Below, one piece after another: positions 1-64,000 of a stretch of 64,000 bases of DNA. Location of the stretch: contig NC_057718.1 in assembly GCF_004010195.1 (NCBI RefSeq), positions 10,212,009-10,276,008 on the forward strand. Direction: 5' to 3'. Numbering within the stretch: the first letter of the stretch is position 1; each line of letters begins with the position of its first letter. The notes under the pieces are model-generated. The model was given only the letters and a program-made list of their open reading frames with translations. It was not told where the DNA came from and searched no databases. Made by a program: the position numbers and the translations under genes. The DNA is from Chiloscyllium plagiosum (lineage: Eukaryota).

Positions 1-163
1 CTTTTATCTTAGCTTGCTGGACCAACTTTCCTCATTCCTGAAGAAGGGCTAATGCCCGAAACGTCGATTCTCCTGTTCCCTAGATGCTGCCTGACCTGCT
101 GCGCTTTTCCAGCAACACATTTCCATCTCTGATCTCCAGCATCTGCAGACCTCACTTTCTCCT
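1..163 (+). mobile_element. Penelope-derived terminal repeat (pLTR) fragment with hammerhead core
   Basis: ctgaaga-a-gggc-taat-gccc-gaaa-cgtc at 38-65; ends ctcactttctcctc like the other copies. Confidence 0.75.
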
Positions 164-216
164 CAAACATATGAGTAGAAAGCAGGAGACAACAGCTTCG
201 CTTCACTTGGAGGTCG

Positions 217-256
217 CCACTGATGATGTTACCGAGCCAGATAATGAAACGTCTGG
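217..256 (+). ncRNA. Minimal type I hammerhead ribozyme (second sequence type)
   Basis: CCA-CTGATGA-t-gtta(cc...ga)taat-GAAA-C-GTC-TGG: stem I CCA/TGG, conserved core, palindromic ACGT stem III, GUC cleavage triplet. Confidence 0.65.
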
Positions 257-292
257 ATATCAAACCTACAGCTCAGCAAGCAAACCTACACC

Positions 293-530
293 CCCTGACT
301 GTGTGGAGTTTGCACATTCTCCCCGTGTCTACGTGGGTTTCCTCCGGGTGCTCCGGTTTCCTCCCACAGTCCAAAGATGTGCAGATTAGGTGAACTGGCC
401 ATGCTAAATTGCCCGTAGTGTTAGGTGAAGGGGTAAATGTAGGGGTATGGATTGCACTTCGGCGGGGCGGTGTGGACTTGTTGGGCCGAAGTGCCTGTTT
501 CCATACTAAGTAATCTGACCTAATCTAATC
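293..530 (+). mobile_element. V-SINE (HE1-like), 5'-truncated
   Basis: V-domain tgtgtggagtttgcacattctccccgtgtct...cccacagtccaaagatgtgc, CR1-like tail and (taatc)n end. Confidence 0.85.
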
Positions 531-1989
531 CATGGAACTAAGCTCAGAACCCATTGTAGCAGTTGGCAGATTTTGAATTTAATTAATAAATCAGGAACAC
601 AAAGATAGTCTATGAAACTATCATTGACTGTTGTAAAAACCCATCTGGTTCACTGAGGCCCTTTAGGGAAGGTAATCTGCCCTCCTTACCCTGTCTGGCC
701 TATGTGTGACTTCAAATCTACAGCAATGGTGGTTGACTCTTAACTGCAGGTATTTACAATTTGTATTAAGGTGTTGGATAAGGAAAGCCAATATACTACA
801 ACCAGGTTTGCGGATCACACAAAAATAAGGGTTAAGATCACATTGTGAATGTTTTTGGGCCCCTTATCTAAGGAAAGATATACTAGTATATGGAAAGATA
901 TAATGGAGTGGAATCAGTACAGGACACAGGGTGTGAGGAACAGTAAGCTAAAAAGCAGTGGGAGTCAGTGAGAAATTTCTAATACAAAAGAAGACTCCAC
1001 TGCTTAGACCAGTAGCCTGAGAATTCTTATACTGATTGGTAAATCGGTTTTCTGTTTCAAACATTTTGAAATTTGTTCCATCTTTGTCAATCACAAATCC
1101 ACTTCCTCAGACAGCTTTCCATCCATCACACATTTTAATAATTTCTGGATTGCAAGTCCTAGAAAAACACTGGTGTATTGTTTCTTTTGAGGTACAAGGC
1201 ATGATAGTGATTCGACCTAACCACAAATTGCTTTGATCATTCAGGCAGTCTGTATTTCCAATTTCTCTTCCCCTTTTGGTTACAAGTGAAAATATCCAAC
1301 CCCAATAACAAACTGAACGAGCCCCACAAACATCCTCCAGTAACTGTAACCACAGCATGTCAATTTGTCAATTTCCCAAAACCAACTAAATCTCTGTGTT
1401 TATCCAATGTCTTAACAAAGACAGTTTCTCAAGAGCTCGACTGACCTCATACATGAGAGGAATTACAAGACCAAAGAGACTGAGGCAGTCACATGCACCT
1501 CCAACCGTCAGTAAGGGAGACCTTAATGATTAGCCATCAGTGGATAATATTCAGCAAGAGAAACAATGACTGGTCCAGTATCTGAGGTGCTGTTTTCAAG
1601 AGGAAACCTTGATCAGAAGACAATGCAATGAGGCCCAACTTAGGGCCAGCAGAGATCAAAATGAAAGTGTCTTGTGATATGTGTGTGAGTGAAGTGATGG
1701 GGGCAGCACAGAGCAGACATTACTTGCTATGAACTTGCTCTGTACATCCAGTGGCCAGTTATGCAGAGTTGGATTTAACTCACTACAGCTTCTGTGCTCT
1801 GTAAAACTGGCCCGAAGCTGCCTTAATCCTGTTTAACTGAGTAAAACTCTAGCTGAAATAATTGGCATGAGGAGAGGTAAATATAAAGAACTTGCATTTA
1901 TATAGCACCTATCAGAATGTCTCAAATCTTTTCAGAATGAATCATGGTGTGATGTCTGCTACCAATAATGAGATAGATTCACAGTTAAT

Positions 1990-2255
1990 TTGTACTTCAA
2001 TACTGATTGAGGAATAAATATTAGCCACGACACCAGACAGAACATTTCCTCGGGTCTTTGAAGAGTACCACAGGATCTATTACACACATCTAGGAGAGGC
2101 ACAATGGCCTCAGTTTAGCATCTGATCTGAAAGACAGCACCCTGGACAGTGCAGCACTCTCTTAGTGTCACTTTGTTTCAGAATCCCAAGCCTCTGGAGT
2201 GGGACTTGAACCCATGACCTGGTGACTTGGTGATGAGGATGTTACCCACCGAACC
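1990..2255 (-). mobile_element. Old Deu-domain SINE (SacSINE1/AmnSINE-like); related copies at ~25095-25330 (-) and ~63890-64000 (+)
   Basis: tRNA-like B box (ggacttgaaccc on +) and tctgaaagacagcacc...cagtgcagcactc, recalled as Deu-SINE sequence. Confidence 0.55.
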
Positions 2256-2717
2256 AGCAATAATTCTTTAAATATATTGATCTATTGCTTAATGGTCTTT
2301 AATGTAGCCTTGGAGAAGCTGTAACTAACTATATATCACCTCTGCACTGATACTCAAGAGTACAGTAACCCTGGGTGTATATGATTCACAGCGAAAGGGG
2401 AAGAGAAACTCCATCGCAGGGTTAACAGTTTTCATCAGAGTCTGCAGATTATCACAAGGAAATATAAGGGGAAATTACAAAAGTAGAAACAGAAACCAAC
2501 ATCTCTCCAGTTAAAAGGGGAGAGAGGAGCACAGTCTGAGGAACACAAAATCTAAATTCCATTGGACATTGCTCTGAAGACACCTTCAAAATTGAGATTT
2601 TCAGACTGAGAGTCTGATTGTAAAAATCAGCAAAACTAGAACAGGAGAAAGAGGATTCAATCAGCTGATTGCAGGCTATTGAACCAGGAGAGGAATAGCA
2701 ATCTGCAGAGGCTGGAC

Positions 2718-3017
2718 ATGGGGACAGGGAGGCTGCCGTTCTTCCTGCTGTTACCACTGCTGGTTCCTGGGGCAGTGCAAGGGGAGGTAATCCAGGATTT
2801 CAGCCAATGCGCCTGGTTCTTTCAGGGAAAGGTGCCACCACAGGGTTTCGACACTCAGAACCGCGTCAAAATCTGCCAGAGGTACAAGAACCATTACCAC
2901 TTTGTAACCTTGTACCGCACCGAGCTGAGAAACCCCGTCTACTCGGCATACAGGTATCCCTGCACCATGGGCATTCAGGCAAAACAGAGACCCAGGCCAT
3001 GGTTTTATGAGCCACAG
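2718..3017 (+). CDS. ENDOD1-like: ENDOD1-like secreted DNA/RNA non-specific endonuclease, coding exon 1 (100 codons)
   Basis: ATG at 2718 opens a signal peptide (MGTGRLPFFLLLPLLVPGAVQG). It is followed by C..FF...PP.GF, KICQRYKN.YHFVTLY....RNPVYSAY and WFYEPQ, typical of fish ENDOD1-family N-termini. Donor CAG|GTAAGT at 3017/3018, phase 0. Confidence 0.88.
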
Positions 3018-3099
3018 GTAAGTGTTAGTAACTAGACTGTTCACTGTGTACCACAGACAGAACATCGCTTGGATACAAAAAGCCCTAAGCCTGATAAGC

Positions 3100-3945
3100 A
3101 TCCAAATCGGTGGCATAATAGACAATGAAGAAGGTTTTCTAAGATTAAAATGGGATCTCGATAAATTGATTAAATGGGCTGAAAAATAACAGATGGAGTT
3201 TAATTTGGATAAATGTGAGGTATTGCATGTTGGTACAACAAACAAGGACAGGACTAATACAATTAATGGTAAGTTTCCTGGGGAGTGTTGTACAGAGGGA
3301 CCTAAGGTGGCTAATTCTTTGAAGTTTGCGTCACATATAGACAGGGTGATTAAAAAGGCATTCAGCATGCTGGCCTTCATTGCTTAGTCCTTTGAGTATA
3401 GAAGTTCAGAAATCATGTTGAGGACATTGGTGAGGCCTCTACTGGAACACTGTGTCCAGTTCTGGTCACCCAGTTACAGGAACAATACTATTAAGCTGGA
3501 GAGGGTTCAGAAGAGATTTACCAGGATGTTGCCGGCTATTGAAGGTTTTAGCTATAAACAAAGGCTGGATAGGCCGGCTCATTTTTCACTGGAGCGTAGG
3601 AGGTTCAGAGGCAACCTTACAGAAGTTTATAAAATAATAAGGGGTATAAATAAATAATGTTAATAGTACTTGGCTTTTCCCTAGGACAGGGGATTTCAAA
3701 ACTAGGGGGCACATGAGGGACAAACCTTTTACACAGAGGGTGGTTCGTGTGTGGAATGCAGTTCCTGAGGAATTGGTGGATATGTGTACAATTACAATGT
3801 TTAAAAGACATTTGGATAAGTACACGAATAGGAAATGTTTGGAGGGATATGGGTCAGGAGCAGGGAGATGGGACTAGTTTAGTTTGGGATTATGTTCGGC
3901 ATGGATTGGCTGGACCAAAGCCTCTGTTTCGATGTCTTATGGGTC
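3100..3945 (+). mobile_element. CR1-type LINE 3' fragment
   Basis: MEFNLDKCEVLH, LVRPLLEHCVQFWSP, LERVQKRFTRMLP; frameshifted. Confidence 0.9.
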
Positions 3946-4512
3946 TAATCACAGGGCTCTCCAAGATTTCTCGATGTTGGGAGGATAAATTGGAATTGGG
4001 AATTCACAAATCCAGGCTTGATTTTGCAGACACTGAGCGGCCAAGTCGACTGCATTTTTTTTTTGAGAACAGCCCAAGCTTTGCTGATCTATCTGAAAAA
4101 TGAAAATCAGATCCAAATGGAATCTGACTGATGGAAAATGAGCACAATACACTCAATCTGCTGGAGTGTCACAGGCTGGCCCAGAATTTATTACCCACCC
4201 TTAATTGCCCTTGAGAAGGTGGTGGTGAGCTGCCGTCTTGAAGCCCCATAGTTCAGGTGGTGGACAAACACCCACGGTGCTATTTGGGAAAGCGATCCAG
4301 GATTGTGACCCAGTGACACTGAAGGAATGGCGATTTATTTCCAAGGAAGGATGGTGTGTGGTTTTGAGAGGAATTTAAAGGTGATGGTGTGTTTCTATTT
4401 TAGTATCTCTTACGCTGTTTGATGTCAAATGTTCTGATTGTCCTCCTACCCTAGAGCCACATTCAAGGCACTAGATCAATGCAACTTGTTATCTGGTCTG
4501 TCTGTAATTAAT

Positions 4513-4640
4513 TCCTGAAGAAGGGCTCATGCCCGAAAAGTCGATTCTCCTGCTCCTTGGATGCTGCCTGACCTGCTGTGCTTTTCCAACAACACATTTT
4601 CAGCTCTGATCTCCAGCATCTGCAGTCCTCACTTTCTCCT
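4513..4640 (+). mobile_element. Short Penelope-derived insertion in the ENDOD1-like intron
   Basis: 13-bp TSD gtctgtaattaat (4500-4512, 4641-4653). Hammerhead core with stem III mutated (gaaaagtc). Confidence 0.8.
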
Positions 4641-4874
4641 GTCTGTAATTAATGTCCTGCTGCATATTGCCAGCTATTATTGCAGACATGCTTGAATTGT
4701 TTACTCAGTTAAACTCATTAAAAGATATCTCATTCGCAAGTGTAAAAGAAAAATTCAAAATTAAAATGCACTCCCATTCTATCTACAATTTATTTTGTGG
4801 TGATGAGTAATTTCATTCTCGCAGTGTGATCTGTAAAGGAGGGCTATGTTTGTTGGTGTGAAGGAGATTTTTTT

Positions 4875-5815
4875 TAGCAATCTAGATGAAGGAACACAGG
4901 GAATTGTTGATAAGTTTACGGATGACACAATGACAGCTGGAGGGACAGTTCGTATTGAGCAAGCAGGGTGGTTCCGGAAGGACTTGGACAGGCTAGGAGA
5001 GTGACAGATGGAATACAGTGTGGGAATGTGTGAGGTTATGCACTTTGGTAGGAAGAATAGAGGCGCAGACTATTTTCTCAATGGGGAAAGGCTTTGGAAA
5101 CATGAAGCACAAAGTGACTTGGGAAGTCTAGTTCAACATTCTCTTAAGGTTAACATGCAGGTTCAGTTGGCAATTAGGAAGGAAAATGCAACGTTCACAT
5201 TCATTTCAAGAGGGCTAGAATACAAGAGCAGGGATGTACTGCTAAGACTATATAAGGCTTATACAGACCCCAGTTGGAATTTTGTGATCAGGTTTGAGCC
5301 CCATATCCAAGGAAGGATGTATTGGCATTGGAGACAGTCCAAAGGAGGTTTACAAGAATGATCCCAGGGATGGAAGGTTTGTCATATGAGGAGCGGTTGA
5401 GGACCCTGGGTATGAACTTGATGGAATTTAGAAGGATATGGGGGGATCTAATTGAAACTTATGCAATACTGAGAGGCCTAGATAGAGTGGGCATGGAGAA
5501 GATGTTTCCACTAGTAGGAGAGACACAACCTCAGAGTGAAGGGATAACCTTTTAGAACTGAGATGAGGAGGAATTTCTTTAGTCAGAAGGTGGTGAATCT
5601 GTGGAACTCATTGCTGCAGAGGGCGGTGGAGGCCAAGTCACTGAGTGTCTTTAAGTGAAGAGATAGTTAGGTTCTTGATTAGTAAGGAGACCACAGGTTA
5701 TGGAGAGAAAGCAGGATAATAGGGTTGAGAAACATATCAGCCAAAATAAATGGGAGGAAAGGCTTAAATGAGTTGAATGGCCTAATTCTGCTCCTATTTC
5801 TTATGGTTTTATGGT
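4875..5815 (+). mobile_element. CR1-type LINE 3' fragment
   Basis: KFTDDT, CEVMHFGRKN, VQRRFTRMIPG; 3' tail cctaattctgctcctatttcttatgg. Confidence 0.9.
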
Positions 5816-5860
5816 TAAATTCAGACAATGTCCTCATGTGTTATTTGTTGCGGATTTTAG

Positions 5861-6508
5861 ATCGATGATCCACATGCCTCACCTGAAATGACCAGCAGCA
5901 ACAATACCTCCAGTGACTCTCAGGCAGTGGATGCAGATTACAGTGGCTCAGGGTATGATCGAGGTCATCTATATCCCTATTCCTTTAATAGGAATGACAG
6001 TGCTACAGCCACCTGCACCCTCACCAATGCCGTCCCACAGAAGCACAAAGCCAACGTGAACTGGGCAAAGGAGGCAGAATATTTCGTCCTGACGTTGGCA
6101 AAGATTTGCCACAAATCCGGCCGCTCGGCCTACTTGGTGACGGGCTCAGCCAATTCCACCACCATCAAAATGAAGAACAAGGTGATGGTGCCTGGGGTAG
6201 CCTGGACTGCCCTTTGCTGCACTTCCTCACCAAGCCCAAATACTGATCCCTGTCTAAACAACCACGTGTGGTCAGAGGGACAGGATGTACCGAGGTACGA
6301 TAAAGACTTCTCTGCTGCTTTCAAGAAAAGGATGTTGCCAGAACAGCCAGCAGTCAGACTGACAGTGAGGGAGCTGCAGAAGGAGCTGGGAGTGGGCACG
6401 ATATTTGAGAGTTGCAGAGGTACAAGTGCAGATGATGAGGTGGAGACCTTCAAAGATGTGACCCTCCTGATTGAAGCAGTAATGTCTAACCAGAGGGGAC
6501 TCAGTTAG
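5861..6508 (+). CDS. ENDOD1-like: ENDOD1-like endonuclease, coding exon 2 (215 codons + stop)
   Basis: Acceptor ttgcggattttag| at 5860 gives a phase-0 join (EPQ|IDDP). Contains QAVDADYSGSGYDRGHLYP (His-Me finger DRGH motif), TCTLTNAVPQ...N and YLVTG...VPGVAWTALCC. TAG at 6506-6508. Confidence 0.9.
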   Translation: MDDPHASPEMTSSNNTSSDSQAVDADYSGSGYDRGHLYPYSFNRNDSATATCTLTNAVPQKHKANVNWAKEAEYFVLTLAKICHKSGRSAYLVTGSANSTTIKMKNKVMVPGVAWTALCCTSSPSPNTDPCLNNHVWSEGQDVPRYDKDFSAAFKKRMLPEQPAVRLTVRELQKELGVGTIFESCRGTSADDEVETFKDVTLLIEAVMSNQRGLS

Positions 6509-6879
6509 GAAACGGTTGTCAGTCTTTGCAATAACATGCTGTCTCCTTTCAGCGATTGGGCTTCAGCGAATCTAGTGGCTGAGGTTTGCAAATTTGCTGC
6601 AAATTCTCACAGCCATGAAACTGCGATCTAAGGTGTGCAATTTTTAACATTCTATTTCACTGTTTGGATTTTTGAACAAGTGGCATGTGGGATTTGGATT
6701 GTGTTTATGAAGGAGGTTAATAATTAACTAGTACACATTTCTATAGCCACGGTGATTTATTTTATTTTAAAAGACAGTTATGAGGTAGGGACTGCCTGCA
6801 GCATAGGGTTTTGTTTTCATTCAGTGAGTGTTATCAGTGAACAAAATGAACAGTTGACTTTGGTTAGAAGAGGATTTGG

Positions 6880-7720
6880 AATTAGAACAAAGAAAATTTA
6901 CAGCCCAGGAACAAGCCCTTCGGCCCACCAAGCCTGTGCCGATCCAAATGTACTATCTAAACCTATCGGTCAATTCCTAAGCATCTGTATCCCTCTGCTC
7001 CCCAACTACTCATGCATCTGTCCAGACGCATCTTAAATGAATCTACCGTGCCTGCCTCTACCACCTCTGCTGGCAACGCGTTCCAGACGCCCACCACCCT
7101 CTGTGTGAAGTACTTGCCGAGTGTATCCCCCTTAAACTTTCCACCTCTCACCTTGAAAACATGACCTTTCGTTATGGAAGCCTTCGCCCTAGGAAAAAGC
7201 TTATCTCTAACCACCCTGTCTATACCCTTCATGATTCCGTAAACCTCAAATCAGGTCCCCCCCATCTCCTTTTTTCTAAAGGAAATAAACCTAACCGACT
7301 CAACCTCTCTTCATAGCTAGCACCTTCCATACCAGGCAACACTCTCGTAAACCTTCTCTGCGCCCTCTCCAAAGCATGCATATCTTTTTGGTAGTGTGGC
7401 AACCAGAAATGTACACAGTATTCTAAATGTGGCAGAACCAACATCCTGTACAACGTTAACATGACTTGCCAGCTCTTATACTCAATACCCCGTCCAACGA
7501 AGGCAAGCTTACTATACACCTTCTTGACCATTCTATCCACTTGTGCAGCAACCTTCAGGGTATAATGGACCTGCACTCCCAGATCTTTCTGCCATCAATG
7601 TTTCCCAAGGCTCTTCCGTTCATTGTATAATTCGGTCTAGAATTAGTCTTGCCTAAATGCATCACCTCACATTTGTCTGGATTGAAAACCATCTGCCACT
7701 TTTTTGCCCAACTCTCCAGT
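6880..7720 (-). mobile_element. CR1-type LINE 3' fragment
   Basis: PHLEYCVHFWLP, ERAQRRFTRVLPG, FTQRVVGVWNALP. Confidence 0.9.
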
Positions 7721-9599
7721 CTGGATTTTATTTTTGGTTTAGGAACACACTCAGTTTGGAAAGCTTTTTGTTTTCAGTGTGCAGGAGTCCTGGCTAAAGC
7801 TGGGTATTTTAATCAGTTGCTCTTGAAGAAAGAAGTAAGGTTGGAATTGTTAAAAATAGGTTCCTTCAGTGTAAAGAGTTCTGTTTGAATGTTCCAGACC
7901 AGAAGTCTTTGGTTAGAACCCTGAAAGGAATATTGGAGTAGAGAAAATCTACAATCGTATGAATAATCATTGAAGAGGCTAGCAGATTCTGAAGACCAGT
8001 TAAGACAAATCCTATAGAAGTGATACCAGGGAATAATTCCTTTCTGTATGAGTACTGTAAAGGGGTGCTGGGGATTAATAAGATTGTATTCTACTGCGTG
8101 TTTTGAAACAATAAACTTCTGTTATATGTCAATAGGTTGGTTTATTCTATTTTCATTTCTTTTGCATAATAAAGTTCTGCCTTATTGTTAAAACTACATC
8201 TATAGCATTGTGTGTTTGTCTAGATAAAAAGAATGATCAATCAAGCCAGATTTTAGCCTAGGCCTGATCTATCCGCTAATAACATTAGCTGAGACCACAA
8301 CAATATTTTAGTCTGTTAGTCTCATGAACAGTTATACTGAATAAAGATAATATCATTAGTGTCACATTGTTAAACACATAACTCAGAATGTGAACTGTCA
8401 CTATTCTTACAATTTCATAATGTGTCACAGTCTGTCATTCATAGGACACAGAGTAAGAGCAGGCCATTCAGCCCCTCAAGCCTGCTATGTGAGTCAATGC
8501 ATTCATGCATTCTGAACGTTAACTCTACTTACTCACTTGGTTCCATCCCCCAGAATACTCCTACCAATCAAAAAGCTAGCAATCGCGGTTTTCAAATTTG
8601 CAACTGAACCTCAGCCTCAACAGTTTTTTGTTGGAGGGAGTTCCAGATTTTTGCTCGCCACTGTGGGGTGCTGTGTTTCCTGACATCACCTGTCAACAGC
8701 CTGGCTTAAATTTTAAGGTGTTCTCCAAGTTCTAGAGACCCCCACCCAACACCAGAGCAAGTAATTTATCAATATCTACCCATTCTAGCAGATCATGGTT
8801 TGCAATGCAGAATGATGTCAGTAGTGTGGGCTCAATTCCATGCTCTGGTTACCATGAAGGAGTCTCCTTCACAATCTCTTCCCTTATCTGAGGATTGGTA
8901 ACCCTCTGGTTAAACCATCACCCATCATCTCTCTCTAATGAGAGATACCCCTATGGTCTACTGGAACTATGTCAACTTTTACCTTAGCAGATGCTTTAAT
9001 CATCTCAAACAGCATAACTACACCATTTCCTCATCTTCTCCTACAAATGTAAGTCTACCTCATGTCATTTTTCCGCATCATATAAATCTTTCTGCCTCTA
9101 TTAAACCTATTCCGTGCTGCCTCCAAGATTAGTATTTCTTTCCTGAGACTTGGTGCCCAGAATAAAAAATTTGGCTCTGGGCACATCTCTATGTAACCAC
9201 AACATGACTTCCACTCCATTACACTGTAGGCTCCTTGAGATAAAGTTTATCACTCTGTTATAGAACTGCAGAGGTCCATTTGGCCTATGATGTCTTTGCA
9301 AGCTCTCGGAAACAGCAACTCACCCAGTTTCACACTCACACCCTTTCCCCATAGCCATGAAAATATTTTGCCTGCGGGTAATGAGTAAATTCCTTTTTGA
9401 AAGCCATGATTGAATTGACCTCCAACACAAAGAGGACTGGGTGAGGTAACAGGCCTTGCATCACCGAGAGAAGCAGGCAAGGTGAGGCAGGGAGTACAAA
9501 AGGAGGTTGACGTTCGGATGGAATTAGAAATTAAAATTGCAATTAAGTGTACCTGGAAAGCAGAGGGAACACAGATGAGATAATAAAGAACTGTGTTTG

Positions 9600-11340
9600 G
9601 CAAGGTTGAGGGCAGAGAAAGGGCATGTTGGATTATGATATAACAGCTATGATTGGAACCTGGCTAGACCTGGTCAGGATTGGCAGCTCAACATTCCCAG
9701 TCACAAGATTTTAAGATGAGATAAAGAAAGGGACAGAAGAAGATGGGGGTTGCAATATCAAGCAAGCAATCAGCAAGGAAGGATGATATCTTGCAAAGAT
9801 CATCAAATTAGGTCAGATGGGTCGAAGTAATAAACACAAAAGGGACAAACACGTTGTTAAATGTGTACAATAGACCCCCAACAATGAGGGGGAGATAGAG
9901 GTAACACAGTGGCTCAGTAGTTAGCACCGCTACCTCATGGTGACAGGGATCCGGATTTGATTCCACCCTTGGATGACTGCTTGTACAGAGTTTGCACATG
10001 CTCTGTGTTTGTGCGAGTTTCCTCCCATAGTCCAAAGATGTGCAGGTTAGCAGGATTGGTCATGCTAAATTGCCCATAGTGTCTGGGGAGATGTGGGTTA
10101 GCCATGGGAAATGCTGGGTTATAGGGTAGGGGAATGTGATGCTCTTCAGAGGATTGGTGTTTATTTGATGGGCCAAATGGCCGGCTTCCACACTGTAGGG
10201 ATTCTAAGTGGATCAAACAGGTAATATGTTTCAGAGCAGTGTAGGAAAAATAAGGCAATAATCATGGGAGATTTGAACTACTAAGATAATAACTGGAATA
10301 TTTTTAATGCACAATGTATGAAAGGAGTGAAATTCTTAAAATTGCACAGAGGATAAATTTTTCAGCCATGGTATAGAAAACCTAATAATGGAGGGAGCAG
10401 ACCTGTACCCAATATTCAGAAATGAGCCCTGGCAATTAATAGGTGTATCAGTAAGGGAGCATCTTGGAGATAGTGACCATAATTTAGATTTAGGACAGTT
10501 ATGGAAAACGTCAAGGATGGGTCAGAAATAAAAGCTTGAAAGGGGGGAAAAAAGGCTAATTTTACCAGGACAAGATGCAATGCTACCTGGGTGGACTAGG
10601 GGCAGCTATTTGCAGATAAAATGTCAGAGCACTTGGAGTCAGTCAAGGAAGAGATAGGGAAAGTTCAAGGAAAACATGTTCCCAGAAAGGCAAAGTGTGG
10701 GACCAAAACCACAGAACCCTGGATTTCCTGGGACGTAAAGAGTAGGATTAAGAAGAAAAAAAATAGAAGATTATGCAGATATTGAAGGCACAATGAAGTA
10801 ACATGTCCAGAGAAATATAAAAAGGAAAGGGAGACCTTTAAAAGGAAGATAGGAAAGCAAAAAAAAAGTGCATGAGAAACATTGCCAGGAAGAGTAAAGA
10901 AAAGCTTGTATGAATTTTTTTTAGAAACATATAAAGAGTAACAGACTACCTAGGGAAAGTGTAGGATCCATGAGGGACCAAAGTGTGTGTGTGTGGACCT
11001 GGAAGATGTATCATGATCCTCAATTAAAACTTTGCACTGGTTTTCACAATAGAAAATGACGATGCAGGCATAGACATTGGCATAGGGGCCTGTGAAACAT
11101 TAGAAGAAATGAACATGGAGAGAGCAAGAAGGTACTTGCAGGTTAAGCAGCCTTCAAAGTCGACAAATGTGCAGGGCACAGGAGAATAAAGGAGAATATT
11201 TTTCACTCAGACTGTGGGAGGAGTCTGGAAGTCATTGCCTGAAAGGGTGCAGTGAGCTGGAAAATGGGATCAGAGCAGTGAGATCTTTGTTGACCAGTAT
11301 AGGCATAATGGGCTGAATGGCCTCGTTCAGTGTTGTAAAC
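9600..11340 (+). mobile_element. Decayed CR1 LINE (endonuclease region) with a V-SINE inserted at ~9903-10205
   Basis: Remnants of YRPP, IIMGDLN and EHLGDSDHN; tRNA-head/V-domain SINE in the middle. Confidence 0.7.
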
Positions 11341-11894
11341 ATCTATAAATCTATATACTGTCAGGCCATATATATTCCAGATCCTAACCACTCACCATGT
11401 AAAACATTTCTCCTCACCGTCACCTTTCATTCCTTTGTCAATCATCTTAAATCCATCAGCCCTGGTTCTCGAATCTTCCCCCAAGTGTAAAATCTGCTCA
11501 GTCTAGGCACACAGGAGATTTTCAATTCTCTGTTGTACCTGGCCTTTGGCTTTTAGTCATTTCTGAAATGGGACCTTTAAATCATATCAATTTCCTGCCA
11601 GTCCTTTCCAACATACTGAACGTTTTTCCTGTTATTCATTTGTCGACAGTTTTATCTCCCTCCTGACATTTCATGCTAAAATTCTTCCACATTATTGTTC
11701 AGTCACACTGTAACTAAACCCCAGGCAAGATGTCCATTCTGAAGATTATGAACCATTTCAGAATCCTAAGTGAATACTGCTCCCAAATTGCTTAATCCCT
11801 CAGCGGAGTTCTCTCCAATTAAGGGATCTTTTCGCTTGCTCACTTGGGGCCCCCATTCTCCACTAATCCACAATCCAAAATTGTACTGTTTGAC

Positions 11895-12950
11895 AGACTA
11901 GATAGACTGGGGTTGCTTTATTTACAGCAGAGACAGCTGAGAGGGGATCTGACTGAGGTATACATGAAAGGCATGGAATCATGATCAGAGAATGTCTGTA
12001 GTACAGAAAGAGGTCACGTGTAGGAGGCTGAGGGGTGATCTTACAGAGGTTTATAAAATCATGAGGGGCATGGATAGGGTAAATTGAAAAGATTGTTTCC
12101 CTGGGGTAGGGGATCCCAAAACCAGACGGCATAGGCTTAAGGTGAGAGGGGAAATATTTAAAAGAGACCCAAGGGGCAACCTTTTCATGCAGAGGGTGGT
12201 GCATGGATGGAAAGAGCTGCCAGAGGTGGTGGTGGGGGCTGGTACAATTGCAACATTTAAACGTCATCTGGATGGGTATATGAATAGGAGGGGTTAACAA
12301 GGATATGAGCCAAATGCTAACAAATGAGACTACATTGTGATATATGGTCTGCATCTACAAGTTGGACGGAAGGGTCTGTTTCCATGCTGTACAGCTCTGA
12401 CTCAGAGTGTACCGACCCTCCAAAATGCATCCCACCCAGACCCCTACCCTATCCCTGCAATCCTCCTGGCCAGCTCATCCCTGGATACCATGAGCAATTC
12501 AGCATGGCCAATCCACCCTAACCTGACATCTCTAGACTGTGGGAGGTAACTGCAGCACCCAGAGGATACCCCCTCAGTCACAGGAGAACACAGAACCCCA
12601 CACCAATAGTCACCAGAAGTTGAAGTTGAACTCGGGTCCTTGGCGCTGTGAGACAGCAGTGTTAACCACTGTGGCGGTGAAAGGAAAAAACTTCTTCCCT
12701 TAATAGAGGGGTCAGTAACCAAAGTCCACAGTTTGAGGATAAGAAGTAAGAGGTTTTGGGGAGATTTAAGGAAACATTTTTACATCCAGTTGGTAGAAGT
12801 GGGAATTCTCAAGACATTTTAGATGAACACCCGAAATGGCGTAACAAGTAAAGCTATGGACCAAGTGCTGGAAGATGGGTTTAGAATAGATGGATGTTTG
12901 GTGACCAACACAGACACAATGGGCTGAAGGGCCTCTTTCTGTACTGTAAA
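11895..12950. mobile_element. CR1 3' fragments (+) flanking a V-SINE (-, ~12400-12672)
   Basis: CR1 3' motifs (gaggtttataaaatcatgaggggcatggatagg) and a reverse V-SINE. Confidence 0.8.
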
Positions 12951-13761
12951 AACACAACAATTCTGGTTTCCCAACACCTCCAAGGGCGATCCAATATTAA
13001 GAGAATCTATCTGCTCGTAATTCCAAAACCTTAAAAAAATCCCATTTCTTATTCAGGTAAATTGTCAAAGATTGCACTCCCATCTATATCAGAGTCATAC
13101 AGAAGAGGTCATATTAGAAGGTATCTCTTTGTCATGTAACAAAATGTCTTTCAGCATTGCAAGTTTCACTTCCTTTTCGAGAGGACTCACTTCTATATGT
13201 CAACTGAACAGTCTGCTTGCTTCTCGCTGGGATATTTCCGACTGTCACTCTTGGTGTTAGATTGTCAAACCTTGGCTGGCTGACTTTTCCAAAGTTTAAA
13301 CTAATCATGAAGGATGGCTTAATGACCCAGCCTCCTGTTTTAGGTTTGCTGGTATTAACAAGGGTATCAACACGCCAGAAGGTCTCCCTCCTTGAATTCC
13401 TCGTACCGATTATTTGTCAATGTCCACTTTTGCTTACCGTCATCTGCGTGTCCTTGCATTGGTTCCACAGAATCTCCAAGTTTTACCTCACAGCCAGTTC
13501 TGGAAGAAGACCTACATGTATTCTACGAATGGCCTCATCTTAGTTTCATCCATCTTAATGATGGGTAAATACACGCAATGCATTCACCCAACCTCGCATA
13601 GCCTTCTGCCCCGTGAACCATGGAGATGCTGTCTTGAACTGGCTCTGCTGTGATTGGAGGCCAACAAGGTTACAATTGTGTGAGTGACCCATTAAACTGG
13701 GAGAACCTAAACACTATCACAGACAGCCCTCTCATAATGGGAAGTGGGGAAAGCTAACTTC

Positions 13762-14305
13762 ATAGAATCCCTACAGTGTGGAAACAGGTCATACGACTCA
13801 ACAAGTACATACCAACCCTCTGAAGAGTAACCTATTCCCCTGCCCCTATTATTCTACATGTATCCCTGACTAATGCATCTAACCTTCACATCCCTGAACA
13901 CTATGGGCAATGTAGCATGACCAATTCACCTAATCTGCACATCTTTGGATGGTGAGAGGAAATTGGAGTATCCAGAGGGGACCCACGCAGACACGGGGAG
14001 AATGTGTAACCTCCACACAGACAGATTAGATTATTTACAGTGTGGAAACAGGCCCTTCGGCCCAACAAGTCCACACCGACCCACCGAAGCGCACTTTACC
14101 TAACACTACGGGCAATTTAGCATGGCCAATTCACCTAACCTGCACATCTTTGGAGTGTGGGAGGAAACCGGAGCACCCGGAGGAAACCCACGCAGACAGG
14201 GGGAGTATGTGCAAACTCCACACAGTCAGTCGTCTGAGGCTGGAATTGAACCCGGGTCCCTGGTGCCATGAAGCAGCAGTGCGAACCACTGAGCTACCAT
14301 GCTGG
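13762..14305 (-). mobile_element. Two adjacent or nested V-SINEs
   Basis: Two reverse copies of the V-domain and tail. Confidence 0.85.
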
Positions 14306-15563
14306 CCAACTTATTGGGAATCTGCTTTTTGGTCAATTTATAAGCTCTAGATTCTGGTCCATACCCTCCTCTCCTGTCAGTGATTGAGACCCATGAGGGG
14401 TTTGACCGAACGGGAGTTACAGAGCTTTTTTTTTAAACAGCACAGTAAGAAATGCAGATAAGTTTAAGCTATTCAGGAAGGTGCCCAACCTGCAGAACAA
14501 TGAGTAGCTCAGTGCAAGAAATTGGACTGTTGAGAGTTGACAATGTAAGATTCATGACACACTTCACAATGGACAGGGTCCAGTGCTGGCATTGTTATCA
14601 CACAGCAGTCAGTCAGTACTCCAGGAAAGGAAGATTAGACGCAGGACCGAAAACATAGCACTGTCTTGGAGGCGAGTACCCAGAAATGTCTCCTTTGTCA
14701 GAGATAACCTCCCAATGCCACTGAATGTTTAGGGGATGTAGTTTCTTGTTTTTTCAGTGGCAGGAGAAATAATGTATGTCCTTGCAGGTCATGTTAGTCC
14801 TTCCACATAAGAATATAAGAAACAGGAGTAGGCCTGCTCGGCTATTCCATAAGATCCTAACCGATTAGATGGTGGCCTTAACTCCACTTTGCCGACTCAC
14901 GTATCAATCAGAAATCTGCCCGACCAATCCTGAAATTATTCAGTGACCCTCCCCTCCCATGATTATCTTGACCATTGACAGAGTTGGACAGAGTGGGGAT
15001 GATTGTCTCACAGTCTCACTACGGGTACTGATCCAACTCAGTGAGTTAACAAGGTAGAGCATTGCACTGTTTTCACATTCTCTCCTCTCTCTCCCCAACC
15101 AGAAAGGGCTGATCGTAACAGCCCTTAACACAACTGTCTCATTTTGAGACAGAGGAAAATGTATTTTCTGATGGAAGGGACAATCATGGAAGGTTACTAA
15201 ACCGGAATCAGTCACATAAGGAAGCCTCTGAGAGGGATCTCTTGAGGTTGCTTTCACTTCTTTGTGATTTGAAATGGTTTTTATCAAATTAAAGACAATA
15301 TGAATTTATGATCTGCCTGTATTGCTCACAAACAAAGCTTTTCACTGTACTTAGTACACAAAACCACAATAAATCAAATCAAATATATTAAGCAATGCAT
15401 TTATATTTGGACAGCTCATGGCTTTCATTCTATTGCAGGACTGTCGTGGTTTAATAGATTGGTTTAATTAATTGGTTCATACATTGCTGTTAGTTAATTT
15501 CTGATGTTATTACTTAACCATTACTATAGCTTGCATTGCATGCTGAAGTTTTATACCAGTGAG

Positions 15564-15682
15564 GTAAAAACAATGACTGCAGATGCTGGAAACCAGATTC
15601 TGGATTAGTGGTGCTGGAAGAGCACAGCAATTCAGGCAGCATCGAAGGAGCTTCGAAATCGACATTTCGGGCAAAAGCCCTC
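15564..15682 (-). mobile_element. Short Penelope-derived insertion
   Basis: 11-bp TSD ataccagtgag (15553-15563, 15683-15693). Related terminal sequence; hammerhead truncated. Confidence 0.75.
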
Positions 15683-16786
15683 ATACCAGTGAGATGTGCT
15701 TGACCGATAGATACAAATTTAATCTCTTAGTTAGATATTTGTTCTTTTGTGAACTAAATTCTGTCAATATGTATGCATTTCACTCACATTTTCATGAATG
15801 GTACGTGAAAAGTTCACCAACACCTGCTTGACCACTAACCATGGGAAACAGCTGTAGAAACTCGTAAAAATTAGCAGCACACATGATGCTCATAGAAACT
15901 GAGAATTAAGTTTGCACTTTTGTTTAGGAAGTGATACTGCGGGTTTAATTGCGTTTTTTGATACCTATTATATAAAATATGTAATTGCCTTTGTGGTCAA
16001 TTACTTTGTCTAGCAGCAGAATCAGTCAAACGGTAACAGAATTCTTCACCTAGGAAACAAGTCCATCCCTCTGCAGAACGGTCAATGTTCAATCACAGTA
16101 TTGACAATGCAACAAGCTGGGTCAGCAACAAGGCTGAAGGGAGGGACAGAACATAAATCTAATAAAATCATTTTTGATTTATTGACTAATCTGAGAGGGA
16201 GTGATAGCAGTGGGTTAGTCTGAGAGTGACAGTAGGAAGCAAACAGCACAAAGTATCATGCAACAAATGCAACAGCTCAACGTCAGACCTACTATTGCAG
16301 AGTCGCAGTCCATTGAGTGATTGAATTGGGGAGAGTCCACCCAGAGCTGCCTCCAAACAGTAGCCCCTGAATCACCACTGGTCAGACAGTTTGCATACCA
16401 CTAGGGTAGGGTGTCCTGTCTTAGTAATGTATAAAATAATCAAGATAGTGACTGGCTTCTGTCCAGAATGTTTCAATGAGAACTACAGGCGAGGCATTAG
16501 GATTCCTAATTCCTCCAGTCCCCTCACTTGCTCTCAACCCATAGCCTTTGAACTTGCTGCTCTTTGCTCTTTTGGGTCCAGCCTTGACATTGTTATGAAA
16601 CCTGCTGATGGGGGCAGGGGGGGATGTTGTTTTGGACTCAGCACTGTATTCAATAATTTCAGACTGTGCCCTCATTTTGTTTCCTTTTTGCAGGTTTTGG
16701 CTTTCCTCTTGTTTTTGTTTTCAGAAGATAAATCCTCATCACGCTGCCATTTACACCTCTTTAAATCCATCTTTTGTTTTTTTTTT

Positions 16787-16985
16787 AAAACTCAGCAGGT
16801 CTGGCAGCATCTGCGGAGAGAAACCAGCGTTAATGTTTCTGGTCTGGTGACCCTTCCTCAGTTGAGGGCCCAAAACGTTAACTTTGATTTCTCTCCGCAG
16901 ATGCTGCCAGACCTGCTGAGCTTTTCCAGCAATTTCTGTTTTTGTTTCTGATTTACAGCACCTGCAGTTCTTTGTGTTTTTTGTT
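16787..16985. mobile_element. Palindromic Penelope-derived element (related family)
   Basis: Inverted arms ctcagcaggtctggcagcatctgcggagagaaa / tttctctccgcagatgctgccagacctgctgag. Confidence 0.7.
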
Positions 16986-17233
16986 TGTAATTTGTCTCAT
17001 TACTATTGTGCTTGGTTCCTCACCATTGAATCTTTGTCACTTAATCCCTCCGACCTTCTACCTGAGTCACAGACTTTCCCTTTTGGTTCTTTGTCGCACT
17101 TTCACTATTTGTGACATACTCAGAATCAAGTCTATCTCAAACAGCCATTGGATTGGAATCAACGAGTCTGCTTCTCTCTTCAGACAGGCTGCCTGACCAC
17201 CTGAGTTTTTCCAGTATTTGCTGTTTTCATTGA

Positions 17234-17550
17234 ATCACTACAGCATGGGAACAGGCCCTTCGGCCCTATAAGTCCATACCGACCCTCTGAAGAGTATCCC
17301 ATCCAAACCCATTCCTTATTACTCTACATTTACCCCTAACCTACATATCCCTGAATACTATGGGCAATTTAGCCACACCAATTCACCTAACCTGCACATC
17401 TTTGGACTGTGGGAGGAAACCAGAGCACCTGGAGGAAACCCATGCAGACACAGGGAGAATGTGCAAACTCCACACAGACAGTCGTCCGAGGCAGGAATTG
17501 AACCTGGGTCCCAGGTGCTGTGTGGCAGCAGTGCTAACCACTGAGCCATC
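17234..17550 (-). mobile_element. V-SINE (HE1-like)
   Basis: Reverse tRNA head, V-domain and tail. Confidence 0.85.
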
Positions 17551-17676
17551 TGGCCGCTCTTCGTTACAAATTTTCAGTAACCAATGGCTTTGATTTTGTG
17601 TTCTTTACAATGTAGTTTTAAAACGTCTTCAGCAGAATGAATGACCTCCCTTTGAAGATGCAGTCTCATTACAAAC

Positions 17677-17758
17677 CTGCATTCCAGCTAGTGCATGCTG
17701 GGCTAGTTTGACATTCTTCGATTCCAAAGCAAGTTTCAGAGGAGTAAGGCATCTCTCC
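17677..17758 (-). CDS. ARFGEF3: ARFGEF3/BIG3-like, coding exon 3 (82 nt)
   Basis: Acceptor ttcctaattag| and donor CAG|GTTTGT. Encodes ERCLTPLKLALESKNVKLAQHALAGMQ, nearly identical to the recalled ARFGEF3 EKCLLPLQLALESKNVKLAQHALAGMQ. Exons 1-3 sum to 219 nt = 73 codons in frame. Confidence 0.9.
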
Positions 17759-20090
17759 CTAATTAGGAAGAAACAAGGTAAATAAGTCAAAATCTTTTCA
17801 CAATCATGTTATAAACATAAAAATACAGAAAATAAGTGCAGAAGTAGGCTATTCAGCCCTTCAATAGGATATTAACTGATCATCTGACTCAGTACTGCTT
17901 TCTCCCCATACCCTTTGACCCTTAAGCCCCAAGAACAATATCTAATTGTTTCTTGAAAACTTTCAATGTTTTGGCCTCAACTGCTTTCTGTGGCGGAGAA
18001 TTGCACAGACCCACTACTTTTTGGGTGAAGAACTTTCTCCTCATCCCAGTACTAAGTGGCCTACCCTTACATTGTGAACCCTAGATCTGGACTCTCAGGC
18101 ACTGGGAATGTCCTTTCTGCATTTACCTTGTCTCATCCTGTTAGAATTTTAGAGATTTCTACAAGACTCCCCCCTCATTCTTCTAAACTGCAGTGAATAT
18201 AGTCCTAACCAATTCTGTCTCTCTTCATATGTCAGTCCTGGCAAATCAGTCTGGCAAACCTTTGTTCAACTTCTTCCATCGCCAGAACAAACTTGCTCAG
18301 ATAAGGAGATCAAAACTGCACACAATACTCCAGGTGTGGTCTCACCAAGATCTTTTACAATTGCAGCAATATATCCCTGCTCCTGTACTCGAATCCTCTC
18401 ATTATGGAGAGAATGTACAACATACCATTTGTCTCCTTCACTGCCTGCTATTTTCAGTGTCAAGTACACAAGGCCACCCAAGTCTCATTGTACCTCCCCT
18501 TTTTCAAAACCATCACCATTCAGACAGTAATCTGCTTTCCTGTTTTTGCTCTCAAAGTAGATAACCTCTCATTTATCCACATTATACTGTGTCTGCTATG
18601 CATTTACCCACTCACTCAGCTTATCCAAATCACAGTGAAGCATCTCTGCATCCTCTTCAGAGCTCACCCTCCCACCCAGCTTTGTGTCACCTGCAAATTT
18701 GGAGATATTATATTTAGTTCCCTCATCTAAATCATTAATCTCTATCATGAATAGCTGATGTCCAAGTACTGATCCCTACACGGCCTCACTAGTCACTGGC
18801 TGCTATTTGGAAAATAACCCATTTATTCCAACTGTCTGCTTTCTGGTAGCCAACTAGTTCTCTATCCATGTCAGTACACTACCTCCCATTCCATGCACTT
18901 TAATTTTACATGCAAATCTCTTATTGACCTTAATAAATGCTTTCTGCAAGTCCAAGCAAACTACATCCACTGGCTCCCCCTTATCAACTCTGCTCATTAA
19001 CACTCGCAAGAAATTCTGATATTTGTCAAGCATGATTTCCCTTTTGCAAATCCATGCTGACTCTGTCCAATCCTGTCATTGTTTCCCAAGTGCACAGCCG
19101 TTAAATCTTTTACAATGGACCAATGCCAGGCTAACCAGTCCATAATTCTCTGTTTCTCTCTACCTCCTGGTTTAAATAGTGGGGTTACATTAGCTATCCT
19201 CCAATTCATAAGACCATAAGATATAGAAGCTGAATTAGGCCATTCAGCCCATTCAGTCTGCTCCATCATTCAATGATGGCTGATATATTTCTTAATCTCC
19301 TTCTTCTGCCTTCTCCCCATAACTACCGATCCCCTTACAAGTCAAGAACCTATCTATCTCTGGCTTAAAGTCACTCAATGACTTGGCCTCCACAGCCCCC
19401 TGTGGAAATAGGTTCCAAAGATTCACCACCCTCTGGCTGAAGAAATTCCTCCTCATCTCGGTTTCAAAAGGCCATCCCATCTCTTCACTTGGAGGCTGTG
19501 CCCTCGGGTCCTAGTCTCTCCTACTTGTGGAAACATCTTCTCCACGTCCATTCTATCCAGGTCTCTCAGTATTCTGTAAGTTTCAATAATATCCCTCCTC
19601 TTATTATTCTAAACTCGATTGAGAACAGACCCAGAGTACTCAACCAATCCTCATCTGACAATCCTTCATCCCCAGGATCATTCTTATAAACCTCCTCTGG
19701 ACACCCTCTAAGGCTGGCACATCCTTTCTTACATACAGAGCCCAAAACCGCTCATAATATTCCAAATGTTGTCTGACCAGAGCCTTAAACAGCTTCAGTC
19801 GCACATCTCTGCTCTTGCATTCTCTTGCAATGAATGCTAACATTGCATTTGCCTTCCTAAATGCCAGCTGAACTTGTATGTTAACCTTAAGAGGACCTTG
19901 AACTAGAACTCCCATGTTCCTTTATACTTCAGATTTCCGAAGCCTTTCACCATTGAGAAATAGTTATGCCTCTATTCTTCCTACCAATGTGTACCCTGTT
20001 CACTCTTGTCCAGTCTGATTTCCATCTACCACTTCTTTGCCCACTCTCCTAGCCTATGAAAGTTCTTTTGCAACCTCCCACCTCCTTTGT

Positions 20091-20410
20091 GGGCGGCACG
20101 GTGGCACAGTGGTTAGCACTGCTGCCTCACAGCGCCTGAGACCCGGGTTCAATTCCCGCCTCAGGCGACTAACTGTGTGGAGTCTGCACGTTCTCCCCGT
20201 GTCTGCGTGGGTTTCCTCCGGGTGCTCCGGTTTCCTCACACAGTCCAAAGATGTGCAGGTCAGGTGAATTGGCCATGCTAAATTGCCCGTAGTGTTAGGT
20301 AAGGGGTAAATGTAGGGGTATGGGTGGGTTGCGCTTCGGCGGGTCGGTGTGGACTTGTTGGGCCGAAGGGCCTGTTTCCACACTGTAATGTAATGTAATC
20401 TAATCTAATC
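20091..20410 (+). mobile_element. Full-length young V-SINE (HE1-like)
   Basis: A box tggcacagtgg, B box ggttcaattcc, V-domain, CR1-like tail and (taatc)n; near-identical to 22320-22641. Confidence 0.92.
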
Positions 20411-22319
20411 ATAATCAACACTACCTGTCCCTCCACCTATTTCGTGTCACCTGCAATCTTAGCAACAATGCCCTCAGTTCCTTCGTCCAGATTGTTAATG
20501 TGTGATGTGAATATTTGTGGTCGCAACACTGACCCCTGCAAAACTGCGTTAGTCCTGGGCTGCCATCTTAAGAAAGACCCTTTAATTCCTACCTTCTGTC
20601 AGCTAGCCAATCGTCCATCCATGCCAGTAGAGTCATATAGTCATAGAGATGTACAGCATGGAAAGAGACCCTTCAGTCCAACTCGTCCATGCCGACCAGA
20701 TATCCTAACCCAATTTGTCCCACCTGCCAGCACCCGGCCCATATCCCTCCAAACCCTTCCTATTCATATACCCATCCAAATGCCTCATAAAATGTTGCAA
20801 CTGTACCAGCCTCCACCATATCATCTGGCAGCTCATTCCATACACGTACCACTCTCTGCGTGAAAAAGTTACCCCTTAGTTCTCTTTTATAACCTTCCTC
20901 TCTCGCCCTAAACCTATGCCCTCTAGTTCTGGACTCCCCCATTCGAGGAAAAAGACTTTGTCTATCTATCCTATCCATGCCCCTCATAATTTTGTAAACC
21001 TCTATAAAGGTCACCCCTCAGCCTCCGACACTCTAGGGAAAACAGCCCCAAGCCTATTCAGCCACTCCCTGTAGCTCAAATCCTCCAACCCTGGCAACAT
21101 CCTTGTAAATCTTTTCTGAACCCTTTCAAGTTTCACAACATCTTTCCAATAGGAAGGAGTCCAGAATTGCACACAATATTCCAAAAGTGGCCTAACCAAT
21201 GTCCTGTACAGCCTCAACATGACCTCCCAACTCCTGTACTCAATACTCTGACCAATAAAGGAAAGCATACCAAACGCCTTCTTCACTTTCCTATCTACCT
21301 GCGACTCCATTATCAAGGGGCTATGAACCTGCACTCCAAGGTCTCTTTGTTCAGCAACACTCCCTAGGACCTTACCATTAAGTGTATAAGTCCTGCTAAG
21401 ATTTGCTTTCCCAAAATGCTGCACAGTACTTTGCCCCGAACATCATGGGCTCTTATCTTATTTAGCAGCCTCCTGTGCAGCACCTCGTCAGGGGTCTTTT
21501 GGAAATCTAAATAGATGGCATCCACTGGTTTTCCTTTGTCTAACAGATTTGTGAGGCATGATCTACCCATGATGAAGCTGTGCTGACTCAGCCCTACTTT
21601 ACCATGCACTTCCTAGTATTCTACAATTTCATCATTAAGTATGGGCTCTAAAATCTCACCAATCACCAAGGTCAGGCTAACATGTCTAATTTCCTGCCTT
21701 CTGCCTCCCATCTTTCTTAAACAGGGGCGTTACATTAACCATTTTCCAGACCTCAGGAGCCTCCCTGACTCCAGCGATTCCTAAAAGATTTCCACCAAAC
21801 CCTCCCCAATATCTTCAGTTATTTTCTTCAGAACAGTAGGGTGTAGTCCATCTGGTCTGGGTGATGTACCCACCTTCTTCTTAATGATGGCCACTACACT
21901 CTGCCCCTGACTCTTGAAGTTCTGGTTTGCTGCTAATGTCTTGCACTGTGAAAAGTGACGTAAAGTACCTATTCAGTTCCTCCCCATTTCTTAGTTCTCG
22001 ATTACTACTTCCCCAGCCTCATTTTCCAGCGGTCCAATGTCCACTCTTGCCTCTCTCTTACCTTTTGGAAATCCAAGAAACTTGTAGAGGTATTGTTATG
22101 CTTTCTTGACAGTATTGTCAATGTGGGTAGATGAGAACAGATTGGTGGTGGTCATCACACCTAGGAATTTAACGCTCTCAACCATAATACAGTTACATCT
22201 GATTTCAGTTTCTCCCTCTCAAAGTGGACGGTGGATTCTGTCATATTGTGATCGCCAGCCCCTCAAGATTCCTTCACCTTTAGCTCCCTTATCAAGTCTG
22301 CCACATCAAGTCCAGAACT

Positions 22320-22641
22320 GGGCGGCACGGTGGCACAGTGGTTAGCACTGCTGCCTCGCAGCGCCAGAGACCCGGGTTCAATTCCCGACTCAGGCGACTG
22401 ACTGTGTGGAGTTTGCACGTTCTCCCCGTGTCTGCGTGGGTTTCCTCCGGGGGCTCCGGTTTCCTCCCACAGTCCAAAGATGTGCAAGTCAGGTGAATTG
22501 GCCATGCTAAATTGCCCGTAGTGTTAGGTAAAGGGGTAAATGTAGGGGTATGGGTGGGTTACGCTTCGGCGGGTCGGTGTGGACTTGTTGGGCCGAAGGG
22601 CCTGTTTCCACACTGTAAGTAATCTAATCTAATCTAATCTA
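22320..22641 (+). mobile_element. Full-length young V-SINE (HE1-like)
   Basis: Same structure as 20091-20410; CpGs retained. Confidence 0.92.
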
Positions 22642-22756
22642 AACTGCCTTTTCCCTAGAAGGCTCTACCACAAGCTGATCTAAACAAAAACCCATCTCAT
22701 GGACATTTCACAAATTCCTTTTCTTGGGATCCACTACCAGCCTGATTTTCTCAGTC

Positions 22757-22971
22757 GAGGAGAAAGTGAGGACTGCAGATGCTGGAGATCAGAGCTGAAA
22801 GTGTGTTGCTGGAAAAGCGCAGCAGGTCAGGCAGCATCCAAGGAACAGGAGAATTGACGTTTCGGGCATAAGCCTTTCTTCTGAAGAAGGGCTTATGCCC
22901 GAAACGTCGATTCTCCTGTTTCTTGGATGCTGCCTGACCTGCTGCGCTTTTCTAGCAACACATTTTCAGCT
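22757..22971. mobile_element. Palindromic Penelope-derived insertion with intact hammerhead core
   Basis: ~90-bp inverted arms; 15-bp TSD ctgattttctcagtc (22742-22756, 22972-22986); CTGAAGA at 22881, GAAACGTC at 22901. Confidence 0.85.
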
Positions 22972-25512
22972 CTGATTTTCTCAGTCCACCTGTACACTGA
23001 AGTCTCCCATGATTATTGTAATAGTGCCTTTCTTACATGCCTTTTCTATCTCCAGATTTATTTGCTGCCCTACATCCTGACTATTACTAGAAGGCCTACA
23101 CATAACTCCCATCGGGATCTTTTCTCCTTTACTGTTCCTTAACTCTACCCATAAAGATCTATGCCTTCCAACTCTACATCACTTCTTGCTATCAATTTAA
23201 TTTTGTTTCTAACTAATAAGGTAACCCCGCTTCCTCTCCCCAAATCCCTGTCCTCTCAATAGGAAGTGTATCTTTGGATATTTATTTCCCAGCTTTGATC
23301 CCTTTGCAACCACGTCTCTGTGACACCCACAATATCGTGCCTGCCAATTTTAAATTGCGCTACAAGCCCATTTACCTTGCATTTAAGTACAAACCCATCT
23401 GTTCTGCATAGACGCCTTCCTTCTCATAGTTGTCCCCTTATCTGCTAGGCCTGAAATTAGCCTCTAGGAACTATTCCAGAGTCTACAGAATTTTGAAAGA
23501 TGATCACCAATGCATCCACTATTTCCAGAGCCCCTCCTTTTTGTCCTCTGGGATGTGGATTAATGGGCTCTGGGCTATTATCGGCTTTCAAGCCAATCAG
23601 TTTTCCCAACACCATTTCGCTCATTTCGTCCCTCTCATCTGGACCCCGCACTTGCCAACATTTTTTGGGATATTGTTAGCGTTCTCCTTTGTGAAGACAA
23701 AACTAAAATATATAATTAATTGTCCTGCCATCTCTTTGTTTCCCATTTTAACGTCAGTTTATGACACTGAGGGATCTGCATTAGTCTTAAGCAATACAGC
23801 ACGGAAACAGACCCTTCAGTTCAACCAGTCCATGCTGACCATGTTCCCAATCTAAACTAGTCCCACCTGCCTGTGCTTGGCCCATATCCCTCTGAACATT
23901 TCTCATTCATGAACATACCCAAATGTCTTTTAAATGTTGTAACTGTACCTGCTTCCACCACTACCTCTGGAATTTCATTCCACACACAAACCACTCTTTC
24001 TGTAGAAATGTTGCCCCTCATGTCCTTTTTATATCCTTCTCCACCAAATTTAAAACTTATCCCCTAGTTTTGAGCTGTGCCACCCTAGGGAAAAGGCACA
24101 TGTCAAATCTTTTTGTATTCTCCATAAAAGGCTATCTGCATTTAGGTTGTGCTTTTCTCTACCTTGGGAAGATTCAGCTTTACGTCTGGTATGTAATTGC
24201 TGCTGGGATGGAGGAAATGTCATTGTCAACCAGTAAACTATATGCATTATTTGAATCTAAGATAATGGTCAAGCAGAAATCAAGACACATAGCTTATCTT
24301 TATGGAGAGAGTTTATTCACTTGCTAAGTCTCACAGCTATCACAGAATTGCCCAGTGTTCCAGCTACCACTATTTATGTGGGTATTTTCCTAAACAACAT
24401 ATTCAGAGATGCTATTACACACCTGTGCCCACAGACAGAACTTGAACTCTGGCTCTCCTGGTCTAGAGGTAGGGATACTACCACTGCATGACAAGAGCTT
24501 CAATGCTATTTATATGTGACAATTTTCTCATCAATCTGTTCATAGACATTATGACAGAACTCTGGAACAGGTGTGATTTGAACCCAGGCCTCCTGGCTCA
24601 GAGGTAGGGACACGACCACTATGCCGCAAGACCATAAGACATAGGAGATGAAATTAGATCATTCTGCCCATTGAGTCTGCTCCGCCATTCAATCATGGCT
24701 GATACGTTTCTCAACCACATTCTCCCAGTAACCCTTGATCCCCCTGACAATCAAGAACCTATCTATCCCAGTCTTAAATATACTCAATGACCTGGCATCC
24801 ACAGCCTTCTATGGCAATGATTTCCATAGTGTCACCACTCTCTGGTTGAAGACATTTCTCATTATCTCCATTCTGAAAAGGTCTTCCCTTTACTCTAAGG
24901 CTGTGCCTCTGATCCTAGTCTTTCCTTTCAATGGAAACATCTTCCCAACATCCACTCTGTTCAGGCTATTCAGTATTCTAAAGAGTGTGTGTGAGTTGTG
25001 TGTTAAAAGACAGTTAATGCCCATCACCATGCTCTCCCAACCATAACCACGCATTAACAAACATTAATGTGATTTGCAAACAGTCAACAACCAACCAAAT
25101 AATCTCTTTTGGTTGTGTAATAGATATTGGCCAGTTCATCAGAGAGAGCTCCCCCTGATCTTCACTGAAATAGTTGCCACGTTCCTTTACATTCACCAGG
25201 GCCTCAGTTGAACATCTCATCTGAAAGACAGCAGTTCTAACAGTGCAGCACATCCTCAGTACTGCTTCGGTGTCTCAGCCCAATTATTATACTCAAGTCC
25301 CTGCTGGAGTACTGAGGGGCCACAGCTGACACGCAACCATCCTTTGGCAATCATTGGGGAGCTTTGCAAATGATGCAAGACATGGTCAGAATATGTAATG
25401 GCAGATGTATCCATCAGAGGGAGCTAACAATTTGATGGATTGTTGCCAATTTGTTAAAACTCTTGGGTAAGATTTGTTAATGTAATAATTGAAAAGTTTT
25501 TCAAGTTGTTAT

Positions 25513-26540
25513 TGTGATAACTAGGTGAGGAGAGGTGAACCAAGTTCCGTCTTTTTAACGCCCTCAGTTAATTTCAACAAAGCTTTTTAAATCTTTTTAG
25601 CATGCAGTTATATGTCAAAATTAAATGTTGTAACAGTCAAAATTAACAAACCACTTAGTTTTCTGGACCAACCAAAAGAAAAAATTTGTTAGTTGCAAAC
25701 CCAGAGAAAAATAATAAAGCAGATCAAACACGCACACAAATACTCATAAAAAGTTAAAAGAGAGTGTCTGGAATAGTAGGAAGATAAAGAATATGTGATT
25801 TAATAAAAGATAACTCTTAGTCTCCTTCAGTTGTTCCAATTGAAGCCAAGATTATGGTTATTTAGTTGATTAGACTCCCTACAGCATGGAAATAGACCCT
25901 TCAGCCCAACAAGTCCACACTGTCCCTCCAAAGAGTAATCCACCCAGACCCATGCCCCTACATTTGCATCTGACTAATGTACCTAACACTATAGGCAATT
26001 TAGCATGGCCAGTTCACCTAACCTGGGTTGTGGGAGGAATCCAGAGCACCCATGAGAAACCCATGCAGACACAGGGAGAACGTTCAAACTCCACACGGAC
26101 AGTTGCCCAAAATTGGAATCAAACCTGGGTCCCTGGTGCTGTGAGGCAGCAGTGCTAACCACTGAGCCACCATGCCATCCACAATGATGACTGGTATCCT
26201 CAGAATTTGTGATTTTTTTTAGAATCCTTGGTTCTCTGGTTTCCTTTATCACCAGTGCTGGCTTTTGAGATGGTAAGAGGAGAAACATGAAGAGAGAGTC
26301 TTCCAGCTCCAGCTCTTGCTGTTACTAATCAATTTGGAATTGGGAGGAGTGTGCATTACTTGAGCATGACCGTGAAGAGGACTGGGAGGAGAGTGCAGTG
26401 AGTCAGCATCACTGTGAAGTAGGCTGAGCAACAGAGAGCAGGACCCTTTGTTTCTGAAACTATTAATACCAAAATCTGATTCTGTGAAATAAAAACATAT
26501 CTGCCTCTTAGGTCACTTTGCCTACCTCACTCTAGGTCAA
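25513..26540 (-). mobile_element. Possible solo LTR interrupted by a V-SINE (~25865-26180)
   Basis: Imperfect inverted termini (tgtgataactaggtgagg / cctcactctaggtcaac); the SINE is clear, the LTR call is weak. Confidence 0.35.
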
Positions 26541-26544
26541 CCTT

Positions 26545-27095
26545 CATGCTGCAGCTGTACAAAACTCTGGTATAGGCACACTTGGACTATTGCATACAGT
26601 TCTGGTCACTGCATTATAGGAAGGATATGGAAGCTTTGGAAAGGGTTCAGAGGAGATTTACTAGGATGTTGTCTGGTATGGAGAGAACATCTTATGAGAA
26701 AAGGCTGAGGAACTTGAGGCTGTTTCCGTTAGAGAGAAGAAGGTTGACAGGTGACTTAATTGAGACATATAAGATAATCAGAGGGTTAGATAGGGTGGAC
26801 AGTGACAGGCTTTTTCCTTGGATGGTGACAGCCAGCATGAGGGGACACAGCCATATTTTGAGGGATGATAGATTTAGGACAGTTGTCAGAGGTAGGTTCT
26901 TTACTCAGAGAGTAGTAGGGGTGTGGAATGCACTGCCTGCAACAGTAATAGACTCGCCAACTTTAAGGCATTTAAATGGTCATCGAATAGATATAGGAAT
27001 GAAAATGGAATAGTCTAGGTTAGATGGGCTTCAGATTGTGTAACATCGAGGGCCAAAGGGCCTGTAATGCGTAGTAATGTTCTATGTTCTATGTT
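26545..27095 (+). mobile_element. CR1-type LINE 3' fragment
   Basis: YCIQFWS...ERVQRRFTRML...FTQRVVGVWNALP; (tatgttc)n tail. Confidence 0.9.
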
Positions 27096-28294
27096 CCAAA
27101 TGTTCTACTGTAGATCAAGAGAACAATCTTTCCAGGTGATGATATTTCAATATGTTTTCTTCACTTATCATTCTATTTAGTGGAGGTTGAGAGTTTGGAA
27201 GGTATTGTCAAAGAAGTCTTGCTGAGCTGTTGCAGCCCATCTTGCAGATGGTACACACTGCTGCAACTGTGCGTCACTGATGGAGGGAGGGAATGTCTGG
27301 ATGATGGATAGGTGCCAAGCTCTGCAATATTAATGGGTGCGTCAATGTTATTGGAAAATAACTCTCCTAATTTTAAAATCCCTTGTTGGCCAACCCCCAC
27401 CTATCTCAGTCCCTAGCTGCAGCCCTACAACTCTCTCGAGATCTCCACCTTTCTCCCATTCTGGCTGCTAGTGCATTCCTGGTGTTCATTAATCCAGCAT
27501 TGATGGCTATGTCCTTAGCTGTCTGGGCACATACCTGTAGAATTCCCCCTCTAAACTTTTCTCTCCATGAATCCTAACTCTTTGACCTGAATATATTCTT
27601 GTGTGGTAAGTGGTGAATTTTATTGGATATGGCTCTGGGAAACATTATGGAAAACTCGGCCATGCTAAAAGTGTAACATCATTGCAAGTGCAGCTCCAAC
27701 AACACTCAAGAAAGTTGACAGCATCCAGGACATAAGGACATAAAAACTATGAATAGGACTAGGCCATTCAGCCCCTCAAATCTGCTCCGCCATTTGATCG
27801 AACCATGGCTGACCTCATTTCTGTCTCTGCTCCTATTTCCTGCCTGTTCTCCATAACCCTTCATCAATTAAAAATCAATCTATCTGCTTCTTAAATGTAC
27901 TCAACTGGCAATGCAGCTTGCTTGATTCGTGCCTCATCCACAAACATCCACTGCCTCTATCACCAACACTGAGTTGCAGCAGCATATAGCAGCTACAAGA
28001 TGCACTGCAGCAACTCACCAAGGCTCCTCTGATAGCAGCTTCCAAACATGTGATTTCTGCCACCTAGACTGATGAGGGCAACAACTGCATGGGAACACCA
28101 CCACCTTCAAGCTTCCCTCCAAGCCACTCACCATCCAGACTTGGAAGTATAGCTCTGTTCCTTCTCTGTCGCTGGATCAAAATTCTGGAATTCTTTTCCT
28201 AACAATGCTATGGCAGGGGTCACACAGGACAAGAAGTACAATGATCCAGTAAGGCAGCTCACCACCACCTTCTCAAGGGCAATTAGGGATGGGA

Positions 28295-28905
28295 AGGTTT
28301 GAGCAATAAGGAGAGGCTGAATAGGCTGAGGCTCTTTCCCTGGCGCGCCAGAGGCTGAGGGGTGATTGTATAGAGGTTTATAAGGTCATGAGGGGCATGG
28401 ATAGAGTGAATAGAAGGTCTTTTCCCCAGGTTAGAGAGCCCTAAACTAGAGGGCATAGGTTTAGGGTGGGTTGGGGGGGGGGCAAAGATTTATAAAGAAC
28501 CTAAGCAGCAACTTTTAAATGCAGAAGGTGGTGCTTGCATGGAATGAGCTGCCACAGGAAGTGGTGGAGGCTGGTACAATTATAACACTTAAAAGGCATC
28601 TGGATGGGTGTATGAATATGAAGGGTTAAGAGGGATATGATCTGAGAGTTTTGTTTATTTTTGTAAACTTGTAAAAATGTTAAATTTCTAATAAAAATAT
28701 CTATAAAAAAAAAAAAAGGCATCTGGATGGGTGTATGAATATGAAGGGTTAAGAGGGATATGGGCCAAATGCTGCCTCGATTCATTTAAGATATCTGGTC
28801 AGCATGGACGAGTTGGACCGAAGGGTCTGTTTCATTTATATGATATCTGCACAGCATGGACAAGTTGGACCGGAGGGTCTGTTTCTGTGCTTTTTGACTC
28901 TTTGA
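28295..28905 (+). mobile_element. CR1 3' fragment containing a poly(A)-tailed insertion (28640-28713)
   Basis: CR1 3' motifs; 49-bp direct repeat at 28591-28639 and 28714-28762 around an AATAAA + A-tail segment. Confidence 0.85.
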
Positions 28906-30165
28906 CTCGATGGCAATAAGTGCTGGTATGAAAGGAATTTTTAAAAAGTCAGCCTCTGGTCCTTTGCTGACATTACAATGTATTCACAGCTCCCTGAAGA
29001 TGTAAGGAGCCCCTCCAACCTTACCTCTGCACATTCTCAAACCCCCCTTTTCCACACTTCCCACTCCATTGTAGGCCAATCCCTCACTGCATCATCCATT
29101 TGCGAGTGTGAAATCCAGACTACACAACAATCCAGGGATTAAATGCTGTTCAGGTACACAATGAGAAGATTTACAACATTAAGCTCAGCACTAAAGACAT
29201 TAGAAACCTGTCTCGCAGTGATGAGTGTGAACAGGATAAGACAGGAATTGGTGACTGTGCAGTCACTGACTGTTAGTAACGCCCCAGAACAACTCCCTGG
29301 GTGATGACTGATCACCCAATAAGTCTATAGGAGGTTAATGAATGATTTATAAGTGCCCATTAGGAAGAGCCTCACTCAGAAATGTTAATCAAATTTAAAT
29401 GCACTTACAATGAATTTTGCCTCATGATTGTTGTGGGTTCCAACTGCCAAGTTTAGATATGATTATCCACAGACCTTGCATCATCCCTAAATGCTTTTCC
29501 TCCTACTCCTTCAGTCTGTGGTTTCTGAAGGCTGTTACTTTCTTTCAGCTAATCACGCCTACCTGACAGAGTCTGACTAGCATGCTAATCCCTTTTAAAG
29601 GCATTTCTGGTTTGATCTATACATGACTCCTCAGGAAGAGAAATGGCCATTGAGTAGCCAGCCTTTTACACAACACCCATAGTCTGAGTGTGAATGATAA
29701 CTAAAAGAATAACCTTTTATGCAACTGCATATTGATAGCAGTGTGGGCAGTAGCAGAACAGTTTGTCCTGCAGTGCATCAATCAGGCTTTGCCAAGCCAC
29801 ACTGCTTTAACATCTTCCAAGCCTGTATTCTGATCTGACTGTGTAGCATTATTATCAAATATGTATGTGAAGAATTCCACAGATATCGCAGCACTGGTAA
29901 GTTTCAATTCCCTGGACTTCTACTGCCACACTGGTATGTCCAATATTACAATTAGGTTATCTAAATAATCCTATTTGTAAATAAACATGGTTAGAAGTTT
30001 AGCCTTTTATGAACCTTTTTCTTGGATGTCAATTATCCACCTGCTGAAATGGCAAATAACATTGACACCACTCCAGCTCCAACAAGACAGGATCTAACTG
30101 CCTCCCTGTGGTGTTCAAAAGAATTAACATTGCTGAATCCCCTGTTATCAACACCCTAGATGATT

Positions 30166-30912
30166 AGAGTCATAGAGTCATGGAGTCATAGAGATGTTCA
30201 GCATGGAAACAGACCCTTCGGTCCAACCTGTCCATGCTGACCAATCTAGTACCACCTGCCAGCACCCAGCCCATATCCCTTCCAACACTTCCTATTCATA
30301 TACCCATCCGAATGCCTTTTAAATGTTGCAATTGTACCAGCCTCCACCACTTCCTCTGGCAATTCATTCCATTCACGTACCACCCTCTGTGTGAAAAAGT
30401 TGCCTTTTAGGTCTCTTTTATATCTTTCCCCTCTCACCCTAAACCTATGCCCTCTAGTTCTGGACTCCCCATCCCAGAGAAAAGACTTTGCCTATTTATC
30501 CTATCCATGCCCCTCATAATTTTGTAAACCTCTATAATTGTTCAGCAACACTCCCTAGGACCTTACCATTGCGTGTACAAGTCCTGCTAAGATTTGCTTT
30601 CCCAAAATGCAGCACCTCATATTTATCTAGGTTAAACTCCATCTGCCATTTCTCAGCTCATTGGCCCATCTGATCAAGATCCCGTTGTAATCTGAGGTGA
30701 CCTTCTTTGCTGTCCACTACACCTCCAATTTCGGTGTCATCAGCAAATTTGCTAACTATACCTCTTACGCTCACATCCAAATCATTTATATCAATGATGA
30801 AAAGTAGTAGACCCAGCACCGATCCTTGTGGCACTCCACTGGTCACAGGCCTCCAGTCTAAAAAACAACTCTACATCACAACCCTCTGTCTTCTACCTTT
30901 GAGCCAGTTCTA
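30166..30912 (-). mobile_element. CR1 fragment with internal deletion
   Basis: TSGVPQGSVLG, SKFADDT, FTQRVVREWNELP. Confidence 0.9.
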
Positions 30913-32335
30913 GTTTTGAATAGAAGCTTAACTGGACCAGCAATATAAAAATTATGGCTCCTAACTCCCCAAAGCCTATCCTCCATCTACAAGGCACAAG
31001 TCAGGAGCCTAATGTAACACCCATTATTTGCCTGGATGATTGTGGCTCCAATACCAACCAAGAGCCTTGGCACCATCCAGGATAAAGCAGCCTGCTTGAT
31101 TGGCACCACATCCACTCCCTTCATTATCGACGGACTGTAGCAGCACTGTGTACCATCTCCAAGTACAATGCAGCAACTCACTAAGCCCTTCAACAGCACT
31201 TTCAAAGCACACAACCACCATTGCATAGAAAGACAAGGACAACAGATGCTTCGGATTACCATTTCTGCTAACTCCCCTCCATGGCGCTCCCCGTTTGTTT
31301 CCCATCACTGAGAAGAGAAAGTTGAGAGGAAATAAGATTCAGAGGTTGCAAAAATCACGAGGAGCCAAAATAGGGGAAGTAGGGAAACACTGTTCCCTTT
31401 GATGGAAGAATCCAGCATCAGAGGACAGCACTTGAAGATGAATCCCAAAAGAGCCAACTGAGAAATGAGGAAAAATGCTTTTTATGTAGATTAGGTTAGG
31501 ATATGGAATTTACTGACAGAGTCTGTCAAGGGAGGTTTCATCATGGCTTCCAAAAAAGAACTAGGTAATAATCTGAAGAGAAAAGATTCTCAGGCAAAGG
31601 GCAGGAAGTGTGCAACTGGCTAAGTTGTTCTTGCAAAGAACCAGCATTGACATCACGGGTCAAATGGCCTCCTCGTGTGTTGATTCTAGGAGAGGGATGG
31701 ACTATTTCCCACTTGCCTGGACAACGCAACTCCAACAACATTCCAGGAGCTCAGCACCATACAGGACAGAATGTATAGCCACAGTATTTCACATTCACTA
31801 GCTTATGTTTAAGTCACAGATTCAACTGTGTAAGCCGCCTTTGTAGATGTAATATTTACATCGACTGCTAATGAAAGGACATTCTTTGGATAATGGATCC
31901 CCGGAGTATCTCTGAAACCAGAGACTGCCTTCATGTACACGTGCAAACTTACAAACGAGAGTAAGTCATTCAGCCCTTCAAGCCTCCTGCAACATTCAAT
32001 AAAATCATGGCTGATCTGTTTTTAATCCCACCTCTGCATTCCTGCATATCCCCCGATCATCTTTCATCCCCTTAGTCATCAAGAATCCATCTGCCTCCAC
32101 CTTTAAAATATTTAAAGAATCTGCATCCACTGTATCCAGAGGAGGCGAATTCTAAAGACACTCAACCCTCTGAGACAAAACAAAATTCTTGCTTTGCCTT
32201 AAATGAGCGTCTCCTTATTTTTAAACTATGACTCCTAGTTCTAGATCATTCCACAAGAGGAAACATCCATCCCACACCCATTAAGTCCTGTGCAGGTGTA
32301 TGTGCTTTAGACATTAATAAAACTGACAGGCTTAC

Positions 32336-32387
32336 CTCAATTGATAAGTCGGCAGCTTGGCAGCATTGTTTTCAGATTTCAGTGTCT
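32336..32387 (-). CDS. ARFGEF3: ARFGEF3/BIG3-like, coding exon 2 (52 nt)
   Basis: Acceptor tttttttttcag| and donor AG|GTAAGC. Encodes (E)TLKSENNAAKLPTYQL(R), the same length as the recalled ETLGGLDTIVKIPPHVLR. Phases are compatible with exons 1 and 3. Confidence 0.8.
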
Positions 32388-33599
32388 CTGAAAAAAAAAT
32401 GAGTGAGAAATTCGAATTAATTTTGGAATCTGGAGTATATTCCTTGCACCCAGTGCCCAGCATTCAGTTCTCCTGCTCCCTCAAGTTGGCACAAGGAGCG
32501 GAACCCACAAATGCCAGAGAAATGAAGTCTCATCCACCTTGTTCACCAAAGCCTGGATTTTAAAATTCACCAGGACCTAACTCCTCCCGATCTCCATGAC
32601 CTCCGCCAGTCCTGCAACCTTTCAAGGTGGCTGCATGACTCCAATCCTGGCCTCAGATGGTTAGGCGGTGGCAGGTGAGAAAGATGACACTGGCACAGGA
32701 CAACGCTGAGACCTCTGTAGCAGAACTTATTCTGACATTTCCTAAATCGTTCTGCTCTTTGAAACCTCAATTCTAAGTCTGTTAGTCCTTGCTCTGTTCA
32801 ATCAGGACCTTTGTATGTTATGAATTGCCTGTACTTCACGCAAACCAAAACCTTTCACTGTACCTAGGTACATGTGACAAACATAAATCAAATCAAATCA
32901 AAGTGGTAATGTTGTTTAGATTAGTAATCAAGGAGGCCAGGCTAGTGTTCTGGGGCATGGATTCGAATGACAACTAGTGGGATTTTCATTCCATTCATAA
33001 AAGCTGGAATTGATAGCTAGCTATCACAACCATGATGCATTCACTAAATGTCAGGAAGACCCATCTAATATCCTCTAGACTGGAAAATCTGCTGACTCCA
33101 CCCAACCTGGCCTACAAGTGACTCCAGACCCACAGCAACGCGGTTGGCTCTAAACTCAGTCCTGAAATGCCAAGCAAGCCACTCAGTTCAAGGGCATGAT
33201 CATCGACAAAACATTTCATTCCAAAAATAAGTTTTAGTTATTTTTAACAAAACTGCTCAATTATGCTATAACTCACCTCCGGGGGAAGTGGCACTTGAAC
33301 CTGGACCTCCCAGCTCAGAGATAAGGATAGTACCATCACAATGGAAGATCCATTTATGATTGCAACTATTCATGTTCTGAAGCTAAGCTAATAAATTATT
33401 TTAAATGTGCTGTCAGAATATCTCAGGATTAAATAGCCTAAAAAAAACTTCATTTGACACATTTTAAGTTAAAAGTTTGTCTTAGACATGGCATTACTGA
33501 CATAAAAGTAAAAATATGAAAAAAAAATACTGAATGAGTTCTAGTTTACGAACTTAAAAATTAGAAGCAGGCAAACAACACTTGCCCCTTGAGCTTTTA

Positions 33600-35150
33600 A
33601 TAGATTAGAATCCCTGCAGTGTGGCCCTTCAGCCCATCAAGCCCACATTGACCCTCCGAAGACTAACCCATCCAGACACATGCCCCTACCCTATATTTAC
33701 TCCTGACTAATTCACCTAACCTACATATCCCTGAACACTATTTAGTGCGGCTAATTCACCTAACCTGCACATCTGTGGGAGGAAACCAGCGCACCTGAAT
33801 AAAACCCACATAGACACAATGAGAACATGCAAACTCCACACACAGTTGTCCAACGGTGGAATCAAACCCAGGTCCCTGGAGCTGTGAGGCAGCAGTGCTA
33901 ACCACTGAGCTACCATGCCAGTACAAGGGCCACTGTCTTACTCTGCATTCAAACCTATTCCTGATAACCTTATAGTCCTTTTCTTGTCTAGAATCAATCC
34001 AGCTTTCTATTAATAAATTCAAACACGCTGCTTCTCCTAGCTTTCAAGAAAGATTGTTCCAGAAGTATAGGAGTTGGAACATCATAGAAAGGATGTTGAT
34101 GAACTTGAAAGGGTGCATAAAAGATTTACAAGGATTTTGCAGAGAGTGGAGGGCTTGAGCTATAGGAAGAGGTTGAATAGACTGCAGCTTTTTTCCCTAG
34201 AGCATCAGAAGCTGAGGGGTGACCTGATAGAGGTTTATAAAATCATCAGGGGCACAGATAGGATGAATAGCCAAGGTCTTTTTCCTAGGGGAAGGAAGTC
34301 CAAAACTAGAGGTTTAAGGTGACAGGGGCAAGATTTAAAAGGGACCTGAGGGGTAGCTTTTTCCCGCAGATGGTGGTGCGTGTATGGAATGAGCTGCCAG
34401 AGAAAATGGTAGAGGCTGGTACAATTACAACATTTAAAAGCCATCTAATGGGTATATGAATAGGAAAGGTTTAGTGGGATATGGGACACGTTGGCAAATG
34501 GGACTAGGTCAGATTGGGATGTCTTGTCTGCATGGATGAGTTAGACCGAAGGGTCTGTTTCTGTGTTGTGTATAATCACAATAATCTGGTGAAACATTTC
34601 TCCTCATCTTTGCCTAACTGGATGATACCCTTATTTTTAAACAGTGACCCCTAGTTTTTATTCTCCTACAAGAGGAAACATCCTCTCCACATCCACTCTG
34701 TCAAAACTCCTTAGGGTCTTATATATTTCAATTAAGTTACTATTTACTCTTCCAAATTCCAGTGGATATATGCCTACCCTGTCCAACACTTCCTTACAAG
34801 ACAACTTCTTATTCCAAATACTCATTTAATAAACATTCTCTGAACTGTTTCCAGTGCAATTATATTCTTCCTTTATTAAGGAGATCAATACTGTACACAG
34901 TATTCCAGATATGGTGTCCCTATGCCTTGTATAATTGAAGCATAACCTTCCTACTTGTGTGTTCAATTCCCCTCGCAAAAAATGAGAACATGGAATTAGC
35001 TTTCCTACTTGTTGTAACAGCACACTAACCCTCCGCAATTCATCCACGAGGACACACAGATCCCTCTGCATCTCCAACTTCTGCAATCGCTCATCATTTC
35101 ACATTTCCTGCCAAAATGGACAATTTCACACTTTGCCAAATTGTACTCTG
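33600..35150. mobile_element. V-SINE (-, ~33600-33920) and CR1 fragments (+ ~34065-34570; - ~34590-35150)
   Basis: Recognisable SINE V-domain and CR1 ORF2 C-terminal motifs. Confidence 0.8.
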
Positions 35151-35581
35151 TAGTCACTTCCCTTTGTCCCATTTCCTCGATCCAAAGGATGTGTGCTGGT
35201 AGATATGACCCAGGAAGTGTGCTGTGTACTGACCCTGAGATAGAAGGTAGATGGGCTGAACTGGTTGGTGTGGAGTTGGTAAGTGAAGTGTGGCAGAGAC
35301 TGTTCAACCTTCCAGTGGCTTTCCATCAGTTGTTATATATTTGGGGGGTACCACTGTTTGTGAGGCCAGGGCAATTATTGTCACAGTTACCTAAATAAAG
35401 TTTTGTTTTGCTTGCAGTAAAGGCAGATCATACCATACAAAGTGCATTAAGGTAACAGAACAGAGCAAAAAACACAATGTTACAGCTGCAGAGAAGATGC
35501 ACAGACAGTGAGATCAACATTAAATTTTAAGTTTGAGAAGTCCTATCAAAAGTCTAATGGTGCTCAGTATTCTGTAACTGC

Positions 35582-35760
35582 GAGGAAGTGAGGACTGCAG
35601 ATGCTGGAAAATCAGAGTCAAAAGTTGTGGAAAATCAGAGTCAAAAACAAAGCAGGTTAGGAAGCATCTGAGGAGCAGATGAAGGGCTTATGCCCAAAAT
35701 GTCGACTCCCCTGCTCCTCAGATGCTGCTGTGTTATTCCAGCATCACACTTTTCAACTCT
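35582..35760. mobile_element. Degenerate palindromic Penelope-derived insertion
   Basis: Same terminus (gaggaagtgaggactgcagatgctgg); imperfect TSD gtattctgYaRctg; decayed hammerhead. Confidence 0.65.
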
Positions 35761-36438
35761 GTATTCTGCAGCTGAGTCTGAAAGGGAGTGTACTGAGCAA
35801 AGTTTAGAATGGCAGCAGTCTACACAATCAAAGAAAAGATACCTCAGTGGCATACAGCCTTGGTCAGATCCCTGTCTGCAACCAACTTTGCACTGCACAC
35901 CTCACAAAGGATGTGCTGGCCTCTGTAAGGTGCAACAAAGTGCCAACAGTATGATCTGAAGCATCACGGGTTAAATTATAAGGGAAGGCCACACAAACCT
36001 GACTTGTGTTCTCTATCTGGAAAATTGAGAGGAGTTTTAATCAAGGTTTGCTTCTAATGTCGAGAAGATTTGACCTGTAGGATAGACTGTTTCCTCTAAA
36101 GGGACAATCACATTCAAAGGGACCTCATCTGAAGTGAGGCCTCAGATACTCTGTTGGCACTTTGGTGCACTTTACAATGGTCAGCACACCCTCACCTTCA
36201 AACTCAAGCTGCTCCACCTCTGAGGGACATCAGGAAACAAGTCTTCACTGAGAGTAGAAAAATTCCCTCCCACTAAAGGCTGCGGATACTCACAGGGGTT
36301 TGCTAGGTAGACAGTATCACTATGGGTCTGCAGTCACATGTAGGCCAGGCTGGGTAAAGATGGTAGATTTCCTTGCCTAAAGGTCATTTCATGAACCAGA
36401 TGGATTTTATTTATTAGTCAATAATAGTTTCATGCTGG

Positions 36439-37110
36439 AGGAGAAAGTGAGGTCTGCAGATGCTGGAGATCAGAGCTGAAAATGTGTTGCTGGAAAAGCG
36501 CAGCAGGTCAGGCAGCANNNNNNNNNNNNNNNNNNNNNNNNNNNNNNNNNNNNNNNNNNNNNNNNNNNNNNNNNNNNNNNNNNNNNNNNNNNNNNNNNNN
36601 NNNNNNNNNNNNNNNNNNNNNNNNNNNNNNNNNNNNNNNNNNNNNNNNNNNNNNNNNNNNNNNNNNNNNNNNNNNNNNNNNNNNNNNNNNNNNNNNNNNN
36701 NNNNNNNNNNNNNNNNNNNNNNNNNNNNNNNNNNNNNNNNNNNNNNNNNNNNNNNNNNNNNNNNNNNNNNNNNNNNNNNNNNNNNNNNNGGAATGAGGAA
36801 ACTGGTGAAATCCGAGTTCATCCCTTGTGGTTGGAGGGTTCCTAGGCGGAAGATGAGGCGCTCTTCCTCCAACCGTCGTGTTGTTGTGGTCTGGTGATGG
36901 AGGAGTCCAAAAACCTGCATATCCTTGTGGGCGCAAGTCTTGCACCTCCTGCGGTTGCAGGGGAAGGTGCCGGGAGTGGAGGTTGGGTTGGTGGGGGGTG
37001 TGGATCTGACGAGGGAGTCACGGAGGGAGTGGTCTTTACGGAATGCTGATAGGGGAGGGGAGGGAAATATATCCTTGGTGGTGGGGTCTGTTTGGAGGTG
37101 GTGGAAATGA
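36439..37110 (-). mobile_element. Penelope-like element fragment (GIY-YIG end), spanning an assembly gap
   Basis: ORF fragment MQVFGLLHHQTTTTRRLEEERLIFRLGTLQPQGMNSDF, upstream PCNRRRCKTCAH-like motif, and the same terminal sequence as the short copies. Confidence 0.8.
36518..36789. other. Assembly gap
   Basis: Run of N within a Penelope element. Confidence 1.
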
Positions 37111-37299
37111 CGATAGGCTCACCATCACTGAGACAAGCTCTCAACTCAAGAGTTATTAATTCAATTCAAGTTCTACCAGCTGCCATGGCAAGATTTGAAC
37201 CCATACCCCTAGAACATTACCATTGGATTACTAGATTAAAACATTACCACCATCAACTGCCCATGCTAAATAATGCCCCAATCTAAAGATCATAACATC

Positions 37300-38350
37300 A
37301 AGTATAGGAGTTGGGACATCTTGTTGCAGCTGTACAAGATGTTGGTGAGGTCACAAGTGTGTGCAATTCTGGTCACCCTACTATCAAAAGGATATTATTA
37401 AACTAGAAAGAGTGTAGAAAAGATTTACTAGAACCTTATCTGGACTGAAGGGTTTGAGTTGTAGGGAGTGGTTGGATAGGCTGAGACGTTTTTCCCTGGA
37501 GCATAGGAGACTGAGGGGTGACCTTATAGAAGTCAAAATCATGAGGGACATAGATAATGTTGATAGCCAACAGTAGGGGCATATAAAACTAGGGGGCATA
37601 GGTTTAAGGTGAGATGGGAGAGACACAAAAGAGTCCAGAAAGGCATTTGTTTTCACACAGAGGGTGAGGAGTGTCTGGAATAGGCTGCTAGAGGCAGTGG
37701 TGGAAGACAGCACAATTTTGTTATTTAAGAAATATTTAGACAGGTACATGGATGGGATAGGTATGGAGGGATGTGGATCAAACATAGGCAAATGGGACTA
37801 GTTTAAGTTGTGAAAATGGAATGGCATGGGAAAGCTAGGCTGAAGGGCCTGTTTCCTTGCTGCAGACCTCTAGGATTAATTCATCCCGTACAGCAGTCAG
37901 TACAGTCCAAGATCTCCAGTGTGTAGGGACATAGGGCAAATATAAATTAGACAGGGATTTGCAACTCTTCTGATACAGAAGCAGCCCATGTCCTTATGCA
38001 ATTTGACCTGTGCAATACCCAGGTTTGTTTTTAAAGATTAGATTCCCTACAGTGTGGAAACAGGCCCTACGGTCCAACTGGTCCACAACGACCCTCCAAA
38101 GAGTAACCCACCCAGACCCATTTCCCCTCCGACTATTGCACCTGACACTATGGGCAATTTAGCATGGCCAATTTACCTGACTTGCAAATCTTTGGACTGT
38201 GGGAGGAAACCGGAGCACCCAGAGGAAACTCAGGCAGACATGGGGAGAATGTGCAAACTCCACACAGACAGTCGCCCGAGGTTGGAATCGCACCTGGGAC
38301 CATGGTGCTGTGAGGCAGCAGTGCTGACCACTGAGCCACCGTGCCATCCA
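37300..38350. mobile_element. CR1 3' fragment (+, ~37300-37870) and V-SINE (-, ~38036-38350)
   Basis: CR1 and SINE motifs as in the other copies. Confidence 0.85.
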
Positions 38351-38896
38351 CAGTTTGAGCAGATAATTAGCAAGTAACATCCATGTGATATAAATGGCAG
38401 TGGATATGTCCAACAAGAGCGTGTCCGACTACCACCTTTGACATTCAATGGCACTACCATCACTGAATCCCCTGCACTATCCACATTTCTGGGGTTATCA
38501 GGTACTCTATTGGACAAGCCATACAAACGCTGTAGCCACAAAAGCAGGTCAAAGACTAAGAATCCAGTGGCAGGTAAGTCACCTCCAGACTCCCCAAAGC
38601 CTGCCTATCATTTACAAGGCACAGGTCAGGCATGTGATGGAATACTTGCTGGCTGGGTGCAGCCCCAATAACACTCAAGAAGCTTGACACAAAGCACTCT
38701 ACTTGACTGGTACCTCATCCACCACCTTCAACACTCACTCTCTCCTTCACAGTTGCACCATCTCGAAGACACCCTACAGCAAATTGCCAAGTTTCTTCAG
38801 ACAGCACCTTCCAAATGCATAACTCTTGGCATCTGGAAGGACAAGGGTAGCAGATTCATGGGAAAATTCACCTCTAAGCCACAAGCCATCCTGATT

Positions 38897-40475
38897 TGGG
38901 TGGCATGGCGGCTCAGTGGTTAGCACTGCTGCCTCACGGGACCCAAATTCAATTCCAGCCTTGGGTGACTGTCTGTGTGGAGTTTGCACATTCCCCTCAC
39001 TTCTGCGTGGGTTTCGTGCGGGTGCTCCAGTTTCCTCTCACAATCCAAAGATGTGCATGTTAGGTGAATTGGCCATGCTAAATTGCTCATAGTCAACACA
39101 AGATAATAGGATAGGGGAATGGATCTGGGTGTGTTACTCTTTAGAGGGACAGTGTGGACTTGTTGGGCCAAAAGGCCTGTTTCTACACTGTAGGGATTCT
39201 ATTAAAAAACTGCATCGTGGATATACCTGTAGCTGTGCAAGTAGATAGGCCACCACTTGGATGGCACAGTGGCACAGCGTTTAGCACTGTTGCCTCACAG
39301 CACCAGAGACCTGGGTTCAATTCCCACCTCGGGCAGTCTATCTGTGTGGAGTTTACACATTCTCCCCGTGTCTACGTGAGTTTCCTCTGGGTGCTCCGGT
39401 TTCCTCCCACAGTCTAAAGATGTGCAGGTTAGGTGAATTGGCCATGCTAAATTGCCCGTAGTCAGAGTCATAGAGATGTACAGCATGAAAACAGACTCTT
39501 CGGTGCATGCCGACCAGATATCCCAACACAATCTAGTCCCACCTTCCAGCACCCGGCCCATATCCCTCCAAACCCTTCCTATTCATATACCCATCCAAAT
39601 GCCTCTTAAATGTTGCAATTGAACCAGCCTCCACCACTTTCTCTAGCAGCTCATTCCATACACGTACCACACTCTGTGTGAAAAAGTTGCCCTTTAAGTC
39701 TCTTNNNNNNNNNNNNNNNNNNNNNNNNNNNNNNNNNNNNNNNNNNNNNNNNNNNNNNNNNNNNNNNNNNNNNNNNNNNNNNNNNNNNNNNNNNNNNNNN
39801 NNNNNNNNNNNNNNNNNNNNNNNNNNNNNNNNNNNNNNNNNNNNNNNNNNNNNNNNNNNNNNNNNNNNNNNNNNNNNNNNNNNNNNNNNNNNNNNNNNNN
39901 NNNNNNNNNNNNNNNNNNNNNNNNNNNNNNNNNNNNNNNNNNNNNNNNNNNNNNNNNNNNNNNNNNNNNNNNNNNNNNNNNNNNNNNNNNNNNNNNNNNN
40001 NNNNNNNNNNNNNNNNNNNNNNNNNNNNNNNNNNNNNNNNNNNNNNNNNNNNNNNNNNNNNNNNNNNNNNNNNNNNNCCTCCAATTTTGGTGTCATCTGC
40101 AAACTTACTAACTGTACCTCTTATGCTCGCATCCAAATCATTTATGTAAATGACAAAAAGTAGAGGGCCCAGCACCAATCCTTGTGGCACTCCACTGGTC
40201 ACAGGCCTCCAGTCTGAAAAACAACCCTCCACCACCACCCTCTGTCTTCTACCTTTGAGCCAGTTCTGTATCCAAATGGCTAGTTCTTCCTCTATTGCAT
40301 GAGATCTAACCTTGCTAATCAGTCTCCGATGGGGAACCTTGTCGAACGCCTTACTGAAGTCCATAGTTTTTGGTGAAGGGGTAAATGTAGGAGAATGGGT
40401 CAGGGTGAGTTGCTCTTCGGAGGGTCAGTGTGGACTTGTTGGGCCGAAGGGCCTGTTTCCACACTGTAGGTAATC
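38897..40475. mobile_element. Two V-SINEs (+); the second is split by a CR1 (-, ~39463-40364)
   Basis: The SINE breaks at attgcccgtagt and resumes at ggtgaaggggtaaatgtagg after the CR1 ([12 protein letters not shown]...SKFADDT). Confidence 0.85.
39705..40077. other. Assembly gap
   Basis: Run of N within a CR1. Confidence 1.
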
Positions 40476-42185
40476 CAAGGGCAATTAAGAATGGGCAAGA
40501 AATGCTAGAAAATAAATAACGCTCACATTATGTGAGCAAATTTTAAAAATGCATATACCTTTAACTCTAGTTGCTTAGGCATCCCCAATGTTAATTGCTC
40601 TATCATTAAGAATCATGCCCACAGCTACTTAGGCCTTCAGCTCTGGAATTCCCTCAGTAAAAATCTTCACCTCTTACCCTCCCTTTCCTGTAAGGCACTC
40701 CTTAATAGCTACCATGTTGACTAAGCTTTCATTTGACTGACTGTTGCCTGATGTGGCTTTGAGTCTACGAAATTTTATTTTATATGCCTCCAAAGCCTTA
40801 CTGTGAGACATTTATGATGTCAGAGGCGCTTTATAAATGCATGTCGATGTTGGCAAATACGTCGATGAGGAAATTTAAAAACAATATTTCTAATAGTGTC
40901 AATTTTTTAAAATCATGAAACACTCGACTACCCATGGAACGGTGTTGTCTCTGGGTTATGTAAGAGGTGATTTCATAGCCTGTGGTTCTACAAGTGCAGG
41001 GTTGGTAATACCTGGTTTCTATGGTGATGGAGCAGGAGACACAGCCTGTTGCTGAGAACCCAGCAGCTCCATTTCGATTAGTGTCTGAGCTGACGTATCC
41101 TCAGTAGCAGGGGATGACTCACTAACATCTGCATTGTCCCCAGGAGGCCCTTCATTTTACTTCACCCCCAGAGAAATGTGCCATTGCATTTCTAGTTTGC
41201 TGTCTCCCTGATTCCAACTCCTTTTACCACGCTTCCCCACTCCCAATCCCATTCATAGCATCACAGAATCCCTGCAGTGTGGAAGCAGGCCATTCGGCCC
41301 ATCAGGACCACACTAACCCTCTGCAGAGCATCCCACCCAACCCACCCTATTCCTGTAACCCTGCCTTCCTGGCAGAAGGAATCTGCAATTCTCTGGGCCA
41401 AGCCTCCACCCACCCTCCACCACAGACACACTCATTTCTGACAACATGTTGGGAGGAAATTAGAGATGGCAAGCTGTGCATTGCTTTTTTCCTGAGAGAT
41501 AAACCCCTGAGCAAAGACAGGAGGTCCTTACATCTCATTACTGACAAACATAATCACTTTCTCCCGAAATTTGATTCGTTTAAAATTCATTCTCATGACA
41601 TGGGCAGCACGGGCTGACCTGGGTTCACTGGCTTCTGCCCTTATAGGATAGGGTTCAGCACCCTCCTTGGGCCACTGCTGTCCTCCCACACACACTGCCC
41701 CTTTAATTAGCTTGAAATTTCCCTCCAAGGTAGCAGTAATCCATGTAAAAAGATGCCAAATGTACAGAGTAATCTTCCAGGGAGGGACAGTGGCAGCACA
41801 GGCTTGAGGGAGCTCAGGCAGCACTTGGACACCAGGTTAGATCAGGATCAGTAAGATATTCTTGAAGATGTACAGGTCCTTCAGCCCATCGAGTCTATGC
41901 CAACCTAACTACACTAGCCCCACTGTCTGGCACTTGGCACATCACTGCTCACTCTTCCACACTCCAATGGACACAGGCCCCACCAGTTCAACATTTCCTT
42001 ATAAAACTACGTATCATCCCAGGAATCAATCAATTTCTTCTGAATTATTTCCAATGCAAGTCTGTCCCTTCATAAATAAGGAGACCAAAGCTGTATACTC
42101 AAGTCTGGGCATGGTCTAGCCAATGCTCCATACAATTGTACCAAAGCATTCTTACATTCATATTCTATTCACCTTACAATAAATG

Positions 42186-42366
42186 CTGAAAAATGTGTTG
42201 CTGGAAAAGCGCAGCAACAACTAAGCCCTTCTTCAGGAGCTTATGCCCGAAATGTCGATTCTCCTGCTCCTTGGATGCTGTCTGACCTGCTGCGTTTTTC
42301 CAGCAACACATTTTTCAGCACTGATCTCCAGCATGTGCAGTCCTCACTTTCTCCTAGTTGATTTTA
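42186..42366. mobile_element. Palindromic Penelope-derived insertion
   Basis: 15-bp TSD accttacaataaatg (42171-42185, 42367-42381); inverted arms. Confidence 0.8.
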
Positions 42367-42594
42367 ACCTTACAATAAATGACAACATTCCACTTGCAGT
42401 ACCTGCATTGCAATTTTTTCACCTGATCCTGCAGATCCCTCTGCACTAGTGAGTCCTGTAACTCTCTCTGGGAACATTTTGACCCCATCGCCTCTGTTCG
42501 GACCCTTTATGATATTGAACTGCTCTGTCAAATCTCCCCTTAATCCTCTCCAATGAGAGCATCCCCAGCTTCTCCAATCCATCTAAATAATGGG

Positions 42595-42862
42595 CTTACA
42601 GTGGCTCGATCATCAGCACTGCTACCTCACAGCACCAGGGACTTGAGTTCGATTCCAACCACAGGTGACCGTGTGGATTTTGCACATTCTCCCAGTGTCT
42701 GCATGGTTTTCCTCTGGGTGCTCAAATTTCCTCCCATGATCCAAAGATGTGCAGGTTATTTGGATTGGATTGGCCAAGGGAAATGCAGGGTTACGGAGGA
42801 AGGTTAGGGAGCTAGGTGTGGACTAGTGGGCTGAATGGCCTGCTTCCACACTGTAGAGATTC
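42595..42862 (+). mobile_element. Diverged V-SINE
   Basis: Recognisable head, V-domain and tail. Confidence 0.75.
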
Positions 42863-43120
42863 CAACTGACTGGGTTAGCTGCGTAATATCCAATGATCCA
42901 AATGACATTTTTCTCTTCTCTAGCATTGCCTGGATATTTCCAAGTTGATAAAGTGCATTTCCTGGAGAGGCACAGACACACATGTTTAAATCAGTATATA
43001 GGGTCAAAGTTAGATCCTGGCTGCTGGTTACTTGTGGGAAATGGTTAGTGGGAGCCAGCAGTCTATGGTTCACAGCTTGAGTGTATAGACCAAGCAAAGC
43101 AAACTGAACCCTTAAGTCAA

Positions 43121-43201
43121 CAGTGTGTTGCTGGGAAAGTGCTTTCCCAGCAACACACTCTCAACTCTCATCTCCAGCATCTGTAGTCCTCACTTTCTCC
43201 C
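43121..43201. mobile_element. Very short palindromic Penelope-derived insertion
   Basis: 15-bp TSD gaaccctKaagtcaa (43106-43120, 43202-43216); hairpin agtgtgttgctgggaaag/ctttcccagcaacacact. Confidence 0.75.
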
Positions 43202-45255
43202 GAACCCTGAAGTCAATCTGGTGAACAGAGAACATTAACCGTGCATCGTAAGTGACAGTACTTCACTGAGTGCTCAGATTCTCAACTCCATTTATGTTAG
43301 TGCCTTTAAATTAGAAAGCCGGCAAGGCATTTTGCAGGAGAATTATCAATCTAAAAATTGAGAAGAAGGAGATAAGTGTGCCAAACGTTGGATAGAGGAG
43401 TGAGGGCCACGATTCAATTTCCTGCATATGAGGTGCTTGCTCTTCCTCGTCATTGGACCTACTGATTTGTGGTGACAGAATAAATCAATTCATGCGGCCA
43501 GGGAGCACAGAGTCTATAATGGAAGCCAGAATCTACAAGCCTTCCTGTTTTCCAGGAGGAATGGCAAGCCTTGGGAACAGGCAGCATTTTACTTAAGAAA
43601 GGAAACCCAACGAGGGAAAGAAATTGTAACAATGTTGATGGCAGAGAAGCTGTACCTTCCGGTTACACTGCAACCTATAAGTAAACATTAAAACCGCTTC
43701 ACACACATATTATTGCTTTTGAAACAATTTACAAATGCCTTTGCCTGGCTTACTGGCAAGCTAATAATTGAGACGAGGGCCTGAGGGAGCACACTGTGTC
43801 TAGGTGATGCTAAAACAGAAAAGTTGACTCATTCCAATCAGTGTTATTGCTACAAGGGCTGTGAGCATTTTGCTTAAGAATTTTCACAACAGGGAACATC
43901 CAGCCCGAAGTAAACCTCTGGTGCAGACATTTTGTTTTAATCATTCACAGGATGAGGGCGTCACTAGCCAGACCAGTGGGCAGTTAATACTCAACCACAT
44001 TGCTGTGGGTCTGGAGTCACATTCAGGCCAGACCAGTAGATTTCCTTCCCCAAATGACATTAGTGAACCAAATGGGTTTTTCCCCAACAATCAATGATGG
44101 TTTTGTGGTCATGATTGGCCTCTTAATTCTAGATTTTCATTGTATTCAAATTCTACTATGGCAAGATTTGAACATAGGACCCCAGAACATTATCTGGATT
44201 AACAGCCCTGCGATAATACCACTAGGCTATTGCATGTAGCTTATCAGCAACAAGAGATGTGAGATACCAACACTGGGACTCAATCTCCTTGTTCAGATTT
44301 ATTACTGCCTTTCACTGAATGTTATCACATCTATTTCTCTCCTCCTCTCTTGATTCATGATGAGTCAATTCCCTCAGAAGTGTTAGTTGCCTCATGGTCC
44401 CCAAGAGTCGCATCTTTCACATCCGAACACCAACAGCGAGTGCTGATGGGCAATTTGACTGAGAGGTGCACATTCTCCTTTGGCCTCAACATCCTTGTGT
44501 ACCCACTTTCCAGAGGGTACCTCTCTACAGACCAGACATACCACGACTGATCCTGGCACCAGTTCACTATGACTATTCCCTTCTCCACATGTTTTCAAAT
44601 CAGATCAGCCACCTAGTTCTAGATTTCTGTCCCTTTGCAGAAGGAAATCTGCCATCTTTACCCTGTCTGACCTACATGTGCTTCCAGACCTGCAACAAGG
44701 TGGCTAACTCTCATTGTCCTCTGAAGTGGCTAAGCCACTCGTTTGTAGCAAACTGCTACAGAAAGATCACAAGATGGGCAGCAGTGGTTCATGATGACAG
44801 CTTGCCACTAGCTCTCAAGGGCAATTTGGAATGGGCAATAAATGCCTATCTCTTGTCATTAATCCCCACACCTGTCAAAGAATATTTTAAACAAAAACCA
44901 TTGACCTGGGCTCTCACACACCTGTAACAATGACATGCTTTTCATTTATGCAGCTATTCAACCTGCACCTGGGTGTGGAAGATGCTGGTAAAGGAGTATT
45001 GGTGAGTTGCTGCAGTGCATGGCAGATGGTACACACTGCTGCCACTTGTGTTTCAGTGGTAAAAGGACAGACTGTCGACAGAGAGTGATGGGCACCAAGC
45101 AGGCAGGCTGCTTAATTCTAGGCAGTGTCAAGCTTTTTGAGTGTTGTTGGAGCTGTGCTCATTCATCTAAGCAAAGAGTATTAAGTACTGGGCAGCAGAA
45201 ACACAAAAGCACCATCACTTGCAAGATACCCTCCAAGCCACACACTTTCCTGACT

Positions 45256-46345
45256 TAAGACCATAAGACAGGAATAGAAACAGGCCATTCAGCCCATCCA
45301 ATCTGATCCATCATTCAACAACATCATGGTTGATCTGACAATCCTCAACTCCACCTTCCTCTTTTTTTCCCGAAATCCCCTTAAAAATCTATCTCAGCTT
45401 TGAACACACTTAATGACCCAGCAGTAAATAATTCCATAGATTCACTATGCTCTGAGAAAAGAAATTCTTCCTCATCTTTGTCTTAAAATGTGAGAACCCA
45501 CATTCTGCAACAATACCCTGTGGCCTTAGAACTCTGCCATCAGGGGAAACAACCTTCTACATCTACCCTGTCAAGCTCCCTAAGATTCTTACATATTTCA
45601 ATGAGGTCATCTCTTATCCTTCTAAATTCACAGTCCCTATTTACACAACCTCTCCTCAGAAGATAGGCCTGGTATTAGCCTAGAAAAGCTTCTCTGGACT
45701 ACCTCCAATGTCAGTATATCTTTCCTTTGATAAAAGGGACTCGAAACTGTTCAAAGGATTCCAGCTATGGTCTGACTAGTGTCTTGTATAATTTTGAAAA
45801 GCTCACCCTCCTTATACTCTATTTCCTATTACCCAAAGAACTTGGATGCTGGCTTTCTATGATCATGGACAAATCCCTCCGTTACATGGCTTTCTGCAGT
45901 CTTTCTCCATTCTCCTCATATAGAATATAATTGGTGGGAAAATATGTCAACTTTTTACCCATTCACTTAACCTGTTGCTATCCCTCTGTGGTATCTTTGT
46001 GCCATCCTCACCATTTGCCTTCCCACCTATTTCTGTGTCATCTATAAACTTGGCAAAAGTACATTCACTTTTCTTATCCAAGACATTGATATATATATAT
46101 CAATAATTGAGGTCTCAGTCCTGATCCCTGTGGCACACCTGTAATTACAAGTTGCCATCCTGAAAATGTTCCCTTATCCCAGCTCTCAGTCTTCTATTAG
46201 TCGGCCAATCCTCTATCCATACTACCTTCAACACCATGGGTTCTTATCTTATTAAGTAGGCTAATGTGTGACACCTTCTGAAAATGCTAATATATTACAA
46301 TCACTGCTTCCTCTTCACATATCCTGCTTGTTACCTTCTCAAACA
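45256..46345 (-). mobile_element. Decayed CR1 fragment
   Basis: Reverse GVPQGSGL and KFIDDT remnants, plus the 3' tail. Confidence 0.75.
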
Positions 46346-47318
46346 ATTCTAGTCAATACTCTTTCACTGTCGCGAGGTCAAAATCCTGGACTCCCTCCCA
46401 AACAGCATTGTGGGTATCCCCACACTTCAAGGACAGAAGTGTTCAAAAAGGTAGCTCACTACCACTTTCTCCACTGCAACTATGCTGTACAATAAATGCT
46501 GGTCCATTTAGTGATGCCTACAGGCCACATATTTTTTAAAAAGTGGATAGACAGCAGTGAGACAGGAGACTTGCCGTAGGATTCCCAACTTCTAACATAA
46601 TGACACAGTGTAATTTCTGGTCAATAAGAACCCCTGGATGCTGACGGTGGGAGGCCCTGAACGTCAGTCTTGCTGGAGATGATTATTGTCTGGCATTTGT
46701 ATAGTGTAAATGGTAGTTCCCAATGCCACAAAGTTGATAACTGCTATTTTATATCACTGTTATTTGAATCAACCTGTTCAGAAATGTTAAGACACGCCCC
46801 TTCTGGCCTAGAGATAGGGTCACTACCACAAGAGCCCTAAACTGAAAGATATACACTTAAGACAATTGTGGGTAGGAGGCAGTGGGATATGGGGCTATAG
46901 GTCTTTTCCTCGGATGCGTTGCCTGAAAACGTATGGAGGAAAAATTCAACACCAAAGTTCAAAAACATACTTGAAAAATATTCAGGGCTTTGGGCAAAGT
47001 GAGACTAATGGGATTTCTCGTTCAGAGAGCTAGCACGGGCAACAAGGGAGTGAATGGCCGCCCTCTGCGCTGCATGATTCTGTCACCAAAACCCACGCAC
47101 ATACAAAACCAGGCACAGTCACATCATCCCTGAACGTAAACACGGTTATGGAGTGCCCCGTGAGAGAGGAAAAAAAACCCCACCAAACCTCCAGCCTTCC
47201 CCTTTCCATCTGAAAACACTTCGTGAATATACAAAGGGAAAGCTGGAAGTTACAACCCAAGATTGTCCGGGAATGGCAGGGGAGAAGGAAGGAGAGAGGG
47301 AGGTCGGTCGGTCCTTAC

Positions 47319-47403
47319 CACATGCTAAAGTGCAGGCATCTCTTATAGCCTTGTACTTGTTCCCCGTCGCTTCCTTCGAAATCCTCTTCAAAATTTCATC
47401 CAT
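47319..47403 (-). CDS. ARFGEF3: ARFGEF3/BIG3-like, coding exon 1 (85 nt)
   Basis: Encodes MDEILKRISKEATGNKYKAIRDACTLAC, resembling the recalled ARFGEF3 N-terminus (MEEILRKLQKEASGSKYKAIKESCTWAL). Kozak-like aaaccATGG; donor G|GTAAGG, phase 1. Confidence 0.85.
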
Positions 47404-47924
47404 GGTTTCGGCACCAGACTAGGGGGAGGAACTCGCCAGGATAAATGGCTCGATTGGAAAGGGGGAGATAAATCAAGTTACGATATTACCTGCGAGTCAT
47501 TGAGAGGTGGTGGCTAAGGAAACCAGGCAGAGCTAACCCTCCAAACCTAGGGACACGTCTCCCTGTTTGTGAGGAGGGGGGGGTGGAAATATATAAATAA
47601 ATGTAATGGGAAGATGCAGACGGGACTGGGGCACTGTCTAAGACACGCTTCCCCGCAACGATGTCACTACATTGATGCACGGTCCTCCAGACATGGGTAT
47701 CTCATCCCCAGATTCCCCCCCCCCCCTCGCCAATTTCTCTAGAGCTCAGCACAGGCACTGCCCACTCTCCATCACCGGAGCTCACACTGTAATCCCTGAC
47801 ATCGTTGGGAAACTCTGGAACTGGAACACACAAGGGGCTCCAGGGAGAGAGAGATTATGGCACGGAGGGAAGGCGTGCTTAAATAATAAATAGCTGCAAT
47901 AGATTCAGAAATGAAATATCTAAA

Positions 47925-48525
47925 GCAGGGTCAAGCGGTTGTAGCAGATCCAGAGCTGAAACAGCTGGAGCAGAGTCAGGAGTTAGAAAAAAATGTCTGG
48001 TGTAGAATCACAGATGTATAAAAAAAAACCTGCAACAGTTACAGCTAAAATATCTGGAGTAAAGTGCCAATGCAAAGCTGCAGCATCAGAGCTAAACAAT
48101 CTGGATCTTAGAGGAGGATCCTGCAAGAGGCTCAAGAATAAAACCATCTGCTACAGAGTCAGGGTTAAAACATCTGGCGTTTGGAGAGTCCACAGCAAAC
48201 AGCTGGAGCAGTAGCAAAAATATCTGGAGCTCAGGCTGCAACAAAACACCTGGAGTGGAGTCAAATCTGAAACATCTGTTACCGAGTCGGGGTTATAAAT
48301 CTGGAGCTCAGACAGTCCGTGGGAAACATCTAGAGCAGAATCAGAGTTAGGACATCTGGTGCTCAGAGAGTCCATGGTGAAACATCTGGAGCTTAATCAA
48401 AGCTGAAACATCTGTAGCCCAGATGGTCCCAGATAAAATATCTGGATCAGTCTTGAGTGAAAACATCTGCATCAGAATGGCTTCAACATCTGGAGTTTGG
48501 AGAGTTGAAGTTACAGCAGAGTCAG
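47925..48525. repeat. Degenerate tandem repeat (core aaacatctggagc...agagtca)
   Basis: More than a dozen irregularly spaced copies of aaa(c/t)atctgg/aaacagctgg. Confidence 0.7.
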
Positions 48526-49489
48526 AGCAAAGCAGCCAATGTAGCCAATAAATTGGCATTATTGCAATAATTGGTGTAAAACACTGAATTGAAACACATG
48601 ACTTGTCAAAGCAGAGACTTTTTTCTGATATTTCAGTTTATGTTTACAGTGTTGGTAGAGACTATTCAGCCCATTGATTCAATGCTGGCTCTTTTGAAAG
48701 AGTTATCTTCTCAAACCCAACCTCTGGGATCTCTCCAAGACCCTGGAGTCTTTATCCATTCCTATAACGTAGCCCTGTCTCTCACAGTAGATGTAATGTT
48801 GTGTCAATGTTATCTCAGTGGAAAAGCAGTAATCCAATAATCCCAACTTCCTTTTTTCAAACTCCAAATTTGACTTAAAACTATGAAGTAAATGTAATTT
48901 ATCTGCAACATTCCGTGTCCAGATCTTGAAAGAAACATTTTTTTGAAAAGTTTTTTGTGGGCATTGCATGCTGGATCAGCATTTGTTACCAATCCCTCAT
49001 TGCCCCTTGACTAGGTGGTGATGACGACTACTGCAGTTACCCGTCCTCTGAGAAACCATTGTGCCCTCAACAAATGCTTTCCATCAAAATCAATCATGTG
49101 TCGAAGAAGGAAACTATTGACCTCAGCCTCCAAAGGGCTCACACAGGTATAGCCTTTCCCTGTACATTTTCACACACCCATCAGTCAGGAAAAGTGAAAC
49201 ATTATTGTTGATCCAGAGAGTGCGGCTCTAACATATTATAATCCAGACTACGCACTATGAAATCCCTCCTGGCAGTGTGGGGAATTCATATTGCTTTTAA
49301 AATATCTGGAAGTAGATCCTGGTATCAATAAAAGTGGCCATGGAGGTACTAGATTGTGGCTCACTAATAGCCATTGGGTAGAACTATTATCCTGATTGCT
49401 AGTCTGAATCAACATGCTCTTCCAATCCAACATCAGTGTGATTCACCTCTTACCACCCGGGAAGAGAGGTGATGGCTTAGTAGTATATC

Positions 49490-49835
49490 ATCGAATCTCT
49501 AGTGTGGAAAGAAGCCATTCAACCCACTGAGTTCTGCACCACCTCTCTGAATAGCATCCCACCCAGACCCAGCACCCACTCTATCTCTATAATTTCACAT
49601 TTACCACAGCTAACTCACCTAACTTGCACATCCCTAGTCACTATGGGGCAAGTTAGCATGGCCAATCCACCTAACTGCACACCTTTGCACTGTGGGAGGA
49701 AACCAGAGCATCTGAAGGAAACCCAGACAGACCACAGGGAGAACATGCATACTCCATATGGACAGTCGCCCAAGGCTAGAATCAACCCACATTCCCAGCA
49801 CTGTGAGGCAGCAGTGCTGACACTGAACCACTGTC
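49490..49835 (-). mobile_element. Diverged V-SINE
   Basis: Reverse head, V-domain and tail. Confidence 0.8.
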
Positions 49836-51398
49836 TCACTCTGGACTATCACCAGACCTATTAATCCCAGAGACCCAAGTTCTGTGGATCTGGGCTTGAA
49901 TCCTATCATGGCTGAATTCAATAAATATCTGGAATTAAGAGCTTAATGGTGATCATTAGTTCATTAATTGCCGGGGGAAACCCCATCTATTTCATTAATG
50001 CCCTTTAGTAAAGGAAATCTGATGTCCTTACCTCGTCTGGCCTACATGTGACTCCAGACCCACAGCAATCCCTCCTGGGAAATTAGGGGAGGTCAATAAA
50101 TGCCCAACCAGTGACACACACATCCTGTGAATGAATTTAATAAGTCACTTCCATGGTAAATAGGGAATTAGCAATAAGCACCTTGGCAAGGAAGGCCCAC
50201 AAGTCAATAATTATTTTTTTTAATAAAGGGTGGAACAATTTCAAGTAAAAACCTAGCATTTATTGTCCATCCACTTGGGTCTGCAATCACACGTCGGCAG
50301 AATTCCTTCCTTAAAGGACATTAGTGAACCAGTTGGGTTTCCTTCCCCCCACCCCCACCATTGATTCATGAATATCATCACCTTTAATTCCAGATGTTAT
50401 TGTATTCAAATTCCACTCTTTGCCATATTTGAACTCAGATTCCCAGAATAATACCACTCGGCTATTGTCTCCCTCCTGATACATTGAGAACAAAAATAAC
50501 TTAAACACTGGCTATCATTTAGACCCTTTTGACTCCAAATGTTATGAAAGGAGCAATGCCCTGATATTTTTTATTTTAAGTGTTTGAAAAATATTTTCCT
50601 TATTGTTTACAAAGAGATTGTCAAAAATTTTGCTGTAACCCATATCCCTTGTGTCCAGCATCACGTTGGAAATGACTCACAATTGCTTCCTCCCAAGCAA
50701 CAGGAAGAAGAAAAAAATGTTTTTGATTGAAGTTAATAACATGCTCAGTGTTTGTACAAGGTCAGAGTGGTACAAATGCAAACGAGTTGCTTCGTTTATA
50801 CAGAACCCCCACCCCCCCCAGGCTCGTTTTACTGACTGCATCCAGGGGGATTCATAATGACCCCACTTTGGCCACCCTGTTACGTGGCAGAGGGTGAAAT
50901 CCGATTCCAGAAGATCCCCATCTGGTTTTTGTTCTCACCTTGCAGATGCCGTCAATACTTCCTGGTTTCTGCACCGTCATTCCGCCGTCGTCAGGAATCA
51001 GAGACGTCAGCCGTGTACAGTATGTGTGTGTGAGAGAGAGTGCCAGGTTTATAGTTGGAAAACTGCACAGAACCTTAATTAAGTTACGGGATGCAGAGAG
51101 TTGCTTATCTGTTTATATTATATGGCAGTGAAGGTCCTTCTTTTTATAGATTTGCATTGAATCCAAATACATCACAAAATACATTGATCTCCTTTCAGCA
51201 GTTAATACCAGAAAATTCTTATTGTTTTAAAAAGGAATGTATTTGCATTTATAGACCATCATTCAGGTCTTTCCAAAAGCACTTTACAAAAAATGAAGTA
51301 ATCTAAGTATTAATTTTTTTTTCTTCATTCTTTCCTGGGTTGTGTGTGTCACTGGTGCCCCGAATTGTCCTTGAGCTGAATGGCTTATGTAAATATAT

Positions 51399-51822
51399 GA
51401 GGAGAAAGCGAGGACTGGAGATCAGAGCTGAAAATGTGTTGCTGGAAAAGCACAGCAGGTCAGGCAGCATCCAAGGAACAGAAGAATCAACGTTTCGGAC
51501 ATAAGCCCTTCTTCAGGAATGAGGAAAGTGTGTCCAGCAGGCTAAGACAAAAGGTAGGGAGGAGGGACTTGGGGGAGGGGCGTTAGAAATGCGATAGGTG
51601 GAAGGAGGTCAAGGTGAGGGTGATAGGCCGGAGAGGGGGTGGGGGCTGAGAGGTCAGGAAGAAGATTGCAGGTTGGGAAGGTGGTGCTGAGTTCGAGGGA
51701 TTTGACTGAGACAAGGTGGGGGGGGAAGGGAAATGAGGAAACTGGAGAAATCTGAGTTCATCCCTTGTGGTTGGAGGGTTCTTAGGCGGAAGATGAGGCG
51801 CTCTTTCCTAGGCCGAAGATTG
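51399..51822 (-). mobile_element. Penelope-like element 3' fragment inserted in the ERV 5' LTR
   Basis: Minus strand encodes ...ERLIFRLRTLQPQGMN, the C-terminal end of a PLE GIY-YIG domain. Shares the gaggagaaag terminus with the other copies. Flanked by the 11-bp duplication tgtaaatatat. Confidence 0.8.
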
Positions 51823-52534
51823 TGTAAATATATACCTTAGTACGAAGCATTCAGAAGCATTTAAATGATATATTTGTTTCAGTTACTTATAATACAATGC
51901 TATGCTTAACCATTAACTAACACAGTGGGTTTTGTAACCCTTGTGGGGACGAACAGACAGTGGAAAAGTACTGAGTACATCTGACTTGTAAAGATATGCT
52001 GATGTAACCAGACAATAGGAATGACTTTTAACAAAGAGCAGTGTGTACTGATGGCCATGGTGGCGGTTGGGAGTGCGAGGCAGACAGCGGGGGTGTTGCC
52101 GCCTGTGAGTGCAGATGCAGGACATGGTGTGGTTTTAAAAAACACAAGAAGTATTTCGCGCCACCACCTGCAGAAGGAGGTCACATGGGGTCAGATATCC
52201 GGGAACGCGAGAAGGCGGAGAATGGAGTCAGGTCAACAGCCAATCACACCTCAATGCTTGCCCAATGTTCTGTGATTACATGACGTTTTGTACTGTATAA
52301 AAGACTGGGTCAGGGGCAGGCTAGCGGTTCGACTTCGTGAACTGACACACTTTGCTGTTTGTCAGGGACGGGAAGACCTAGACCCAGAGCTCTGTATACT
52401 TTATCCACTCACTGCTAAAATAAACTAAGAGTTTGAGACCGAATATCTTCTCCTATTGCTTCATTTAAAGAACACGCAGGACTGGACTCACACATAACGG
52501 AAAGTAAGCTGGTACATTGAGCTGGAGTCCAACA
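51823..52534 (+). repeat. ERV 5' LTR (main body; first 11 bp duplicated at 51388-51398)
   Basis: Starts tgtaaatatat and ends gagtccaaca. TATAAAA at 52296, AATAAA at 52419. Direct repeat of 55306-55985. Confidence 0.92.
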
Positions 52535-52537
52535 ATT

Positions 52538-52555
52538 TGATGACCCCGACGTGAT
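52538..52555 (+). promoter_or_regulatory. Primer binding site, tRNA-Trp
   Basis: TGATGACCCCGACGTGAT lies 3 nt after the 5' LTR, one mismatch from the tRNA-Trp PBS TGGTGACCCCGACGTGAT known from avian sarcoma-leukosis viruses. Confidence 0.85.
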
Positions 52556-52924
52556 GAAGACGGAGAAGTGACGGAAAAGAGAGAAAAATAGAAACAACGG
52601 GCAACTGACGTCTAATGACAACAACAAGCGGCGCCGCATAAAAAAGATGAGCAGACGCCTGTTTATATCGAAGTTCTGCGATTGGAGATACCAAATTGAT
52701 TGTTGTCATTATACTGCAAGTGTCCTAGTAATAATAAGTGGATAAAGTATTGATATAATACGTACGGGTTTAAAGTCTCATGGGGTTAGAGTCCCCATAA
52801 AAGCAACAAAGTTGAAGACGTACAGGTTTAAAGTCCCATGGGGTTAGAGTCCCCATAAAAGCAACAAGGTACGTAAGAAGAGCCGCGGTCGAGCGTGAGG
52901 AGGTTTTAAGACCATTGAGCAGGA

Positions 52925-53203
52925 TCTCATAAAATCAACATTCACAGCTTTCTCCAAACAGGTTGGAGCGGCAAAGGGGGACCGACAGAGCCAGGCGCCA
53001 CCTACCACAGACTGGGTCCTGCTGAAGGTGATCAAATGGAGTGGTCGGAGCCAAGATGGACAGGACCTTACAAGGTGGTGGAGAGGACATCCCATGCAGT
53101 CAGACTGCAGGGGAAAGGAGAAAGCTGGTACCATTGGAGCCAGTGTGCAGCCACAGAACCGCCGACAAGAACTCTAGAACAAATGAGAACAGAAAAAGAG
53201 TAG
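52925..53203 (+). pseudogene. pol: Retroviral integrase C-terminal (GPY/F-type) remnant
   Basis: Translates as ...TTDWVLLKVIK/(frameshift)WSEPRWTGPYKVVERTSHAVRLQGKGESWYHWSQCAA...EKE*. No RT, RNase H or DDE core is present upstream. Confidence 0.8.
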
Positions 53204-53239
53204 AAGGGTTTTTAAACTTTTAATTGCGTAAAGGCCATA

Positions 53240-55261
53240 ATGTTCATCTCTGCAGGGGACCCACATCATCCGAGGCGGTTGTGGTTGGGAGTTCTTGCTA
53301 TTATTTCATGTATAATTGTTATGCCGCTGTTAATATGGGAGCCAACCGCAAGGTACAGACAGACACACAGGCGAGGGAGAAGGGCCCAGGAACGAAAGAT
53401 CAACAGGACAAGAGGCGGACAAATGTTTAAGGGAAGTGGGGAGCCAGGTACACATCAGACATAACCCAAAGCATGATAAAACATATCAGTTTGACTTATG
53501 CAAAGCAATAAACTGTGGCCACAATCCAGAGAGCTGGAGAGGGTATGATGTATACCTTTGCGTGCATACCAATTACTATAGATGGTGCCCGACATGGAAT
53601 CATGTACTACATGGACTGGGGTAAGATGGACACCCAAGAAGTCGCCATCCTCAGATAATAGATGGAAGGCTCGAGACCATGTGAGCCTGACTAGGGGGCA
53701 ACTCGATCATTCCTCAGAGATAAAAAATCCACTCTTGTTAACCCTGACAGGATTCAACATCAGCCCTGGTCCCGAAGAAGTACGGAATCAATGCGAAATC
53801 GATGATAAAAGCTTTTACTTTGTAATAGGTGTAGATCAATCAGGAAAGGATACCATGGGACTAGTGAAGGTAACCTTGGTGGATCCTCCTATGCACCAGC
53901 CAAAAACCGAAAACACAACAAGCGTGGAGTTAGAACAAAGTTCAGGAGTTGTGGTGATAGATTGCAACAACATTACGAGAGATGACATTATTTGACTAGC
54001 CACCGGATACAGTGATAGGAACATGTGGCTGGACTGGATGATAGCTACCGCAACCTCAATGAATATGAGTAATTGCATTGCGTGTTCCTCGGCTAGGCCA
54101 ACCCTATTTACTACCCCAGCCCCATTGTTCCCTAGTACAGACCCAGCAGGATTTTACTGCATGATGGCACTCACCATGCAGGCAGACCCTCCTAATTGTA
54201 CCACCTTAAGTGCTATTTTTCCACCTGTAAAGAATTCCACATTGCCCCCAGTGTTTATCCCTAAGGCTGACAATTACACTTGTTTCACTCGAAGTTCTCA
54301 CATAATCTTGGGAGACATGCCTGTTGAATGGTGTAAGGACACGATTAATGTAAACGGCTGGCAGAATGCTAGTACAATGATTTGGGGTAGAGCTGATCTG
54401 TTCTGGTACGGTGGTGATAGAACGCTGCACGTTAGTTTACCTCCAGATTGGTCTGGAACCTGTGCAATGGTCAGGCTAGGGTTACCCTTATTCCTATTAG
54501 GAGAACGACAACAGGGAATCAATCCACATGTACGAAAACGCAGGGATTTGTTTGATATCACTTCCAGTTCAACCACTTACATAGATGCAATAGGTGTCCC
54601 CCAAGGTGTACCTGATGAATATAAATTAGTAGACCAGGTAGCAGCAGGATTTGAGAATCTCCCAATTATCAGTGCTCTATTCCCACTCACGCCGAATAAA
54701 AACATCAACCGAATCAATTATATACATTACAATGTACTCAGGCTAGCCAACAAAACTAGAGACGCGGTGGCAGGACTCTCTGAACAATTAGCAGTGACCT
54801 CATTAATAACAGTACAAAATAGAATGGCCTTAGATATGTTGTTAGCGGAAAAGGGGGGGGTGTGCCTTATGTTCGGAGATCAATGTTGTACGTTCATCCC
54901 CAATAATACAGCACCTGATGGTTCGGTAACTAGAGCCCTGGAAGGACTAAAAACCTTGTCTGAAGAAATGCATGAACATTCAGGTATTGACAACCCTCTA
55001 GGAGGCATTTTCGACTCATGGTTTGGGAAATGGAAAGGAATGGTTGTGTCTTTGTTTCTGTCCCTTGTTGGTATGATGACTGCGTTAGTGTTGTGTGGAT
55101 GTTGTTGTATCCCCTGTATTAGATCTCTGTTTAACAGGGTAATCATCACAGCAATTGAAGGGGAAGCTCCCCCGCCCTACCAGATGGCACAGATGGAGAC
55201 GGAAACAATGGCTCTGGCGGGAAGGGAAGACGACGTGTCGGAGAGCGAATGTAATGGATAA
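53240..55261 (+). pseudogene. env: Retroviral env (gamma-type), disrupted by two frameshifts (~53410, ~53610) and a TGA at 53993-53995; 3' 412 codons (54023-55261) open
   Basis: Hydrophobic leader LWLGVLAIISCIIVMPLLIW, SU CxxC (CIAC), furin site RKRR, ISD VQNRMALDMLLAEKGGV, CX6CC (CLMFGDQCC), TM helix and a CGCCCIPC tail. Confidence 0.9.
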
Positions 55262-55305
55262 ACCTGTTTGGTTGGTCTCATTTTCATGAGACCAAAAGGG
55301 GGACT

Positions 55306-55985
55306 TGTAAATATATGCCTTAGTACGAAGCATTCAGAAGCATTTAAATGATATATTTGTTTCAATTACTTATAATACAATGCTATGCTTAACCATTAAC
55401 TAACAGACAGTGGAAAAGTACTGAGTACATCTGACTTGTAAAGATATGCTGATGTAACCAGACAATAGGAATTAACAAAGAGCAGTGTGTACTGGCGGCC
55501 ATGGTGGCAGTTGGGAGTGCGAGGCAGACAGCGGGGGTGTTGCCGCCCTGTGAGTGCAGATGCAGGACATGGTGTAATCTGTGGTTTTAAAAAACACAAG
55601 AAGTATTTCGCGCCACCACCTGCAGAAGGAGGTCACATGGGGTCAGATATCCGGGAACGCGAGAAGGCGGAGAATGGAGCCAATCAGAAGACAACCACAC
55701 CTCAATGCTTGCACAATGTTCTGTGATTACATGACATTTTGTACTGTATAAAAGACTGGGTCAGGGGCAGGATAGGGGTTGGACTTCGTGAACTGACACA
55801 CTTTGCTGTTTGTCAGGGATGGGAAGATCTCGACCCAGAGCTCTGTATACTTTATCCACTCACTGCTAAAATAAAGTAAGAATTTGAGACTGAATATCTT
55901 CTCCTATTGCTTCATTAAAAGAACACGCAGGACTGGGCTCACACATAAGGGAAAGTAAGCTGGTACATTGAGCTGGAGTCCAACA
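55306..55985 (+). repeat. ERV 3' LTR
   Basis: Follows the polypurine tract aaaaggggga (55294-55303). Same termini as the 5' LTR. TATAAAA at 55747, AATAAA at 55870. Lacks a ~32-bp segment present in the 5' LTR. Confidence 0.92.
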
Positions 55986-56045
55986 CTTGCTAGGCCTTTT
56001 GCGAAGGCAGTTACCAGTTAACCTCTCTGGTACAGCAGCAGAACT

Positions 56046-57400
56046 GTTATTACTGTGAAATAGAATATTTTTAAGCATGAATATTATATAACCACATAGG
56101 AATAACATGGCATCAGAAATAATATTGTCTCTGGATGACTAAATTTCAGAGATGGGCTAGATAGAACACAGGATTAGACATCTTGAAGAAAACAATTTCT
56201 GGACTAAAGAATAGCTTCCAAGTTAGATATTAAATCAGAAGCTGAACAATTAAATACATTTCTATACACAATTGGGAGTAGAGCTGATGATATAACTCAT
56301 CAATAGGCAAAAGAAACAATCGATACAATTGTAAATGTACTTAAAGCTTTGACAAATATCCTGGACCTCAGAACAAATAAAATTCTTGACAGCACAAGAT
56401 TTAATAGAAGAGCTCAGATTCGGGGAATCCATAGATTATTTCATCAATTATTTCTACAGGTTCATTGAGAAATTGAACTATAGAAGCTTCATGTCAGAAT
56501 TTATGAGAGACAGACTTGATGAACCTTTGTCAGATTCATTACTGTCCAAAGAAGATCTCACTCTGGAAAAAGCTATTCAGATGGTAAGCATATCAGAAGT
56601 CTGGAAGTAAGACAATTCAATCCTAAAATGAAAAGGTCAATCTTGACATAGGAGATCAGCAGACACCATTCAATTGTTAATGTGCAAAACCACAAAAGAG
56701 AAACCAAGTCCATGAGTAGGACAAGAATGAGACACTAAAAAGCCTTGTGACAGCTATGGAGTTAAGAAATCTCTCAGGTGCAGGTAAAAGCTTTAAAATT
56801 GAATGCTTTAACAGTCATAGAACAGGTCACTTTCAGAAAGTGAATAGAAACAGGACACAGTTTGAGAAAGACAAGAAAGTAAACATTTACCTAAACATGG
56901 TTGAACAGTCTGAAACGGAAAAAAAACATAAAGTGGTCCTAAAGGAAATAGGTGATCTAGACCTTACATTTTGGTAAGTTGATATTTATCTTAATGATCA
57001 TCTCATGAATTTCATGTTAGAAACTAGGGTGATTGTATTATCAACTAGTAAGCTATGCTTAGGAAAACACTGCCTAAAGCTGACTGCGATGAAATTACAC
57101 ATGATTCAGGAAACATAGTTTAAGATTAAAAGTATGCCACAAATAACTCTCCAATTTGGGATGCCAAATAGTTGAAAACCTTAACATACTTTGCAAAGAA
57201 GAATTGTCACTCTTGATTAAGAAGGGATGGCTTGTTTACAATCTTGTTCAAATGGTAGAAGGAGTTAAACTATATAAAGTCAAGGAATGGCCAGCCAAGG
57301 AGGAAGCAGCCAAACGAAAGTCAGCTGAAGGCTTCATAGGGCTCCCTAAATTCATACTAAGCATTGGAAAAAGACTCCCTTGAAATTAGGGACATTTGCT
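56046..57400 (+). mobile_element. Decayed Ty3/Gypsy LTR retrotransposon, gag-protease region (possible 3' remnants at ~58640-58930 and ~59438-59560)
   Basis: aataaca-TGGCATCAGAA (LTR end plus PBS-like), GESIDYFI...EFMRDRL...LTLEKAIQ gag motif, CFNSHRTGHF zinc-knuckle relic and NFMLET protease relic. Confidence 0.65.
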
Positions 57401-58104
57401 TAAGGAATTTGTTTCATGCTGTCTTTGCAGGTAGAACCAGCAAAGAAAAACAAGTAATGTGACAACTGATGAACAGCAGAGGCCACTTGAGCCCGTTGAC
57501 AAATCCATAACTCAGGATGCACCAGAGCTGATGAACAAATAATAATGAAAGGTTCAAGTCTGATGTTAAATGTTCAGATGACATGGAACAGAGAGAATCT
57601 GAGCAGAATGCTTCATTTTCTTATCTTTGCAGAAGGATCTTCAGTGACTGTGAGAGAAAAGGGCCAAATGGCTTCTTTCTGCACTGTAGGAATCCTATGA
57701 TCATGTCAAACCAGAAACAATTCTCAAAGAGCAGAACTGAGGGAGGGAACATGTTGGATTCACCAGAAATACAATCAGTGAGGACAAATGAGAGTGTTCA
57801 AACTAATCAACATAGAGTTTGATTTGATTTATTGTAGTCACATGTACCTAAGTACAGTGAAAAGCTTTGTTTTGTGAGCAGTACAGGCAGATCATAGCAA
57901 CCAAGAGCATACAGATCACAGGGTGCTTAGACAGAGCAAGGCATACAGGGTTACAGCTGAACAGGAGGAGTGCAAAGCAAGATCAACATTAGCAAGACTA
58001 TCTGAAGTTAGAGAGATCCACTCAGCAGTCTCACAAGAGCAGGGAAGAGGCTGTTCTTGAACCTGTTGGTGTGTATGTTCAAGCTTCTGTATCTTCTGCC
58101 TGAA

Positions 58105-59437
58105 TCATGGAGCTTTACAGCATAGAAACAGACCCCTCAGTCCAACTCATCTTTGCAACCAGATATCCTAAATTAATCTAGTCCTATTTGTCAGAATTTG
58201 GCCTATATCCCTCAAAACCCTTCCTATTTATGGACCTGTCCATTTGCCTTTTAAATGTTGCAATTGTACCAGCTTCCACCTCTTCCTCTGGCAGCTCATT
58301 CCATACAAGCACCACTCTCTGCGTGAAACAGTTGCCCCATTGGTCCCTTTTAAATCTTTCCTCTCTCACCTTAAACCTATGCTCTCTAATTTTGGACTCC
58401 TCTACCGTGGGAAGCAGACCTTGGCCATTCACTCTGTCCATACCCCTCATGATTTTATAAACCTCTGCAAGTTCACCCCTCAGTTTCTGATGCTCCAAGC
58501 AAAGTAGCCCCAGTCTATTCCACATCTCCATATAGCTCAAACCCTCCAACCATGGCAACATTCTTGTAAATATTTTCTGAACCCTTTATAGTTTCACAAC
58601 ATTGATCCTACAGCAGGGAGACCAGAACTGAATGCAGTATTACTGTGTTGAAGTAATGTTTACAGGTTTCAGTGCAAATCCCAGGGCAGAAAGACTAATA
58701 AATTGAAGATGTGGTTCTTACAACACCATGGACATCGTCGCTGAGAAGGGACGAGCCATGACCAACAATTTAAGATACAGCAAATAGCAAATTGCATGTT
58801 TCAGCAGAAAAGTCATCCTCCATAAAGGAGATTCAGGCAAGTAAAGATCCTCCAGTTTAAAGGATCGACAGACCCACCCAACAAACTATCAGTATCCCAA
58901 GTCTGAAGAGAGAGTTTTCAGGAGAATAGTGAAATAGAGTAATAGAGATGTACAGCATGGAAACAGACCCTTCGGTCCAACCTGTCCATGCCGACCAGAT
59001 ATCCCAACCCAATCTAGTCCCACCTGCCAGCACCCGGCCGATATCTCTCTAAACCCTTCCTATTCATATACCCATCCAAATGCCTCTTAAATGCTGCAAT
59101 TGTACCAGCCTCCACTACTTCCTCTGGCAGCTCATTCCATACACATACTCCCTCTGCGTGAAAAAGTTGCCCCATAGGTCTCTTTTATATCTTTCCCCTC
59201 TCACCCTAAACCTATGCCCTCTCATTCTGGACTCCCCCACCCCAGGGAAAAGACTTTGCCTATTTATCCTATCCATGCCCCTCATAATTTTGTAAGGAAA
59301 GCATACCAAATGCCTTCTTCACTATCCTATCTACCTGCGACTCCACTTTCAAGAAGCTATGAACCTGCTCTCCAAGGTCTCTTTGTTCAGCAACACTCCC
59401 CATGACCTTATCATTAAGTGTATAAGTCCTGCTAAGA
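58105..59437 (-). mobile_element. Two CR1 3' fragments (~58105-58640, ~58936-59437)
   Basis: EVYKIMRGMDR and FTQRVV.VWNELPEEV motifs. Confidence 0.9.
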
Positions 59438-60534
59438 TGTCCAGATTGCCTGCGTTTGTAAATTCAAGACAGGGGAGATGGGGTTGTGGTGAATGTCATT
59501 ATACACACAAAAGTACAGCATTCGTGGTAGAAACAAACTTGGGGGGAATTGTTGTATATGGGTCTGGAGGGGGCTGAAAGTTTTAAAACTGAGGAATGGC
59601 ATAAGCCTTGCCGTCTATGATGTTGCAATGTGAGTAAAATTCCCTTTAATTTTTTCTCTGCCACTGTGGAGACCTTGAATGTCCATGAAGATAGCAATTT
59701 TCAGAACTCAATGGCAATGGATCTGCACATCTATCCGTGCACGTGGACTGACCGAGTGATTATTCAGAAGTGGTTCTCCTCTTCCATCTAGCTTCTTACA
59801 CTTGAAGAGCAGCACCTTATACAGTAGTGAGCAAGCATGCTCAGACAGGGCAGGCATAGTTTTAATATCACTTCCAAATGACAGTGCCTCCAACATGCAG
59901 TAATTCCATAGTACAGCATTTTCACAGATTTTGTATACTAATGTCTCTCAAATGGGACTCAAACTCATAGTCCTGCTCACTGAACCATGGCTGATTCATA
60001 AATAAACCAGTTTCAATTTAATGTTGCAGGAAACATGTTCCAATAAGATCATTGAATAGATTTTGTACCACTCCTGCAAAGAGACAAAACATCAACTGAG
60101 GAGAACTGCCTAAAATGTATTAAGAAATCCAGTGAGATACTGGAAGCGTAGGAAAATCACTTTCAAACTCTGAAGCAGTTATTCATCCATCTTTGATCTG
60201 CCTTAAATAGTCTCCAATCACACCCTGCACTTAGTGAATACTGTTGACACTGGAAACAGTGACCACTCAGTATAATAATCGGTTACCTAGCTGCCAATTT
60301 TTCAGCTAATCAGCCTCAAAGTGAACATTATTATCATTGACACTGCAGTTCTCATACAGCCAGTGTAAAGATAAAAATCAAACTATCAACATGGATAAAA
60401 AGAGAGAGAGAAATGAACCTTGGTTTACTATGGTTTGAACGGGGTATAGGAAATAATTTAATGAACGAAATTATTGACAATTCCCCCAGACGTACACTGA
60501 GACAACCATCGACTGTGCCTGGAGGACACAGCCA

Positions 60535-61665
60535 TTTGATAAGGTTCCCCATGGCAGGCTCATTCATAAAGTCAGGAAGTATGGGATACAGGGAGATTTG
60601 GCTATCTGGATTCAGAATTGGTTGGCTGACAGAAGGCAGAGAGTGGTTGTAGATGGAAAGAATTTTGCCTGGAGGTCAGTGGTGAGTGGGGTCCCGCAGG
60701 GCTCTGTTCTTGGGCCTCTGCTCTTTGTAGTTTTTATAAATGAATTGGGTGAGGAGGTTGACGGGTTGATTAGTAAATTTGCAGATGACAGAAACGTTGG
60801 AGGTACTGTCGATAGTATCGAGGGCTATTGCAGGTTGCAGCATGACATAGACAGGATGCAGAGCTGGGCTGAGAAGTGGCAGATATAGTTCAACCTGGAT
60901 AGATGCGAAGTGATGCATTTTGAAGGTCAAACTCAAATGGATTAAAAACAGGATTCTTGGTAGTGTGGAGGGAACAGAGGGATCTCGATGTTCACGTACA
61001 TAGATCCCTCAAAGTTGCCACCCAACTGGATAGGGTTGTTAAGAAAGCATATAGTATTTTGGCTTTCATTAACAGGGGGATCGAGTTTAAGAGCCATGAG
61101 GTTTTGCTACAGCTTTACAAGTCCCTGGTGAAACCACATTTGGAATATTGTGTCTACTTCTGGTCGCTCTACTATAGGAAAGATACAGAGGCTTTGGAGA
61201 GGGTGCAAAGAAAGTTTACCAGGATGCTGCCTGGACTGGAGGGCTTGCCTTATGAAGAGAGGTTGACTAAGCATGGACTTTTCTATCTGGAGAAAAGGAG
61301 GAAGAGAGGTGATGTGATCGAGGTATACAAGGTAATGAGAGGCTTGGATAGAATCAGTAGGCAAAGACTTTTCCCCAGGGCAGGATTAACTGGCACGAGG
61401 GGTCATAGTTTTAAGATATTAGGAGAGAGGTATAGAGGGGATGTCAGAGGTAGGTTATTTACGCAGAGAGTTGTGAATGCATGGAATGTGGTGGTGGAAG
61501 CAGAGTCATTAGGGATATTTAAGCAACTGCTGGACATGCACATGGATAGCAGTGAGTTGAGGGGTGTGTAGGTTAAGTTATTTTATTTTACATTAGGATT
61601 AATCTTTGGCACAACATTGTGGGCCAAAGAGCCTGTTCTGTGCTGTACTTTTCTATGTTCTATAT
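60535..61665 (+). mobile_element. CR1-type LINE 3' fragment
   Basis: SGVPQGSVLGPLLF, SKFADD, PHLEYCVYFWS, ERVQRKFTRMLPG. Confidence 0.92.
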
Positions 61666-62193
61666 TTTATGACCATCAAATTGGTGAAAGACATTCTTTG
61701 GTTTGCCTGAAATTTGTTGATCTTCCAGAACAAACAGTTGACCTCAACTTGGCACATTCCAGGGTCCAGGACCACGTGCTGAGGGACGCAATAAAGCTTG
61801 GGGCAGCTACCATCTTAGCGAAGTGGGAAAAGACCACTGTCTGAGGTTTTTCTGCTTAAGGTAAACGGGGGTCTGTTCAGTTATCAGACCCTCCTAGTGC
61901 CTCAAATTCATGTAAATATACTTGTATGTGTAAGAAATATCTTTGATTTGTTTGGATAGAGTCAAACTCCAATGTTTATTTGTTTCTTTGATGTGCTGCT
62001 GTACAGAACCAAATTATATAGAGTCCATAGAATCCATACGGTGTGGAAACAGGCTATTTAGCCCAACAAGTCCACGCGGACCCTCCAAAGAGTAACCCAC
62101 CCATACCCATTACTCTATATTTATCCCTGACTAATGCACCTAGCCTACATATCCTTGAATATTCTGGGTAATTTAGCATGGCCAATTCACCTC

Positions 62194-62362
62194 GAGGAGA
62201 AAGTGAGGTCTGCAGATGCTGGAGATCAAAGTTGAAACTTCATTGCTGGAACAGCACAGCAGGTCAGGAATTCCTGAAGAAGGGCCTGTGCCCGAAACGT
62301 CGAATCTCCTGTTTCCTGGATGCTGCCTGACCTGCTGTGCTGTTCCAGCAATAAAGTTTCAA
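62194..62362. mobile_element. Palindromic Penelope-derived insertion inside a V-SINE
   Basis: 11-bp TSD caattcacctc (62183-62193, 62363-62373); inverted arms. Confidence 0.85.
62270..62305 (+). ncRNA. Minimal type I hammerhead ribozyme (best-preserved copy)
   Basis: ATTC-CTGAAGA-A-GGGC-ctgt-GCCC-GAAA-C-GTC-GAAT: 4-bp stem I, 4-bp stem II, palindromic ACGT stem III, GUC triplet. Confidence 0.75.
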
Positions 62363-63380
62363 CAATTCACCTCACCTACCTATCTTTGGACTGTGGGGGG
62401 GGAAACAGGAACACCCAGTGGAAACCCACGCAGACACGGAGAGGGTGTGCAAACTCCACACAGACAGTCGCCTGAAGCTGGATTCAAACCCAGGTCCCTG
62501 GTGCTACGAGGCAGCAGTGCTAACCACTGAGTGACTATATATATATGCACAGATGTTTTTCAGGAATAAAGTATATTTTTGAATTTATGGAGAGGGACAG
62601 TGTGTCCTCCTGATTAAACATCTCCAAGGAGATGTCTAACAAGCACAGGTCATGGTGAGGACACAGACCCCTCAGAAAGAGGACACTATGTCACAGGTCT
62701 GACACAGCATCGAGGGGATAATTGGATAATTTCTTGTTGTGTCAGGTGCCTGCTCTCTCCCTCTCCACAGCCAAGTTAGCATCTTCATGCTATCCTACTA
62801 TGACCAGAATTGTCTCTTTCAGGGAAGTGAGAGGATACAGCTGATGGACACCAGTCTAATTCCAGTCTGTACTGGGAATGACTTCCCATCATGGCTTCAT
62901 GAGTGTTCTACTTAATCAGAGAAGCAATCGTGTTCCTGTAAAGTTTTAAACCGTCCTCCAGGCTCTCATACCGTAACATCAAAAAGAAAAATGTCTTACA
63001 AGATGCAGGCTGGTCAGTTAAGGTGCCTTATATCTAAGAACAACTATTCTGCTCTCTGGAGATATCAGAACCAATCCCTATTAAAGTGTCACATGTTTGT
63101 CTGCGTTAAGTGTTTCACCATCACAATCAAGGATGATGCAAACCTTAGATAATTGACTGTCCACCCAGCAGGATTGGCAGAGATGTGTAATAGGATTTGC
63201 CTTTACCTTGGCAGAATTCAAATGGTGTAGCTTGGCTGAGAGTTTTTTTGGAATTTATTTAGGCAAGGGCAAGTGTAAATAATATGAATAAATGGTGTAC
63301 CTGCCATAACACAGTGGATAGTACTGTCACCACTAGGCAGACGTCACCCACCACCAGGTTATAGTCCAACCAGTTTCATA

Positions 63381-63720
63381 TCATAGAATCTCCACAGTGT
63401 GGAAACAGACCATTTGACCCAACAAGTCCACACTAATCTTCTGAACAGCATCCCACCCAGACCCATCCCACTACCCTATCCATGTAACTCTGCATTTCCC
63501 ATGGCTACACATTCCTGGAAACTACGGGCAATTTAGCATGGCCAATGCACTCTAACCTGCACATTGTTGGATTGTGGGAGGAAACCAGACCACCCGGAAG
63601 AAACCCACGCAGACACGGGGAGAACATGCAAACTCCACACAGACACCCCAAGGGTGGAGTTGAACCCGGGTCCCTGGCGCCGTGAGGCAGCAGTGCGAAC
63701 CACTGAGCCACTGTGCCGCT
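63381..63720 (-). mobile_element. V-SINE (HE1-like)
   Basis: Reverse head, V-domain and tail. Confidence 0.85.
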
Positions 63721-63726
63721 CAAAGC

Positions 63727-63850
63727 CACCTGATGAAGGAGCAGTGGTCCAAAAGGTTGTGATTTCAAATAAATCCATTGGACTATAACCTGTTATTGTG
63801 TGACTTCTGACTTTGTCCACCACAGTCCAACACCAGCACCTCTGCATCAC
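63727..63850 (+). mobile_element. Third Penelope-like terminal repeat with decayed hammerhead
   Basis: CAC-CTGATGA-a-ggagcagtggtcc-aaaa-ggtt-GTG; a partial inverted copy (caggttatagtccaa) lies near 63356-63370. Confidence 0.5.
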
Positions 63851-64000
63851 CACTGAATCTAAATCTGTACTTTCATTATCCTGGATATTGAAATTAAGGC
63901 TGACATCATCAGAACTGTACTGAAGAGGTGCTACGCTGTCAGAAATGACACCTTTCAGGTGAGACTTTGAATTGAGGACTTGACTGCCCTCTCAAATAGA

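Follow-up and report, generated by a model that had tools for sequence, protein, structure and literature searches.

Short, related and often palindromic inserts with a hammerhead ribozyme motif recur in the window analysed here, a 64,000-nt stretch of Chiloscyllium plagiosum DNA within which all insert counts, ends and lineages given below were determined. Are such inserts a family in their own right or pieces of a larger element? The initial annotation had listed eleven of them and had offered both readings, extreme truncation-inversion products of Penelope-like elements (PLEs) or a non-autonomous, retrozyme-like family mobilized by the PLE copy at 36439-37110. Comparison of the sequences within the window confirmed that all eleven are in place and similar to each other, and nhmmer, with a profile made from these inserts, found a twelfth, decayed copy at 17157-17249 (E = 2.8e-6). 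Positions within the copies are given on a ruler based on copy A, in which -1 is window position 164. The copies are as follows.

Copy A, 1-164, plus strand: PLE 3' end, truncated by the window edge; intact hammerhead at 34-69, with an initiator-like A at 34 (-131) and the cleavage site following 65 (-100).
Copy B, 4513-4638, plus strand: single arm from -131/-129 to -4/-2, hammerhead core with AGTC; 15-bp TSD (4498-4512 and 4639-4653), 2 nt of microhomology at both ends.
Copy C, 15564-15682, minus strand: single arm of a different lineage, beginning within the core (-121); 11-bp TSD (15553-15563 and 15683-15693).
Copy D, 16787-16985, palindrome: older lineage with a longer stem II; decayed hammerheads, no clear TSD.
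Twelfth copy, 17157-17225, plus strand: decayed, absent from the earlier list, followed by a SINE.
Copy E, 22757-22971, palindrome: tail arm on the minus strand (-125 to -1), tail-less arm on the plus strand (-127 to -37) with an intact hammerhead at 22881-22908; 15-bp TSD (22742-22756 and 22972-22986), 5-nt microhomology at the tail-less end.
Copy F, 35581-35760, decayed palindrome: tail arm from about -92, tail-less arm from -125 to -35; 14-bp TSD (35567-35580 and 35761-35774) with 2 mismatches.
Copy G, 36438-37110, minus strand: 5'-truncated PLE with the linker CX4CXXC and the end of the endonuclease; N gap at 36518-36789 (272 N), 79 codons with both GIY-YIG motifs deleted, no RT, no TSD.
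Copy H, 42186-42366, palindrome: tail arm on the plus strand from about -119, ending 11 nt beyond the usual end, in the element body; tail-less arm reaching -129, with an inner deletion; 15-bp TSD (42171-42185 and 42367-42381).
Copy I, 43121-43201, palindrome: 81 bp, turning at about -64, no hammerhead; 15-bp TSD (43106-43120 and 43202-43216) with 1 mismatch.
Copy J, 51399-51822, minus strand: 424 bp, 5' truncated, with the ORF end, 3' UTR and a hammerhead at 51516; tail with a 9-nt deletion; 11-bp TSD (51388-51398 and 51823-51833); hot spot of read 5' ends at 51520.
Copy K, 62194-62362, palindrome of another subfamily: tail arm on the minus strand (-75 to -1), tail-less arm on the plus strand (-131 to -39) with an intact hammerhead with a 4-bp helix I at 62270-62305; 11-bp TSD (62183-62193 and 62363-62373).

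As had been claimed, seven of the ten listed inserts with two flanks (4513, 15564, 22757, 42186, 43121, 51399 and 62194) have a TSD of 11 to 15 bp with at most one mismatch, and an eighth TSD, at 35582, is decayed. Only 2 of 147 random intervals scored 11 or more. Copy A (1-163) was excluded from this count because the window edge cuts the insert, and comparison of the flanks of the inserts at 16787 and 36439 gave no TSD. The results support independent insertions. A fixed terminus is common to nine of the eleven copies; those at 15564 and 16787 carry other tails, and the one at 42186 extends past it. Most copies are indeed non-coding and of 80 to 215 bp, but G (673 bp, N gap included) and J are ordinary longer truncations.

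The Penelope origin is supported. Judged from sequence, the inserts are the 3' ends (pLTR plus tail) of Neptune/Nematis-type PLEs, a kind of element that has already been described, and they are stump-sized products of this known type of retrotransposon. Copy G shows 74 to 80% identity, over 58% of the query, to carpet-shark RT-GIY-YIG proteins, and its close relatives have a single ORF with an RT and, at the C terminus, a GIY-YIG domain (P0002: RVT_1, E = 9.3e-5; GIY-YIG, E = 8.6e-5). Copy G shares with P0002, P0003 and P0004 the linker CX4CXXC; a CX2-5CXXC linker between RT and EN defines Neptune/Nematis (PMC8557442). A CXXC between the GIY-YIG motifs and two later histidines are present in P0002, P0003, P0004 and P0008 and deleted in copy G. 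We prefer Neptune over Nematis, only because Neptune is the clade reported across vertebrates. Copy J connects the ORF end to the hammerhead, which places the motif in the terminal repeat 3' of the ORF. There are at least three sequence lineages, with C and D 71 to 81% identical to A and B. None of the window copies has an intact RT or GIY-YIG domain, and copy G, lacking an RT and with both GIY-YIG motifs lost, cannot be the proposed mobilizer.

The minimal type I hammerhead motif was found in five arms (38+, 4515+, 22881+, 62274+ and 51516-) with a descriptor that gave one match per 100 Markov sequences, i.e., 0.01 expected. All five have CUGANGA, the extra base, a stem II with G10.1-C11.1, GAAA and NUH, but the exact CGTC that had been reported is found in only three; 4515 has AGTC, and 51516 has CGTT and a G-U pair in stem II. 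In the predicted folding ensemble, stem II has pair probabilities of 0.96 to 1.0 and helix I of less than 0.02. The palindromic ACGU (15.1-16.1) is present in four of the five arms, followed by C in three and by U in one, and is lost in copy B; in a predicted two-strand fold of the unit of copy A, this palindromic segment pairs between the strands. The four stem II loops quoted earlier are correct, but the loop does not vary significantly more than the stem (5 of 36 versus 3 of 72 variable sites; P = 0.11), and we rejected this difference as proof of selection. Stem II is 92.5% paired, with one double change (copy D), and helix I is 64.5% paired, with double changes in rows whose 5' side is junction DNA. 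No Rfam hammerhead family matched in the window to an E value of 5, nor in region 1-170 to an E value of 10. Matches to the Rfam families mir-15, mir-722 and mir-422 are below the gathering scores and lie on palindromes E and K, so we read them as hairpin artefacts. The motifs resemble the minimal hammerheads of PLEs, as far as the accessible part of their description goes, in the core, the extra base between 9 and 10.1, G10.1-C11.1 and the palindromic 15.2-16.2; there too, most are solo motifs of truncated PLEs, and opposite-strand pairs have been noted. They differ from them in having a stem II of 4 bp, compared with 7 to 8 bp in Schistosoma motifs, and a helix I that in the main lineage has 2 bp and a mismatch and in copy K has 4 bp; sharks are not named there.

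We propose that the inserts are dead-end products of endonuclease-bearing PLEs, each of which would be newly made from the terminal module of the RNA of an autonomous element. Every insert is the 3' end of the element, most with a TSD of their own, and copying ended preferentially at -1 (with the tail), at about -35 to -45 (without the tail) and at about -131 to -121 (5'), a pattern with support from reads. The protein would nick the target, and RT would initiate internally on the RNA, at two sites on either side of the tail, as described for Poseidon_Ac of Anolis (Frangieh et al. 2024, PMC11167929). In the available text of that study, nicking and extension occur on both strands, the two internal RT starts fit the two 3' ends of our inserts, and the unprocessed RNA template fits copies that span the cleavage site. 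This biochemistry comes from an element of another clade, Poseidon, which, unlike Neptune/Nematis, has no linker Zn finger, and a pile of 5' ends at the hammerhead is not reported in that text. Up to this point, we consider the model probable.

Six of the eleven listed copies are palindromic, with the tail on one arm only, and in five of the six the tail-less arm ends at -35 to -44. Inverted arms without the 35- to 45-nt tail match the published anatomy of EN+ PLEs, whose insertion unit shows 5' truncation, an adjacent inverted pLTR, a 30- to 40-bp tail at one end and a variable TSD (Arkhipova et al. 2013, PMC3846280; Craig et al. 2021, PMC8557442). In Adineta Pen2a, the inverted copy is 37 bp shorter (PMC3846280). 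A shorter, tail-less inverted arm, a junction that is palindromic and lies at the repeat's 5' edge, a TSD and microhomology at the 5' junction are thus shared features; the inserts differ in being mostly without an ORF (81 to 215 bp), in TSDs of 11 to 15 bp versus 8 to 10 bp in Adineta, and in the piling up of 5' ends at the hammerhead. The six palindromes have six different centres and six tail-less ends. As all centres differ, each palindrome was built anew, and the window holds no master element. Truncation-inversion, as in the first of the two earlier readings, is supported. In H, F and K, and also in D, the tail-less arm holds 5' sequence that is missing from the tail arm (an excess of 10 nt in H and 33 in F), so that neither of the two arms simply duplicates the other. 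This asymmetry is seen in four of four copies (P = 0.125), but the missing 54 nt of copy K are flanked by 5-nt direct repeats, which would fit a deletion at a later time, and copy I leans the opposite way by 2 to 3 nt. We slightly favour a scheme in which both staggered nicks prime, one per start site, so that two cDNAs would be joined head to head as a palindrome, and single priming would give a single-arm copy. More tentatively, the tail-primed strand may displace the other and stop early. In L1 twin priming, the second target strand likewise primes on the RNA, which yields a 5' inversion joined by microhomology. Whereas the parts of an inverted L1 are different stretches, the two arms of our inserts cover the same stretch.

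The palindromes could also arise by fold-back, in which the 3' end of the first cDNA serves as its own primer and copying runs back to the second nick, with later deletions skewing the centres. This is a serious possibility, albeit with less than an even chance. Copy K has a perfect centre at -130 with no loop, and copy E has a 1-nt loop. The arms of one copy also belong to one lineage (identities of 36/37 in K, 50/55 in D and 82/87 in E), and self-priming has been proposed for the palindromic junctions of Adineta (PMC3846280). However, an inverted arm made by fold-back cannot reach further 5' than its template, as it does in H, F, K and D, unless all large deletions hit the tail arm, and fold-back alone leaves the stop of the inverted arm at -35 to -44 unexplained.

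The breakpoints are non-random and discrete. In seven of ten copies, the 5' end lies within the 11 nt from -131 to -121, at the 5' edge of the hammerhead, a clustering seen in none of 200,000 geometric simulations and with a probability of 2e-5 under a steeper null. In raw reads of run X21, the depth over copy J is 1040 at 51499 and 238 at 51526, a steeper drop than in any other of nine intervals. At 51520, 121 reads pass from the element into mixed sequence, so this single base accounts for just 121 of the 802 lost (15%). Subfamilies that diverge upstream of the hammerhead could mimic part of this step. Run X21 is a fragmented poly(A) single-cell library; its reads lie in both directions and 96 in 100 continue into unlike sequence, and we read them as passenger sequence of many loci and not as small RNA. 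Molecule ends do not pile up in these reads, though in a fragmented library such a pile would stay hidden anyway. In the DNA contig runs, the six top loose ends do not include 51520, and depth there falls at most twofold (X1) or without a clear step (X9); contig depth was not taken as copy number. Base 51520 is the A of an initiator-like heptamer with a background of 1.2% per base, a match chosen post hoc. By eye, the ACGT core near +28 is a candidate DPE, 2 nt off the usual spacing, and was not counted. We also considered a splice acceptor, as at helix I in Drosophila virilis, and rejected it, as no AG precedes -131. We lean towards -131 being the transcription start of a promoter in the pLTR, in which case priming on the upstream pLTR would give cDNAs of 90 to 131 nt. 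PLE promoters are internal, within the pLTR (PMC2377424). Less in favour of the model, in the accessible text on the Anolis element its pLTR reaches 145 nt upstream of the ORF start (PMC11167929). That transcription starts at the first base of helix I, that the upstream pLTR is a self-contained template of 90 to 131 nt and that one RNA is primed from both target strands is a combination we put forward tentatively, and the whole chain of five steps, from 3' end to palindrome, may hold but is still somewhat improbable.

A stop or a cut could produce the same hot spot, if the edge of helix I brings RT to a halt or if the GIY-YIG enzyme nicks the new DNA at the ATT that starts at -131. We regard this as a real possibility, on the lower side of even. 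The hot spot coincides with the first base of helix I and with an ATT; in the available text of the Anolis study, the enzyme cuts this motif more often than any other (PMC11167929). AAT is present in five of eight TSDs (P = 0.02, post hoc), and the ends do not share one base but scatter across 11 nt. The prediction shows almost no helix I, though, and where a helix stops RT, this is usually at its 3' foot. The internal position of PLE promoters also argues against a stop or cut.

A separate non-autonomous SINE- or retrozyme-like family, with short copies transcribed and recopied in trans, is unlikely. Seven of the ten copies are near unit length and some retain the initiator-like start, non-autonomous PLEs such as MRC1 exist (PMC8557442), and retrozymes derive from pLTRs (Li et al. 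2026, bioRxiv 10.64898/2026.07.22.740005). Like non-LTR retrozymes (Cervera and De la Pena 2020, PMC7229834; Li et al. 2026), the inserts are small, non-coding, pLTR-related, dispersed monomers with a type I hammerhead. Those retrozymes, however, form head-to-tail tandems with at least two same-strand hammerheads and a circular RNA, whereas the inserts are solo or head to head, and none of the five tandem rows of the window overlaps an insert. A 93-nt go-back joint, i.e., a tandem unit from about -130 to -38, is present in a few run contigs (three in X1, one in X9 and one in X17), where tandem joints are rare. Against a family stand the lack of a centre common to any two of the six palindromes, the arms that match within the lineage of each copy, the 91 to 93% identity of short copies to the longer A and J, and copies that end at the RT start sites, which lack the RNA extension of about 55 nt beyond these sites required in the accessible account of the Anolis element (PMC11167929). 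The earlier choice between truncation and a family was thus too strict: the breakpoints are discrete, and yet the copies are no family of their own.

That the templates are RNAs freed by hammerhead self-cleavage is very improbable: five arms keep the full core, and minimal hammerheads cleave themselves weakly as dimers (PMC4209133), but none of ten copies starts at the cleavage site (-100), seven carry 20 to 31 nt upstream of it, depth loss across 51482-51499 is not steeper than nearby (0.020 to 0.027 per nt), and, in the available part of the Anolis study, mutants of the hammerhead remain able to insert in vitro (PMC11167929). The hammerhead would be carried along uncut and appears to be unneeded for insertion. 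Simple 5' truncation at random points, with a mean length that is very short, can hardly apply either; three ends lie elsewhere (-64, -433 and -682) and read depth declines along the whole element, but the clustering and the single-base pile of reads speak against it.

We found no prior description of such a shark hammerhead Penelope or of such short palindromic copies in the literature searched, with subscription papers, Repbase and Dfam largely outside its coverage, and an exact-pattern scan of metagenome contigs for the tail gave no matches. Mechanistic work on how the inverted repeats and the tail of PLEs are formed has been called for (PMC8557442); according to the accessible text on the Anolis element, the later insertion steps are unvalidated (PMC11167929). 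The inserts are copied up to the front edge of the hammerhead and not from its cut site, which hints at the copying route of PLEs. Counts of solo hammerheads in sharks would mostly reflect dead PLE stubs, and palindromic copies score as microRNA hairpins. In a single unit of 100 to 200 bp, the stubs preserve both RT start sites together with the 5' stop, and twelve copies cover 2,600 of the 64,000 bases (4%) of this window, so that counts in a shark assembly could settle the choice between twin priming and fold-back. If it is true, the route from a transcription start and two-strand priming would account for the tail and the inverted pLTR of PLEs and for their masses of solo hammerheads, and the natural record in shark genomes on which to test it would be very large.

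All inserts in the window represent the 3' end of a single type of Penelope-like element (PLE). All 11 inserts proposed as a family in the initial annotation were found and are mutually related, and a profile built from their arms (an arm being one pLTR-derived stretch) matched, within the window, 16 arms of the listed inserts and one decayed extra copy at 17157-17249.

PLE inserts of the window. Negative positions count back from the 3' end of copy A; 5' reach is the furthest position per insert, judged by eye in the alignments; TSD, target-site duplication.
Copy A: 1-164; 3' end at window 164 is -1, the ruler for all positions
Copy B: from 4513; TSD 15 bp; 5' reach -131
Copy C: from 15564; TSD 11 bp; 5' reach -121; other lineage
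Copy D: from 16787; no TSD; 5' reach -127; palindrome; other lineage
Copy E: from 22757; TSD 15 bp; 5' reach -127; palindrome
Copy F: from 35581; 12 of 14 TSD bases match; 5' reach -125; palindrome
Copy G: from 36438; no TSD; 5' reach about -682; coding fragment
Copy H: from 42186; TSD 15 bp; 5' reach -129; palindrome
Copy I: from 43121; TSD 15 bp; 5' reach -64; palindrome
Copy J: from 51399; TSD 11 bp; 5' reach -433
Copy K: from 62194; TSD 11 bp; 5' reach -131; palindrome

The TSDs of 11 to 15 bp claimed for seven inserts were recovered by a scripted search in 7 of the 10 inserts with two flanks, with 0 or 1 mismatch (a similar score arose in 2 of 147 random intervals), and none was found at copies D and G. 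AAT occurs in five of eight TSDs (B, C, E, F, H, I, J, and K; P = 0.02, post hoc), reminiscent of the preference that the Anolis endonuclease has for ATT. The fixed terminus said to be common to most is present in 9 of the 11; the exceptions, C and D, belong to other lineages and are 71 to 81% identical to A and B. Palindromes, described as frequent, make up 6 of the 11. The window is also rich in SINE and LINE fragments, which we take to be V-SINE/HE1 and CR1/HER1. Copy K (within 62024-62540) interrupts a SINE, and a SINE comes directly after the decayed copy at 17157, so the PLE and SINE families were active in overlapping time. The stretches at 2640-3035 and 5861-6508 are probably exons of a host gene for a DNA/RNA non-specific endonuclease (PF01223, E = 1.8e-14 for the latter); copy B occupies part of the interval separating them, in sense orientation. 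An env-like open reading frame (ORF) at 53996-55261 (PF00429, E = 1.5e-8) is flanked by two 300-nt direct repeats of 94% identity within 52233-55983, a probable endogenous retrovirus remnant.

The Penelope origin is borne out by the two longest inserts. Copy J spans the last ORF codons, a pyrimidine-rich 3' UTR, the hammerhead, and the fixed end. Copy G matches RT-GIY-YIG proteins (12 matches among 123 candidates, Pfam domains checked), the closest named ones being from Rhincodon typus, Stegostoma tigrinum, and Chiloscyllium punctatum, which makes a carpet shark the most likely source of the DNA. Its linker carries CX4CXXC, a motif that, in the available part of PMC8557442, marks Neptune and Nematis and is lacking in Penelope/Poseidon. 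Copy G had been proposed to mobilize the others, which is impossible because it starts downstream of the RT and has lost 79 residues, including both GIY-YIG motifs. The C terminus of P0003, a relative of the copy G protein, is a read-through peptide resembling the window hammerhead translated in frame, which suggests that in Stegostoma the same motif follows the ORF.

The hammerhead (C3 at -127, cleavage site after -100) is a good match, as sequence, to the PLE hammerhead in the accessible text of PMC4209133. Five arms match a minimal-hammerhead descriptor, against one match in 100 Markov controls, so the claimed motif stands in these arms, but in its exact written form it occurs in only three; an Rfam search gave no hammerhead match. 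Folding of the 131-nt unit of copy A predicts stem II (pair probability 0.96-1.0) but almost no helix I; helix I of copy K has 4 bp. Stem II covariation is thin (one double change, from copy D), and the double changes in helix I occur in rows whose 5' side is junction DNA. The variable stem II loop on a kept stem was not confirmed, the loop being not significantly more variable (P = 0.11, our counts). Loop II overlaps an ATG in copies of the main lineage. The palindromic copies at 22844-22920 and 62236-62358 give sub-threshold Rfam microRNA matches (mir-15, E = 1.6e-8).

Random breakpoints had been set beforehand as the mark of simple truncation; the 5' ends in the window are discrete. Among 10 inserts (copy A, truncated by the window edge, was left out), seven end within 11 nt (-131 to -121). 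Geometric truncation yields such clustering in 0 of 200,000 simulations, and under a steeper null omitting J and G its probability is 2e-5. None of the 10 starts at the cleavage site. Four public runs were compared with copy J plus flanks at 85% likeness. In the raw-read run X21 (2,882 reads placed on J, about 2 in 100 of the run sampled), depth is 1,040 at 51499, 238 at 51526, and 222 at 51548, and the loss from 51499 to 51526 is the steepest of nine intervals (0.055 per nt versus -0.001 to 0.027). At 51520, which is -131, 121 X21 reads switch from the element to mixed sequence (agreement 0.44), accounting for 15% of the lost depth. The top six loose ends listed for the contig runs X1, X9, and X17 do not include this position, and contig depth across the hot spot falls about twofold in X1 with no clear step in X9. 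Subfamilies diverging upstream could contribute to the step.

Helix I begins at position -131, which is at the same time the A in a YYANWYY heptamer; we take this heptamer to be an initiator consensus, and it matches at 1.2% of window bases. According to the part of PMC2377424 available, PLEs have internal promoters situated within the pLTR. We read the hot spot as marking the RNA 5' end, where templates would begin; a rival reading is that the RT halts there or that the endonuclease nicks at ATT. The 5' end of copy J (51805-51822) nearly copies the stretch just internal to it, and reads diverge at 51805, as from RT slippage at the junction.

The 3' ends are of two kinds, with and without the tail (35 to 45 nt). 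Tail arms end at -1 or at most 3 nt from it, except in copy H, whose tail arm goes 11 nt further; X1 contigs continue likewise, so the element body extends past the fixed end. Tail-less arms end at -37 (E), -35 (F), -39 (H and K), -44 (I), and -58 (D), with microhomology to the TSD of 5 (E), 1 (F), 2 (H), 1 (K), and 0 (I) nt. Near 51431-51436, hundreds of contigs turn into sequence of low agreement, a pattern consistent with a second 3' end but also containing subfamily differences. The shark inserts resemble those of Adineta, in which the inverted pLTR is shorter by 37 bp and one arm bears a 31-bp tail (PMC3846280, available in part). In Anolis, two internal RT start sites delimit the tail, and the two shark 3' ends fit these sites; nicking and extension occur on both strands of the target, mutating the hammerhead does not abolish insertion, and RNA to +172 is required although RT begins at +111 to +118 (PMC11167929, available in part). 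If this requirement holds here, copies ending at RT start sites could not be recopied because the RNA beyond them is needed. Copies A, E, G, J, and K all terminate in C (164, 22757, 36438, 51399, and 62194), a position occupied by A in the element body as seen in copy H and X1 contigs; this C is absent from the target too in E, J, and K and is possibly a non-templated base from priming or a subfamily variant. At 42340-42357, the usual 3' end is immediately followed by the AG that terminates a pyrimidine tract, motifs resembling branch points lie upstream, and the tail may be where an intron stops.

All six palindrome centers differ, and both arms of a copy are of one lineage (arm-to-arm identity 36/37 in K, 50/55 in D, 23/25 in F, and 82/87 in E); therefore, at least three lineages, probably with more subfamilies, make the same shape independently. 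Each arm carries unique sequence: one has the tail, and the tail-less arm extends further 5' in K, D, H (by 10 nt), and F (by 33 nt). We lean slightly toward twin priming, in which both target nicks prime on RNA, giving each arm its own sequence; if one RNA serves both nicks, the tail-primed strand would have to displace the other, shortening it. The asymmetry supports this slightly (4 of 4 copies, P = 0.125): K resembles a hairpin, perfect at -130, from which 54 nt flanked by 5-nt repeats were later deleted, the tail-less arm of H carries a deletion too, and the asymmetry of copy I is opposite, by 2 to 3 nt. Fold-back, in which the first cDNA primes on itself, is possible though rather doubtful: without later deletion it cannot yield the longer 5' sequence on the tail-less arm.

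A retrozyme or otherwise separate non-autonomous family is not supported. Retrozymes form head-to-tail tandems with at least two hammerheads and circular RNA, as far as the available text of PMC7229834 and bioRxiv 10.64898/2026.07.22.740005 describes them, whereas no tandem row in the window overlaps an insert, and the short copies are 91 to 93% identical to the longer A and J. A go-back joint from 51519 to 51427 occurs in five contigs of three runs (X1, X9, and X17), a rare 93-nt head-to-tail unit in which the 5' hot spot is fused to the tail-less end.

The inserts are real and their kind is already known: inverted truncated copies with a tail are standard PLE insertion in the consulted portion of PMC8557442, and 2014 work, in the part available, reported solo minimal hammerheads of truncated PLEs, also as opposite-strand pairs (PMC4209133). 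A literature search, whose coverage fell short of most subscription papers and repeat databases, returned no description of these shark families or of 5' ends piling at the hammerhead. The window adds the initiator match at the hot spot, two 3' ends that fit the two RT start sites in the published text available, the arm asymmetry, and the GIY-YIG motif loss in copy G. The palindromic copies could be miscalled as microRNAs or give rise to genuine hairpin small RNAs, and the 93-nt junction could seed a retrozyme-like array.
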